Below, piece by piece: positions 1 through 64,000 of a DNA stretch of 64,000 nucleotides. The notes beneath the pieces were generated by a model. It was given only the letters and a program-made list of their open reading frames with translations. It was not told the origin of the DNA and ran no database searches. The stretch is from positions 11,624,633-11,688,632 of the forward strand of contig OZ037769.1 of the NCBI GenBank assembly GCA_964035545.1, given 5' to 3'. The translations under genes were made by a program, and so were the position numbers. Within the stretch, counting starts at the first letter, position 1. The number at the start of each line of letters is the position of its first letter. Source of the DNA: Bugula neritina. Lineage: Eukaryota > Animalia > Bryozoa.

Positions 1-2139
1 GGATGCTGGAATAGTGTCACCTTCTCTTGCGGAAAAACAAGAGAACGGGAATTTTGAGTCTAAGATTAAGAAAAGCTCTGATGATTTGCTAATAGCTGAA
101 TCTATCGCAGAGTGTGAGTAGAGTAGCGATTGATAATTTTAAACAAATTCTTATAGTTGATATTACTATATTGTATTAGTATTAGAAACACAGATAGTTT
201 TTTGCATATCACTTCTTCTGTACATCTTTGAATGTGCATTTCACAATATAATGAATATTATGCATTCCATAATGGATGAAAAAAAAAATATCTACTAAAA
301 ATGAGCATTTGTTTCACAGCTGGAAAAGATATTGATGACAAAAGCATAGGCCCAGTACCTGATGCTCTACTAGCTCAAAAAGAGGATGGGAAAACAGGGT
401 CACCCCTTCCTGTTAGAATTCCAGGAGATAAAGATGCTGAGGCTATGACCAGACTGAACTATGATGATCTGCTAGTAGTGAAAGCTAGCATGGAGTGTGA
501 GTCTACTCAGTTGTGTTGTATTTCTGTATGCATCTTCACTGAACTATATTTACTTACTGAACAATAGACCTCATGGAGGGTAAAGAGGTGTACTGGGGAA
601 TGCTACAGATTTTTAGCAGGGGTGCTGTGCTGTGCTGTGCTGTGCTAATCAGAATAAAAATGACAGTTTTTACTTATCTTAAGCATTAAAAGGGTCCTTG
701 AAAAATGGGCAAAGGGCCACAAGTAGTGAATAGTAGACCACATGGAGGGTCAATAAGTGTACTGGGAATGTTATAGCTCTGTAGTATGTATCCACTGCTT
801 TCAACACTATACTGATTGTTAATATAATAACCTGGCCAGGTTCCATATTCTCATCACAATGTGTCCCAATTTAATCTCTGTTTCAGTATTTCTATATAAA
901 TATTAACTATTGTAGCATTTACATCAAAGATACATCCTGTGTATGGGTCGCTAATGGTTAGAGCTCTTGTTTCTTCAATGTATAGACATGCCGGTCACCA
1001 TGATCTCTTCACCATATTCAAACAAGTAAGTTTACCAGTTTAGTTTCTGTAATACAGACTCAATTACCCTAGAAACAACAGTTGCAAAGTAACATTGTGA
1101 AACCACATTGCATCTCTAGCAATGCTGAAAGACATTCACTGGTTCCAAGCTTCGAATAAATGATTTTTCATTCGATGTTTAGAAACAGTTGCATTCAATG
1201 AAACCACATAACTACAATCATAGGTTCATGCTAACCGCAACCACAAACTCAGCCTTATGAACCTCCATTCCCATCGTCCAAAGTCATGGTAACTCGGCAA
1301 ACCCAATGTTTTTAATGGCTAACTAAATTTCTCCCAGTATAGTTACAGCAGCCATCACAATGCAACAAGCAAATACTTGTAAGCAAAGATTAACATGTCA
1401 ATAGGTGGGCTGGTCTCATAATGTGTTGGAAAAGAATTATTCCAGATCACTTAAAGAAGAAATGCTTAAAAGTTTAGTCCTTACTATCAGCATGTTGTTT
1501 TTATCATGTAGCTGAGAATAGGATTCTTTTTCACTCTCAATTTTGTCAAATTAAGCGGAATTATTTATTTTCTGTTCTCAAAAGACTATAAACCTTCAAA
1601 ACTATGCAACAGTTTGCTGCCCAGTTGATGTGAATTGACTCAAATCATTTTCTGTTGCAATATTTTGCTCGATTACTTTATGATTTTTACCCAACTTTGA
1701 TGTACTTTTAGTATGAATAGTTAACTCTGCTTGCTCCATTCTACTGCTAGATAGCTTTTATTTTAATAGAGAGGTAGTTCTCCCCTGAAAGCTATAATCT
1801 GCAACAGCAACAAGGCTTATAGTAGCACTCATATATTCCACTATGACATCATCCTTCTGTCTGAGTCTCAGAAGTTAGAATTCTGGGATATCTGACTCAT
1901 GTCACATGACTCGTAGTCACATGAGTTCAAGTCATAAACCTTTTTCTTAGAAATGTAAATTGTTGAAACTTACAGTTAATTATGATTATGTTTAGGTACA
2001 GACTAAAGTCAGGAAACTGTGCCTAGAGAAAAGGTTAGACAGTGGACAGCTGGTTGTAGCCTGGGATACTCTCACTCACATGAGAAAACTTTACCTGTTT
2101 CCTGGTTTCAATGGATACAAAAGAGATGATAACTCTTAA
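1..2139 (+). CDS. 3' end of an upstream paralog of the LRR-ROC-COR-caspase gene (linker exons L2 partial and L3, plus caspase p10 exons)
   Basis: Exons <1-113, 320-496, 916-1025 and 1996-2139 have GT/AG ends and compatible phases. They translate to ...DDLLVVKASME-SFTSKIHPVYGSLMVRALVSSMYRHAGHHDLFTIFKQ-VQTKVRK...QLVVAWDTLTHMRKLYLFPGF...*, a caspase small-subunit pattern. Collinear with 44146-47802; AATAAA at 2586. Confidence 0.85.
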
Positions 2140-2944
2140 ATATACACTGTATTATAGACTTCATTCTAGGTTCACAGATGGCAGTAGTGCACTTAGTGAA
2201 TCTATACAATTATATGCTAGTGAACATTTTATAGTATTGACTTTATAAGATTACAGATATAATTGTGTGCTATGGCAATAGTTCTCTGATGAAACTAATA
2301 GTCATTCTATATTTATTGTAATCATGCTGTATGTGTGGCACACATGTATATGTATACTGATTTCTTGGTATAATATACTGATAATTTGTATATTTTCATG
2401 TTTATGAGAACATATTCTTCATACAATGTATCTAGCTACAGCTGTCTATATTTATTATGATGCTGCATTTTACTGGAGTATGAGGTTTTAACATTCATTT
2501 TATTAGTATATAAGTTTCCATTGTATGTTTGTTCTATAGTTATGTTTGATTTCACTTAGATTCTGCATATAATCACTGCTACCTAAATAAACTGAATAAT
2601 ATCCCAGAATAAAACATTCGAACAATTTCAAGCACGCATTCTAACAAGAATAGTAAATGAGTTATTCACTTCTATACTGTTTTATACTTGATAATGATGT
2701 TGACAAGTACTATTAGTGCTTGTGGTCACATGATCAGTCAGTTTATGGTGGAAACTGGGGGTTAGGTTCACAATCCGAGAAAGTTTTGTTCTCTCCTGAT
2801 GGTTTATCTTGGGTCTAGGTCAGGGGTGTCCAACCTTTTCAGACCGAGGGCCAGTCTGCAAGTTTCAGCTTGGGCCGAGGGCCACAAATTTTTTTCTGTT
2901 TTTAAAATCAATTTTCAAGATTCATTAAACATCTGCAGGCTATA

Positions 2945-3563
2945 TGTATTATAATTATAAGCGATGGCTAGGCTTTGCATGTGTAGTAGATTTGTGGGTT
3001 ATAGAATGAAATCAGGCAGAGAACATAACTCCTTGTTATAGAAGAGACAAGAGAGAGAGAGGTTGCCGTGTGCTTGCAGTACTTTATTGTAGTAGAGAGA
3101 AGTGTCCAGTGTGAGCTCCAGTCCGCAAGTGACTGAAGCTCTAAAATGTGTGTCCTTTTATACCAGTGGAACAAAGGACTTCTAGAACCTTCTACCGACA
3201 GTGGGCCGATGTTCGGCAGAGGATACCGACATTCGTCATGTCGGTAACCGACACTGGAAATATCGGTAACCGACACTGGAAATATCGGTAACCGACATTC
3301 GGTCTGCCTGCATCCACCTGCCGAAATCGATCCAACTGTCGGTTTACATGAATCAGCAAAAATGAACCCAACCAAGTGTATGCGTATTGTAACTTATAAT
3401 TGCGGAAAGGGGATTAAATGTTTACTATGCCAAAGGCTTAATAATAGCCATAGTATTTAAGGCATTAGAAAGTTACGCCACAGACTTAGCTATAACTACA
3501 GTATTTAGAAAAATAGCCATAAGTAATGTGTCAAGGGGGATAATTCCTAATATTTACCACACA
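2945..3563 (-). repeat. 3' LTR of Gypsy 1
   Basis: Starts TG after the PPT, contains a TATAAAAG box (about 3155-3162) and AATAAA (about 3083-3088), ends CA. Its 3' half is alignable to the LTR at 32436-33177. Confidence 0.75.
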
Positions 3564-3602
3564 CACCCCCTATCAGAAAGTACACTTTTCTGATACAAAA
3601 AG

Positions 3603-3740
3603 CAGAGGGTAAATATAACAAAAGTAAAATAACGGGTCAAAGGGTAAATATAACAAAGGTAAATAACGGGTCAAAGGGTAAATATAACAAAAAGTAAAAT
3701 AACGGGCCAAAGGGTAAACATAACAAAGGTAGAATAACGG
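3603..3740. repeat. Minisatellite (about 35-37 bp, 4 copies) in the Gypsy 1 3' UTR
   Basis: Repeated AAAGGGTAAATATAACAAAAGTAAAATAACGGGTC. Confidence 0.8.
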
Positions 3741-5222
3741 CCGAGGGGCATAGGGACTAGCATAAGAATACAGGGGTAGGGCCACTGGGAGTGCAGAAAA
3801 ATAAAAAAACTTGGTTGAGGTTCAGGTTCTAGAGAAAAAATGGTATAATACTGATAAAAAAAATGGGGTAAGGAGAATAAAATAACTTTGACTGAAAGGA
3901 ATTTATGAGCACACACAAAAATATAATAACATGAAAAAAACTTAGATACTGCAACACACACTATTATTTACACACATATTTGTAATAACACAATTAAACA
4001 CACTAATATATATATTATATAAGGAAAGAAGTACGTAGTATGAGAGTCTTATATGTAATTAAGTTGCCTGCGTAGGGCCTGAATGTCCTCCTAGGTCTCC
4101 GGATCTCTCCTTCGCGGGGACTGGTATGTGCAGACTGGCGACAAGGGGGGGGGGGCAGGATGATGAGTAGAGGAGGAGTGAGACGTCGTGGTGGAGAGTC
4201 GGGAAGGTGAACATCTAGGGGGGAGGCTAGGTGGTATGTGGACTGGTGAGTTGTGGGCTCCTTCTGGTTGCGGCTGGTTCTTTCTACTGTTGTCTATCCT
4301 GGCCAGAACGACCCGTCAGTACATTCGGTAGCGCCAGTGTTCTCCGTCTTGGCCCGTCGGTGTCCATCCAGACAGCCCCACTGCCCAGGGTCACTTGCGT
4401 CTCTTCCGCAGGGAGTTGAGCTTCTACAGGTAAGGGAAGGTCTTCCAGAGCAGTGGGGGCAGACTGGGCCGGGGAGGGGGAACCCGTCGGGCTGACTTGA
4501 GCCGAGCCGGGGTTCCAGATAGAGTGAAAGTCGGGTGGAGTCGCATCGTCTACTCCAGTACCCATGTGGTCAGCTGATGACTCCGGCAGCGGGAGAACCA
4601 TATCATAAGGATCCGAGTTGAGATTTGTACGTGTCGGCGATACTGAGACTGGAGTTGAAATGACCAAACCTCGTGTCACATGTTCGGTCATATTCCACGG
4701 CGCATTTCGGTGGGGCAACTCCACGCTCTCAGTATCTGCCGATTTTCGGTACGTGATCTCAATTGTAGTATCTCTGGCAGGGTATCTAGGCCCGTAGGAA
4801 TTTGGGTTACTGCCTGTACTAGGCGAATTCTGCCCTTGTTAGGGTAGGTCCACGGGTCCTACGTGATAATCGGCTAGATACGTAGGGGGTCTTCTGCTCC
4901 TGGCCTGTCTGTCTAACTCCATAGGTGCCTCAGGCTGTGGTGGAGGTGCGATAGGGGCAGGGATCCCTGGGTCACCTCCCTTAGCCTGGGGTGCTCCTCC
5001 TGGCACCGGGGCCGGCTCTGGGGCCGGTACAACTGGTGGACCAGGTGGAGGAGGAGGTTATGGTGTCTGGTCCGGTTCCACTGGGTCCTGGACTGCAATC
5101 TCCCACTCTCTGGGCCGAGCCACCCGTCCTCGGGAGATGGGCTGGCGAGCCGGCTCGAGTAGGGGAGGAGCCTGCCCCGCAGCGTCTGGGCTGCCCTCAT
5201 AGGGTTTTAACCGCTGCTCGTT

Positions 5223-8200
5223 TTAGACTGAGACCTGCCCTGAGCGTTCCACACGGTATGTGTGGTTCGGTAAAACCTCTATGACGCAGTATGGCCCCAC
5301 GAACTTGGGCTGAAGTTTAGCCGACTGTCCGCGCCGCCTGCGGTAGCTCACCATCCATACCCAGTCTCCTACTTGGTATAGTGGTGGCTCCTCGGAGTCT
5401 TCTGTCCTCGTCTGCCACTGCTGCTCGCGCAGTGCTTCATGAGCTCGCTCCATCGTCTCGATGAGCTTCCCCACGTACTCATGTACGGGGGCCTCGGGTG
5501 CACGAACATGGTAGGTTAGGTGCTCCGGGACTCGAGTCTCTCGGCCAAGCATCAGGAAGTTTGGGGTTTCCAGGGTGCTGGAGTGTGGTGTACTGCGGTA
5601 GGCCCGCATGATTTGGGGTAGTACCACGTCCCATTCTTCCTGTCCTCGGCCCAAGAGCAGGCTTCGGAGGGCATCTCCTAACATCCGGTTGTTCCTTTCT
5701 ACGACTCCGTTCCCTTGCGGGTGATATGGGGTCGTCCGGCTTTGATTCACCCCCAATATCCGGCAGAGGTCTCCCATCAGCTGGGACTGGAACTGGGCCC
5801 CCTGGTCAGTGTGAATCTGTTCGGGAAGCCCGAAATAGCAGAATACTTGCTGATCCAGGGTCCGGGCCACGGTGGGAGCTGACGCATCTGGTATAGCCAG
5901 CGCATCAGCCCACCGAGTGAAGTGGTCCGAGAGCACCAGTATCCAGGTGTTCCCTCTGGCGGATAGCGGCATAGGTCCGACTAGATCCACGGCCACTACC
6001 TGCCACGGCCGACCAGCGTATAGCCGGCGTCGGCCCGTGGTCTCGGTAGGGCGGCCATGTTTGCTAGCCTGGCAGACCTCGCATTGCCGTATCCGCAGCC
6101 GTACGTCCCGAGTCAGTCCGGGCCAGTACCAGCGCAGTCTCAGACATCTGATGACCCGACTGGCCCCTGAGTGGGCCTGCTTGTGGGTGTCCCAGATTAT
6201 TTCTCGCCGGAGGGCACGTGGACATACGACGCGTTCCCTCTCACGGCGGTTGTCTGCTGCGAGTGTAATGGTGAGGAGGTCATCTTGGTTGACCTTGAGG
6301 GAATCCCAGCGGCTACAGAGGTGTCGGTACTCGACGTCACCTTGTTGCTGCTGTTCCTCGGTAGGTCGGCGGCCCTCCTTCTTGGCCCGGAAGATGTCAG
6401 CTACTGCCCCTGGCAGTGTCTGCTGAAGCCGGCTCAACTCCTTAACGTTTTGATACAGCGTGGGGTTGGCCCGTAAGGCGTTGACGGTGTCTGGTGGGTG
6501 TTCGGACCAAAGCTGGCCGCGTTCCCAACTATAGACGTCGTCGTCCCCCAGCTGTCTCTCCACGTCAAGGCGGGCAGGTCCTCCGTCTCGCTCCTCAATG
6601 TGCAGACACTGCTTGCAGGCCTCCTCTGGCCGTCTGCTCATCCCATCGGCATTCCCGTGCTTCTTCCCAGCACGGTGCTCGATCCTGTAGGAGAATTCCG
6701 CAAGAATCTCCAGCCATCGGGCCACCTGGCTCGAGGGCTCTGCACGCTTACACAGCCATATTAGAGACGCATGGTCGGTTCGCAACCTGAACGCTCTCCC
6801 ATACAAATATGGCCGGAAGTGCTTCACCGCCTTAACTACTGCCAGGAGCTCCTTCCTGGTGGTGCAGTAGTTTTTCTCGGCGGGGGAGAGGGTTTCGCTG
6901 TAGTAGGCGACGACCACCTCAGTCCCATCCTGGACCTGTGACAGAACAGCTCCCACGTTGTGGTCGCTGGCGTCGGTGTCCAGGATGTATTCTTTGGCTG
7001 GGTCAGGGTACGCCAAGATAGGCGCCTCTGTTAGCCGACTCTTGAGGTGGTCAAATGCCTGTTGTTCCTCCTGCGTCCACTACCACCGGACCCCTTTCGC
7101 CGTTAGCCGATTCAGTGGCTGTGCAACTCCTGCAAACCCGGGGATGTACTGCCGATAGTACCCAACCAGGCCCAGGAATGCGCGTAGCTCTGTGAGGTCT
7201 CGGGGAACAGTCCACTCTTCCACAGCCCGTACCTTCTCCGGGTCGGTAGCGACACCGTCACGGCCAACCACATGGCCCAGGTACTTCACCTCCGGCTGCA
7301 AGAGCGTGCACTTGGAGGGCTTTAGCTTCAATGCGGCGGTCCGAAGACGGTCAAAAACCTCCCGCAGACGACTGACATGAGTCGCAAAGTCTGGGGAGAT
7401 TACTATGACGTCGTCCAGGTAGATGAGCAAGGTCTTCCAGTGCAGTCCACTGAGGACCTGCTCCATGAGTCGCTGGAAGGTTGCCGGAACAGACGTTAGT
7501 CCAAATGGCAGAACCTTCCATTTCCAGAGTCCGTCGCGGGTGATGAACGCTGCTTTGTCCTGTGCATCAGGACTGAGGGGTACCTGCCAGTACCCGCTCA
7601 GCGGGTCCAAAGTACTAAAGTACTTGCTTCCCGCGAGGGCATCCAGAGACTCGTCTATCCTGGGGAGAGGGTAAGCATCCTGGATGGTGACACTGTTGAG
7701 TCTGCGGTAGTCCACGCAGAACCTCCAGGTACCAACCTTCTTCTTGACCAAGACCACGGGAGAGCTCCACGCACCGTGGGCAGGCTCAATCAGGTCTCGG
7801 TCAAGAAGGTCTTGCACTTGTCTGCTTACTTCCTTCTCCTTCTCCGGACCTAGCCGTCGTGTAGGCTGCCTGATGGGGGTGGTCCCGGCTGCCAAGGGTA
7901 TCTCATGACACACCACCTTGGTCAGCCCCATGTCTCCATCTCCGCGACTGAAGACATCACTGTAGTCTATCAGTAGTCGAGCCAGTGCTTGGCGATCGGC
8001 ACTACTACTACAGTTCCCACGGGCCCCATCATACAGGCCAGCCACGTGCTCCGGTATCGCCGTCCGTCCGGCCCGAGGGGAAGCACCTGGGGCGTCGGCC
8101 ACTGTTTCCAGTGCCGGCCCCACATCCGATTCCTGGATGGAGTGATACTTCCCCACCAGGGCGCCTGCCGATAGTTGGATCGGCTCTGTGAAAGGGTTAA

Positions 8201-8534
8201 TGCACTGTACCAGGAGTTCTCCCTGGCAGTCTAGCCGATTCAGGCTGTTTGCCAATTGGATTCCTCCTGTCACTCCTTCCACCAGTCCCAGTCCAGCTAT
8301 CCTCTTGCAGTTGACCCTGCAGCGGAGGGTAGCCTGGGACCGTCCGGGTACCGTGCAGTTGTGTACTACCTGGACGCCGCCCACTAGGGGCTGGCCGAAC
8401 TTGTCAACGCAGACAAGTTCCTTGCCAGCCATCATTAATGCAGAATTCTGGAAGTCTATGCGACACTGGTGTTTCTCCAGAAACGGCATGCCCAGAATTG
8501 CGTCCTCCTTCAGATGGCTGACAATAAAGGTCAC
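5223..8534 (-). pseudogene. pol: Gypsy pol (RT, RNase H, integrase) with premature stops
   Basis: RT YLDD; RNase H LDTDAS...ELLAV; integrase HHCC and D,D35E core (VAVDLVGP, IHTDQG, VERNN); GPY motif. ORFs 7080-8534 and 5223-7016 are in the same frame, separated by one TAG. Confidence 0.92.
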
Positions 8535-10008
8535 TTGTCACTTGTTATACCTGGGGGGCCACACAAATATAGCTGGAGGGCCGGAACCGGCCCCCCCGGG
8601 CCGCCTGTTGGGCAGCCCTGGTCTAGGTAAATGTTTCCAGCTGGGTGATGACCTGTCATCTTTGAGCACTTGGAGAAATCCAAGATGGCCACTAATATGA
8701 AAGAAACATTAATCTAGTAGGTATGAAGTCTATAGTATGCTGAACAAAATTGATTTTTTTTAGGATTCAAGTAGATGTGCAATTTTAGAATGAATATGTG
8801 CTATGCCAAGGAATAGGAATAGAAGTAAAGACCCAAGAGACATGTTGCTCAGCTCGAAAAATCTAAATTTATTCATAAAAATCACATAGTAAAAACGATA
8901 AAAGAAACTTTCAAAATTGCCTGGACAGTTACATATAGAAAAAACGTTGCTTATTGCCGGTGAATAGCAAATGAAAAAAGGATTCAGATACGCATTGTTT
9001 AGCTAAAGTTAAAATATACCATAATGTATGTAAGTAAACAAATGCCACAAATTCCGATCATGTTCAGATTATACCATTCGGTATAGAAATGCAATCGAAT
9101 TTTGAGTTTGAGAAACATACAACATCCAAAATCAAGAGTGCATATAAAATCTTTGGCTGTATATAATAAGGTAAAAAATTGCACCGTTAATAATGGCACA
9201 AGTAGCTAAGTAGGTAAAAATTGCACATTTTCAATACTAGGGCTTGGAGTGAGCTTTGGGCATTTGGACTGGGGAGGGGGGGGCTAGGTTTGGGAATGGG
9301 GGTTTGAAGTTGGGGTTCAAGGGTTGAGGGTTTGAGAAAATTTAACATCAGTTTGCCATTTTTACCTGCTTTCCATTTGTACCATTATTACTGTGCCGTT
9401 ATTACCTGTGCCACTTTTACCTAGAATAATAAAATACACCCTAACTCACCGAAAGAGAAGAAAATTTCTTGCAGATCTACTGGTCCTTGCTGATTACTCC
9501 CTGAATACGGTGATACCCTTAGGGACCCAACTGAGATAACACTTGTGATGCTATTGAGCATGTGCAATCTCAAACAGTTCGCCTTATCATAAAAATCAAG
9601 TTTAGGTGTGGAGTAATTGAAGGCCGAATGCAACCAGAGCTTAAACCACTAAAAGAAAGATTAAAGTCACACAGGTTGTCATTAATGATGAGAATACTCT
9701 TAGATGAAACCAGGCATCAAACCCTGTTATATTGGGAGGTGGAGTTTTTAGCTATTGCAACTCACCGAATGATATCATTGGGTTGTAGCCTCCAGGTGAG
9801 CTCGAGTTCAGCATACAGGCACGGATCGCTTGGCTTGGCTGCGAGGTGACTCCAGCTCCCGTCACTCTGTAGGGGTATTTGTTTGTAGGGGTATTGTCGA
9901 GTCTTTGGATTGGAGTATTTTATTTCTGTGTGTGCTCCGCCGTCGACTTCTTGGGCTAGCACTCACTCATATAGCTTAATGTATTCTGCACAATCTTCAA
10001 TTTCTTCA

Positions 10009-10011
<3 letters not shown>

Positions 10012-10090
<79 letters not shown>

Positions 10091-10138
10091 CCCCCTCTTC
10101 CCCTCTCCTTCTCTCCCTCCCTCTCTCTCTCCCTCCCT

Positions 10139-10174
<36 letters not shown>

Positions 10175-10200
10175 TCTCCCTCTCTCCCTCTCTCTCTCAT
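10012..10200. repeat. (CT)n microsatellite
   Basis: Direct inspection; it explains the spurious ER/SL-repeat ORFs. Confidence 0.97.
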
Positions 10201-10423
10201 ACACACTCCCTTTTATACTTTTCATTTTCATTCAAGCCACACATACACCACACTCACCAATATTTTATAACTATATTGCTGCAGGTCGTCAAACTCTGCT
10301 TTCTAGACAAGCAGAGATATGAATTGAAAGTAGTTATAATTTTAATCATTAATGATTTGTAATCCAAATTATAAAGAGTAAAGTCAAGCTGTTGCAATAC
10401 TAAATGTCTAATATATGTATCTA

Positions 10424-10755
10424 TGTAATAATTCTTCCAATTATTATTATTGAGAGTGGATTCTGTATGTGCAATGGTGCCTTATTCGATTAACAGTTCA
10501 AAGCAATTACTCAGCTGCTAGCGTAATAAAAGAACTATATTTGTTAAATATCCATAAAATATAAGAGAGAGACACATCCAGTATCTAAGTTACATTTATC
10601 GTCTAGTTAGAACCTACTACATTCATCAACATACTACTCCTAACTAATTACTCAGTTCTCCGTAAGCATTCTGCTCCGCAGGGGGGTAGTCACGTGCTTC
10701 AATGTCATTGGCTATTCTACACGTGAACGACGTGTACGCTTCGCTAACCACTACA
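10424..10755 (-). repeat. 3' LTR of Gypsy 2
   Basis: TGTAGTGG start directly after the GGAGGGGGGCGG PPT. Shares CACGTGA..CCCTGCG.AGCAGA..GCTT and terminal ATTGGAA...ACA motifs with 19084-19480. Confidence 0.6.
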
Positions 10756-10893
10756 CCGCCCCCCTCCAGCAGAGAGCCCACTTCCTGCCAAAAAATCAAA
10801 TTGGGGAAAGAAGCGAACCACACACACAAAAATCGATATATATATATATAAAATATACAAAGCATTTCCGATTCTAAAAACTATACCAAAAAC

Positions 10894-11283
<390 letters not shown>

Positions 11284-11500
11284 AAAGAAACATGCAGGCA
11301 ATTGTCCATATTTGCACCATATATACAACAGTTATAAGCGTATACAGCTTAATAGTCATCAGATTGTCTTTCCAGGACGAGATAGTTTGTAGAGGAGGGG
11401 TGCTACTGGCGAGGAATGCCACACAGACGTCATAGCGGGAGAGAGCACGGGGAATCACACAGATCGGGAATGTCGCTTGGAATGGAGTAGAGGCACAGTC

Positions 11501-12291
11501 TTATTCTTGAGCAGCCCGTATGAGCTGAGCAATAGACTCCTTTAGAGACCGCGACTCGCTTGCTGCAGCCGAGATCCTTGGGGCGAGTCGATGTACTTTG
11601 CGCTCTAACTCACTAGCTCGGAGCTCCACTTCACGTAAGTTACCGGCCAAGGATGAAGGACGAGGAGAAGAGGAGTGCCACTGTCACTTACGGTCTGAGG
11701 AAGGAGGAGGGGAGGACGAGCGTTTGTGGGGTCTCGTCTCGATGCGTTGCAGTAAGACTCAGGGAAGAGACTTAAAAGGAGGTATAGGTTCATTTGGATA
11801 GCATTTTACATTTGGCTTCCGGTATCTGGGTGGGGGGGGGGTTTAGTGGTAGGGCCAGGGGTGATGGGTCTGAGAACTGGAAATCCCTGTGAGAGACGCT
11901 CGAGTCGAGCTGGATTGGAGACGAAAGGCTGTATCAGGCTGAAGAACTTGGGATAAGATGCCTCATCCACATCATATAAGTTTTCCTTGAAAGAATTCAT
12001 CGTCCTCTGATGGCGAAGTATGTAGTCCCTGTGGTAGCTGAACTCTCCACAGGGACAAAAGGTGGTGACAAAGTGTTGCGGAATATGTACCCGCAGCCTG
12101 CGGTGGGTTGTAAAGTGCTGCTGACAGAGTCGACACGTGGTGCTGTCTTCATCACCCCGGTGTTGGAGGATTTCTTTCTCCGTCTCTGGCGTCGTCTAGC
12201 ACGTCTTTGACTTCAGTGCGTGTGGCAGTGTACGACTGGATTGAGTAGGTAGTTTGGGCTCAGGATTCCACATCATTTCTAAAGATGGCAT
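11501..12291 (-). pseudogene. Extra ORF downstream of Gypsy 2 pol: C2H2 zinc finger(s), Pro-rich region and coiled coil
   Basis: Manual translation gives CRLCQQHFTTHRRLRVHIPQH (C-x2-C-x12-H-x3-H) then FCPCGEFSYHRDYILRH. After one frameshift at the G-run near 11832 it reads LP*VLLQRI...NLREVELRASELERKVHRL...LKESIAQL. Three internal stops. Confidence 0.7.
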
Positions 12292-12424
12292 CCCCGGAGG
12301 AGTGGGGAACAAGTGTCATATAAAAGAGTATAGTTATTGTTAGATCGCGGCTGACCTTTACAACATAATTCTAGTGAGGATCGACTGTTACTAGTCTGAG
12401 GGTCACAAATTTTTTTATAAGGCA

Positions 12425-13180
12425 CACAGGATAGTTAAGGGCAACCTTTTAGCTGCAACTGCCTTGCTGAGGTTTGCATTGTAATCATATAAGAATTCAG
12501 TACCAGTAAAATAAAATCTCACCTAATTGTGCTAGAGTCAAAATTTAAAAACTATGTTGTAGATCTTCTTTTTCTCCAGTGTAAGTTTTTTGGAAATTTC
12601 AATTTTCATTTTTTTTGCGAAGTTATAGACAAAAAACTGCCGAATTTTGGCCAATTTTGCCTGAAAAGCTGACTTTTCAGTACCAGTAAAATATCTCAGC
12701 AGCAAAGCATGATATCTGAATAAAAATTGCACTGCTGGAATCCTAAGATATTTCTCCAGTGTAAGTTTTTTTCTTTTTTCAATAACTCTGCTAGATTGCT
12801 CATAAATTGGTGATTTATACACTGAAAATGCCATATTTTCTCATAAGAAACTAGCAGCGCGCAGCACTTCACGCTTCACTGAGCACGTAGGGATGAGAAG
12901 ATATTGGCGCCTACATAATAATTACAGGCTAGCTAGCTGGCAGGCTATAATGAATAGCTTGCTTTGTACTTTGTTTATGTAGCACCAATAATGGAATGTT
13001 GATAGATAACGCAGCCCTAACGAAGGTTGCTGCTTATTGGTTGTAGTTTAATCTTAGGCTAAACAATTACAAGTAGGCAACACGCATGCCACCCGCAGAG
13101 CAATATTATTCAAGAACCCGAACTACATTTTGAGAGAAATTTATGATATTCTTAGTGAGGATGCCCTTAACTATCCTGTG
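12425..13180. mobile_element. CMC/CACTA-like MITE, copy A
   Basis: 19-bp TIR CACAGGATAGTTAAGGGCA, 2-bp TSD CA, highly similar to 16412-17165. Confidence 0.88.
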
Positions 13181-13844
13181 CACTTGAGAAACCGTGTTCT
13201 GACAGATAGACTGACTGAGAATCATAGCGTCCAGCTCTAGATCTAAAAGATTGTCGGTCATTACTAAGTCCCCGTCATAATTCACATTAAACACCATCTC
13301 CAGTAATTCTGATTCGATCAGATTGATTAACTCAGAATTAGCTGGTAACAGACCCGTTTCCATAGATAGGAATACTAGATCTAGGCAGGCTTACCTTGAA
13401 ACTCGGTATTTAGAGACATACTCAACGTTCAAGTATCTGTGTATGAGGTTTGAGAACACGTCTGCCTTTGGCGATGTCGGCGTAGGAAAAGGCCGGGCAG
13501 CGTGTTCACTGCACGTGACTAGGACTTTTTTCCTGGAGCGTAATAATTTTGCCCACTACTCTGCCCTCGTAAAAGTTGAATTTTACGTTGGGTCAACAAC
13601 TCCCACAATTTACTGACAGTTTTTCCGTATGGCCTTCCGCTGGGCTTACATACTTGCCGCTTTGAACGCAGTCACATATGAAGTCTTTCAAGTATGCTGG
13701 GGGTTGTCTGGTACGCTGTCCTTGTTCCAGAAGAGGTGATGCACTCGCCGGTGGACTATTGAGCCCCACTGGTGGAGCTTCCGGTTCCCTAGTAACTATT
13801 TCTTCTCTAATTTCTCCGGATGGAGCCCCTTCCTCCGTAGGGGT

Positions 13845-16800
13845 TTACACTTCCGAAAGGGATGGTGTCAGGCCTGGCGCCGGAGACAGTGGACGCACTT
13901 CTGCTGGTAGAAGCGGTCGCTCATCTCTTCCCAGGTCCTTTTCCCGCGGCACGACCACCTCATACTTGGGTTCATGCCGCGGTCGCCCACGCGTTGTGGC
14001 TTGCCTCCGGGGCTCCAACAACGGGGAGGGGGGCTTCTCCCACCGCATCAAGGCTAGCCCAATATGGCTTCAAGCGAGCCTCATTCTGGATAGACACCTG
14101 TCCTGAGCGCTCGATTTTGTAGGTATGGTTTGGCATCGCCTCTACTACTACGTACGGTCCCACGAACTTAGGCTGTAACTTAGCCGCCTCTCCGTGACGC
14201 CTACGGTGGTTGACCATCCACACCCAGTCTCCTGTCTGGTGGAGGGGTGGCTCATCGGAGTCTTCACGCCGCACTTGCCACTGCTTTTCTCGTAGCATTT
14301 CGTGTTTGACCTTCATCCGCTCTACCAGTTCACTGACGTACTCGTGAACTGAGCTGTCCTGCTTGGGAACGTGGTAGGTAAGGTGGTCAAGAACCCGAGT
14401 CTTTCGACCGAGCATTAGGAGGTTGGGAGTTTTACCAGTGCTGGTGTGTGGCATGCTGCGGTAAGCGCGCATGACCTGCGGCAGTACCGTATCTCATTCC
14501 TCTTGACTACGCCCGAGTAGTAGATTCCGGAGCGCATCACCTAGCATCCGGTTGTTGTGCTCGACTACCTCGTTACCTTGTGGGTGGTAGGGGGTGGCAC
14601 GGCTCTGATTTACTCTCTAGAAGCGGCAGACGACACTCATCAGTTAAGACAAGAAATGAGCACCTTGTTCAGAATGTATTTGCTCTGGAAGGCCGAAGTA
14701 ACAGAATACATGTTGGTCCAGCATCCTGGCCACTGTCGAAGCCAATGCGTTTGGGATAGCCAGGGCGTCGGCCCACATAGTAAAGTGGTCGGTTAATACT
14801 AGGATCCAGCTGTTGCCTCTGGGGGTTGGGGGTATGGGTCCAACCAGGTCGACAGCTACCACTTGCCATGGCCGTTCAGCATATAACCTCCGTCGTCCCA
14901 CTTCACCAGGGAGACGACCATGCTTGCTGGTCTGACATATCTCACACTGTCTTACTTTGAGTCGTACGTCACGCCCCATCTTGGGCCAGTACCACTGGAG
15001 TTGTAGTTTGGAGATCACCCTCTGCACTCCTGCATGAGCCTGTTTGTGGGTGTCCCAAATTATCTCACGGCGTATGGCAGCAAGGCAGACCGTTGGCGGC
15101 TAGAGTAATGGTCAGTAGACCATCTTGCCCGATCCGCAGCGAGTCCCATCGCTGGCAGAACAGCCGGAACTCGGCACATCCCTGCCTCAGTTGTTCCTGG
15201 CTGGGTCGTCACCTTTCCTTTTGGCCCGATACACGTCTGCCACCACTCCTGGGAAACTTTTCTGGAGATTCCTGAGCTCTTTGACGTTATCGGCCAAAAC
15301 AAGGTTGGCGCGGATATGTTGCACCGTCTCCGAATACTTGTCAGCCGTCGGCTTGAGTTGACCCTGGTCCCAGTCATACTCTGCTCCCGGGTGAGCCAGT
15401 GTCTCTAACTCGGATCGCGAGGGACCTCCATCCTCTTTTCAATGTTGAGACACTGCTTACACCCTCTGTCCGGCCGCTGGCTCAGTCTATCTGCATTGCC
15501 GTGTTTCTTACCCGGTCAATGTTCGATCCGGTAAGAAAACTCAGCTAGAGTCTCGAGCCACTGGGCAACCTGATTGGACGGTTCTGCTCTCTTACACAAC
15601 CAGATCAATGAGGCAAGGTTCGTATGCAGCTAGAACCTTCTGCCGTACAGATAAGGCCGGAAGTGTTTCACCGACTTGATTACTGCCAGCAACTATTTTC
15701 GGGTGGTGCAGTAATTTTGTTCAGTGGGTAAGAGAGAATTGCTGTAGTAAGCTACTACTACTTCTCGGCCTTCCTGCACTTGTGACAGCACAGCGCCAAT
15801 ATTCTGTCACTGGCATCCGTGTTCAGGATACATTCCAGAGCAGGGTCCGGGTATGCCAAGACAGGCGCCGCCGGCAGGCAACCTTTGAGGCGGTCGAACG
15901 CCTGTTGTTCGACCGGAGACCACTGCCACGCTACCACCTCTGCGGTGAGCCAGTTAAACCGCTGCGCTATCCCCTCAAAGTCTGGTATGTATTGCCAGTA
16001 ATACCCTGCCAGGCCCAGGAATGCCCGTAGTCCGGTCAAATCCTGGAGGGTAGCTCAGTCCTTCACTGCTTGCACCTTTTCAGGATCCGTAGCCACGCTG
16101 TTTCGACGGCGACGTGCCCCAGGTACTTTACCTCCGGCTGCAACAGAGCGCACTTGGAGGGCTTCAGCTTTAGACCGGCACCCCCGAGTTTTTCGAAAAC
16201 CTCCCTCTGACGACTGACGTGTGTCTTAAAGTCTGGAGAGATTACGATGACGTCATCGAGATAGATCAACAGTGTCTTCTATTTAAGTCCGCTAAAGACC
16301 TGTTCCATCAACCTCTGGAAGGTGGCTGGGGCGCAGATCAACTTGACGGCGACACCTTCCACTTCCATAGCTCGTCCTGCGGTCCAGAAGATCCCGGACT
16401 TGTCGGCTGACTACAGGATAGTTAAGGGCAACCTTTTAGCTGCAACTGGCTTGCTGAGGTTTGCATTGTAATCATATAAGAATTCAGTACCAGTAAAATA
16501 AAATCTCACCTAATTGTCCTAGAGTGAAAATTTAAAAACTATGTTGTAGATCTTCTTTCCCCCAGTGCAACCTTTTTGGAAAGTTCAATTTTCATTTTTG
16601 TTGCAAAGTTATAGACAAAAAACTGCCCAATTTCGGCCAATTTTGCCTGAAAAGCTGACTTTTCAGTACCAGTAAAATATCTCAGCAGCAAAACATGATA
16701 TCTGAATAAAGATTGCACAGCTGAAATCCTGAGATATTTCTCCAGTGCAACTTTTTTCTTTTTCCAATAACTCTGCTAGATTGCTCATAAATTGGTGATT

Positions 16801-18994
16801 TATACACTGAAAATGCCATTTTTGTTCATGAGAAACTAGCAGCGCGCAGCACTTCACGCTTCAATGAGCACGTAGAGATGAGAAGATATTGGCGCGTACA
16901 TAATAATTACAGGCTTGCTAGCTGGCAGGCTATTTTGAATAACTCGCTTTGGACTTTGTTTATGTTGCACCCATAATGAAATATTGATAGATAACGCAGC
17001 CCTAATGAAGGTTGCTGCTTATTGGTTGTAGTTTAATCTTAGGCTAAACAATTGCAAGTAGGCAACACGCATGCCACCCGCAGAGCAATATTATTCAAGA
17101 GCCTGAACTACATTTTGAGAGAAATTTATGATATTCTTAGTGAGGATGCCCTTAACTATCCTGTGACCTCCTTTTCCTTTTCCGGCCGCAACCTACGCGT
17201 GGGTTGCCAAATAGGAACTGTCGCCGCAGCCAGCGGTATCTCATGACGGACGACTCGCGTCAGGCTTACATCATGAATTCCGCTGCTGAACACGCCGTTC
17301 TACTCGTGCATCAACTTCGCCATAGCCTGGCGATCCTCGTCGTCGTGCAGCCGTGACAGGTCGCCTCGTACAACTCCTTTACGTGTGGCGGAACGATCCC
17401 CCGCTCTCTAGGCGGGCGCTGTCAGGGATCACCCGTCGTGTCTCCCAGCAACGGTCCCACGCTCTCTTTCTGGACAGAGTGGAAACGGCCCAGCATGAAC
17501 CAGGCCAGTAGCTTCACCGACTCCATGAAGGGGTTGACGCACTGCACTAAGATCTCTTCTCGCGCAGTCGGCTGATTGAGACTGCTAGCAAGCTGGATTC
17601 TATTGTGCGCACCTTCCACCACCCCTAGTCCGGAGATCTGGCTATTATTCACTCTACAGTGAATGGTAGCCCGGGAGGGGCCCGGTATCGTACAGTTCCG
17701 TATTACCTGCACGCCACTAGAGGACGGCCGAACTTGTCGACACAGGTGAGCTCTCGCTCGGCCATCAACATTGCAGACTTACTAAAGTCAATGTGACACT
17801 TGTGTCGTTTTAAGAATGGCATTCCGAGAATAGCATCCTCTTCGAGTTGACTGACGATGAACGTCTCACGTATGGTGCAGTCACGAACACGCCCAGTCAA
17901 CTCTATAAGGCCGTAGAAAGGGATGCACGACCCGTCGGCTAGGGTGCCATGCTCTCCTGTATATGGCTCTATCCCGGCTCTTTTTTTGGGAAGAAGGGTC
18001 TCGAAGGCACGACGGCTGAGGAGGTTTGTGGTATACCAGGAGTCTAGTAAGAAGGTGACAGCTCGTCCGGTACCTTGCCTGGTAGGAAATAACTATCTCC
18101 GTGTGGTTGTACCCGTACTTCCCCTGCATGCTCGGCTTCAGTGAGATAGAGCCCTCCTGGCCTGGCCCGCGATTGGCGGGGCTTCTGGCGGCGAGGGTTT
18201 TTCTTCCCGGGGATGGAATGTTTCCCCTTTCTCTCCACAGGTGGCTCGCCCACCAGCTCTGGTTCTGGCAGCCGGTCGAAGCGATTGGTGAGTGGCAGTG
18301 AAAAGGTACTGGGTTGCCTTTCTAGTCGACTGGTCCTACGTGGTACCTGCCACTCTTGAGAAGTATACCGTCGCATCGGTGCGGACGATCCGGGGTTTTC
18401 CTTACTGGAGTCCTCCATTCTTGGCCCACGGGAGGCGGAGACATCCGCGGGCCATGGAAGTTTAACTCCCATTTGTTTTGTGGACACTCCGTACAAAGAT
18501 GTCCTTGGTCACCGCACTCTCAACACAGAGCCGGTGGCCGCGGGGTCTCGTTTGCGACTGCATGGGTCTTTAGACAAGTTGCAGAGTGTCGGAGCGAGTG
18601 ACGATGGCCACCAGCTTCTCTATCATCCCAGTGTCTTCACCGTAGCTGCATGTTCCTGGAGGGGCGTGCGTGGCTCACGACGCAGCTCTTGTAGACCGGC
18701 CTTGGCATCTACAGCGGAGATGCTGAAACGGGCCCGCAGTGCAGCGAAGATTTCATCAACGCTGGTTCCTAGTCCATACGGTTTGGCCTGTTCTGTTGGT
18801 GCCATCCTCAGCTGGATCAGGGCCACTCTGGGTGGCCACTGGGTGATGTCTACCACATCACTGAATTATTGAAAAAACTGCTCTACATCTTTCAGGCCAG
18901 TGAAGGTAGGGGCTTTCAGGCGATACCTGTAGGTCTCCTTCCCTTGTAACACGGGGCCCTCTGAGGCTACAGCAATATCAAGCTCACCCTCCAT
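13845..18994 (-). pseudogene. Gypsy 2 gag-pol remnants
   Basis: Gag-like LKAPTFTG...QWPPRVALIQLR, protease region, YLDD RT with an internal deletion, RNase H and integrase fragments homologous to elements 1 and 3; many stops and frameshifts. Confidence 0.88.
16412..17165. mobile_element. CMC/CACTA-like MITE, copy B, inserted in the RT region
   Basis: Same TIR as copy A (first base C>T) and 2-bp TSD AC. Removing it restores the pol reading EKEVSRQV. Confidence 0.9.
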
Positions 18995-19065
18995 GTGTCA
19001 AGCTGGTTCTCTCGCCATCCTGGTTCTTATTAACGTCTGTCAGGTATTTGCATTGCACAGAATGG

Positions 19066-19082
19066 TCCTACCGCTGCCACCA
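19066..19082 (-). promoter_or_regulatory. Primer-binding site (tRNA-Leu-like)
   Basis: TGGTGGCAGCGGTAGGA just after the LTR end; complementary to the typical tRNA-Leu 3' end ...CCACCGCTGCCACCA. Confidence 0.8.
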
Positions 19083-19083
19083 A

Positions 19084-19480
19084 TGTCATATTTTCCAATA
19101 ACGTTATGATGGGTTCTACTGTTTGCAATTACCTAGTGGTCAGTTACGTAACTAAATCAGAATAACTCCTGTTTCAGTACGGGAACGACAAATATATTTG
19201 AGGCATATAAGTAAACGAAAAAAGTGCATTCAGTTGTCCTGAATGTACATAAGTCAAAACGTATCAGAATTACTCCAACATCTATCTTCACACAAGTCTA
19301 TTTTCTACTTCAGCAGTCTCGAAGCTCTCTGCTTCGCAGGGAGGCAATCACGTGACACAATGGGATTGGATATGTACAAGAGTATGCCACGCCCTTTTAT
19401 ATTCTATTACAGAGTGTAATCTGTGCTGCAACTACACTTCCACTATCCATTACACGATTTATTCTGCATATTTTTTACAC
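19084..19480 (-). repeat. 5' LTR of Gypsy 2
   Basis: Ends ...TGACA just before the PBS and contains TATAAAAG near 19394-19401; outer boundary approximate. Confidence 0.65.
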
Positions 19481-19487
19481 GTACTTA

Positions 19488-19670
19488 CCATGGTAAATAT
19501 CAGAGTTATCCACCTTGACACATAACTTATGGCTATTTTTCTAAATACTGCATGGTTATAGCTAAGTTTGTGTTGCAACTTTCCAATATCTTAAATACTA
19601 TATCTATTGTTAAGCTTTTAGTGCAGTAAACAGTTTATAAATCCTTTTCCCATATTTACAAATTGCAACG
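19488..19670 (+). repeat. Fragment of a Gypsy-1-family LTR 5' end
   Basis: TGGTAAATAT...CCTTGACACAT.ACTTATGGCTATTTTTCTAAATACTG matches the reverse complement of about 3390-3560. Confidence 0.7.
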
Positions 19671-21672
19671 TTGTACGCAATCTAACATTCCAACAAAACA
19701 ATTTGATAGTGTTCTGTCTAACACTTTTAACAAATCTCCAAAATTTTGATATATAGTACCATTGAATTTCCAACAATCTAACATTTCAATAAAATAATTA
19801 GCATAGCAAATGCGTCAATTTAATCCAAAATTTTTCTATGAAGGAACAATATACAAACGTTCAGTTTTTAATACAGCATAATATATACCACCGTCTTTAA
19901 AATGAAACTATTTTTAATAAAATTCATTCATACCCACATTGAGTTTTCTCTTGATGAAATAGCGCATAATTTCAAAATTTTAGGATTTCAACACGAAATT
20001 GTGATGAAACTTATGCCAGTAAAAAGCTGAAACTTTTTTAATGTGATATATATAATATAGTTGTTAGGTGCTGAAAATATCAAGATCATAGCTATTTGTA
20101 AAAGGTGAGTTTTAAGTGCCTGAAAATTCAAAATTTTGAAAAATTGCCAAATTTTTTGCCTAAAAACGTAATGCAGTAGAAAATTTTTCTCAACATTTAT
20201 GGCAGATTTGATGCTTTAATTTGAATAAAATCATGTAGAACTATCATCCATAAAAGTATGAAAGATTTGTATTGAATCGTCTCCGAGATATAAACCCATG
20301 AAATTGACCTTCGGTACCGAAACCCATGAAAAAAGTACCGATTTTTTACCAACCTTTGTTCACATAAAGTGCCATAACTACAAAAATATTAGGAATTAAG
20401 GGCTAATATTTCATATTTTTTCATTTGACATGTTTTGGAATACCATACTAAAATTTCAAAAAAATCTGAGATGGGTCGGTTTTGGCCTTGTTGAGTTGGC
20501 GTGGAATGACCCATATGCATCGTGCCATAATGCGTAGAGAGAAATAATGAGGAGTTGTCCTTTCGATAATAACAATAATACAAATCTCTACAACAGGGGG
20601 ATACTAGCCCGAATGATTTGAACGTTGGCTGTTACGGGGAAGTAGTGACGATGTCAATTTCTGCGGAACAAGCTTAACTACCGCGGCTATTTTTCGAAGG
20701 ATAAGAATGCTGCAATAAGTCACTGGCACCTGCTAGCGTTACTAATAGTAATATAATAATAAATGCTTGAGAGATTATGGTACACTAGAAGTGGAGGCGA
20801 GTAGTCAGATAATCACAATAAGTGAATATATTTTCCCAGTTATAGCCTATAGGTAAGGAAAAAATTTCATTGTGCATAAGTGTGTTAATACTAGATTTAG
20901 AAGCAGGCGAGTATTACTGTCAGTGTCAGTGTGCGTGTTCATGTTGCGTATGGGTGTTTAACTTTTACTTTTAGTTTTACTCTAAGTCTAACTCTTGCAC
21001 TTGGTCTTGTGTCTTGTAGGTGTTCTTACACTGTTACAGTTTTAGTCTTACCAAGAGACAGTAAGTCTTACTCTTAGAGTTACTTACACTTACTGTTTGT
21101 CTTACTCTTGGTTTATTTTTTTTAACAATAATTGTAATTATAGCAATAGCATCATACTCATAGTGATTATCATTATGATTTATGTGGTTATCATTAAGTG
21201 GTTTGATTATCATTATGATTAAGTTTTACTTTAATAATAAAAATAACTGTTAAACTTATATTGTTTCAAGTTCAACACTAACAGTAACAGTAACAGTAAC
21301 TGAGTTAACAGTGTAGCTGTAAGTGTTTACAATTATAATCATATTTATTCAATAATCTTAATCATAATGAGAACCTCATTGTCATAATGTCATCGATAAT
21401 AGTTTGGAATTGCATTTGATTATCATTATCCTAATTATATTTGAAAATGGCAATGGTAATCATAATTATAATATGTAGAGAAAATCAAACTGTAGTAAAA
21501 ACATCAGAGGCGCACTGTTGAAGTTTAAGTCTCGCTTGGATTCACTGGAGTCGGAGATTGGCTAGTAGATGTTGTCATACTACTACTAGTAGTACTACAA
21601 ACTAACAAAGTTTACATCATGTGTTATCTTCATCTTTCCTTCTTTCCGCAAATATTCGATGATTTATGGGTG

Positions 21673-23731
21673 TAGGGGAAGGCGAGGCAAGTTGGGTCAA
21701 AAATTGGTTTTTTTAATATTGTGGCCAATCTAAACATGTAAATATCAAACTGTTTGTCATAAAGATAGATCAACATGTTATCTGCAATAGCCCAATTCTA
21801 TTTTGAGGCAACACCAACATTTAGTCAGCTACAGATAATACCGTAAAACCTTTCTTCTGACCCAACTTACCCCGCATGAGGGTAAGTTGGGTCACCACCA
21901 AAAACAAATGGGGCAAGTTGGGTCGCTATTTCATTACTATGGTATCTAACATATCACTGAAATAAATTCAGTTCATTAATGCTCATTAGGTCTAAGTAAT
22001 GATTATCAGCATCTTAGTTTGAGAAAAACATACAAAGTTTGTAACATAGGCCCCCAGTCATCATTTAAGTTAGTGAGATTATTTGAATTTAGACTCTGGG
22101 AATGGACAAAAAAGAGGTGAACCAAATCTGCTTGGGGCTATTATTTTTATTTAATAAAGGGATCAAGAAAACTAACTTGACTCAAAGCCCATGCCATCTA
22201 GTTTGTTGCCAAAACTAACACAGCCTATAGTTCGAACAGTTGTTCTAGTTGAGACAGGTGCCCTCAACACTCTAACAATTTACTCAGCCTCCACTGCAGA
22301 TATGTCTGGCTGTGATGGCTTAGATGAAGTACCCTGTGGAGTCTTTTTGTAAAAGTCCAATCTCTAATCTCCTCCATCCTTGCCAACCACCATTCTAACA
22401 AAACCTATGGTTGAACGTTTTCCTTTGTATTTTACCACCACAAACGCCACTTCTTCTACATCTGCCACATCTTCTTCTGCTTCTGCCTCGGATGGTGAAT
22501 CACTGTCTGTCTCTAGTGGAACTATATGGTTCTGCTCATCTTCTTCACTGCAGGATTCTGGCTCTTTCTGTATAGGCCTACGCTTAGGTCGTTCCTTTCC
22601 TTTATTCAACTTGTCTGCTCATTTTTGTTCGATTCTTTCTTTCTCTGGTGTGTCTGTCAGTATAGCGGTCTTTACCCGCTTTCTTCTGGGTGCTCTATCT
22701 TTGGGTAAAGCAGCTTTTGGTAAGGGAAGAATATCTTGAGAGGTAACAGGCTGCTTAGAGGTAGCCACCACCAGTGAAGTAGAAATATCCTGAGAGGTAA
22801 CCAATAAACCAGAAGTACTAGGCGGTCTTGGATTGTAGATAGGAATCTGGAGTAAATTTGGCTGAGATGAAATTGGCTAAGTTGAATCAGATCATCTTGC
22901 TCATTGATCACTCTTTGAGGTTGGAACATAGTCGGCGTCGGTAAATATGCCTGCGTTTGATGGGAATATGCCAGATGAGCGAAATCTCGATGTTATGTTA
23001 GCAACAGTCATGTTTTGCCCAAATGCTCGCTCTGTTAGGGCGCCAATGCTTTACACTTTTATGCTCTTGTTCGGATAGGTTATCATTAAGTTATCCATTG
23101 CCTTGTTGAAGTATGTTTTCATTTGACCGAAAACAGTTCTATTCAGAGACTGTAATCAGTGTGAAGTATGTGGTGGCAAGGTGAGTAGAACAACTCCTGA
23201 TTCTTTAACAAGAGTTACAGACTCTAAGGATATATGTAAGCAGTGATTATTGCAGTATCATGATCTGCAACAATAAATTTACATTAGCACTATGTTTAGC
23301 GATTTGGGGCAAGTTTGGCCATTGACCCAACTAGCCTTAAAATTTTGACCCAACTTGCCCCATTGGCAGCAATTTTGTAAAGCATGTAATTTTTGCATGA
23401 AAAAATTAATTTAGAAAGTTTTATAATCCACCAAATATAAGCTAACTACCTAAGCATTCATGACACAAAACATCAGCTCTCTATCCCCATGCTTAAGGCC
23501 AAAATTTTGGTCGACTGTTTTGGTGAACAGAATGTCAAATGAAACAAAAATATTGATATTAGCTAATATTTCACTCACCTCTTTTTTGATAGTGTTGTTG
23601 TAGTGGCAGGAAGTTATTTTAGTTTGGCCTTTACTTCTTGAACTAACTATTCAGTTTCCTAGCATTACAGTTTTTGAGAAAATGGCCTGACCCAACTTGC
23701 CCCTTGGCCCAACTTGCCCCGCCTCCCCCTA
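21673..23731 (-). mobile_element. Decayed pogo/Fot1-like (DDE_1) DNA transposon
   Basis: TIRs TAGGGGAAGGCGAGGCAAGTTGGG / CCCAACTTGCCCCGCCTCCCCCTA. Transposase remnant on the - strand: GVVLLTLPPHTSH*LQSL.RTVFGQMK...NITSRFRSSGIFP and AILTDTPEK. Confidence 0.85.
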
Positions 23732-24059
23732 TGGTTTTTGCCTGAGATTGCATTTACACTTACTGTGTTCATCTTGTAAAGGATTTTTCTATATTGAGTG
23801 GTAATGTTGGCTGTGTTGCCTCTATGCAATTAAAACTTCCTTTCTTCAGATATGACATCAGAAAAACATTTCATAGTACTAGATATAAAATACAAAATAG
23901 TTTCAGCAGAAATTATATTAAAATGCAATCTACAATTAGTCAAATATGTAGAATAAACTTATAGAAATGTAATATGTGCTATAAAATATTACATAGTAGA
24001 AAATAAACATAACCATATCATAAAAGATTAATCTCTAATTGATCGATTAGATTAGCTGC

Positions 24060-24190
24060 GGGTGTAAAATTTCAGTAGACCCGATAATTGCCATATCGAG
24101 AGCGACGCTGAACCCGAACTTCCGCTGATGAGGCGCCGAAATCATCTGCGGTCACCTGAGGGTCTCCGACCACTGTGCTGATTTGCTGTG
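24060..24190 (+). promoter_or_regulatory. Candidate promoter / non-coding first exon of the LRR-ROC-COR-caspase gene
   Basis: Local CpG-rich patch with ACTTCCG (ETS-like) ending in a strong donor G|GTAAGT at 24190/24191; inference only. Confidence 0.35.
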
Positions 24191-24879
24191 GTAAGTACTG
24201 CGCAAAAGCCACATACTAGCCCCATCTTCACCCTCACAAACTAACTCAGACCCCTCTTTGCCAATCACAATGTATGGTTTCTCCCCAAAATTTAATAGGT
24301 TGATTTGGCAAAAATTCAGAATTATTATATCGTAAATTGTGTGAGATCATTTAATTAGCAGCTGGAGGTTGCTGTATTTGAAAAACTGTTACACTTCTTT
24401 TGAAACTGATCAGAATTCTATAGACTCATTGATGCCAATGTTTTTCAACACAAATTTGTTGAACTTTACTTTTATTATGTCACAGCAAAATATATGCAAT
24501 AAACGAAACACATAATACGGTATTTTACTTTTATTTCAGTGGGTGTTTTTCTTCAAAACTAAAGAATAGATGGCATAATATTTCTAGTTGATACTGCATA
24601 TTATTTGGCAAGCGTTATACTCCCAGATAACATCCAGTGAATATTGGGCGTGTACCTAGAGTTCTTTATTAAACTGTGAACTGTAAGGTAATGGCCATAT
24701 TATTAATTAAACTATCTGTGATTATTCTGACAACTCTGGTGATACTTTATTTTTTATAATTGTATATCTAATTTTTGACTCTTGAATGAAATTGTCTTCT
24801 GCCCCAACTTATGTTTAGTTATTTTTGGTCAGTTGTTGAGTGAGTCACGCATTTGACTTGTAACTCATGATCTTCTATA

Positions 24880-25275
24880 ATAGACCCTTTTCAGAGGTCC
24901 CTAATGTCTCCCTTACAATTAGGAGTTGTGGTCTGCCAAAATGAAATTTGTTGAGCAAAATAGGCTTGAACTCATTTTTGTGGTTTTGGTTGCTGAGCAA
25001 TGCTGAAGTGCCACTTTAGCATTGCTCAGTATTTCTGTCAAAATTATCCATTAAGAAATATTTAAAAATATTTTGAACTGCCAATATGTGTGCTTGTAGC
25101 AAAATCTCTATCTCCTAAAAGAACAATTCTATACCATATTTAGTATTCTAAGTAGCAGCCAAACTTCCAATTTTTATTGAGTTTGCTCTTTATGCAAAGG
25201 TTCAGCATATTCCCTTTGGGAGACCACAACTCTTAATTGTAAAGAGGATATCGGAGACCTCTGAAAAGGATCTAT
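24880..25275. mobile_element. MITE
   Basis: Imperfect TIRs of about 65 bp: ATAGACCCTTTTCAGAGGTC... / ...GACCTCTGAAAAGGATCTAT. Confidence 0.75.
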
Positions 25276-25609
25276 ACTCTATTGTATATTGATTATAATA
25301 TTTCATCACGTTAGCATTTAAACTCTCTATCATACAGTTTGATCAAAGAATTTTTACTTTTACTCACCTTTAATCTCCAAATATTACTGTTTTTCAATTA
25401 TTATCTTGATTAAGATCTTTCTGGTAGTAACTTTTGTTTCCTGTTTTGTTTGAGAGTCTGGTTCCACAGGATGTAGAGTTGATTTCTGATTGTTACAGAT
25501 AAACCAGGACACGTTAGTAACAGATATAGAGGTTCTGATTGGCTGCTATAGACTAGATGTTGATCAGTCATATATTGATCAGTCATATATTGTTGGCTGA
25601 TTTCACATA

Positions 25610-28600
25610 ATGGAGGACGGTAAGTCAGTTTTAGTGAACTAAGTAAATATAATGTAGTAGTTTTACCATTATTCAAGTAACTTATATGAAATTAGAGTAA
25701 CTTATAAGAAATTCTACAAACTTAACTCATAATGCATGCTTCTCAAAAAGATTGTGTGACTCAATGACAACTATTTTCTTTCATATCTTAAAGAATCCCT
25801 GCCACACTTTACTTATATAGCATGAAAATATTCATCTATATCTTAGCCGTCATTAGACCAACCCTTTAAGGGTGAATGGTTAGACTATTTTGTTTTATAA
25901 CAAGTTTAGTGCATGCATGTCCAAAAACCTTTCAGATTTCTGAGCTCTCAGTGCCCACGTATTACGCCGGCTTCCGGTTGGCTTCGAGTCCTAGTTACTA
26001 TATAACTAATAGTAATAATTGCATACTTTCGCTGCATGTTTTTTTTCAGCCACTGCAACACACAGATAAATCACTAAACTGACAAAAACTTTCGTACTTA
26101 GAGTACAACTAATGCTCAAAGAAAAAAAACAATTGATACCATTTTATTATTGATATTAAGAGCTAAAGCTACTTCCGTTAGAAATTTTGAGCATGGAAAA
26201 AATAAAATAGCCTCACCTCCACGATGTAATTAGAACGGGTGGTTAGGTACGGCGATAACACGATATTGTTAAAAGAAATTAGCTAAATCCAATGAGTGGT
26301 GAACTTTTCTATAAAACATTACAAATAATTGCGTATTCAATTATGTAACTTACCCTGCCTTACAAATAGATTATCATTACCATAACCGGATATTACTAAT
26401 ATAACGTGTGCCTAGTAGTACTGCTACTACTACTACTAGTAGTAGTCGCTCCCTATCTTTATAAATTCGATTTCATATTCCCATTGGACTCTAACGAACA
26501 AACTTATTATAGTACTAGTTACACTTACTGTCGACATGACTACACCAGCTTGGCTTCAAGTTCTAAAGGCAAATGCAAAAGAATAGTGTGTGAAGCTGCA
26601 ATGTGCTCGTACAAGGAAAGTCACATGTGTAAATGGCCTGCTGATACTGTGTGTGGTGAAAAATGGACCAAGTTTGTCAATATGAAAAGAAAACAATTTC
26701 TGCCTGATAACTCTCGGGCATGTATAAAGCAAAACTCATTAAGGATCGGTATAGCTACAATAATAGTTATCATTATTATGCATTTATAAAAACCCAATCC
26801 TCCCTTTGACTTAAAATATCGGGTAAATCTAACTACAAGTAATTAATACTAATACCTGTATTGGTAGTAGTAATAATAACATTAGTATTGATCAAATATT
26901 TAATTATTTGACTCGAATTTAAAATCATTAATGGTTATCACTTTATTATTATATGAACTGATAGCAATCATCAAATATTTAGCTTGTAATTTAATATCAT
27001 GCTTGCTCCAAAGCTTTAGTAGCGCAAAACTCAGTTATAATAACTAATTAAACCAGGATCAATATGAGTATTGGCATTACCATTACAAAATAAAAATTAA
27101 ATATTATAATAAATTATAACTTATACTTATAGTACCACCATTACTATTTGATTAGTAACACTATAGTTTTTAAAACTAAATCATACTGATACTGTACAAT
27201 TATAAATATTATTATCTAGCTTGCTAATGCCTAAGTATGGTAATTACTGTTAAAGCTTTCAACATAATGTAATTTTACTGAAATACGCATTCTGAAGTTA
27301 TGTAATATTTCTTGTACTAATGTTGCGTTCTTTTGTAATAGATTTTCATCCTCTATTATTCTGAAATAACTGCGTGCGTCAGTATTATAAATACTGTTGC
27401 GTATCTTTTTTAATGCTGTAATTGTGTAGTAGATTTTTGCATGTACTTATTTCCTGTTGCCCGAGATCGGCATTTCGGCTTTCCGAAAGGTTTCCCCGAT
27501 CCTCCGGCCACGCCACTCAAGACCCGGATAGCGTCAGAAGACACAGGATGGCAGGCGCCTCAGAGATCTCGGAGACCGCAAGGTCTACCCGATCCTCCGG
27601 CCTGGCCACTCCACAACCGGTTCGCGAGGTTGCCCGAGGAAGTCGCGGAGAACTCAGCTTACTCGCAAATGTACCCCAAGCTGCCCTCTCGACCTCAGAA
27701 AACCCCCGTTGTCTCTAAGACGATGAGGAGGCCCGCTGTGCGGACCCAAGTTGTGTCTCCCCCAGAGACTAACCGCTCCAGGAGCACCCAACCGTATGGA
27801 AGCAGCTACTTCCTACCCGGAAAAAAATTCGGGTAAAGCTGCCACATTCCTACTGTACACAGGGTGCACTACAAACCTGCTGAGTGGGCGTCTCTTTGAC
27901 ACCCTTGGCGCCCGAGAGCGGGCGAGCCTCGAGCCGTACGAAGGTGTGGATGGTACGTTGGCGGACGGATCGTGCATCCCTTTTTACGGCGTTATTACGC
28001 TACCTGGACGCGTCCGTGATCAAGTGATTCACGAGACGTTCATAGTCAGCCAGCTGAAGGAGGACGCCATCCTGAGAATGCCATTTCTGGAGAAACACCA
28101 GTGCCGCATGGATTTCCAAAAGTCGGTGGTGGTGATGGCTGAAAGGGAACTTGTCTGTGTTGACAAGTTTGGCAGGCCCTTGGTGGGTGGAGTCCAGGTA
28201 CTGCTGGACTGCACGGTTCCAGAAAGATCCCAGGCGACTCTCCGCTGCAGAGTCAACTGCAAGGAGATCGCTGACCTGGGGGTGGTTGAGGGATCGCACG
28301 GAGCGATCCGACTAGCAAACAGCCTGAATCGGCAAGAGCTCCTTGTGCAGTGTATCAACCCCTTCACGGAACCTGTCTGATTATCGGCCGGAGCGCTGGT
28401 GGGGAAGTACCACTCCATCCAGGACGCGGATGTGGGTCTGGCACTGGAAACAGTGGCCGATACCCAGGGAAACTCCTCTCGCACCAGCCGAAGCGCAGTT
28501 CCGGAGCATATGGCTGACCTGTACGATGGAGCGTGTGGCAACTGTACGAGTAGTACTGAACGCCAAGTACTGGCTCAACTACTCGCGGAGTACAGTGATG

Positions 28601-31600
28601 TCTTCAGTCGTGGCGATGAAGACATGGGGCTGACTAAGGTTATCTCTCACGAGATACCCCTGGCAGCCGGCACCACTCCCATCAGGCAGCCCACCCGGCG
28701 TCTAGGCCCGGAGAAAGAGAAGAAGGTGAGCCGACAGATGCAGGATCTTCTCGACCGGGATCTGATTGAGCCTGCCCATGGTGCGTGGAGCTCTCCAGTA
28801 GTCCTGGTCAAGAAGAAGGATGGTAGCTGGAGGTTCTGTGTGGACTACCGCAGACTCAACAGCGTTACCATCCAAAACGCCTACCCTCTCCCATGGATAG
28901 ATGAGTCTCTGGATGCCCTCGCGGGTAGCAAGTACTTCAGTACTTTAGATCTGCTTAGCGGGTACTGGCAAGTGCCCTCAGTCCTGATGCCCAGGACAAA
29001 GCAGCATTCATTACTCGCGACGGGCTCTGGAAGTGGAAAGTACTGCCATTCAGACTAACGTCCGCCCCGGCAACTTTCCAATGGCTCATGGAGCAGGTCC
29101 TCAGTGGATTACACTGGAAGACCCTCCTCATCTATCTGGACGACGTCATTGTCATCTCCCCAGACTTTTCGACTCATGTCAGTCGTCTGCAAGAGGTCTT
29201 TCACCATCTCCGGGCAGCTGGACTGAAGCTGAAGACCTCCAAGCGTGCACTCCTGCAGCCGGAAGTCATGTACCTGGGCCATGTGGTTGGCCGTGACGGG
29301 GTCTCTACCGACCCGGAGAAGGTACAGGCTGTGAAGGAGTGGGCTGTTCCCCGTGACCTACCCAAGCTACGAGCATTCCTAGGCCTTGTAGGGTACTACT
29401 GGCAGTACATACCTGGCTTCGCAGGGGTGGCTCAGCCGTTAAATCGACTGACCGCAAAGGGTGTTCGGTCGCAGTGGACACAGGAGGAGCTGCAGGCATT
29501 CGACCACCTCAAGCAACGGCTAATGGAGGCACCAATTCCGGCGTATCCTGATCCAGCCAAAGAGTACATCCTGGACACTGACGCCAGCGACTACAGTGTG
29601 GGAGCTGTTCTGTCTCAAGTCCAGGGTGGAAGTGAGGTGGTCGTGGCTTACTACAGCAAGACTCTTGCGGCCGCCGAGAAAAACTACTGTACCACTAGGA
29701 AAGAGCTCCTAGCAGTAGTCAAGGCGGTCAAGCACTTTCGGCCATATCTGTATGGGAGAACGTTCCGGTTGCGAACAGACCATGCATCACTGATATGGCT
29801 GTGTAAACGTGCAGAGCTCTCGAGCCAGGTGGCTCGTTGGCTAGAGATTCTTGCCGAGTTCTCTTACCGGATAGAGCACCGTGCAGGCCGGAAGCATGGG
29901 AACGCCGACGACATGAGCCGCCGGCCGGTAGAGGACTGTCAGCAATGCCTGCACATTGAGAAGCGGGACGGGGACCCGCTCGCCTTGACGTGGAAACAGA
30001 GTTAGGGGAGGGCACCGTCTACTGGTGGGAGCACGGCCATCTTCGGACCGAAACTCACCCAGACGACGTCAAGGCACTCCATGCCAACCCCACTCTGTAC
30101 CAGAATGTCAAGGAGCTGCGCCGACTCCAGGAGACGCTACCCGGCGCGGTAGCGGACATCTTCCGGGCTAAGAAAGAGGGCCGACGACCTAGCGGGGAAC
30201 AGCAGCAGCAGGGAGACGTTGAATTCCAACTCCTCTGTCGTCGCTGGGATGCCTTCAAGGTCAGTCCTGATGGCCTCCTAATGATAACGTTAGCAGCAGA
30301 CAATCGTCAGCAAGAGAGGGACCGCGTCGTCTGTCCACGCGCCCTCCGGCGGGAATTGATCTGGGACACCCATAAGCAGGCTCATTCTGGAGTCAGTCGG
30401 GTCATCAGGTGTCTGCGGCTGCGTTGGTATTGGCCCGGAATGACTCGAGACGTACGACTGCGGATACGGCAATGCGAGGTCTACCAAGCTAGCAAGCATA
30501 GCCGCCCCACGGAAACCACTGGTCGACGCCGGCTATACGCTGGTCGACCATGGCAAGTAGTGGCGGTAGACCTCGTCGGGCCTATGCCGTTATCCGCCAG
30601 AGGAAACACCTGAATACTGGTGCTCACGGACCACTTTACCCGGTGGGCAGATGCTCTGGCTATTCCAGAAGCAACAGCCCCCACGGTGGCCCGGGCTCTG
30701 GACCAAAATGTGTTCTGTTACCTCGGATTACCCGAGCAGATACATACGGACCAAGGTGCCCAGTTTCAGTCCCAGCTTATGGGAGACCTCTGCCGGATAT
30801 GGGGGTGAACCAGAGTCGGACCACCCCATATCACCCGCAAGGGAACGAAGTCGTCGAGCGGAACAACAGGATGTTGGGTGACGCCCTCAGGAGCCTGCTC
30901 CTTGGTCGGGGTCAGGAAGAATGGGACATGGTGCTGCCGCAAATCATGTGGGCTTACCACAGCACACCGCACTCCGCCACGCAGGAGACCCCAAACTTTT
31001 TGATGCTAGGCCGGGAGACACGGGTTCCGGAACACCTGACCTACCATGTCCCCGCCCCCGAGTCACCGGTACATGAGTACGTGGGGGGTCTGATAGAAAT
31101 CATGGGCAAAGCTCATGATGCACTGCGTGCCCAGCAGTGGCAGACCCGCACAGAAGACTCAGAAGAGCCCCCGTTTTACCAGGTGGGAGACTGGGTTTGG
31201 ATGGTGAGCTACCGAAGGCGACGCGAACAGTCGGCTAAACTCCAGCCCAAGTTTCTCAGTCCCTACTGCGTAGTGGAGGTGCTGCCCAACCACACGTACC
31301 GTGTGGAGCGCTCTAGACAGGTCTCAGTTCAGAGCGAGCAGCGCCTGAAACCTTACCATGCTAGCCCAGACGCAGTGGGTCAGGCTCCACCCCTCCTGGA
31401 GCCCAACTGCCAGCCCAACCATCGGGGAAGGACCACCCAACCCCGAGAGGTGGAAATTGTCGTCCCAAGGGAGGCGGATCAGGAACAGGCCGCCCTGCTG
31501 GAACAGCTTGAACAGCAGCAAAGGCAGGAGCGGCGGCAGCAGCAGCAGGCCCTAGGGCCACCACCCCTCCCGGGGGAGGACACCCCTACCCGTATTACGG

Positions 31601-34600
31601 GTGAAGGCGGGGACCTCCCTACGTTGGCAACTGAAGAACCACTGGCACTACAAGTGCCTGCCCATCCATTGAGAAGTCAAAGAGATAGGAAACCATCCAG
31701 ATATCTGGCAGACTATCACGTAGGACACATGGAGATGTTTCTACAGAGGAGTGGTACACCCAGTACGGGTAAAAACTCCGAGTCTCAGTTGCAGAATAGC
31801 CCTGGCAGTACCAGACTTCTCCAAAAGCAACAGCCCCCAGACCAGCACAGTCACCTGGACAACAGATACCCAGCTCTTTCGGGTAATGTTGGCCAAGGTA
31901 GGTAGCGATACTCCATACCCCTGACCGACTTGGAACCCCCTCAAGAGAAGGAAGATGGGGCCACGTCCCTGCTACCTGCCCAGCTGATTGGAGATGGCGC
32001 TACCGCAGCCACCACCCAGCCTCTACGGGTAGCACTGGCAAGACTGGGCAAAGAGCCTGGAGCACCAGTCAGCCAAATAGGAGAGAAAACTCAGCCGCCC
32101 CAACCTTATAATTGCCCCGTCACCGGCAAAATGTGGCACCTCCTTACCGCGAGTGCGTCCTGGATAGTGCAATCCAGGCCTGGTCCAGTATCCTTGACCG
32201 ATGTACTGAAGAGATAGAAAGCCTGGTGCACCACCTCCAATGGCCAAACCGGACAATTAGGAGCCGCCGGCATTAGCCACCCGAACTGTATATATTGTGG
32301 GTACTATTACCATCTTATATTATTGTGATACGTGTGATTAATCATAATACTTTTCTGTTAACCGCATATTTTTCTACTTTTGTGAAATTATTGTTCTATT
32401 ATCTAAAAGGGGATGCTTTTCGATGGGGGGGAGAATGTAATGGATTCTCATTCTCTATTGTCCTGAAATAACAGCATGCAACAGTATTATAAATACTGTT
32501 GCGTATCGTTCTTAATTCTGTAATTATAGTTAAGTAAGCTAGCTTGCTAATGCATAAGTATGGTAATTACTGTTAAAGCTTTCAACATAATGTAATTTTA
32601 CTGAATTACGCATTCTGAAGTTATGTAATATTTTTTGTACTAATGTTGCGTTCTTTTGTAATAGATTTTCATCCGCTATTATTCTGAAATAACTGCGTGC
32701 GTCAGTATTATAAATACTGTTGCGTATCTTTTTTAATGCTGTAATTGTGTAGTAGATTTTTGCATGTACTTATTTCCTGTTGCCCGAGATCGGCATTTCG
32801 GTATTCCGAAATGCCGAAATACCGATAGTCGGCAGTTCGGGCTACCGAAAGCCCCGAAATGCCGAAAGTCGGTGTTTCGGACTTCCGAAATGCCGAAGGT
32901 CGGCGTTTCGGACCTCCGATCTCGGCAACAAGGGAAAAACCCTATCTCTTGCTGTATATAAAAGCCAGCGAGCTCCAGTGTAGTTCAGTCTACTGCTGGA
33001 GCTCACTCGCAGAGGACCTTCAATATTATATTATTCGACTCAATGAAGATTTCTTCAACTGTACAACACATCTTGTTCTCTCTAACAAAGAGTATGTTCA
33101 GGCACTAGTTCTATTCAACCCACAAAAAAATCACACATTGAAAGCAACGTCATGACTATCATCTTCATCTTGATACAATAACAACTCAAACTGATAGCCC
33201 ATTACTGTAGAGACTAAAGACAAAGTGATTACTTCAGAAATCTCAATCAGTCAATGACAGCGTGAGACTGAGTGTGATTCTCATAGTCGTACTCATTGCG
33301 AATGTGATTCTCATTCTGCTCTAAGTATTCTTCGTCAGAGCCAGATATGCTCATATTGATATTTATATTGTATTTATATGTTATTTCTGTATATAATATT
33401 ATATTAGGTATAACTTTATTACAATTACACTGCACAGACTCAGACACGGGTAAGTTGAAAGCTATATATTTGATGCCGTGAAAATTTTTTATGAAATAAA
33501 AACCTAAATTCCACAAAAAAGCACCAATTGGGGGGCCAGACAGCAGTCCAATACGTGAAAAAATGTTAAAACTAAGGTTACATGCAACGGAAAATATAGC
33601 CTATACTTATTTTCTGAATGTCTTACAGGCGGCATTTTATCTATTTCTCGCAATTGCGGTGTAGTACGTCACAGGCAGGTGATAAAAATTCTCAAAGTTT
33701 TTTGGTCATATATGCACTAAACTTGTCATAAAACAAAATTGTCTAAACCTGAAACCCTAAAAGAGTGTTAAAATAATAGCTAAGACATGAATCAATATTT
33801 TCATGCTATATAAGTAAAGTGTGGCAAGGATTCTTTAAGTTTATGCATCTTTTTAGTTCATTTTTTAGAACTAATAATTGAAATATAATAAAATTGTAAT
33901 CAAGAATTATATGACCACTAACTATATTACAAGGTTTATTAGATTTACATTGCATCGTATTTCTAACTTGTAGAGAAAAGATATAGAATATGGTTTAACT
34001 CTGTCAGTATAAAAGAATCTGATAGAGAATGGGTGAAGATTATTCCAGATAAAAGCTACACAATAAATGGGTTGAGACATGAAAGTAAACGTCATACCAT
34101 CACTCATGTTATACTGTGGTTTAGCATTCCTCCAGATATTCACAATCTCTTCCCTCATCTCACACATTTGTTGTTGAAGAGTAAAAGCTCATCTGCCGGT
34201 ATTTTCAGGTAATGAAACTCCTCATAATATATTGTATTATTTAATATGTTGTTTATAAAACTTCTTTACCGAAATGTGCAGGTGTAGCATGAAATTATGT
34301 CCTTCTTCACCTCTCAGTTTCTTAATATTTATATTCTGGTAGTAGAAAGTATTATATATCTGCCTGCTATTTTACAGCTTATCTAATGTGTCTGATTATC
34401 TACCAGATGACATGTTCAATTCTTTACAGTCACTGAAAGAGTTGCATGTCAGTGGCTGTAGACGCAGCACTCTACCAACGAGGTATGTACTGTATATGTA
34501 ATTAATTATACTAGAATGAGGCTGTATGCTGGCCCATGAATTCAATGGAATATCTACCTCATTATGTAAATTGTGTGCATGTTATAATATAAGACTGCAT

Positions 34601-37600
34601 TAATAGCAGATTATGCAGTGTAATGAATATATTGTAACATTAAAAGGAATTATATACATGTCTGTTATATTACAGCATAACTCAACTGAGAAGTCTTGAG
34701 ATACTGAATGTGTCAGGGAATTATCCGTCTAATAATCTACCAGATGATATGTTCGAATCTTTACAATCACTGAAGGAGTTGGATATCAGTGGTTGTAGTC
34801 TCAGAACTCTACAAAAGAGGTGAGTACTGTATATATAATTATTCTATGTTGACAGAGTACCAACTCTCAACAGAGTCCTACATTGGCTGAATTTCTCTCC
34901 ATCTAAAACCAGAATTATATTATGTTTTGCATTTAATGCTTTGTTCTGTGTAACATGATAAGAACCAACTCTCATTGTATGCTATTCTCAGCTTTTGTAA
35001 CACTGAGCTGCCTTGAAAGTTTCCACTTTGAACTTTCATATTACTAGTTTCTACATAACTGAACAGTTATTAGAATATCTGCTCTATGGAACTCTTCAGC
35101 TATGATGAACCAGTACACTAGAGGGATATGTTTTTTAATTTGAATGTATAACAGTGCTGAGTTTGCATATGCCTTGTTTTGAATATTTCATAAATTATTT
35201 TAGCTTTGCATATACAATGTTTTATCCCAGGATATAATGTATATTGTTAATTATCATTGTTATTATTAATGTTTTTTTCCAAGTAACTTGTTTTGTTTGC
35301 AGTATTTAGTATAATGTAACAAATTTTATCGTGCAATCTCATTATATTTAATATGTACAGAATAATCATCTTACAACAATAGAAAGAATTATATACATGT
35401 CCATTATATTACAGCATATTGGGGTTGACAAATCTTGAGATACTTAATATTCGAGAGAATAATCTGTCTAATAATCTACCAGATGATATATTCGCACCTT
35501 TACAATCACTGAAGGAGTTGAATATCAGTGACTGCCAACTCAGAACTCTACCAAAGAGGTGTGTACTGTATATATAATTAATTATACTAGAATGAGACTG
35601 TAGGCTGTCCTAAGTATTCAAAGGAATATCTACCTCATTATGTAAATTGTGTGCATGTTCTAATATAAGACTGCATTAATAGCAGATTATACAGTGTAAT
35701 GAATGTATTGTAACATTAAAATGAATTATACACATGTCTGTTATATTACAGCATATCTCAACTAAGAAATCTTGAAATACTAAATATGTCAGGAAATTGG
35801 CTGCCTGATAATCTACCAGATAATATGTTCAATTATTTACAATCACTGAAGGAGTTGAATATCAGTGGTTGCCAACTCAGCACGTTACCAAAGAGGTGTG
35901 TACTGTATATATAATAATTATAGTTTATAGTAAAATGAGACTGTATGCTGGCTCATGAATTCAAAGGAATATCTAGCTCATTATGTAAATTGTGTGCATG
36001 TTATAATATAAGACTGCATTAATAGCAGATTATACAGTGTAATGAATATTATATTGTAACATTAAAAGGAATTATATACATGTCTGTTATATTACAGCAT
36101 ATCTCAACTGAGAAATCTTGAGATACTGAATGTGTCAGGGAATTATCCGTCTAATAATCTACCTGATGATATATTCACATCTTTACAATCACTGAAGGAG
36201 TTGAATATCAGTGATTGCCTTCTCACCACTCTACCAAAGAGGTATGTACTGTATATATAATTGTTCTATGTTGTCATAGTAACAACTCTCAACAGAGTCC
36301 TACATTGGCTGAATTTCTCTCCATCTAAAACCAGAATTATATTATGTTTTGCATTTAATGCTTTGCTCGGTGTAACATGATAAGAACCAACTCTCACTGT
36401 ATGCTATTCTCAGCTTCTGCAACACTGAGCTGCCTTGAGAGTTTAAACTTTGAACTTTCAAGTTACTAGTTTCTACATAACTGAACAGTTATTAGAATAT
36501 CTGTTCCATGGGACTCTTCAGCTATGATGATTCAGTAGACTAGAGGGATATGTTTTTTAATTTGAATGTATAACAGTGCTGAGTTTGCATATGCCTTGTT
36601 TTGAATATTTCATAAATTATTTTAGCTTTGCATATACAATGTTTTATCCCAGGATATAATGTATATTGTTAATTATCATTGTTATTATTAATGTTTTTTT
36701 CCAAGTAACTTGTTTTGTTTGCAGTATTTAGTATAATGTAACAAATTTTATCATGCAATCTCATTATATTAATATGTACAGAATAATCATCTTACAACAA
36801 TAGAAATATTATATACAAGTCCATTATATTACAGCATATTGGAGTTAACAAATCTTCAGATACTGAATATGTCAGGGAATTTTCTGTCTGATAATCTACC
36901 AGATGATATGTTGGAAACTTTACAATCACTGAAGGAGTTGAATATCAGTGACTGTAGTCTCAGAACTCTACCAACGAGGTATGTACTGTATATATAAATA
37001 ATTATACTAGAATGAGACTGTATGCTGTCCTAAGTATTTAAAGGAATATCTACCTCATTATGTAAATTGTGTGCATTAATAGCAGATTATACAGTGTAAT
37101 GAATATTATATTGTAACATTAAAAGGAAACATATACATGTCTGTTATATTACAGCATATCTCAACTGAGAAATCTTGAAATACTAAATATGCCAAGTAAT
37201 AATCTGTCTAATAATCTACCTGATGATATGTTCACATCGTTACAATCACTGAAAGAGTTGAATATCAGCGGCTGCACACTCACCACTCTACCAAAAAGGT
37301 GTGTACTGTATATATAATTATTCTATGTTGACATAGTAACAACTCTCAACAGAGTCCTACATTGGCTGAATTTTTCTCCATCTAAAACCAGAATTATATT
37401 ATGTTTTGCATTTAATGCTTTGCTCGGTGTAACATGATAAGAACCAACTCTCATTGTATGCTATTCTCAGCTTCTGTAACACTGAGCTGCCATGAAAGTT
37501 TAAACTTTGAACTTTCAAGTTACTAGTTTCTACATAACTGAACAGTTATTAGAATATCTGTTCCATGGGACTCTTCAGCTATGATGAACCAGTAGACTAG

Positions 37601-40600
37601 AGGGATATGTTTTTTAATTTGAATGTATAACAGTGCTGAGTTTGCATATGTCTTGTTTTGAATATTTCATAAATTGTTTTAGCTTTGTATATATACAATG
37701 TTTTATCCCCACATATAATGTATATTGTTAATTATTATTGTTATTATTGTTTTTTCAAGTAGCTTGTTTTGTTTGCAGTATATAGTATAATGTAACAAAT
37801 TTTATCGTGCAATCTCATTATATTTAATATGTACAGAATAATCATCTTGCAACAATAGAAAGAATTATATACATGTCCATTATATTACAGCATATTGGAG
37901 CTAACAAATCTTCGGATACTGAATGTGTCAAGGAATTGGTTGTCTAATAATCTACCAGATGACATATTCACATCTTTACAATCACTTAAGAAGTTGGATA
38001 TCAGTGGTTGCCAACTCAGCACTCTACCAAAGAGGTGTGTACTGTATATATAATTAATTATAGTAGAATGAGACTGTATGCTGTCCTAAGTATTCAAAGG
38101 AATATCTACCTCATTATGTAAATTGTGTGCATGTTATAATATAAGACTGCATTAATAGCAGATTATACAGTGTAATGAATGTGTTGTAACATTAAAAGGA
38201 ATTATATACATTTCTGTTACATTACAGCATAACTCAACTGAGAAATCTTGAGATACTGAATATGTCATGGAATTTTCTGTCGGATAATCTACCAGATGAT
38301 ATATTCACATCTTTACAATCACTGAAGGAGTTGGAAATCAGTTACTGTAGTCTCAGGACTCTACCAAAAAGGTGTGTACTGTATATTATATTCATAACAT
38401 AATATTTATCGTATAATCAGGCTGTATAATGTCCTAAAAAACTCACTTTCCCGCCTCTTCATTTATAGCTTTGATCTTTCATCACCTCAGCACATAAATT
38501 ACATTTAGAAAAGAGATGATTATTTCTAAATTGCACTGCATCCAGGTAGTACTAGGGCTAGGCTGATCTTTGTAACCACTGAAATCAAGAACTAGGATAC
38601 ACAACTTTGTATATGTAAACATTTTTGATTAATGTTCATACCTATTTAAATTAAAGCTTAGTTTCTGCATGTATAACACCTGTAGTGCATATATGAATAA
38701 CAGTGAGTGGTTTGAATATAAAAGGTTTAATTTGCACAAACAGCAGTGGGTATTTTTCATGCTTAGAACTTCATATTTTTTAAAAAAAAAGAATCTACAG
38801 TCAAACTACCTCATTCTGGCAACTTTATACAACAAGTCATATTCTATTGATATTTAATCAAGATGACTTTAAACGGAAAAAGCATATTGGGTTAAATTTT
38901 AATTATTCCTGACCTGAATGAAACTCAAAGTAGTTGCAAAAATGCTGTACTAGCGGATGATAGAATCAGTAGTCTAATTATGTGATATTTGTGTATCAAG
39001 TTTTACCATAAATTTGATGTTTTACACGGTCAGTGATTTGCTTTACTCTGTTCTCTAAACTTTAGCTCACAGTCATTTTATTTTAGTATGCAGAACCTTA
39101 AGAATTTAGAGAGGCTCGACATATCAGGCAATGAATTCACTAACATTCCACCTTCTGTGTACACATTGAGAAGTCTGCAAGAGCTGAATATATCCCACAA
39201 TAACCGTCTGAAGTCTCTAGACCCTGAGATACTACAGCTGAATCAGCTTCATGCACTGAAGGCAGAAAAGTGTGATGCTCTCACAACTCCTCCACTAGAA
39301 GTGCGTAGAGGCGGATTAAATGCTGTGAGACAATATTACAAGGATTTAGCTAAAGGCTCCGGAAAGAATATCCCATTCGCTACAGTTGCTATACTTGGTA
39401 ATACAATGGCAGGAAAGACAAGTTTAGTTAGAACACTGCAAAGCCGTGAAAGAAGAAGAATTTTGACTGACAGAAGCCCAGAAGCTGACGTGGATGAGAC
39501 AACACAAGTATTCAATGTTCAAGAAGTTGAAGTAGATGGCACAGTGCTGCGTGTCCTTGACATGGGGGGACAGGAAGTGTATCACGCGACATATCAACTC
39601 ACTTTGAGACAAAACTGTATACCAGTTGTTGTAGTCAATATGGAAAAATATGACAGCCTTTCTACTAAGTTTTCCAGTAGAGAGGCTGTCAGAAGATTAG
39701 CCTTTGACTACATGTCTCACCTCTATCTGGCCAATCCAGCTCTTGGTGCACCTAAGCTCATCTTGACTCATAGAGACAAATTTACGAGCACCAAATTTCT
39801 AGAGAAAAAATCATCGTTTCTCAACTTGGTGAATCAAATAAGTGCTGAGATTGTTAAAGAAGAGATAGAGGTTGGTGGCGAGTTTTGTCGAATTCAACAT
39901 TTCAAGGAATCAGCAGGTGGAATCTTCATTGATGATGATATTTATGAAGTTGGAATCAATGATGAATATGAAGTGTTCGACCAGATCAAGAAATCTCTTT
40001 TTCAAAGCAGTCAAACTTTTGTCAAGCCTCTGCCTTTGGTTTGGGAAAAAGTGAATGAGAAGGTTCTGCTTTTAAAATCTGGCTACAACTCATTCTGGTT
40101 TGTTCTGGCTATGCTAAGACAGCAAAATCTACAACTTGAATTTGGTCAGCTGGACATTATTCTTACTTACATGCACGATTGTGGTAAGATTCTGTGGTAC
40201 AAAGATCTGGATACCCTGAAGCCTTACATCTTCCACAAGATATCAGAAGTTACCAAACTTTTAACAGTTCTGTATCATCATGATCCCAGTGTGTGGAACA
40301 GCCGACATGATCAGTTCCTGCCATTTCTTTCTGGTCATAAAACCTTTGAGATACAAGATTTCGAAGCAGCCGTAAGTCAATTCACTGAAACCAGTATTTT
40401 AACACAGAATCTCTTAAGCTATTTGATAAAAACTCAGACCGAATTCAGGAACCACAATGATGTGGAAGTTGCTATTTGCCTTCTCAAGACTTTCCACCTG
40501 CTGCACGGTCCGTTGCATCATCAATCTGGTGATGAATCCACCGAATTGTGTTTCATTGCACCGCAATTTGCTAGAGAATACTTGAATATTGAGTACCAGT

Positions 40601-43600
40601 CACCAAAACGCATGTGCCTCCATGTTGGAATTCTGTTCAATGGCCTAGCGTTACCACACTATGTTTACCATCAGATGACTGTTGGTTTACTAGAGCGGTT
40701 TCCTGATGAAGTTGCTGATATCAAAGTCAAGAGAAACGGGGTTGATGTGTATCAAGATGAAATATACACGAGGCTGGTACACGACTACAAGTCAAGAAAA
40801 GTGCTTTTATTTGTCTCATCAGATGCAGAAAACATCTGCAAAATGTGGCAGATATTGACTACTTCTACTAACAGCATCCTCAGGCATGTTTTAGAAACAT
40901 GGCCCGCATGCAGACCAGTCCCAACAGTTCACTGTGGTCACTGCTTGTTGCTAGGCAACCCTCATCCTATAAAGAAAACATCACCTCAGTGGTGTCTTCG
41001 CTCTGTAAACTCGGCTGTTCCTCGTGTCAAATCATATAAAGGATCCTCAACAATCAAGTGTCAAGGAGAAGTAATCCCTGCTGCTTTACTCTATCCATGT
41101 ATGTTGATTTCGGTTAATTAATTAACTCGTTTATTTATTATGAATATATAAATAAGTTCTGGGCCATGATGCTGATTTACTAACATTTAGACATCGTGGT
41201 TGTATATGATATATATTTTGCACTCTGAGATATACTTTATATAATATAAATGTGTAAAAGATCTCATTGAATCCTATATAATGCAGCTCATAAAGCTCTT
41301 TCTCTTTCCTCTATTGATAAGTATTTTATGCACATGAATATTTTCATGCGAAATATATTCACTCAAACTGTAATTGCTGCCTAAAAATCTGTAAGTTATT
41401 GAATATCGCATAAACAAGTTTTCAAATAGTTTGCTTTATTGCATAGCAAAGCCTTATTCCATGTTATCAAATGAATATTTCTTTTTACCACCTCCCTTTA
41501 ATCACAATCTGAAGAATCTTTGCTTTATTTTGTCATTAAACCATCTTATCAAATTACAGGTGAGACTCTGTCAGAAGCTGATTCTGAGAAGTTTAAAAGT
41601 GCTGTCAGTGAATTGATTGCCAGAGGAGAGAGAAATCAACCAGATACTTCAGGTAGAGAAATGCATATTATTATATATATGGCTGAGCCACTAAATCTAA
41701 CTCTTGGTAAAAATGGAGATGTGTGATTTCTAGATGTTGCAGTGCCTTTAGTTTGGTTACCTTTGCAGTTCCATTGTATGCTAGACTACAACTTTATAGA
41801 GTAACACTTTTCAAAGTAATCTTTTGAATCTAGAATCCATAGCAGTACCTTTGTAGGCTGTTTAGTTCCAATTCCTTGTTTAAATCAATCATACATTGTA
41901 TAGAATCTAAATTTCAAGACATTAACTCTGTTGCACTAAAAAACTGGTACATGATTTTGTGTTCTCCAGTTGAAGATAACGACCAATCAGATCTGAGAAC
42001 TGAGGAGGTTACAGCCAATGATGATCTGAGTGATCTCTCTGATGAAGACGAGTATTTGTACCCTGATGAAGAGAAAGGTGTGCAAATGAGGTTCATAAGA
42101 CCCAAGCTGGAAACGACTACAAACTTGAAAATCAAGCAACTTTTTTCCAACACCGATAAGGTAATATTTCATATAATCTAACATAATATTTAAAGGCAAA
42201 CAAGTGAAATACATATGTAAAATATTTTTATGTAACAAATCCTTATTTCCAGTTTATAACTGCAGGTGTACAGTATGACACGCAAGAGAGGAAGAGCTCT
42301 GATAATAAACAACAAGAACTTTGATAAGAGACCAGATCTGTGTAGGGCAGGTTCAGATGTTGATGTGAAGAATATGTCTGTAATGTTGAAGGATTTCAAA
42401 TTTGATGTTGTGACTCACACAGATCTGAAAACAGAGGTAAGCATGGTGACAGTTTCTACTGAATATAAGCCTATGGTTTTCGTATTGGCATGTAAACATG
42501 TTGTAAAGCTTGGTAACTAGTCAATATTCTGAAAGCCCAATACTCTGAAGGTTCATTGCTCCGAATCTGGTTGTTTATTAAAATAGCACTGTTATTATTT
42601 TTATCTCCTAGAGACCTAGACCTATATGTATTGCATTACAATTAGTCAAGAATTACCTAAAGTAATGTTTTATTTAAATAATTTTCTCTAGTGCTTTATT
42701 TCTATTTCCGTACTGTTTATTTTTTGCATCATCTCCATAACAAATTATGTAACTTGAGAGTTGAATGTCCTGCATAAATTTCAAATTGCACTAAGCTCAG
42801 TATATATGCATGCAAAAATATTGGCAAAAAAGCCTGATTTATAAATTGTTATTCTTAGTAGAGTCTAATTATAAAAAACTGTGCAGTAGTCTCGATGACT
42901 TTAAAAGCTATTCTACTTCTACAACTTATTACTTTAATATATGGTGCAACAACTTGTTTCAGTTAGTGCGTACTAGACAAATATATGTGGACTAATAGAC
43001 CTTCGGAGCAATGGGTCTTTGGAATATTGATTCGTTTCTGTGAAGCTTGCTGACTCAGCATTTACCAACGCATAGTTAAAGGCAGTTTCTGTAGGAAATT
43101 CTGCTTTCTACAAAGTGCAGGTATCTGGTAGAATAAAAGCATTATTCAGCTAATTTAGTAACCAGCCACAAAACTTTCCAGGCTATTCTGTCTACCATCA
43201 AAGATGAAGTTCAACGTGAGGAACATGAAGATCTGGGATGTCATGTGTTGGTTATAATGACTCATGGGGGTGTAGGTGGTTTCATTTATGGAGTAGATAT
43301 GAAGAAAGTGAGTCTCACTCATGTGTATGACCTGTTGACCCCACTGAACTTTCCCGGAATGTCTGGGAAACCAAAGATTGTCATTCTGGAAACTTGCAGT
43401 GGAAGTAAGTGTTTCCTTCAGTAGAAAGTGCTTCGAGAGAGGATTGAAAGTAACTTGCAGATTACTCTAAGCTTTATCTGCTATCAATTTAGTTTATTGC
43501 TTAATCTGCTATCAATTTAGTTTATTGAATAATTGTAATTTAGTAATGGATGGGCAATTTTTTGTTTTAAGTGGGTTTTTTGTTTAAATAATTGATAAAT

Positions 43601-46600
43601 CAGCTGTAAGATTTATGTCAATCATGTTAAACCAGATATTTGGCATCACATAAAGAATATATTGATTCTAAACTTGTATAAAATGATATCACAGCTAGGA
43701 TAGATGTTGGGAACAGAGGCATAGACTCAGCACCCAATGTTGGACAAGCTCAGATAGAGCATGCTGAAATCATCTCACCCTCCCCTACCAGAACCCAAAC
43801 CGTTGAGAATACCGAGTTTAAGAATAAGAAGAGCTCTGGTGATTTGCTAGTAGCTGAATCTCCCACTGAGTGTGAGTAGCACAGCTATGCTTTTTTAATA
43901 AATCCTCATAATTGAAAATAGTCCTACTTTTCTCAAGTAATAGGAGTGTTCACAATGTTACTTTGTTTACCATTAAGACAATTTTGGCTTTATCATTTCA
44001 CAGTAAAGTAAATAATTTGCACTAAGTGGTGGCCTATGCTCACTTGGCAGTGTCTATAAGCATAACCAGTTTATTTCACAGCTGGGATAGATGCTGGCGA
44101 CAGAGACATAGGCCAAGAACCTGGTGTTGGACCAGCTCAGATAAAGGATGCTGGAATAGTGTCACCTTCTCCTGCTGAAAAACAAGAGATTGAGAATCCT
44201 GAGTCTAAGATTAAAAAGAGCTCTGATGATTTGCTAGTAGCTCAATCTATCCCAGAGTGTGAGTAGAGCAGCGATTGATAATTTTAATAAATCGTTATGG
44301 TTAATGTCACTATATTCTTCAAGCATTATAAACACAGATAGTTTTTTGCAAATCACTTCTTCTGTACATCTTTGAATGTGCATTTCACAATAAAGTGAAT
44401 AGTTTGCATTCCATACTGGATGAAAAAAATTAATATCTACTAAAAAATGAGCATTTGTTTCACAGCTGGAAAAGATATTGGTGACAAAAGCATAGACCCA
44501 GTACCTGATGCTCTACTAGCTCAAAAAGAGGATGGGAAGACAGGGTCGCCCCTTCCTGTTAGAATTCCAGGAGATAAAGATGCTGAGGCTATGACCAGAC
44601 TGAACTATGATGATCTGCTAGTAGTGAAAGCTAGCATGGAGTGTGAGTCTACTCAGTGTTGTATTTCTGTATGCATCTTCCCTGAACTATATTTACTAAC
44701 TGAATAATAGACCTCATAGAGGGTGAAGAGGTGTACTGGGGAATGCTACATATTTTTGACAGGGGTGGGCAACTTCTTTTGCTCATGGCCAAGTTCAGAG
44801 GTCAGCCAAAACAAAGAGCCACGTGGTTGTACACTTATTAAATTTGCTGTGCTGTGCTGTGCTGTGCTAATCAGAACAAAAATGACAGTTTTTACTTATC
44901 TTAAGGATTAAAAGGGTCACTGAAAAATGGGCAAAGGGCCACAAGTAGTGAATAGTAGACCACATGGAGGGTCAATAGGTGTACTGGGAATGTTATAGCT
45001 CTGTAGTCAGTATCCACTACTTGCAACACTATACTGATTGTTAATATAATAACCTGGCCAGGTTCCATATTCTCATCACGATGTGTCCCAATTTAATCTC
45101 TGTTTCAGTATTTCAGTGTCAATATTAACTATTGTAGCATTTACATCAAAGATACATCCTGTGTATGGGTCGCTAATGGTTAGAGCTCTTGTTTCTTCAA
45201 TGTATAGACATTCCGGTCACCATGATCTCTGCACTATATTCAAACAAGTAAGTTTACCAGTTTAATTTCTGTAATACAGGCTCCCTTAGCCTACCCCAGA
45301 AACAACGGTTGTATTGGTTTTGTAGCAATGATGAAGGACATTCACTTGTTCCAAGCTTCAAATAAATGATTTTTCATTTGATGTTTAGAAACAGTTGCAT
45401 CCATTGAAACCATATAACCATAATCATAGGATCATGCTAACTGCAACCACAAACTCAGCCTTATGAACCTCCATTTGAATAGTCTAAAGTCATGGTAACT
45501 CAGTAAACCAATCTCTCCCATGACTAACCATTTTTCTCCCAGTATAGTTACAGCAGCCATCACAATGCAACAAGCAAACGTTGTTGTATAAAGAGAATAG
45601 CATGTCAATAGGTGGGCGTGTCTTGTAGTGTATTGCAAAAGACATAGGGCCCTTTCGGATTCCCTATACGTAGCCTACTGGGCTCATCGATGAATTTGCT
45701 CACTTTCTCTCTGTCGAGTACCCTTCGATGAGCTTCTTTTTCGATGGGGTATGCGTTCGCTACTGAATGCATCGCGTAGGGGTGCACGTAGCACCCATCG
45801 AGTAGAGCAATTAATTTTTGATATGACCTTCGACCTTAACTGGCTGCACAAGTATTGACATTTATTTTCATAGCACACACTGGGCGGGAACTACTAATTT
45901 TAATAGTATTATCATTATTATGCGCCCTTATTCCAGCTTTCTCAGTGAAAAGATGCTAAAAAAGTTTAAACCTTACTATCAGCATGTTGTTTTTATCATG
46001 TAGCTGAGCGTGTTTAAAATTTTGTCAAATAAAGGTAAATTATTTATTTTCTGTTCTCAAGAGACTTTGAACCTTCAAAACTATGCAATGGTTTGCTGCC
46101 CACAGTAGAAGTGAATTCCCTCAAATCATTTTGTGTTACAATATTTTGCTTGACTACTTTATGGTTTTTACCCAACTTTGATGTACTTTCAGTATGAATA
46201 GTTAACTCTGCTTGCTTCATTCTACTGCTAGAAAGCTTTTAGTTTAATAGAGAGGTAGCTCTCCTTGAAAGCTTTAGCGTAGGGCCACACGACGCGTTTT
46301 ACACGTTCGTGATGTTCGAGAATACACGCTAGTGACCTGCCTTATGCCCATGACACACTACAGTCGAAACGGCATTATGCCCATGACACACTACAGTCGA
46401 AACTCGACTGTGGCGGCCATTTTGGAGCTGCTCGCGCATGTCTTTAACATCACTTCCTACTTTTTGCTGGTCACACTACAGTTCACTACAAACGATGAAA
46501 GCTAACTGTCTCTAGCCCCGCAGTAAACTTTTAACCAATAGGAATTTTGTAGATTAGTTTCTGCGGTATCCACAGCAACCAAAAAATCAAATTTAGCGCA

Positions 46601-47802
46601 ATTTATTGAGATTTACTAGCATAATTCAATAACATTTGCTATTTGTTTTTATCTTAATTTACTAGCTTCACTTATTCAAAATTACTAGCTTCATTTAATG
46701 AGATTTACTAGCTTTATTCCATCGCTTTCGCTAGCATAAAGAATATAATATGCTAATAAAATTCAGCCAAATTAGAATAACCAAATATGCTGATGAAATT
46801 TAGCCAAATTTATCTGCTAAATATTTATTTTCATGGTTAATTTTTATTAAGATGTGCATACATAACTTCATCATAATTATTTCAAAAGTAAAATAATAAA
46901 GTTTTCGAAGAACCAAATCAAATAATAATGCTCGCTAGTAGCACGTGAGATAAGTAAAAGCCCTTAACCAATCAGGGCTTACCTGGCCAGTCAGTGATTG
47001 GCTGATCGCTGAATGCTGAAGTTGAGCGTTCGACATGTCAAACTCTCATCGCATCGCGAAAAACTGACAGTTGCGTTCAGAATTCAGACAGTTGTGACGT
47101 CACAGAGGTCAACGCTTAGCCTCGAAAACGCGTTCACAGTCGCGTTTCGACTGTAGTGTGGCAGCCCCAATACACAGTACGTGTGTTGCGAGTGCAAAAA
47201 TTTATTAGCCAATGATGTTAGCGTTAAACTTTACTGCTCGCCTACAGGCGTTTGTTTTTAAAACTACGTCATCGGCAAAGTGATTTGGATATTATAAAAG
47301 CGGAAATGCCAACTATATAAAACTGTGCTCGCTAAATATCACATGGTAATAAGCCAATTAGATCAAACACGCACGAGCGTGCCGCTGAGTTCGCTCAGCA
47401 TGCATGCTAGACGCATGAAAATCTCGCTCATTATGTCCAATTTTTGGGCTAAACGTGATTTCTTGCACAGCAACAAGGCTTATAGTAGCACTCATACTTT
47501 CCACTATGACATCATCCTTCTGTCTGAGTATCAAAAGTTAGAATTCTGGGATATTTGACTCATGTCACATGACTCGTAGTCACATAGCTTCAAGTCATAA
47601 ACTTTTTTCTTAGAAATGTAAATTGTTGAAACTTACAGTTAATTATGATTATGTTTAGGTACAGACTAAAGTCAGGAAACTGTGCCTAGAGAAAAGGTTA
47701 GACAGTGGACAGCTGGTTGTAGCCTGGGATACTCTCACTCACATGAGAAAACTTTACCTGTTTCCTGGTTTCAATGGATACAAAAGAGATGATAACTCTT
47801 AA
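25610..47802 (+). CDS. LRR-ROC-COR-caspase fusion protein (Roco-family GTPase with C-terminal caspase), about 1640 aa
   Basis: Phase-compatible GT/AG exons: 25610-25619 (ATG, tentative), 33974-34070 (tentative), 34125-34208, 34378-34482, 34676-34819, 35415-35558, 35752-35895, 36098-36241, 36835-36978, 37155-37298, 37891-38034, 38228-38371, 39087-41098, 41560-41652, 41970-42160, 42266-42436, 43182-43404, 43695-43871, 44082-44258, 44466-44642, 45138-45247, 47659-47802. Total 4923 nt, divisible by 3, no internal stop. Confidence 0.85.
27751..31905 (+). pseudogene. pol: Gypsy 3 pol (PR-RT-RH-IN), frameshifted
   Basis: Protease FLLYTGCTTNLL (catalytic D>Y), YLDD, LDTDAS and integrase core; several frameshifts and stops; close homolog of element 1. 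Confidence 0.92.
32436..33177 (+). repeat. 3' LTR of Gypsy 3
   Basis: TGTAATGG...TGATACA, TATATAAAAG at about 32955, and a CCGA/TCGG motif array at 32783-32925. Confidence 0.8.
34378..38371 (+). repeat. Tandem array of LRR cassette exons (1 x 105 nt and 8 x 144 nt, all phase 2-2)
   Basis: Each 144-nt exon encodes two LRRs (48 aa), consensus IxxLxNLEILNxSxNxLSNNLPDDxFxSLQSLKELxISxCxLxTLPKS. Introns are either about 176-202 nt or about 592-595 nt and near-identical within each class. Confidence 0.95.
39087..41098 (+). CDS. Large exon encoding the last LRRs, ROC GTPase and COR domain
   Basis: LRRs ending PPLEVRRGGLNAVRQYY (Roco pre-ROC motif), P-loop GNTMAGKTS, G3 DMGGQ, G4 THRD, COR motifs PLVW and YMHDCGKILWY. 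Confidence 0.92.
42266..43404 (+). CDS. Caspase large (p20) subunit exons 42266-42436 and 43182-43404
   Basis: YSMTRKRGRALIINNKNF...RAGSDVD; catalytic His in VIMTHG; GKPKIVILETCSG carrying the catalytic Cys. Confidence 0.92.
43695..44642 (+). CDS. Three paralogous 177-nt phase 1-1 exons (L1, L2, L3), each encoding the caspase intersubunit linker plus the first p10 strand
   Basis: 43695-43871, 44082-44258 and 44466-44642 each begin cacag|CT and end GAG T|gtgagt; all are open; they end GDLLVAESPTE, DDLLVAQSIPE and DDLLVVKASME. Confidence 0.88.
45138..47802 (+). CDS. Caspase small (p10) subunit exons 45138-45247 and 47659-47802
   Basis: FTSKIHPVYGSLMVRALV...HDL..IFKQV...Q....DTLTHMRKLYLFPG matches the p10 pattern. 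Confidence 0.88.
46275..47465. mobile_element. Copy-specific intronic insertion of nested Harbinger-like MITE sequence
   Basis: Absent from the paralogous intron at about 1795; inverted repeats CACACTACAGTCGAAAC / GTTTCGACTGTAGTGTG. Confidence 0.65.
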
Positions 47803-48971
47803 ATATGCACTATAATATATACTTCATTCTATGTTCTCAGATCATAGTAGTGTACTTGTTAAACCTATGCTGATGAACAGTTTACAGTATTGACTTTATA
47901 AGATTCCAGAAATTATTGTGCGCTATGGCAATAGCATTCTGATGAAACTAATAGCCATTCTATTGCAATCATGCTGTATGCGTGACACACATATATGTTG
48001 ACTAATTTGTATACATTTTCATGATTTTGATAACATATTCATCATATAATGTATCCAGTTACAGCTGTTTATATTTATCATGATGCTGCATTTTACTAGA
48101 CTATGAGGTTTTAACATTCATTTTATTATTAATATACAAATTTCCATTGTAGGTTTGTTCTATAATTATGTTAGATTTCACTTAAATTCTGCATATAATC
48201 TCTGCTACCTAAATAAACTGAATAATATCCCAGAATGAAACATTTGAACAATTGTAATCACGCATTATAACAAGAATAGTAACAAAATTATTCACTTCTA
48301 TAATGCTTTATACTTGATGATGTTGACAAGTACTATTAGTGCTTGCATGAGGTCACATGATCTGGCATGTCATGGTGGAAACTGACTCACTCTATATTAC
48401 TGGCATATTAGTTGAAAGCTCTGCCAATGAATAGGAAGCTTCTCAATATGTAGACTGCAAAATGTGGGATGTTGCTATAATTTACTCTAAGTGTTTGGAG
48501 TTGTCCTTTTTTCAAGTCATCAGCAAGGCTTGCTGCCGATTGGCATGACTCAATACCCACTCACCATCTTTGCCCAAAATACGAAACAATTTTTGTTTGA
48601 AAAAAAACTAGCTATTGCAAAAAGTTACTTGACTCAAAGCTACATGACTATAGCAAAATAACCATAAAAATTTAATATGCATGGCAAGAAATAAGTGGGA
48701 GTTTTCTCCTAACTACAGTATAGTCCTATCATAGTCCAGGCTGCATGTAGCCATTATCAGTTCTCTTGAGTCTGTAGTCAGTCTATTCACCTGTTACTGT
48801 TTTCTATATACAAATGCATTCTGCTCTTAGTCTGCAGTTATAAAGATACCACGTACTTGGCTCCATTTCAGTACATGTCTACTTTTAAGCTTTAGCTGTA
48901 GTATAGGGGACCAAGCTGTTGCTATGTTACCGCACTATAGCTAGATTGCTGAGTGTATGTACAGTGGCTAA

Positions 48972-49314
48972 GCCTAGAGCCACACTGTGCGTATTTTCGC
49001 ATGCGAAAATTAAAATCACGAGTTGCAAAGGTGTCCACTGTAGCGTCAGTGATGCGTGATAAATAAAGCTTTCATTTTTAAATCGCGCTCGCTTTCAATA
49101 AAACGCAATTTACTGGAATATAGCACTAAATAAAGAAATTGGGCTCGCTGAATAGCTACCAGCCAATTAGGTGACGACGACAGAGGCGATTCGCACTTGC
49201 GTTGAAAATGCAGAGCGACAAGTGCGAAGGTTTTCTCAACGCGCACAGTGGACACCTTTGCTACTTGTGATTTTAATTTTCGCATGCGAAAATACGCACC
49301 GTGTGGCCCTAGGC
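48972..49314. mobile_element. PIF/Harbinger-type MITE
   Basis: About 70-bp TIRs GCCTAG(A/G)GCCACAC... with TAA TSD on both sides. Confidence 0.85.
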
Positions 49315-49929
49315 TAAGTGACTCACTATTACTATGCGATTGTATTGTTACTATATGATTGCACTGTTGCTAGGTAACTTATATACTGTAGCTAGGCACT
49401 TCTTTTGAGTATCACTTAAAACTGATAACAGCATTACAGTAAAAAGAAATAGTGCATCATGCTTTAAATAATGTTTTGTGTTTTTTATCCAACTGAATAT
49501 GGGATAATAATGATTTGAAGATATATAGACCATCAGGTAAAGATGAAGCTATTACATATAAATATATACCACACGGTTTTAAAGAAATATAAAATAATTT
49601 TATATAGCCTATGCATTTACTATTTTTACTATGGCTTCCAAAGCAGCCACAGAGCAATATATAGACAGTGACATGATTCGATTTATTCTCATGTATTATA
49701 TGATTTAAAGCTACACTGCTCTATAGCACAAGGGTGCCCGTATGATTCAGGAATATTGAGGAATCTCATAGAAATTTTTTGTTTACAGCTAAAACCAGAC
49801 TATTTTATAAGTACAGCTAGTGGAGTGAGTGAGACATAAGTTACTAGCTATTTGGCTATATATTGTTGTGACTATAACTATGGCAGCTGTAACTTTATCT
49901 GTACTGACAATAGGCATAACTACATGCAG

Positions 49930-50153
49930 GTAGCAGCCATGGTCTAGGGCCTAGGCCCTAGGGTTAGAGTGTTTGCCTAGTAAACACGAGGTCATAGGCT
50001 TAAGCCCAGAAAAAGGCCATTGGTAATGTTAGGAAGAGCATCCAGTCATAATTGCTCCTGTGCCTCATCTTAAGAAGTCCTTAGCCCGATTTAACAAAAA
50101 CCCTTTCCATCAGGGGTTTCTCACAGGGATAGTGACTATAAACTTGCTTGAGT
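49930..50153 (+). mobile_element. tRNA-derived SINE, copy 1
   Basis: Homologous to 51121-51330; degenerate A and B boxes. Confidence 0.7.
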
Positions 50154-50678
50154 TCTTTTATAGGCATAAATAGATACATGTAACATGTTTATTAGACATG
50201 CACACCAATACAGCATATTCTTCATATATATATAGTTTTGTTAGATTAAGTTTCAAATAAATTCATATAATTCAATTACGCACTTTGTATACAAGCATAA
50301 TGTTTAAATGGGATAAAATAAAAATCATATTATTTCATAATTTTATTGAATAAAATTTTAGCAGTTTTACCTCCTTAGACAAATTGTCAAAACAAAACAA
50401 ATTACAATCGAAAAATAAGCTTTAAAATTTGTATGTAAAATTTACCTAGACATGCCCCTGAATATAAAGACGGCACCCATGAATAAATAAAGAAGGCAAC
50501 TGCTACATAAGAAATGTCCATCTCATAAACATAACTTTATATGGAAATAGTATAGCGAAATTATTATACTAAACATAGCATAAAATTATTATGCAAAATC
50601 TACCTAGTTCCTGGTTATCAATGATAACTAATTTTAAGAAAACACATTAATCAGCTCACAAAACAAACAAAAAAATAA

Positions 50679-52248
50679 CTATTTGCTTGGGTCTAGTGAG
50701 ATTTTAATCGCTTCATCGTAGCATGGTGGCTGAATTATAGGAATGGTTAGCTGAGAGAGGTCCTGTGATTGGTCTAAATGAACAACTCCGGTCTCTGATT
50801 GGTTGGTGTGAGTGGTTGCCATGCACACGGCTTCATAATCAGGAGGTGCATCCTGATTGGTTAATACACTACCAGTTCTGCTGTCTGTGCTTCTACCTCT
50901 ATTGGGTGGACTTCTGTCGTACCGCTTGTATAGCCGATATTTCCGCCAGCAACATAAACCCATCAGTATAGATATGAGGGCAATTGGGGTTATCACTATG
51001 AATCTACAGTGTATAATGATATACTGAAGTATACAGTATATTATTGTATCAGTTAAAATATAAATCCTGATAATTTAGACTGGGGACTTTTATAGAGAAT
51101 GTTTTCTATCTATCTATTAGGGAGCTGCCGTGGTCTAGGGGTTAGAGCGTTTGCATAGTGAACACGAAGTCATGGGCTCAAACCCCGAGAAAGGCCATTG
51201 GTGATGTATGGAAGATCATCCAGTCATAATTGCTCCTGTACCTCATCTGAACAAGTTCTTAGCCTGTTATAACAAGAGCTCTTTCCAACAGGGGTTTCTC
51301 CCAGAGATAGTGACTATAAACTTGCGTGAGTTTCTATCTATCTATTAGTATCCTAACTGTAGTACTGTATAGTACTAAGAGTGAGTGCATGGGATAAGTT
51401 CAAAGATTTGACAAAGCGGAGGAATTTCAAACAGAAGAGTAATTCCCACTTTGGAGAATATTTTGAACATTTGGAGGTATGGAGAGAATACAAAGTATAA
51501 GTGTCTATTTTTATTTGTTAAGATCTTGCAATGTAAGTGTATTGCAAGCGTGTTTTACTTTTTCACAATTATCCGTATGGATTGTTTAAGAACTTTGTTA
51601 AAGAGATTTGTGTATGACTGTGCCAGTACTTTTACAATAAATAAACTCCTACGGATAGTATAATTTGTATCTATTGGCTGGTTTTCGGGAAATTAATTAA
51701 AAGTGTGTTTGTTGGGAGTTCAAACTTCCGAACACTATTTTCATAAAGAGGAGACTGATGTGTTAAAGTGTATATGGCATTATAGGATTAAAGCATTTAA
51801 TTATTAACATACCCATAATATGACTATTCAAGTTTAAGTTAGATCTATAAATATATTTCTATTATTATTTATTATGTACATGAAATTATAACATAGCATC
51901 AATTTTATGGCAGATATTACATTTTATATTAAAGCTTCTAATATGGAATGCAAAGTCACCAATGAAGTTAAAACTTCTGTATTTCAAAGAGAAGACAATT
52001 TCTTATCAAGCATATGGAATGTATTTCATATAAGATTATTTAGTAGCCTTGTGATTGATCAACTTACAACCTGAAGTTATAGGCTGAGTCGTAGAGATCT
52101 TTGGAAGTAGTTTGTGGAGAGATCACTGTATGGTTGGTAAAAATATGGTCAGCTTCCATTCTGTATCCTGCCTGAAAAGTGAAACTTGGCTTGGATGAAC
52201 TCACCACGCACTGGGAAGTAAACAATGTGCCAGGTATTAACAGGCCTG
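50679..52248 (-). CDS. Single-pass membrane protein with two cytoplasmic PPxY motifs (last two coding exons; 5' exon not found)
   Basis: Exons 52248-52071 and 51003-50679 join in phase 2: ...YNFR-FIVITPIALISILMGLCCWRKYR...PPDY...PPCY...*. Confidence 0.65.
51121..51330 (+). mobile_element. tRNA-derived SINE, copy 2
   Basis: A box TGGTCTAGGGG, B box GGCTCAAACC, flanked by an 18-bp direct repeat TTTCTATCTATCTATTAG. Confidence 0.85.
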
Positions 52249-52336
52249 CTATATGTATACACAGACACATGCACCTGTTATATATATGTAGGTTTTATAT
52301 ACGTAAATGCATCTGCAGACATATGTAAGCAATGAC

Positions 52337-52340
<4 letters not shown>

Positions 52341-52429
<89 letters not shown>

Positions 52430-52440
52430 TATATACATAC

Positions 52441-52525
<85 letters not shown>
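52341..52525. repeat. (TA)n microsatellite
   Basis: Direct inspection. Confidence 0.97.
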
Positions 52526-52527
<2 letters not shown>

Positions 52528-53414
52528 GGTTTTATATACATAGACACACCTGCATAGACACACGTACATATGTAAGCAATGACATTAATGCATCATTCAC
52601 CTTTTCCATTTTGAGATCAAAATTTGACTCAATAACACAATGTCATGACTCAACAATATGTGACTCATATAACATGCGACTTAGCGCATTAGTGTGCTGC
52701 AAGTGATGCAACAATTGTTTTATCAAAATCATGGTCCTTGTGACAAATTCACTCAAGCACACGCTTATATGAGTGGATAACTCCAAATTTTTTGACATTA
52801 ACATAACTAATGATACAATTATATTATTGGATAAGACATATATTCCAGCTGTCCCTTATGAAGGCAATGACTAAAATATCCAGCCATGCAGTAAAACTAT
52901 TATATCATTGGCTTGACATTTATTATAAAAAGTTATAAAAAAGACATATAAAAACTTGCTGTTGAATGCTGCATAAAAGTATGAAGGTTGCCTAACAGCT
53001 GTTGTAACACCACGTACTCAGTATATTGTAGCCAGGTAACTGCATAGCTAAGTTATTTTCTTTAAAAAAATTAGGTTCAACTGGAAAAGCATCCTGCATC
53101 ACTTATAAGGATATCATAACAGGTCGATGCTGTCGACTTTTAGAAATTTGCAATTATATAACCCTCTATAACACAGACCCAACATTTTAGACTGAGAACT
53201 CCTTTAATATTATAGACTGTGAAAACAGTATATTTTGAAAAATTGGCTGAGAAATATGCCTCTTCTAAGAACGAAGTTTAGATTATTTGCAACTAAATTG
53301 TGATATATTATGGTACCATGGAGAAAGTTTCACCAACAAATGTTATTAAGTGGACTTCCAGTACTAACCAATGAACCTGAGCAGTGACATTTCACTGGAG
53401 GTCACGACCTGTAA

Positions 53415-53712
53415 CCCCCTATTCACACTTACTGTATCGTACGTAATAGCAAATATTAGCCATTTTTAATGTGTCGGGGCTGAAGTTTTCAAAGTCCGCT
53501 ATTAGGTACGATCTATGACACTTCATTGGAGAATTATATCCAATGGATTAACGCAAAAGTTTTTCTGTCCAATAGGAGTCCGCCGCAACTTATTTGTCTC
53601 AAGCAGTGCTTGATCCTACCGTACTGCAACACCGTACAGGAAGCTCAGATATTTGTAAAAATGGCTGATATTTGCTGTTACGGCACACGATACGGTAAGT
53701 GTGAATAGGGGG
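53415..53712. mobile_element. PIF/Harbinger-type MITE
   Basis: About 55-bp TIRs CCCCCTATTCACACTTAC... with TAA TSD. Confidence 0.82.
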
Positions 53713-55313
53713 TAAGTGTATATGCAAGCACTCTACTCAGTCGCCCCAACTCGGTGCTGTCTATAGAGATTTCCAAGTTTCAACAACATATGAAGCCAAC
53801 ATTCAGTGCTAACAATTCCCCCAACTCTGGAAGTCACTCTTGGTGCATGTCAGCACCACACTATGAGTCATTTTGTCAGCTTTTGTCCCGTTTAACTGCT
53901 GCTATTCAATTTGAGTCATTTGGTCTGGCAGCAGTTTGACCAGCTTATTATGAAACCATAAAGTAGAAGGATATTTGCTGTGGCTGTGAAGGTTGCACTC
54001 AGACATCAAATTCTCCAAACACTTCTTTATAATATAAGCGTTCTGTTATTTGAAATGCCCTCCATTTTCTATAATATACACCCTCTTTTCTCTATACTAT
54101 GTTATGCCTTATGTTCTTCAGTCACTTTTTTACATCATATAATATGCAATCTTTCTCCTAAGGGAGAAGATATCACATTTAGTTGTTACATAATGGGTAC
54201 ACTTACCTTGTCGTGATCTTCGTTATATGACGTCTTAAAGTGAATCCTTCCCAAGTTTTAGTGAAAAATGATACAGTCGAAAGTTGACATACCTCCTTAA
54301 ATTTTTATATTATTCAACTAAACCCTTGATGAATATTTACACTGCCATATAACAGCACCAGTTCATGGTAGTGTGTTACTAACAAGCATGTAGTATATAT
54401 AATATAATTATAAGAACAAGGTGTGGGGCTGTACACTAACCAACAATACATTGAACTTGCATTGAACAGTAATGAATAGTATGCTGTACTATGCATTGTA
54501 GAACTTATAGTATAATGTTATTATAATACAGTTCTATATATTGATCAGAATATACCTGCAGCCATTACTATTGCATGCAGCAGTTAGTGTTTGCATATAG
54601 CTTTGTATACATTAATATGATTATTATTTGACATTTGCTAATCTTTAGCCTATTATACAATGCATAACTATACAATAACTCCTATACATTTCTAATGATG
54701 GCCAATGTCTAGGAATAACAATGCTGTCTGCACAATGATTGTGTGTTTGTGTACAGATTTATCTATGAAAACTATTATAACAATCTAGATTTTTTTTAAC
54801 TAAATAAAACAATGCACAAGTTTATGCTTAGGCAACATATCCTAATTGTATTCAGGGAAGCATTGTATTTGTTATAGTTGTGAGTATCCAACACAGTTCT
54901 CTAGCAGATGGAATTTACTAGAATGATTGTCTGCACCTGTTTATATGTTACTTTATGTGCAATTAGCTGAGTGTTAGGCACGCAGCAGTAACGTATTCTA
55001 TTAATTTTCCAAAATCCAGCAGGTGAAAGCTAGTCGCTCTCTACAGTCTACTCTGTAGTAACTTTCACAAGAATAGTGTTATAAGCAGCTCCAGTTTGGG
55101 AGTGAATGAGTGCAGTAGTTCATAGTTTTCGAGTTTGGAGTTGGTGACTTAACGGACCCCATAACTCCTAACGTGAGAGCTTTAAATTACTGCACTTATT
55201 CACCCCCAACCCGGTGCTGCTTATAAAACTATTCTTGTTGAAATGGAATACAACTCATTGGTTAGGTGTTAAAGAATAGCTAATTTCTCTAACCAAGTGG
55301 AGTAATCAATTAA

Positions 55314-56076
55314 TCACGGGCTTTCCATGTACCGATCTGAGCAATGTGCTCAGATCGATCATTTTTCCATGAGAGTGTCAGATCGATCTCTCGGAGTTGC
55401 CTCCTCTTAGATGAAGACTACTTAAATAGTATATTTTTTCACCCACCTAAGTGATAAAAGCTACTGCTGTTGAAAAACAAAATTTTCATAGTCTAAAATT
55501 TCACGTCAGCTATAAACTCTACGCAGTAAAGCTTTTACTATGAAGTAATTTGGCTAATTTAAGATAATTGATTTTAATATCTTAGCTTGACAGCTTATAT
55601 AAAATTAATAGCTATTGTGCAGCTTATTCATAAACTTACGGGACTATTAGGCTTAAGATTACGCAGCAATGAACTAATGACAGTGCGTTATACTAGTCGT
55701 TTAAATTCAATTTAAATGCTCTCACTTTTTGTATCTTCTACCGTCTATAATTTTATATAATTAAGTTTTCTTAATCATTTTACTAAAAGTCAAAGTTTTG
55801 TCACTTGAAAAAATGGCTATCTTAATTATTAAGTATTTTGCTTAGTAATTAACAATAAGTTATCATTTTCATTAGCAGACGACATTTTAGCGAGCAGTCA
55901 TTTTTCTACTTCTCGGATCGATCTTTCGTCTTTCCATGGTCTTATTGCCTTGAGATCGATCTGAGTTCGAGCTCTACAGACCGACCAGCTCAGAACGACT
56001 GAGATCATCTTTGACGTCTTTCCATGGATCGATCTTACTGAGATCGATCTGAGATCGGTACATGGAAAGCCGGTGA
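55314..56076. mobile_element. MITE
   Basis: TIRs TCAC(G/C)GGCTTTCCATGTACCGATCT flanked by TTAA; internal GATCGATC repeats. Confidence 0.8.
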
Positions 56077-56180
56077 TTAATTAGTGATGAACGAGAGACC
56101 ACAGCTTCACTTTTCTTTAAAGGGTTAAAGGGCAATGTGTTACGCTTACTACGAGCGATACCTACCCTTATGGCTATACC

Positions 56181-58383
<2,203 letters not shown>

Positions 58384-58629
58384 GCTATACCTACCCTCTA
58401 TGGCTATAACAGCAGTTACAGTTGATACGATTCTTTCTCCAATTTTCTCCAGGAAAATCCCTTGATGGATCGGCATTTTTTCAACTGGGAAACTATTGCT
58501 TCCGACACGCCGTTCCATGTTATTGTTGCAGTACCGCAGTATTCACTGCCCGTAATGTAATTTCACTTTGTCCAACCTTCTCATTGGATTGATTTAGTAA
58601 TCACTTAGAAGTTCAAGTTGGATGTAGTG

Positions 58630-61600
58630 ATGGTGCATCACAAGATCAGGATGTATACAAAATTAAAATCTAAGTTTAAAACTTTGTATTGGACATTCTT
58701 TCACAACGAGCTGGCAAATACTAATTATATAGCCGATACTGTGAGTTATCAACGTAATAGTACTAATACTAATAATTACTATTAGTATTACTATTACTAT
58801 TAGTATAAGTATTAGTATTAGTATTACTATATTACTATTACTATTAGTATTAGTGTTACTGTTAATACTTAATATTACTTATTATAGTATTACTATTACT
58901 ATTAGTATTACTGTATTAGTATAGTATTACTATTACTATTAGTATTACTATTAGTATTAGTATTACTATTAGCAATACTTATACTTATAGTTAAACAAAT
59001 TACTATTGTATTTGATTTTGTCTAAGAGTAAGTCTTACTCTTAGAGTTGTGATTTAGCCTTTAGGCTTAAAGTTTAAGCATTATGATTATGAATATGATT
59101 ACCGTTCGGGTTATCACAGTCATACTCATACTCATACTCATAGGCATACATATCATTATCATTATGCTTATAATTATTGATAAGGCTTATGATTATGATC
59201 ACTCTATCATTAAGATGATAGTTTAGGTTATCATTTTGATTTTTAGTATCATATTAATTTCTCATTCAACTTAATCTTGGATGTTAAATTTAATCATAAT
59301 AAATAATCATTATCATTATGATAAATTTATGATTGTGATGATTGTTATTGTAAAATTATATTAATTGCTCCTACTGGGAATCAAACTTCAAACAAACACA
59401 ATTATCATAATCAATATCATTATCACATAAGCCTAAGGATAATCACAATGATGACGATATACTTATATGATTTAGCCTTATGCCTAGCTCTGTTGGTATG
59501 GCAATTAAATACTATGATTATGACTCAGAGTCTCAGTCCGAGTATTAGTATCAATTTGGGCTAGCACATTCACTTTGACTTCGAAACTTTTAAGATTTGA
59601 CACTACATCTTACAGCCACAGTGATCGTACAGTTACTAAGTCTGAAACTTTGAGCTATGCCAACTTTCACTTGTCCCATATTCATTTTGCTTTATTTGAT
59701 TTTCAAAATGTAGCTCAAACTCACCATAATTAAGACACCCGAAGGCCCAAGTCATACTTGAATAGTTATCAACATTGGAAAATTACAGGATTAAAACTGC
59801 CTGCCTCCACCACACTTGTTTGCTGATAATCTCAAGATTTCTCTGTTATGCATCTCCACAGTCTACATACACATAACAATTTTCAAAATTTTATATATGC
59901 TCAGTCTTAGGCTATGCCTACAGAATTTTTGCAGTGTTTGTTTATGTTACTATATATGTATGGTTGAAAGTAAGTACTATTAAGTATCAAGTAAGTACTA
60001 TAATTTTGTAGATTTATTTAAAAAGTATTGAAGGCTCGAGAAGTGAATTTTGTGTGTGTAGCTATATGTTTAATGAGAGTGTGTTCTTCCTCTTTAGATA
60101 AGACTAATGAAACTGAAGCTAGTTGTTAGTAGGCACACTTGAAGTATACTGCAGTTTATCATTTGATTATTATTCCATGACGTCATATTTGATCATACAT
60201 ATTTAGAAGTTTGAAGGCTGTAAAGTCAGCAGCTGTTCTAGCATGTTCTCCTTGTCATCATAGAACTATTACCAAGACCAGAAACTATATATATAGAGTA
60301 AAAAATCAAATGGCATTCAGTAACAGTGCAAGTATATTCACAAGTCATACTTAATTTGTGACATACAAACAAACTTGTTTTAAAATCAATGAAAAAAAAA
60401 GCAGTCATGTATATTGTTACCTATATAATAACAAAAACCTGCAGGTTATAAAAATAAATTTGTAAATCTAAGTTTTTTGACTGACTATTTTATTTAGATC
60501 ATCAGGTTATTAAATTTTGTTGTTAAAAGAGCGTACATTCCTGAGTACTATTGGGTAATGATAAACAAAGTTATTCAATGTTATTCAGTTTTTCAAGGTG
60601 GCCAGTGGTTGAAAAGTGTCAATATGCTAGTTATTCAAATGGTGCATTTTAATAATTCGTGTTCTGCATCAGAAAATCCTCTAGGTTAGATGTTTTGTAT
60701 GGGGAAAAGTCATATTTAATAAATTTGGAGGTCTATTTTGTGTTTGTATTTATTATAACTTTTCTTACTATGGAACAATGCTCTGTAATAAACTTAGCCT
60801 GATATCCAGTCTGTATCATAGCTTGGCTCTTGTTTAAAACAAGCAACATGACGCAGTAGTGTTAACATATTTTTTCTGAATTTTTCACTTACTACAATAT
60901 TACGCTTGCCTTTTGCTATGTTTCTACAACTTATATGATATTTTTATTTTTAGATTTTAGATCCCGTATACAGAATTTTTGAACAAATTGCCAAAAGAGC
61001 AGGACCTATATTTGTTGCACTGGTAGTTCTACTAACTTCATCAGTTGTAGTTTTATATTATCTCTACATTCTACCATGGATAAGAGCTCATTGGTCACCA
61101 ACTCTTGCAACGGTTAACTATATTTTCGGACATTGGCTTCTGCTGAATATTGTGTTCAACTATATAATGGCCGTGAAAACACCACCTGGAAGACCTCCGC
61201 CTAACTTTGATAGCCCTGTTTCAATATGCAAGAGTTGTGTGTCTCCCAAACCGCCCCGTACTCATCACTGTAGTGTGTGTAAACGTTGCGTACTTAAAAT
61301 GGACCATCACTGCCCGTGGTTGAACAACTGTGTCGGCCATTTCAATCACCGCTACTTCTATTTGTTCTGCGTCTACATGACCCTTGGCACCATATTCGTC
61401 TCACTCTCTATATACCAACAGCTCTGTACATTCTTCACTGGCTCTCCCATCAATTTTCTAGTTTCTATAGCCACTCCTGCCTTCTCTATAATCCGAGCCT
61501 GGATATCAAGTAACCAGCTCGAGACCACACCATCGCCATCTGACCCTCATCTGACCGCTGCACCCAGCCTAAGAGTGGTGCACTCAGAGGAATATTTGCA

Positions 61601-61934
61601 AACTCAATTTTGGGTTAGTTACGAGTTTTTTTTATGTGTCGGAGTAACGATAGCTTTAGGTTCCTTAGTTGTGTTCCACACAAGACTGATTAGCAGAGGG
61701 GAGACGAGTATAGAGAAGCACATTAACAATAAGGAAAGACGGCGAGTGAATGAACTCGGTAAGACCTACAGAAATCCTTATCACTTTGGATTCACTCGTA
61801 ACTGGAGAATGTTTTTTGGCATAGAAGAAGGTACTGGTAGATCCTGGCGTCACGTGCTCCTTCCATCAACTCATAAACCGACAGGAGATGGCACAGCTTG
61901 GAAAACATTTTCAGCCACCTCCAAGTTCGACTGA
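58630..61934 (+). CDS. ZDHHC16: DHHC palmitoyltransferase, ZDHHC16-like (exons 58630-58740 and 60954-61934, about 363 aa)
   Basis: CKSC...[42 protein letters not shown] and NPY.FG...NW motifs. The N-terminal ADT-ILDPVY...[11 protein letters not shown] and C-terminal [12 protein letters not shown] segments resemble ZDHHC16. Confidence 0.88.
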
Positions 61935-63122
61935 AGTTGTCTCTCCATTAAAATATTGGGTTTACAGATAAATACTTTAGGATATGCTACTTACTGTTTG
62001 CAGTCCGAACATACTAGGTGACCAAATGATTATTGCGTGAAAGCATGAGTTGGAGCAAATGCTTTGAGCATAGGTACTAAGTGAAAAGTAACATGGCCAG
62101 AAAGAATTAAAACAATCAAATAAAATGATAATTATTAGTATACGAGCTGCAGGCTACGCCTAACGTAGGTTTTTCTGTCTCATTGATTTGAGTGATATTA
62201 GAGAAGCGTTTATTTACCTCTCCAAAGATGCAACATTACGTTGTGTGATTTCTCTGCATGTACAGTAAAGCAAAGGCACCAGCTCAAGTCACTTGCTTCC
62301 ATTATTCAATTCTAGTTAGTTTTGATAAGTGTTTGGCCTTTAGTATATTTCTACAGGCTAAACTGATGAGACAACTTGAACAGTGTGTCTTCTATTAATA
62401 GATTTTATGTATAGCTGTTTTTGAAATAAACTATTTGTAATGACTTTTGTTACATGATTTCTACTTGTATTTAGATGATTTTAGAGATGTGAGCTGGTCA
62501 TGCATATCTGTCTATTTTAATACTGCCCTGCGATTTTATTTCTTCTATCAAATCTTTTCCACGATCTCTAGTCTGCACATTCTATGTGAAACTAAATCAT
62601 GAATCAATAATAAGTTTATTAAATTATATGTATTTTTACTTTGTGCTGGAGTAACTTTCAACATAGTTGTACTTTAAAGCTATAGTGAGAAGTTATAATT
62701 TAATGGAATTGGCATAATTCTATGATTTCAAATAAATATTCTTGAGAAATGGAAATAAAATAACTGAAAGACTTGAATAAAACTTCTCACTCTACCGCAA
62801 TCCAGTTGATAAAAGCAGAAAAAATAAAATCAAATGCTCCTATTAGACTTGCAACATAGAAACCACAATGGAATGCACAATCAAAACATAATTATAAAAT
62901 TATATATAATACTTTCAGTGATTATGTAATAAAAAACAAGCTGATTATGTCAAAGTCAACAATGAATGAAATGTTTTTAGAGGAAATATAAAAGCTGATG
63001 GTAAATGTTTACCAATAAGCTAGAATAGTAATGATTAAAATGGCACTTCTGTAATTTCAGCACGGCTCTACCGGTCATCACTACTTCAAACAAACAACCA
63101 ACATATCTTCATGTCCGATGTG

Positions 63123-63292
63123 CTAAGAAGTCGGAAAGGTGAGAGTAAGACCTTCATTTGGGTCTACAAGGCGGGTGCTAGGTACCCTGCCCTGAGATGA
63201 CTCGTCACTAGTAGTAGAATCTCTGCTAATTGATCTGCCGTTGACAACCAGACTGGAGTTACCTGAAAGGTATGCAGCAGCAAGTGAAAATC
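63123..63292 (-). CDS. Possible terminal coding exon of a convergent gene
   Basis: GC-richer open frame SLAAAYLSGNSS...TLTFPTS* followed by an AT-rich UTR-like tract with AATAAA on the - strand; no recognisable domain. Confidence 0.3.
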
Positions 63293-64000
63293 TCAAGTAT
63301 ATGTGAGACATCAAGCTGAATCCTTAACCATTACAGGAAGTTGACTAATAAACATAAGAAATGTAAGAACAAAGACCATGCAACAAGATAATACAACTAT
63401 AGTTTTAGCATCCTGTACCTCATGTGGTTATATGTTATTACAGTTATATTAGAGACAGCAATAGACAAACTAGTAGAAGTTAGAATATAGTCTGCTACTG
63501 ATAATTATCTACACAATTTCTAAAACATATAACCACACATCAGAATTTACCATAGACTCAATAGAAGCTGCAGTCTGCCTATAATTTTACAGAATACTCA
63601 ATTCCATCTCATGTATATACATCACAGTAGTGGAAAGAGCTTCAGTAATTAATTTTTATGCCTTTGACAAAGGCTCACATACAAGAAAAGACAATTCTCA
63701 AAATAGAAAAAAAGTGGCTTTAAAGTTGAAATTGAGATATTTCGTAGCCGCTTAGACAAGTTTCTGAAGTTTTCAAATTTAGCTGTGATGGTAAATAATA
63801 GGTGAGCCTATTCTAGCTTTAAAAACAACATTGTTGGATGAAATTTAACACTAGTTTCTACCTCACAAATTGTTTATTTTACAAATTTCTATTTTATGAA
63901 TGTGAATAACAAAATCAAATATGCTACAAAGTGTGTCAATCTCACACTCGGCATGAGACAAGCTGATCTCCCATAGACTACGTACCCAACATTTCCTTGA

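Follow-up and report, generated by a model that had tools for sequence, protein, structure and literature searches.

An LRR-Roc-COR-caspase gene of Bugula neritina, member of a large lineage-specific family and candidate single-chain sensor and protease

In amphioxus, "LRRs-caspase" hybrids have been described by Zhang et al. (2008; PMC2575513) as a shortcut from recognition directly to caspase, from hybrid models without cDNA verification, and with the Roc-COR module unmentioned. Bacterial conflict systems with the organization LRR-AP-GTPase-COR-effector, and with caspase among the effectors, have been reported by Kaur et al. (2021; PMC8195603). Watersipora subatra and Branchiostoma have public models (RefSeq, UniProt) that combine LRRs, Roc/COR and Peptidase_C14, and the architecture is not unique to Bugula neritina. 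The initial annotation of the locus analysed here had allowed that the architecture might already be well described; this holds as far as the public models and the two papers go, but the literature searched contains no characterised animal protein of LRR-ROC-COR-caspase design, in agreement with what the annotation had supposed. The locus lies on the forward strand of a window of 64,000 nucleotides (assembly GCA_964035545.1, contig OZ037769.1, positions 11,624,633–11,688,632), and is one real, transcribed and spliced gene that encodes an N-terminal cap, about 21 LRRs, Roc, COR, an acidic linker and a caspase domain.

The gene model comprises 21 coding exons (Table 1) that remain in frame from the ATG at 25610 to the stop codon at 47802, corresponding to about 1,658 amino acids. 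All exons are phase-compatible and, together with the RNA joints discussed below, they bear out the single continuous reading frame proposed at the outset, including its acidic linker. The start at ATG 25610, to which none of the RNA contigs lends support, is putative: the mini-exon is phase-compatible with exon 2, both are conserved upstream of paralogs, and the segment 25575–25661 is kept in the same orientation upstream of the four closest paralogs. Exon 2 has 57 stop-free matches in the genome, positioned upstream of paralogous ROC-COR exons, and a Pfam search with this exon matched no domain. Intron 1 houses a 5.6-kb LTR retroelement.

Table 1. Coding exons of the LRR-Roc-COR-caspase gene, in positions of the window
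Feature	Coordinates	Strand	Remarks
Putative first coding mini-exon (ATG GAG GAC G)	25610..25619	+	donor GTAAGT at 25620, ends phase 1
Exon 2: N-terminal cap and first LRR-like unit	33974..34208	+	phase 1 in, phase 2 out; splice sites read
LRR cassette exon 1 (short, 105 nt)	34378..34482	+
LRR cassette exon 2 (144 nt, two LRRs, phase 2/2)	34676..34819	+
LRR cassette exon 3	35415..35558	+
LRR cassette exon 4	35752..35895	+
LRR cassette exon 5	36098..36241	+
LRR cassette exon 6	36835..36978	+
LRR cassette exon 7	37155..37298	+
LRR cassette exon 8	37891..38034	+
LRR cassette exon 9	38228..38371	+
Large exon: last three LRRs, Roc (P-loop, DxxGQ, THRD), COR-A/COR-B, Cys/His-rich tail	39087..41098	+	donor GTATGT at 41099; Pfam hits Roc and LRR
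Linker exon 1	41560..41652	+	31 codons, phase 1/1; RNA joints both sides
Linker exon 2: acidic stretch and conserved motif ending just before caspase	41970..42160	+	RNA joints
Caspase p20 exon 1, Arg179-equivalent inside	42266..42436	+	PF00656 1.4e-9; RNA joints; profile match
Caspase p20 exon 2, His (IMTHGG) and Cys (ETCSG)	43182..43404	+	PF00656 8.6e-10; RNA joints
Intersubunit-linker exon A	43695..43871	+	177 nt, phase 1/1; RNA joints 43404>43695, ~43871>44082
Intersubunit-linker exon B, duplicate of A	44082..44258	+	RNA contig joins A to B; frame checked
Intersubunit-linker exon C, end = first p10 strand	44466..44642	+	weak profile match at end
Caspase p10 exon a, substrate-loop region	45138..45247	+	profile match 2.8e-6; holds the Arg341-equivalent (Ile)
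Caspase p10 exon b and stop codon	47659..47802	+	profile match 2.8e-5

A common ROC-COR-to-caspase arrangement unites the gene with the other members of a lineage-specific family, which numbers at least 109 loci. A first count found all 66 ROC-COR exons followed by a same-strand caspase His/Cys exon, and in the whole genome this is the case for 109 of 110 COR-end exons, at a median distance of about 1.7 kb. Four fifths of the caspase-type exons of the genome are Roco-linked, and NACHT is represented by a single weak match. The downstream exon order is identical in all 20 sampled paralogs, except for exons undetected in the more divergent copies: linker exon 1 is recognisable only in the closer paralogs, and linker exon 2 was detected in 17 of the 20, the exceptions being a divergent subgroup with the pentapeptide HACSG (L023, L025 and L028). 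Among the same 20 copies, p10 exons a and b were found in 20 and 18, respectively.

The nine tandem LRR cassettes all enter and leave in phase 2, and eight of them have a length of 144 nt with two LRRs apiece. Together with the LRR-like unit in exon 2 and about three LRRs in the large exon this gives approximately 21, close to the 20 first estimated. In comparison with two tandem copies, the last LRRs have pN/pS values of 0.9–1.0, with the variable residues concentrated at particular repeat positions. The corresponding values against tandem copies are 0.2–0.3 for Roc, 0.3–0.4 for COR and about 0.2 for the caspase exons, which suggests that function has been maintained in these parts. The LRRs are thus fast-evolving relative to the constrained Roc, COR and caspase exons, a pattern that looks sensor-like.

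The Roc domain carries the motifs GNTMAGKTS, DMGGQ and THRD and scores 34.3 bits against the Pfam Roc profile PF08477 (cut-off 27), so that the intact GTPase proposed by the initial annotation is confirmed; the P-loop GxxxxGKT/S, DxxG and T-H-x-D show no variation, or almost none, across 39 homologues. Pfam COR-A and COR-B have no significant match on this sequence, but homologues at 32–38% identity bear Pfam COR-A or COR-B, and the proposed COR domain after Roc is recovered in the predicted fold. An AlphaFold (AF2) model with a pLDDT of 88 matches LRRK1, LRRK2, the C. tepidum LRR-Roc-COR structure (PDB code 6hlu) and RocCOR (3dpu), as well as COR alone (3dpt; E 3e-9, TM by target 0.62–0.66). 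With intact G1, G3 and G4 motifs and a COR domain predicted directly downstream, the protein is assigned to the Roco family. NACHT or NB-ARC was absent from every exon of the gene in Pfam searches, and because the central module has a Roc-COR fold, we rejected an identity as NLR/STAND receptor. An assignment as MFHAS1 orthologue was likewise rejected on domain architecture, since the C-terminus carries a fused caspase; the label "MFHAS1 homolog", under which RefSeq lists the nearest homologues, is automatic.

The caspase domain was searched exon by exon. Four exons match a homologous caspase-tail profile collinearly (profile positions 45–320), and the catalytic His and Cys align with those of CED-3 and caspase-8. 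The domain therefore appears complete, with p20, a long triplicated intersubunit linker, p10 and the His-Cys dyad expected of caspases (Peptidase_C14, subfamily C14A). The complete caspase first described from this locus thus stands with respect to p20, p10 and dyad (Pfam, alignment, profile), but its pentapeptide is ETCSG and not QACXG, and E-(T/V/A)-C-S-G is found in most paralogs. In the S1 pocket as predicted from alignment, the Arg179-equivalent is kept, Gln283 is replaced by Glu, and the Arg341-equivalent by Ile in this copy; among paralogs the latter position varies between R, S, V and I, with Arg in many. The Arg179-equivalent is present in all 17 sampled main-family copies, and at this place the HACSG subgroup, too, has an Arg followed by Gly. 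Both catalytic residues are retained in 18 of the 20 sampled paralogs, and Cys is lost in two, L027 (EAASG), where the ROC-COR exon also contains a stop, and L029 (EASSG). Because of the non-canonical pocket, i.e., ETCSG and Ile at the Arg341-equivalent, Asp specificity is doubtful; cleavage specificity may differ from that of classical Asp-directed caspases, and the classical specificity, perhaps also activity, is uncertain.

From the contrast between fast-evolving LRRs and constrained Roc, COR and caspase exons we infer a mechanism in which sensor, switch and executioner act within one chain. The protein would be cytosolic, since the predicted N-terminus is without a signal peptide. The LRR surface would bind a ligand or hold the protein autoinhibited, and Roc-COR would, by analogy with other Roco proteins, turn the LRR input into a nucleotide-dependent change in oligomeric state or conformation. 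This change could unite two caspase domains, or free them, and thereby activate them, and the resulting proteolysis would end in cell death or some other defensive response, with no need for death-fold adaptors. The bacterial CtRoco is reported to be a dimer without GTP and a monomer with GTP, and the proposed switch could therefore run either way. Taken as a whole, the explanation that couples an LRR-Roc-COR-caspase gene with single-chain action as sensor, switch and effector appears to us reasonably probable. A similar logic has been proposed for the bacterial LRR-AP-GTPase-COR-effector proteins (PMC8195603) and the amphioxus LRRs-caspase hybrids (PMC2575513).

If the region held two neighbouring genes, the Roco gene would finish at the stop codon at 41119–41121 and a separate caspase gene would start near 42086 or 42275. 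In favour of this reading are the in-frame stop itself, 21 nt past the proposed donor, and the ATG codons that linker exon 2 and the beginning of the first caspase exon offer. Transcripts ending at the stop had been named as a possible refutation of the fusion. However, the transcripts splice past it: RNA contigs contain the GT..AG joints 41098>41560, 41652>41970, 42160>42266, 42436>43182 and 43404>43695, each in up to three independent studies (all three for 41098>41560), and the junctions at 41098, 41560, 41970 and 42266 are accordingly all seen. Since the first three of these joints fall exactly as predicted, the stop at 41121 is intronic. Single contigs from two studies cover 40954–41098, 41560–41649 and 41967 onward, with the same joints in a third study, whereas RNA depth is zero over the intron interval 41200–41399 in all four runs. 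The donor CAT|GTATGT is conserved in 20 of 20 paralogs, but the read-through tails vary in sequence and in length (4–42 codons). Considering also the genome-wide linkage of ROC-COR and caspase exons and the fused gene models in other species, the placement of both on one chain is supported, and two separate genes are extremely unlikely. Further downstream, the joint 44642>45138 was found in four RNA runs, the joint 44258>44466 between linker exons B and C is weak (21 on one side), and loose RNA ends beyond 45246 are similar, not identical, to p10 exon b. The contigs are 95–99% alike and their variants form a mosaic of the three tandem copies, so that the splice pattern is proven for a gene that is either this one or an allele or paralog nearly identical to it, and not strictly for this copy. 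This copy might then be a decaying, unexpressed or nonfunctional duplicate, with the RNA derived from its tandem neighbours, and several positions at which contig variants agree with copy 2 or copy 3, the retroelement in intron 1 and the missing Arg341-equivalent would fit such a fate. Against this, none of the 21 exons is interrupted or out of phase, the splice sites and the catalytic and GTPase motifs are intact, many contig variants are shared with neither neighbour, and pN/pS against the neighbours is far under 1 outside the LRRs; we regard decay as very unlikely.

With the fusion accepted, the nature of the protease and its biological role remain to be weighed. Instead of acting as an Asp-specific executioner, the caspase-like domain could be a protease whose P1 preference differs, or it could lack catalysis and serve as a module for dimerisation or scaffolding. 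The Glu for Gln283 across the main family, the variable 341 position and the loss of Cys in two paralogs point in this direction, as does the retention of QAC(R/S/G)G and Arg in the Watersipora and amphioxus homologues, but the preserved dyad and Arg179-equivalent in most sampled copies and the purifying selection on the caspase exons fit an active enzyme; this alternative is possible, though on the unlikely side. As for the role, the LRRs might bind endogenous partners, and the fusion might serve mainly developmental or colony-level cell death, or allorecognition. Caspases are primarily cell-death proteases, and polypide degeneration and regeneration, metamorphosis and colony allorecognition are candidate processes; self/non-self fusion systems occur in colonial animals (PMC8195603), large polymorphic tandem families would suit allorecognition too, and several studies with ordinary RNA runs, made without challenge, contain the transcripts. 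A family of over 100 copies in which the LRRs diverge rapidly and the effector parts are constrained nevertheless resembles an immune receptor pattern rather than a housekeeping death pathway, and we find a main role of this kind rather improbable, although with respect to immunity and allorecognition the evidence appears to fit both alike. A bolder proposal, which we hold to be doubtful, assigns the main intracellular non-self receptor repertoire of this lineage to more than 100 cytosolic LRR-Roco-caspases in place of NLRs. Each would by itself unite recognition, GTP switch and protease without any adaptor, and with Glu283 and the variable position 341 the caspase would have been retuned towards cleavage that is broader or not directed at Asp.

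If the proposed single-chain mechanism is correct, it would constitute a minimal adaptor-free circuit from recognition to protease, with inflammasome/apoptosome logic built on a Roco GTPase. Roc-COR switching, which is debated for LRRK2, would become testable through an easily followed output (proteolysis, cell death), as would the extent of caspase specificity drift and the build-up of a lophotrochozoan immune repertoire in a genome seemingly almost without NACHT genes. Should the main-repertoire proposal also hold, the family would represent a third, GTPase-based answer in animals to the problem solved by inflammasome and apoptosome. The interest is tempered because public protein sets already contain the architecture and because it had been pointed out, though without experiments, in amphioxus and in bacteria.

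The nearest named relatives are Watersipora subatra XP_067947674.1, XP_067948342.1 and about ten more, with 31–38% identity over the ROC-COR exon. These share the LRR-to-caspase architecture and occupy several loci on several chromosomes, but they keep QACSG or QACGG and the Arg, are automatic predictions only, and about a dozen were found, compared with the at least 109 loci in Bugula neritina. The Branchiostoma floridae protein C3XQ16 / XP_002614028.1 has the same order, LRR-Roc-COR-A-COR-B-Peptidase_C14, and the amphioxus hybrids also form multi-copy families. Unlike the Bugula neritina protein, the amphioxus proteins have retained both QACRG and the arginine of SWR, and amphioxus paralogs carry a glycosyltransferase, OTU or death domain in place of the caspase. 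With kinase-less Roco proteins of the MFHAS1 (MASL1) type the Bugula neritina protein shares the domain order LRR, Roc, COR, and with LRRK2 the G4 motif T-H-x-D, while the predicted fold, including COR, superposes on LRRK1, LRRK2 and CtRoco at a sequence identity to solved Roco proteins of just 12–15%. The C-terminus is a caspase, where MFHAS1 has nothing, LRRK and DAPK1 have a kinase and others a death domain, and, as a further difference from these proteins, a conserved Cys/His cluster closes the COR region.

In the bacterial systems (PMC8195603), too, the LRRs at the N-terminus evolve rapidly and are combined with a Roc-type GTPase, COR and a C-terminal effector that varies, and a role as NTP-dependent switch has been proposed for these systems as well. 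They differ in being prokaryotic, with a caspase-like domain that is not an animal-type caspase, and are described by comparative genomics only. In analogy to NLR inflammasomes and the Apaf-1/CED-4 apoptosome, the Bugula neritina protein would couple a sensor built of repeats to a nucleotide switch and activate its caspase through induced proximity. We regard this likeness as analogy and not membership: the protein has neither NACHT/NB-ARC nor a CARD, PYD or DED adaptor, its switch is a small GTPase, and its caspase lies on the same chain.

The window is low-GC animal DNA from a genome of 216 Mb, and the LRR–Roc–COR–caspase gene within it was modelled with 21 coding exons that add up to 4,977 coding nt and about 1,658 residues, with canonical GT/AG sites and compatible phase at every junction. 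Eight of the nine LRR cassette exons are exactly 144 nt long and encode two 24-residue LRRs apiece, in near-identical splice contexts (acceptor ttacag, donor gtgtgtac). The order of LRRs, Roc, COR, linker and caspase read in the initial annotation is confirmed by exon reading, Pfam, fold match and RNA joints.

Features of the gene and its surroundings (window positions)
Feature	Position	Strand	Remarks
Second retroelement	5223–8534	−	ORFs with RVT_1, RT_RNaseH, integrase zinc-binding domain and rve
Putative first coding mini-exon	ATG at 25610	+	10 nt coding, then GTAAGT; ends in phase 1
LTR retroelement, Ty3/gypsy type	27216–32811	+	In intron 1
Exon 2	33974–34208	+	77 codons; phase 1 in, phase 2 out
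Nine tandem LRR cassette exons	34378–38371	+	Phase 2 in and out
Large (ROC–COR) exon	39087–41098	+	Three more LRRs, then Roc, then about 380 further residues
Linker exon 1	41560–41652	+	Short
Linker exon 2	41970–42160	+	Short, strongly acidic
Two caspase p20 exons	42266–42436, 43182–43404	+	
Three duplicated linker exons (A, B, C)	43695–43871, 44082–44258, 44466–44642	+	177 nt each
Two caspase p10 exons	45138–45247, 47659–47802	+	Stop codon ends the latter
Open frame with DHHC palmitoyltransferase domain	61152–61934	+	260 aa; PF01529, 3e-32

The ROC–COR and caspase exons belong to one gene, a point on which RNA, paralogs, linkage and other species agree. RNA contigs from four public runs, representing four studies, were compared with positions 40400–46399. 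Single contigs of 308 nt from two studies pass from 40954–41098 to 41560–41649 and then continue from 41967 onward, and the same joints are present in a third study; the joint 41098>41560 is of the GT..AG type, with 90–92 letters on its shorter side. Further GT..AG joints connect 41652>41970, 42160>42266, 42436>43182, 43404>43695 and 44642>45138. Depth in the bin 41200–41399, inside the intron 41098>41560, is zero in all four runs, and there is therefore no sign of a transcript that ends at the in-frame stop shortly beyond the ROC–COR exon (41119–41121). With RNA joints crossing the intron and no depth within it, the one-chain reading of the initial annotation holds against a transcript end at 41121. 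The contigs are 95–99% alike, and at variant positions their letters agree in some places with this copy, in others with one of its two tandem neighbours, and in others with neither; they originate from alleles of other individuals or from near-identical paralogs, and the splice pattern is proven for the gene type, but not strictly for this copy.

The same boundary recurs among 20 sampled paralogs, which share 50–98% identity in the last 100 residues of the ROC–COR exon. In all 20 the exon ends with the same Pro codon, then C-A/C/G-T ahead of an intronic GTATGT, in the same phase, and the read-through tails past this donor differ in sequence and run for 4–42 codons to a stop. A conserved donor followed by diverging tails is the signature of an exon–intron boundary. 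A caspase His/Cys exon is located downstream on the same strand for each of the 66 scored ROC–COR exons, and for none on the opposite strand. When a shorter COR-end query was used, a same-strand caspase exon followed downstream for 109 of 110 exons, at a median distance of 1.7 kb and within 5 kb for 104 of the 109. The nearest named proteins are bryozoan. LRRs, Roc/COR and Peptidase_C14 are also combined in one protein in RefSeq models of the bryozoan Watersipora subatra, e.g., XP_067947674.1 (1,419 aa) and XP_067948342.1 (1,413 aa), and the same combination is found in Branchiostoma UniProt/RefSeq models, e.g., C3XQ16 (1,609 aa).

The Roc motifs quoted in the initial annotation (P-loop GNTMAGKTS, DMGGQ and THRD) are present in the large exon, where Roc scores above Pfam's own threshold, and an alignment of 39 homologues shows little or no variation at the G1, G3 and G4 residues. 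The COR region of this exon is not reached by the Pfam COR models, nor by a profile of the ROC–COR exon run against PDB sequences, which matched LRR and Roc in CtRoco (the Chlorobium tepidum Roco protein), LRRK1, LRRK2 and MbRoco2. An AlphaFold2 model of the large-exon product (pLDDT 88, pTM 0.85) has only Roco proteins as its best structural matches: LRRK1, LRRK2, the C. tepidum LRR-Roc-COR crystal structure, the RocCOR tandem and an isolated COR domain. The predicted fold thus resolves a COR domain after Roc, and these defining features, Roc then COR, place the protein in the Roco family. A complex prediction with two copies of residues 300–670 (COR) gave a score of 0.00 and returned no answer, which speaks neither for nor against dimerisation. 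The COR region closes with a conserved cluster of Cys and His residues (40933–41100, large-exon residues ~616–671): C616, H618 and C619 do not vary among the 39 homologues, and C658 and the split-codon Cys at the donor hardly vary. This cluster could be a zinc site; to our knowledge, none of the kind has been described for COR domains.

Domain searches were run exon by exon, and each of the two p20 exons is identified as caspase by Pfam. Alignment of the His/Cys exon with CED-3 and caspases 8, 2 and 9 places the catalytic His in IMTHGG and the Cys in ETCSG. When the caspase tails of 12 homologues from amphioxus and Watersipora were made into a profile, all four caspase exons matched it collinearly (profile positions 45–320); when p10 and linker exons were compared singly with the amphioxus caspase domain by BLASTP, the matches were all short and insignificant. 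At the classical S1-pocket positions, the equivalent of Arg179 is retained in this copy. Glu takes the place of Gln283, two residues before the catalytic Cys, both here and in the majority of the sampled paralogs (E-T/V/A-C-S-G). Opposite Arg341, this copy has Ile, and other copies have Arg, Ser, Val or Ile. The Watersipora and amphioxus homologues retain QAC(S/G/R)G and an Arg at the 341-equivalent. Compared with Peptidase_C14, the family therefore has the fold and the catalytic dyad, but by alignment does not match QACXG or the Asp pocket, and its P1 preference may differ from that of classical caspases. The catalytic Cys is lost in two of the 20 sampled paralogs, one with EAASG, whose ROC–COR exon also carries a stop codon, and one with EASSG.

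The number of intersubunit-linker exons varies among the paralogs between one, two and three. In RNA of this gene type, linker exons A, B and C are joined in series, which argues against mutually exclusive use; A is joined to B in one contig, the sides of the B>C joint are short (21–24 letters), and loose ends past 45246 only resemble the last exon. The first p10 strand motif is repeated at the end of every one of the three linker exons, and only the last copy can therefore be the real strand.

Translation was proposed in the initial annotation to start at ATG 25610, and this start is upheld by the phase of the mini-exon, which fits exon 2, and by conservation near paralogs; RNA support for these two exons was not found here. 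The segment 25575–25661 occurs again, with its orientation unchanged, on the upstream side of the four closest paralogs, and exon 2, whose exit phase is the entry phase required by the first LRR cassette, has 57 stop-free matches in the genome, upstream of paralogous ROC–COR exons; conservation of both was judged from match coordinates. Intron 1 spans 8.4 kb in this gene compared with about 0.1–2.5 kb in paralogs with both exons located, because of the insertion of the 5.6-kb LTR retroelement. The two 273-nt LTRs of this element (27216–27488 and 32539–32811) are 98% alike, and its RT, RNase H and integrase-like ORFs are broken across several frames. Since the predicted N-terminus is devoid of a hydrophobic signal sequence, the protein is probably cytosolic.

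Compared with close and more distant paralogs, pN/pS is about 0.2 for the caspase exons, 0.2–0.3 for Roc and 0.3–0.4 for COR. For the last LRRs, compared with two tandem copies, it is 0.9–1.0, and among this gene's eight full cassette exons it is 0.61, with the variable residues clustered at a few repeat positions. A conserved switch and effector with a quick-changing repeat surface is the pattern expected for a receptor family, although it is not proof of one. The flanks of the eight full cassette units (34676–38371) are 73% alike over the 60 nt before and 70% over the 40 nt after, versus 83% for the exons. The units are of two alternating types, and near-identical introns could therefore apply at most within a type.

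At least 109 Roco-caspase loci are present in the genome, mostly in large arrays on two contigs (C1 and C6), and Roco linkage holds for 109 of the 136 His/Cys exons of caspase type that were found; on contig C5 there are three tandem copies, the last of which is this gene. A six-frame search of the 216-Mb genome for NACHT, in which exon-split domains are harder to detect, gave one weak match (33 bits). Three sampled paralogs on C3 and C1 (L023, L025 and L028) form a divergent subgroup whose ROC–COR exon precedes a caspase of another type, with HACSG, a longer first p20 exon and only 35–48% identity to the caspase exons of this gene. This suggests that the effector domain was exchanged or that the subgroup diverged long ago within the family. 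The second retroelement is situated inside a block of high GC content (GC 0.58) that separates this gene from the tandem copy upstream of it. Downstream, positions 56001–58000 are extremely AT-rich (GC 0.119 across 2 kb), and the DHHC frame is probably an exon of an unrelated neighbour gene.

Transcription and splicing yield a single chain with LRRs, Roc, COR and caspase, every part of which is under constraint. In such a chain, the LRRs may recognise a ligand or act in autoinhibition, and an event at the LRRs would be relayed to Roc–COR as a nucleotide-dependent shift in oligomeric state, which in turn could activate the fused caspase by proximity. Bacterial CtRoco is reported to be a dimer when nucleotide-free or GDP-bound and a monomer with GTP; if so, either nucleotide state could be the "on" state. 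The initial interpretation is accordingly supported in part: the structure is confirmed, the mechanism is one that we infer, and the architecture is not unique.

The initial annotation knew of no characterised animal protein with this architecture. The architecture is already present in the Watersipora and Branchiostoma models and in the bacterial and amphioxus mentions; our literature search found no paper in which an animal LRR-Roc-COR-caspase protein is described or assayed, or that deals with the bryozoan expansion. The fusion to a caspase was noted earlier only in passing (PMC2575513, PMC8195603). Amphioxus "LRRs-caspase" hybrids were proposed to connect recognition directly with apoptosis, in a paper that leaves Roc-COR unmentioned and has no cDNA check of the class (PMC2575513), and a list of about 24 effector types carried by bacterial LRR-AP-GTPase-COR proteins includes caspase (PMC8195603). 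Sea anemones and Aplysia are reported to have related proteins of the LRR-Roc-COR-TIR or -Death type (PMC5094078, PMC9334734). A protein of the brachiopod Lingula anatina, named "interferon-induced helicase C domain-containing protein 1", combines helicase and RIG-I C-terminal domains with Peptidase_C14, and is another lophophorate sensor–caspase fusion. The Roco-caspase would work in a manner similar to an NLR or the apoptosome, yet it is neither. In Branchiostoma, LRR-Roc-COR paralogs carry glycosyltransferase (PF00534/PF13692/PF20706), OTU (PF02338) or Death (PF00531) domains that replace the caspase or stand beside it, and this swapping of effectors on a Roco scaffold is common to the amphioxus paralogs and the bacterial systems.

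Follow-up and report, generated by a model that had tools for sequence, protein, structure and literature searches.

A tandem array of phase-2 LRR exons in a predicted LRR-Roc-COR-caspase gene of the bryozoan Bugula neritina

The DNA analysed here, a 64-kb stretch of the Bugula neritina genome (the window), carries an array of nine LRR exons that make up the LRR arm of a predicted LRR-Roc-COR-caspase gene; the parts of this gene described below lie on the forward strand. The first module, e1 (34378-34482), is 105 nt long and shows an in-frame 39-nt shortening relative to the 144-nt first exons of the two tandem paralogues A and B, while the other eight exons are 144 nt each and belong to two subtypes, i.e. 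alpha, represented first by the ITQLRSL-type e2 (34676-34819), and beta, represented first by the ILGLTNL-type e3 (35415-35558). An extra alpha module, e4 (35752-35895), follows, and the two subtypes then alternate through e5 (alpha, 36098-36241), e6 (beta, 36835-36978), e7 (alpha, 37155-37298), e8 (beta, 37891-38034) and the final array module e9 (alpha, 38228-38371). All nine exons have ..TTACAG before and GT after them, and each is open in one frame only, leaving one base at its 5′ and two at its 3′ end (phase 2-2). Nine stop-free exons with identical splice contexts in DNA of 32% GC are far beyond chance. With two LRR turns per module exon, the modules are frame-symmetric and structurally self-contained. 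An earlier note, made from the letters alone, had described eight 144-nt exons and one 105-nt exon, all of phase 2-2, and its exon sizes and phases agree with ours. The donors comprise five GTGTGT, three GTATGT and one GTGAGT; the note's count of five GTGTGT donors was thus reproduced, but its reading of them as the weaker ones did not hold, because 60 of 85 modules from 21 paralogous loci use the same GTGTGT, which is therefore the family norm and no mark of weak or optional exons.

The introns between these exons measure 193, 595, 193, 202, 593, 176, 592 and 193 nt in order and fall into a long class L (34820-35414, 36242-36834 and 37299-37890; copies 95-96% alike) and a short class S (34483-34675, 35559-35751, 35896-36097, 36979-37154 and 38035-38227; copies 81-96% alike), giving the order S,L,S,S,L,S,L,S. 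The L introns lie upstream of the three IL(G/E)LTNL exons and the S introns upstream of the I(S/T)QLR exons. Exons and introns together build a higher-order unit of 1.06-1.08 kb that is present three times (34676-35751, 36098-37154 and 37155-38227) with a mean column identity of 95% in the alignment, e4 lying outside these units. On all these points, namely the two near-identical intron classes and their order, the pairing of intron class with exon type and a repeat unit of about 1.08 kb, our measurements bore out what the earlier note had read from the sequence. Tandem Repeats Finder gave a 346-nt period as well. The two intron classes resemble each other solely over the first 21 and the last 32 nt, and the possibility that L derives from an S intron holding a decayed exon was ruled out, their interiors being unrelated and aligning no better than shuffles. 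Likewise, L is not a dispersed repeat, since it is confined to the three tandem paralogues on this contig; an exact 23-mer of it had no match in metagenome contigs. Between introns, no inverted repeat longer than 28 nt at 82% complementarity was found, and the one of that size is a palindrome lying within the L intron. An Rfam search of 33-46 kb returned no match.

Upstream of the array, a coding exon resembling an LRR cap is predicted at 33974-34208, ending in phase 2 at a GTAATG donor and with a putative 5′ border. Both the open frame in which it lies (33967-34209) and the TAG/CAG acceptor before it are conserved in paralogues A and B; the exon itself has no Pfam match. A start codon was not located for this gene, which lacks the in-frame ATG seen in paralogue A. 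Some 2 kb upstream there is a gypsy-type element. Downstream, e9 and the next exon would be joined by phase-compatible splice sites, as predicted from the sequence. This large exon (39087-41098, candidate donor GTATGT at 41099) is entered in phase 2 and encodes further LRRs, a Roc GTPase and a COR-like region, all within an intact ORF of 677 aa (39088-41121). Roc is matched by Pfam PF08477 with 34.3 bits (cut-off 27) over residues 100-193 of the 39088-41118 ORF, and its P-loop reads GNTMAGKTS. Pfam COR-A was not matched on the ORF, yet 94-99% of its length aligns with the PF16095 COR-A proteins P0031, P0032 and P0035. With the exons searched singly, Pfam LRR matches were obtained at the start of the Roc exon and at e6 (LRR_1, 27.6 bits, cut-off 20.6). 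Caspase exons (Peptidase_C14, PF00656) of the same gene follow at 42260-43421 with approximate borders, and were recognized with E-values of 9e-10 on 42260-42460 and 4e-11 on 43137-43421.

This gene is one of many. Of 193 candidate Roc-COR paralogues in the genome, at least 66 were scored, nearly all of them open, and the 144-nt phase-2 module is present in 21 of the 21 sampled, with 1-9 strict modules per locus. The earlier note had proposed to compare the array among paralogues, and module number indeed varies: nine in this gene, six in A and three in B, in addition to the range of one to nine across the 21 others. The neighbouring gene A is 95% identical to this gene, with a dS of 0.089 at Roc-COR and with all L introns of the two genes 94-96.5% alike, yet has two higher-order units versus three here, and one of its six modules is fused into a frame-broken exon of 256 nt. 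These differences indicate plainly that the array grew and shrank in the germline via unit-wise duplication and deletion. Stray LRR modules were not seen elsewhere in the 64-kb window, and a JGI contig encoding an 89%-identical Roc-COR protein (P0001) has no LRR exon in its 582 nt upstream.

Another bryozoan, Watersipora subatra, has the same module design, with 141-nt phase-2 exons and the exon boundary at the same place. The nearest named proteins are W. subatra ‘MFHAS1 homolog’ entries, to which the Roc-COR exon aligned over 99% of its length with 32-37% identity. Two full-length W. subatra RefSeq proteins that align with this exon carry LRR and caspase Pfam domains, and one of them COR-A as well. 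In an AlphaFold model of a natural W. subatra repeat region, a strand occurs every 23-24 residues, i.e. two per module. One W. subatra module, L027 (from about 27356), is intact and has canonical splice sites but is absent from the RefSeq protein, and the W. subatra RefSeq names seen bear no ‘isoform’ label.

Comparison of the higher-order units revealed that their exons have diverged faster than their introns, with 62 of 288 variable columns in exons versus 52 of 761 in introns (p = 1e-10). Among themselves, the exons of the array show 78-90% identity. Pairwise between units, the divergence amounted to 11.8-17.4% in exons and 4.4-4.6% in introns, about a three-fold difference, and between units U1 and U2 replacement differences alone occupied 28 of 218 sites versus 34 of 766 intron sites (p = 3e-5). 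In 90 unique modules, the eight positions 12, 15, 17, 37, 39, 40, 42 and 44, which are the canonical x positions of the module's two LRR motifs, gave a pooled dN/dS of 2.06 (p = 2e-5) compared with 0.61 for the other 39 positions, values that are approximate, as the test applied parsimony to a tree built from short repeats that recombine. Replacements thus concentrate on the solvent-exposed x positions and the loops following them, a pattern that supports diversifying selection on a putative binding surface. Selection on residues would not suffice by itself: 14 of 63 codons with conserved amino acids also differ, versus 6.8% of intron columns, and this synonymous excess over introns calls for module exchange or for homogenisation of the introns once the exons had diverged. 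Gene conversion between modules is suggested by e7, which belongs to the unit copy closest to B and agrees with exon 2 of B in 141 of 144 positions, none of the differences being synonymous; as the 300 nt of intron next to it are likewise about 92% alike, this tract is only suggestive, and orthology plus constraint would explain it nearly as well. A single-breakpoint mosaic test on 15 exons was not convincing (best Bonferroni p 0.054, with 16 private differences). The earlier note's proposal that receptor diversity arises by unequal crossover or conversion thus holds for germline gain and loss of units, with crossover as the inferred mechanism, and conversion stays suggestive.

Taken together, the array is probably the LRR sensor arm of one member of an LRR-Roc-COR-caspase family, which grew in the germline, subsequently came under diversifying selection and is by default spliced in series. 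In this scenario, a large and tandemly clustered family would assemble its arm from a standard exon of 144 nt with two LRRs, always in phase 2. Recent unequal recombination in the germline, with crossover as the presumed mechanism, would have duplicated whole exon-plus-intron units, and the 1.07-kb two-exon higher-order unit would be one such duplicate, now in three copies. The exons would then have diverged about three times faster than the introns through replacements on LRR beta-strand x positions and loops, and exchange between modules may have contributed. By default, all nine exons would be spliced in series into one long solenoid, so that receptor diversity would reside between paralogues and alleles and not within a cell. 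The arm may bind ligands, and the gene may have an immune or cell-death role.

An alternative, which we hold unlikely, is that the exons are optional cassettes whose regulated skipping yields many receptor isoforms from one gene, as reported for brown-algal ROCO genes. Several properties would permit it: any subset of the symmetric exons keeps both the frame and the fold, the splice sites are so nearly identical between exons that exon choice could be loose, and for brown-algal ROCO genes, with LRR exons of 72 nt in phase 2, as many as nine splice variants are annotated (PMC11378527). The omission of the intact module L027 from the W. subatra RefSeq protein points in the same direction, and paralogue A would have to skip its fused exon to keep frame. 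On the other side, the GTGTGT donors do not distinguish a cassette, long complementary intronic elements and Rfam matches are lacking in the region searched, and the W. subatra RefSeq names seen are free of isoform labels. There is similarly a small chance that cells or zooids express different subsets or orders of exons, whether via combinatorial skipping or via somatic recombination between the 95%-identical introns. If so, one ROCO-caspase gene would supply a sensor repertoire wired directly to a death protease, and an animal recognition system would work in a way that has until now been proposed for brown algae alone.

It is improbable, too, that the array is a neutral by-product, i.e. a recently amplified repeat in a redundant and possibly decaying member with no diversity-generating role of its own. 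The start codon that was not found, the retroelement just upstream, the shortened e1 and the frame-broken fused exon of neighbour A would all fit decay. Decay, however, would give a uniform pattern, whereas here replacement exceeds intron divergence and falls on binding-face positions; moreover, nine exons have stayed open with canonical splice sites in 32% GC DNA, and the 677-aa Roc-COR frame is intact. Far less credible is somatic diversification, in which recombination or conversion between near-identical introns or exons in somatic cell lineages would make the array differ within one colony, much as in lamprey VLR assembly. Introns of 593 nt that are 95-96% alike, together with three direct repeats of 1.07 kb, would be good recombination substrates, but the germline gene is complete and spliceable, the window holds no flanking bank of cassettes devoid of splice sites, and all diversity seen lies between fixed germline paralogues. 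An assembly artefact built from mis-assembled reads of several paralogues can practically be dismissed: repeated 1-kb units are a classic assembly hazard, yet between units the introns differ by 4-5% and the exons by 12-17%, every exon is unique, the contig spans 17.7 Mb in an assembly of 321 contigs, and the design recurs in the assembly of a second species.

The locus presents, in an animal host, a variant of the exon-shuffling design of brown-algal ROCO genes, and combinatorial splicing would be an unlikely part of it. In the literature, cassette-like and fast-evolving LRR arms on ROCO GTPases have so far been described only for brown algae, and our search found no description of such a design in bryozoans. 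From the algal case had come the suggestion that variable immune receptors include a third, independent kind in addition to the animal and plant NLR/TLR types. Here, the same building principle appears in an animal as a two-LRR phase-2 exon conserved between two bryozoan lineages, and arm and caspase are combined in one gene of a family of dozens. Genes of this kind are obvious candidates, in a colony-forming animal, for sensing pathogens or telling self from non-self with a death effector built in. The locus may also serve as a snapshot of mechanism, for a 1.07-kb unit appears to have been amplified within roughly the divergence time of two 95%-identical neighbours, and its introns are still 95% alike while its exons are already 12-17% apart.

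Among known systems, the LRR-ROCO genes of Ectocarpus and Saccharina, in which an exon-shuffled LRR arm precedes Roc-COR (Zambounis et al. 2012, PMC3341825; Teng et al. 2024, PMC11378527), come closest, and the earlier note's comparison with brown-algal ROCO genes was apt. Shared with them are an LRR arm upstream of Roc-COR made of equal-length exons all in phase 2 (algal phase from PMC11378527), exon numbers that differ between tandem paralogues, diversifying selection on concave-face residues, here by an approximate method, and the proposal that they are variable immune receptors. Unlike the algal genes with one LRR per 72-nt exon, the bryozoan ones have two LRRs per 144-nt exon (141 nt in W. 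subatra), and the exon border lies after ..LPK here but before GxxPxxL in algae. The present gene, in an animal host, further differs in its 1.07-kb higher-order unit, composed of two alternating exon subtypes and two intron classes, and in the caspase downstream of the COR region; its introns showed no modules that were decayed or on the reverse strand. Alternative splicing was shown in the algae and is hypothetical for the present gene. Vertebrate glycoprotein-hormone receptors, as cited in PMC11378527, similarly contain repeated phase-2 LRR exons, which are taken to reflect exon duplication, but theirs are ancient, fixed in number and not hypervariable, while here the duplication is recent (introns 95% alike) and the number varies between paralogues. 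In contrast to Dscam, the exons are serial solenoid repeats and not alternatives for one part of a domain, and no docking/selector pairing was found. As in lamprey VLRs, the LRR modules carry diversity on the concave face; the analogy drawn by the earlier note goes no further, however, because a VLR gene is incomplete in the germline and is put together in somatic cells, from flanking cassettes lacking splice sites, whereas the present gene is complete, with ordinary AG/GT exons and canonical splice sites. In the animal LRR-Roc-COR protein MFHAS1/MASL1, the order of N-terminal LRRs, Roc and COR is the same as here. Animal genomes have few known MFHAS1 genes, and these are not known to encode a caspase. 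Unlike them, the genes described here form a family of at least 66 members with a C-terminal caspase and a hypervariable, cassette-built LRR arm.

A pattern search for open segments preceded by AG and followed by GT recovered nine leucine-rich repeat (LRR) exons on the plus strand, namely e1 of 105 nt (34378-34482) and eight of 144 nt, e2 (34676-34819), e3 (35415-35558), e4 (35752-35895), e5 (36098-36241), e6 (36835-36978), e7 (37155-37298), e8 (37891-38034) and e9 (38228-38371). As the earlier note had claimed, all nine are phase 2-2, the sole open frame leaving one 5′ and two 3′ bases outside whole codons; all nine follow the acceptor context ..T(T/C)ACAG, and every array junction splits a serine codon, AG|C. 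The exon upstream of the array (ends ..TTCAG|GTAATG) and the large exon downstream (starts TTTTAG|T ATG CAG) match this phase. One 144-nt exon encodes 48 residues, i.e. two LRRs, and e6 by itself passes the Pfam LRR_1 cut-off in the exon-by-exon profile search. The introns measure 193, 595, 193, 202, 593, 176, 592 and 193 nt in order and fall into the proposed short (S) and long (L) classes in the order S,L,S,S,L,S,L,S; L introns are 95-96% alike among themselves, and S introns 81-96% when scored globally against the longer copy, or 91.5-96% when aligned columns alone are counted. Only the first 21 and last 32 nt are common to both classes, whose interiors resemble each other no better than shuffled sequences do. 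Each of the three beta exons (IL(G/E)LTNL) is preceded by an L intron and the alpha exons (I(S/T)QLR) by an S intron, and the succession alpha-L-beta-S recurs in three units, U1 (34676-35751), U2 (36098-37154) and U3 (37155-38227), with a mean column identity of 95%, bearing out the suggested higher-order unit of ~1.08 kb. The donors are GTGTGT (five of nine, as counted before), GTATGT (three) and GTGAGT (one), and the array was confirmed in all its countable details.

About 715 nt past e9, an open frame of 677 codons (39088-41121) opens with further LRRs, continues into a Roc GTPase domain (34.3 bits for PF08477, cut-off 27; P-loop GNTMAGKTS) and has a long C-terminal region; further downstream, two plus-strand open segments, at 42260-42460 and at 43137-43421, have matches to PF00656, the caspase family. 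All protein searches took the exons one at a time. The Roc-COR exon aligned with 'MFHAS1 homolog' proteins of another bryozoan, Watersipora subatra, at 32-37% identity over 99% of the query; two alignable RefSeq proteins of ~1,415 residues have N-terminal LRRs and a C-terminal caspase domain, with a COR-A match in one. From the LRR exons, the Roc and caspase segments and these alignments, the array gene, termed W, is predicted to be an LRR-Roc-COR-caspase gene of a bryozoan-type animal. In front of the array, the acceptor of the exon that ends at 34208 is conserved across W and its two local tandem paralogues upstream, A and B, and W lacks the in-frame ATG that A has. Three similar open segments (43695-44642) lie between the exons for the large and small caspase subunits, and each resembles ..GIDxGDRxI....SP.P.....DLLV..S..ECE.

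Around the gene, copies of a gypsy-type LTR retroelement (reverse transcriptase, RNase H and integrase by Pfam) lie at 4000-8700 and 13900-18500 on the minus strand and at 27400-32000 on the plus strand, the last ~2 kb upstream of W; they have 54-59% GC in a region of ~33% GC, and the first retains long open frames while the other two are fragmented. Also observed were a tract of 1.3 kb at 56621-57956 that is rich in (TA)n, has 12% GC and shows a higher period of 452 nt, long (TA/TATG)-type microsatellites with YIYIYI frames on both strands (10740-11460 and 52250-52710), and a 260-aa open frame with a DHHC palmitoyltransferase domain (61152-61934; PF01529, 1e-32) that is probably an exon from a neighbouring gene unrelated to W.

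Scored matches to the Roc-COR exon number at least 66 genome-wide, from 193 first-look candidates, at 56-92% identity and stop-free in all but four. In the 10 kb upstream of 20 Roc-COR paralogues and in one more array, the building block in every sampled flank is a phase-2 exon of 144 nt that encodes two LRRs and follows a TTACAG acceptor; the strict modules number 1-9 per locus, a lower bound because arrays may extend past 10 kb. GTGTGT, previously regarded as a weaker donor, is the family standard, being used by 60 of the 85 strict modules (GTATGT by 17). Some arrays have runs of modules with identical protein sequence, such as four in the paralogous locus L004, which shows very recent tandem duplication. 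In W. subatra, the gene for XP_067935480.1 (locus L027) has 141-nt phase-2 repeat modules bordered by a TTTACAG acceptor and a GTGAGT or GTAAGT donor, cut at the same place of the repeat (after ..LPE, and after ..LPK in W); with phase and cut shared, the two-LRR phase-2 exon design predates the split of both bryozoan lineages.

The L intron occurs in the genome only in W, in A (~44 kb upstream of W) and in B (~93 kb upstream), ruling it out as a dispersed repeat. LRR exon number, whose invariance across paralogues had been held to speak against diversification, is nine in W (three units and one additional alpha exon), six in A (two alpha-L-beta units) and three in B (first, alpha, L intron, last). 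In A, one beta exon is fused to the following alpha exon, the beta part minus its last 30 nt abutting the alpha part minus its first two bases; this frame-breaking 256-nt exon (L001:6170-6425; G000:C5:11614169-11614424) came from a ~225-nt deletion, and A would be in frame only when it is skipped. The Roc-COR exons of W and A differ at 4.8% of nucleotides (dS 0.089), and dS between W and B is 0.17. All five copies of the L intron in W and A are 94-96.5% alike (the B copy 84-86%), which places the amplification of the 1.07-kb unit at about the time of the W/A separation. The first L intron of A has a ~335-nt insertion (L001:5510-5844) found in no other L intron. W and A are otherwise 95% identical, yet their unit numbers differ, an outcome expected of unequal crossover that stays in register with the repeat, and we infer this process as the cause. 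The claimed germline diversification through module gain, loss and rapid divergence has good support.

In the three-unit alignment, variable columns make up 62 of 288 in the exons and 52 of 761 in the introns (Fisher p = 1e-10), and units differ pairwise by 11.8-17.4% in exons and 4.4-4.6% in introns. The introns of U1 and U2 differ at 34 of 766 sites; synonymous change between these units comes near this rate (5 of 72 amino-acid-conserved codons), and replacement differences are more frequent (28 of 218 sites; p = 3e-5), the signature of positive selection on the protein. The alpha exon of U3, e7, has six synonymous states absent from e2 and e5 but present in exon 2 of B, the two exons agreeing at 141 of 144 positions, and the L intron of U3 has five states uniquely common to B (0-1 in other copies). 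Most simply, U3 would be the oldest unit, and the remaining alpha exons would have partly different ancestry or have been changed by exchange with other modules; alternatively, introns were homogenised and exons held apart by selection. Conversion between modules is suggestive, since a formal single-breakpoint test gave borderline mosaics only.

For a site test, 90 unique modules from 24 loci were placed on a tree and changes counted by parsimony, an approximate count because short recombining repeats break the tree assumption. Numbered from the split serine (position 1), the residues where replacements concentrate are 12, 15 and 17, which are the x of LxL-xx-N-x in the first repeat, and 37, 39, 40, 42 and 44, the same positions round the conserved C of the second. 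By this approximate count, pooled dN/dS is 2.06 at the eight x sites (binomial p = 2e-5) and 0.61 at the remaining 39, the N:S ratios differing at p = 6e-19; eight exons of the W array vary at matching places. The natural repeat region of a W. subatra protein, modelled with AlphaFold (single sequence, pLDDT 68, pTM 0.70), has a five-residue strand once per 23-24 residues, two per module, on the xLxLx segments. In LRR structures, the strand x residues and the following loop line the concave, ligand-binding face.

Alternative splicing of the array exons would be possible in principle, because reading frame and solenoid register survive in any subset of exons and the splice sites are almost the same. 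A weak hint that modules are not always all included comes from L027, with five intact modules versus four in XP_067935480.1: the fifth (~27355-27495 of OY755161.1; 141 nt, open, canonical splice sites) is omitted, for which a gene-model choice may equally account, and none of the W. subatra RefSeq names seen carries an isoform label. Neither complementary intron elements in the W array, nor a known RNA family match at the locus, nor a special donor class marking optional exons was found, the donors being the family standard; the DNA thus holds no pointer to regulated exon choice. The likeness to lamprey VLRs fails in its defining features, as W is already complete in the germline and has ordinary exons for modules. 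Of the earlier note's interpretation, germline shuffling and diversification of modules stand, conversion is suggestive at most, and combinatorial splicing and somatic mixing stay hypothetical as sources of diversity.

For bryozoans, the literature that we searched has no account of arrays like this one or of a ROCO-caspase family; the W. subatra relatives are in the NCBI automatic annotation as 'MFHAS1 homolog'. The added value of the W locus lies in its clean higher-order unit and its comparison against two dated neighbour paralogues. The closest described system, the exon-shuffled LRR-ROCO family of brown algae, has 72-nt phase-2 exons of one LRR each in variable number, selection on the concave face at sites equivalent to the LRR strand x residues, and annotated splice variants (PMC3341825, PMC11378527); in variable exon number and concave-face selection, the W array works likewise. 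Unlike the algal genes, W has a two-LRR module, an exon border elsewhere within the repeat, alpha and beta exons in alternation and introns of two classes, a fused caspase and a host of another kingdom, and these differences argue for an independent origin of the W-type arrays.
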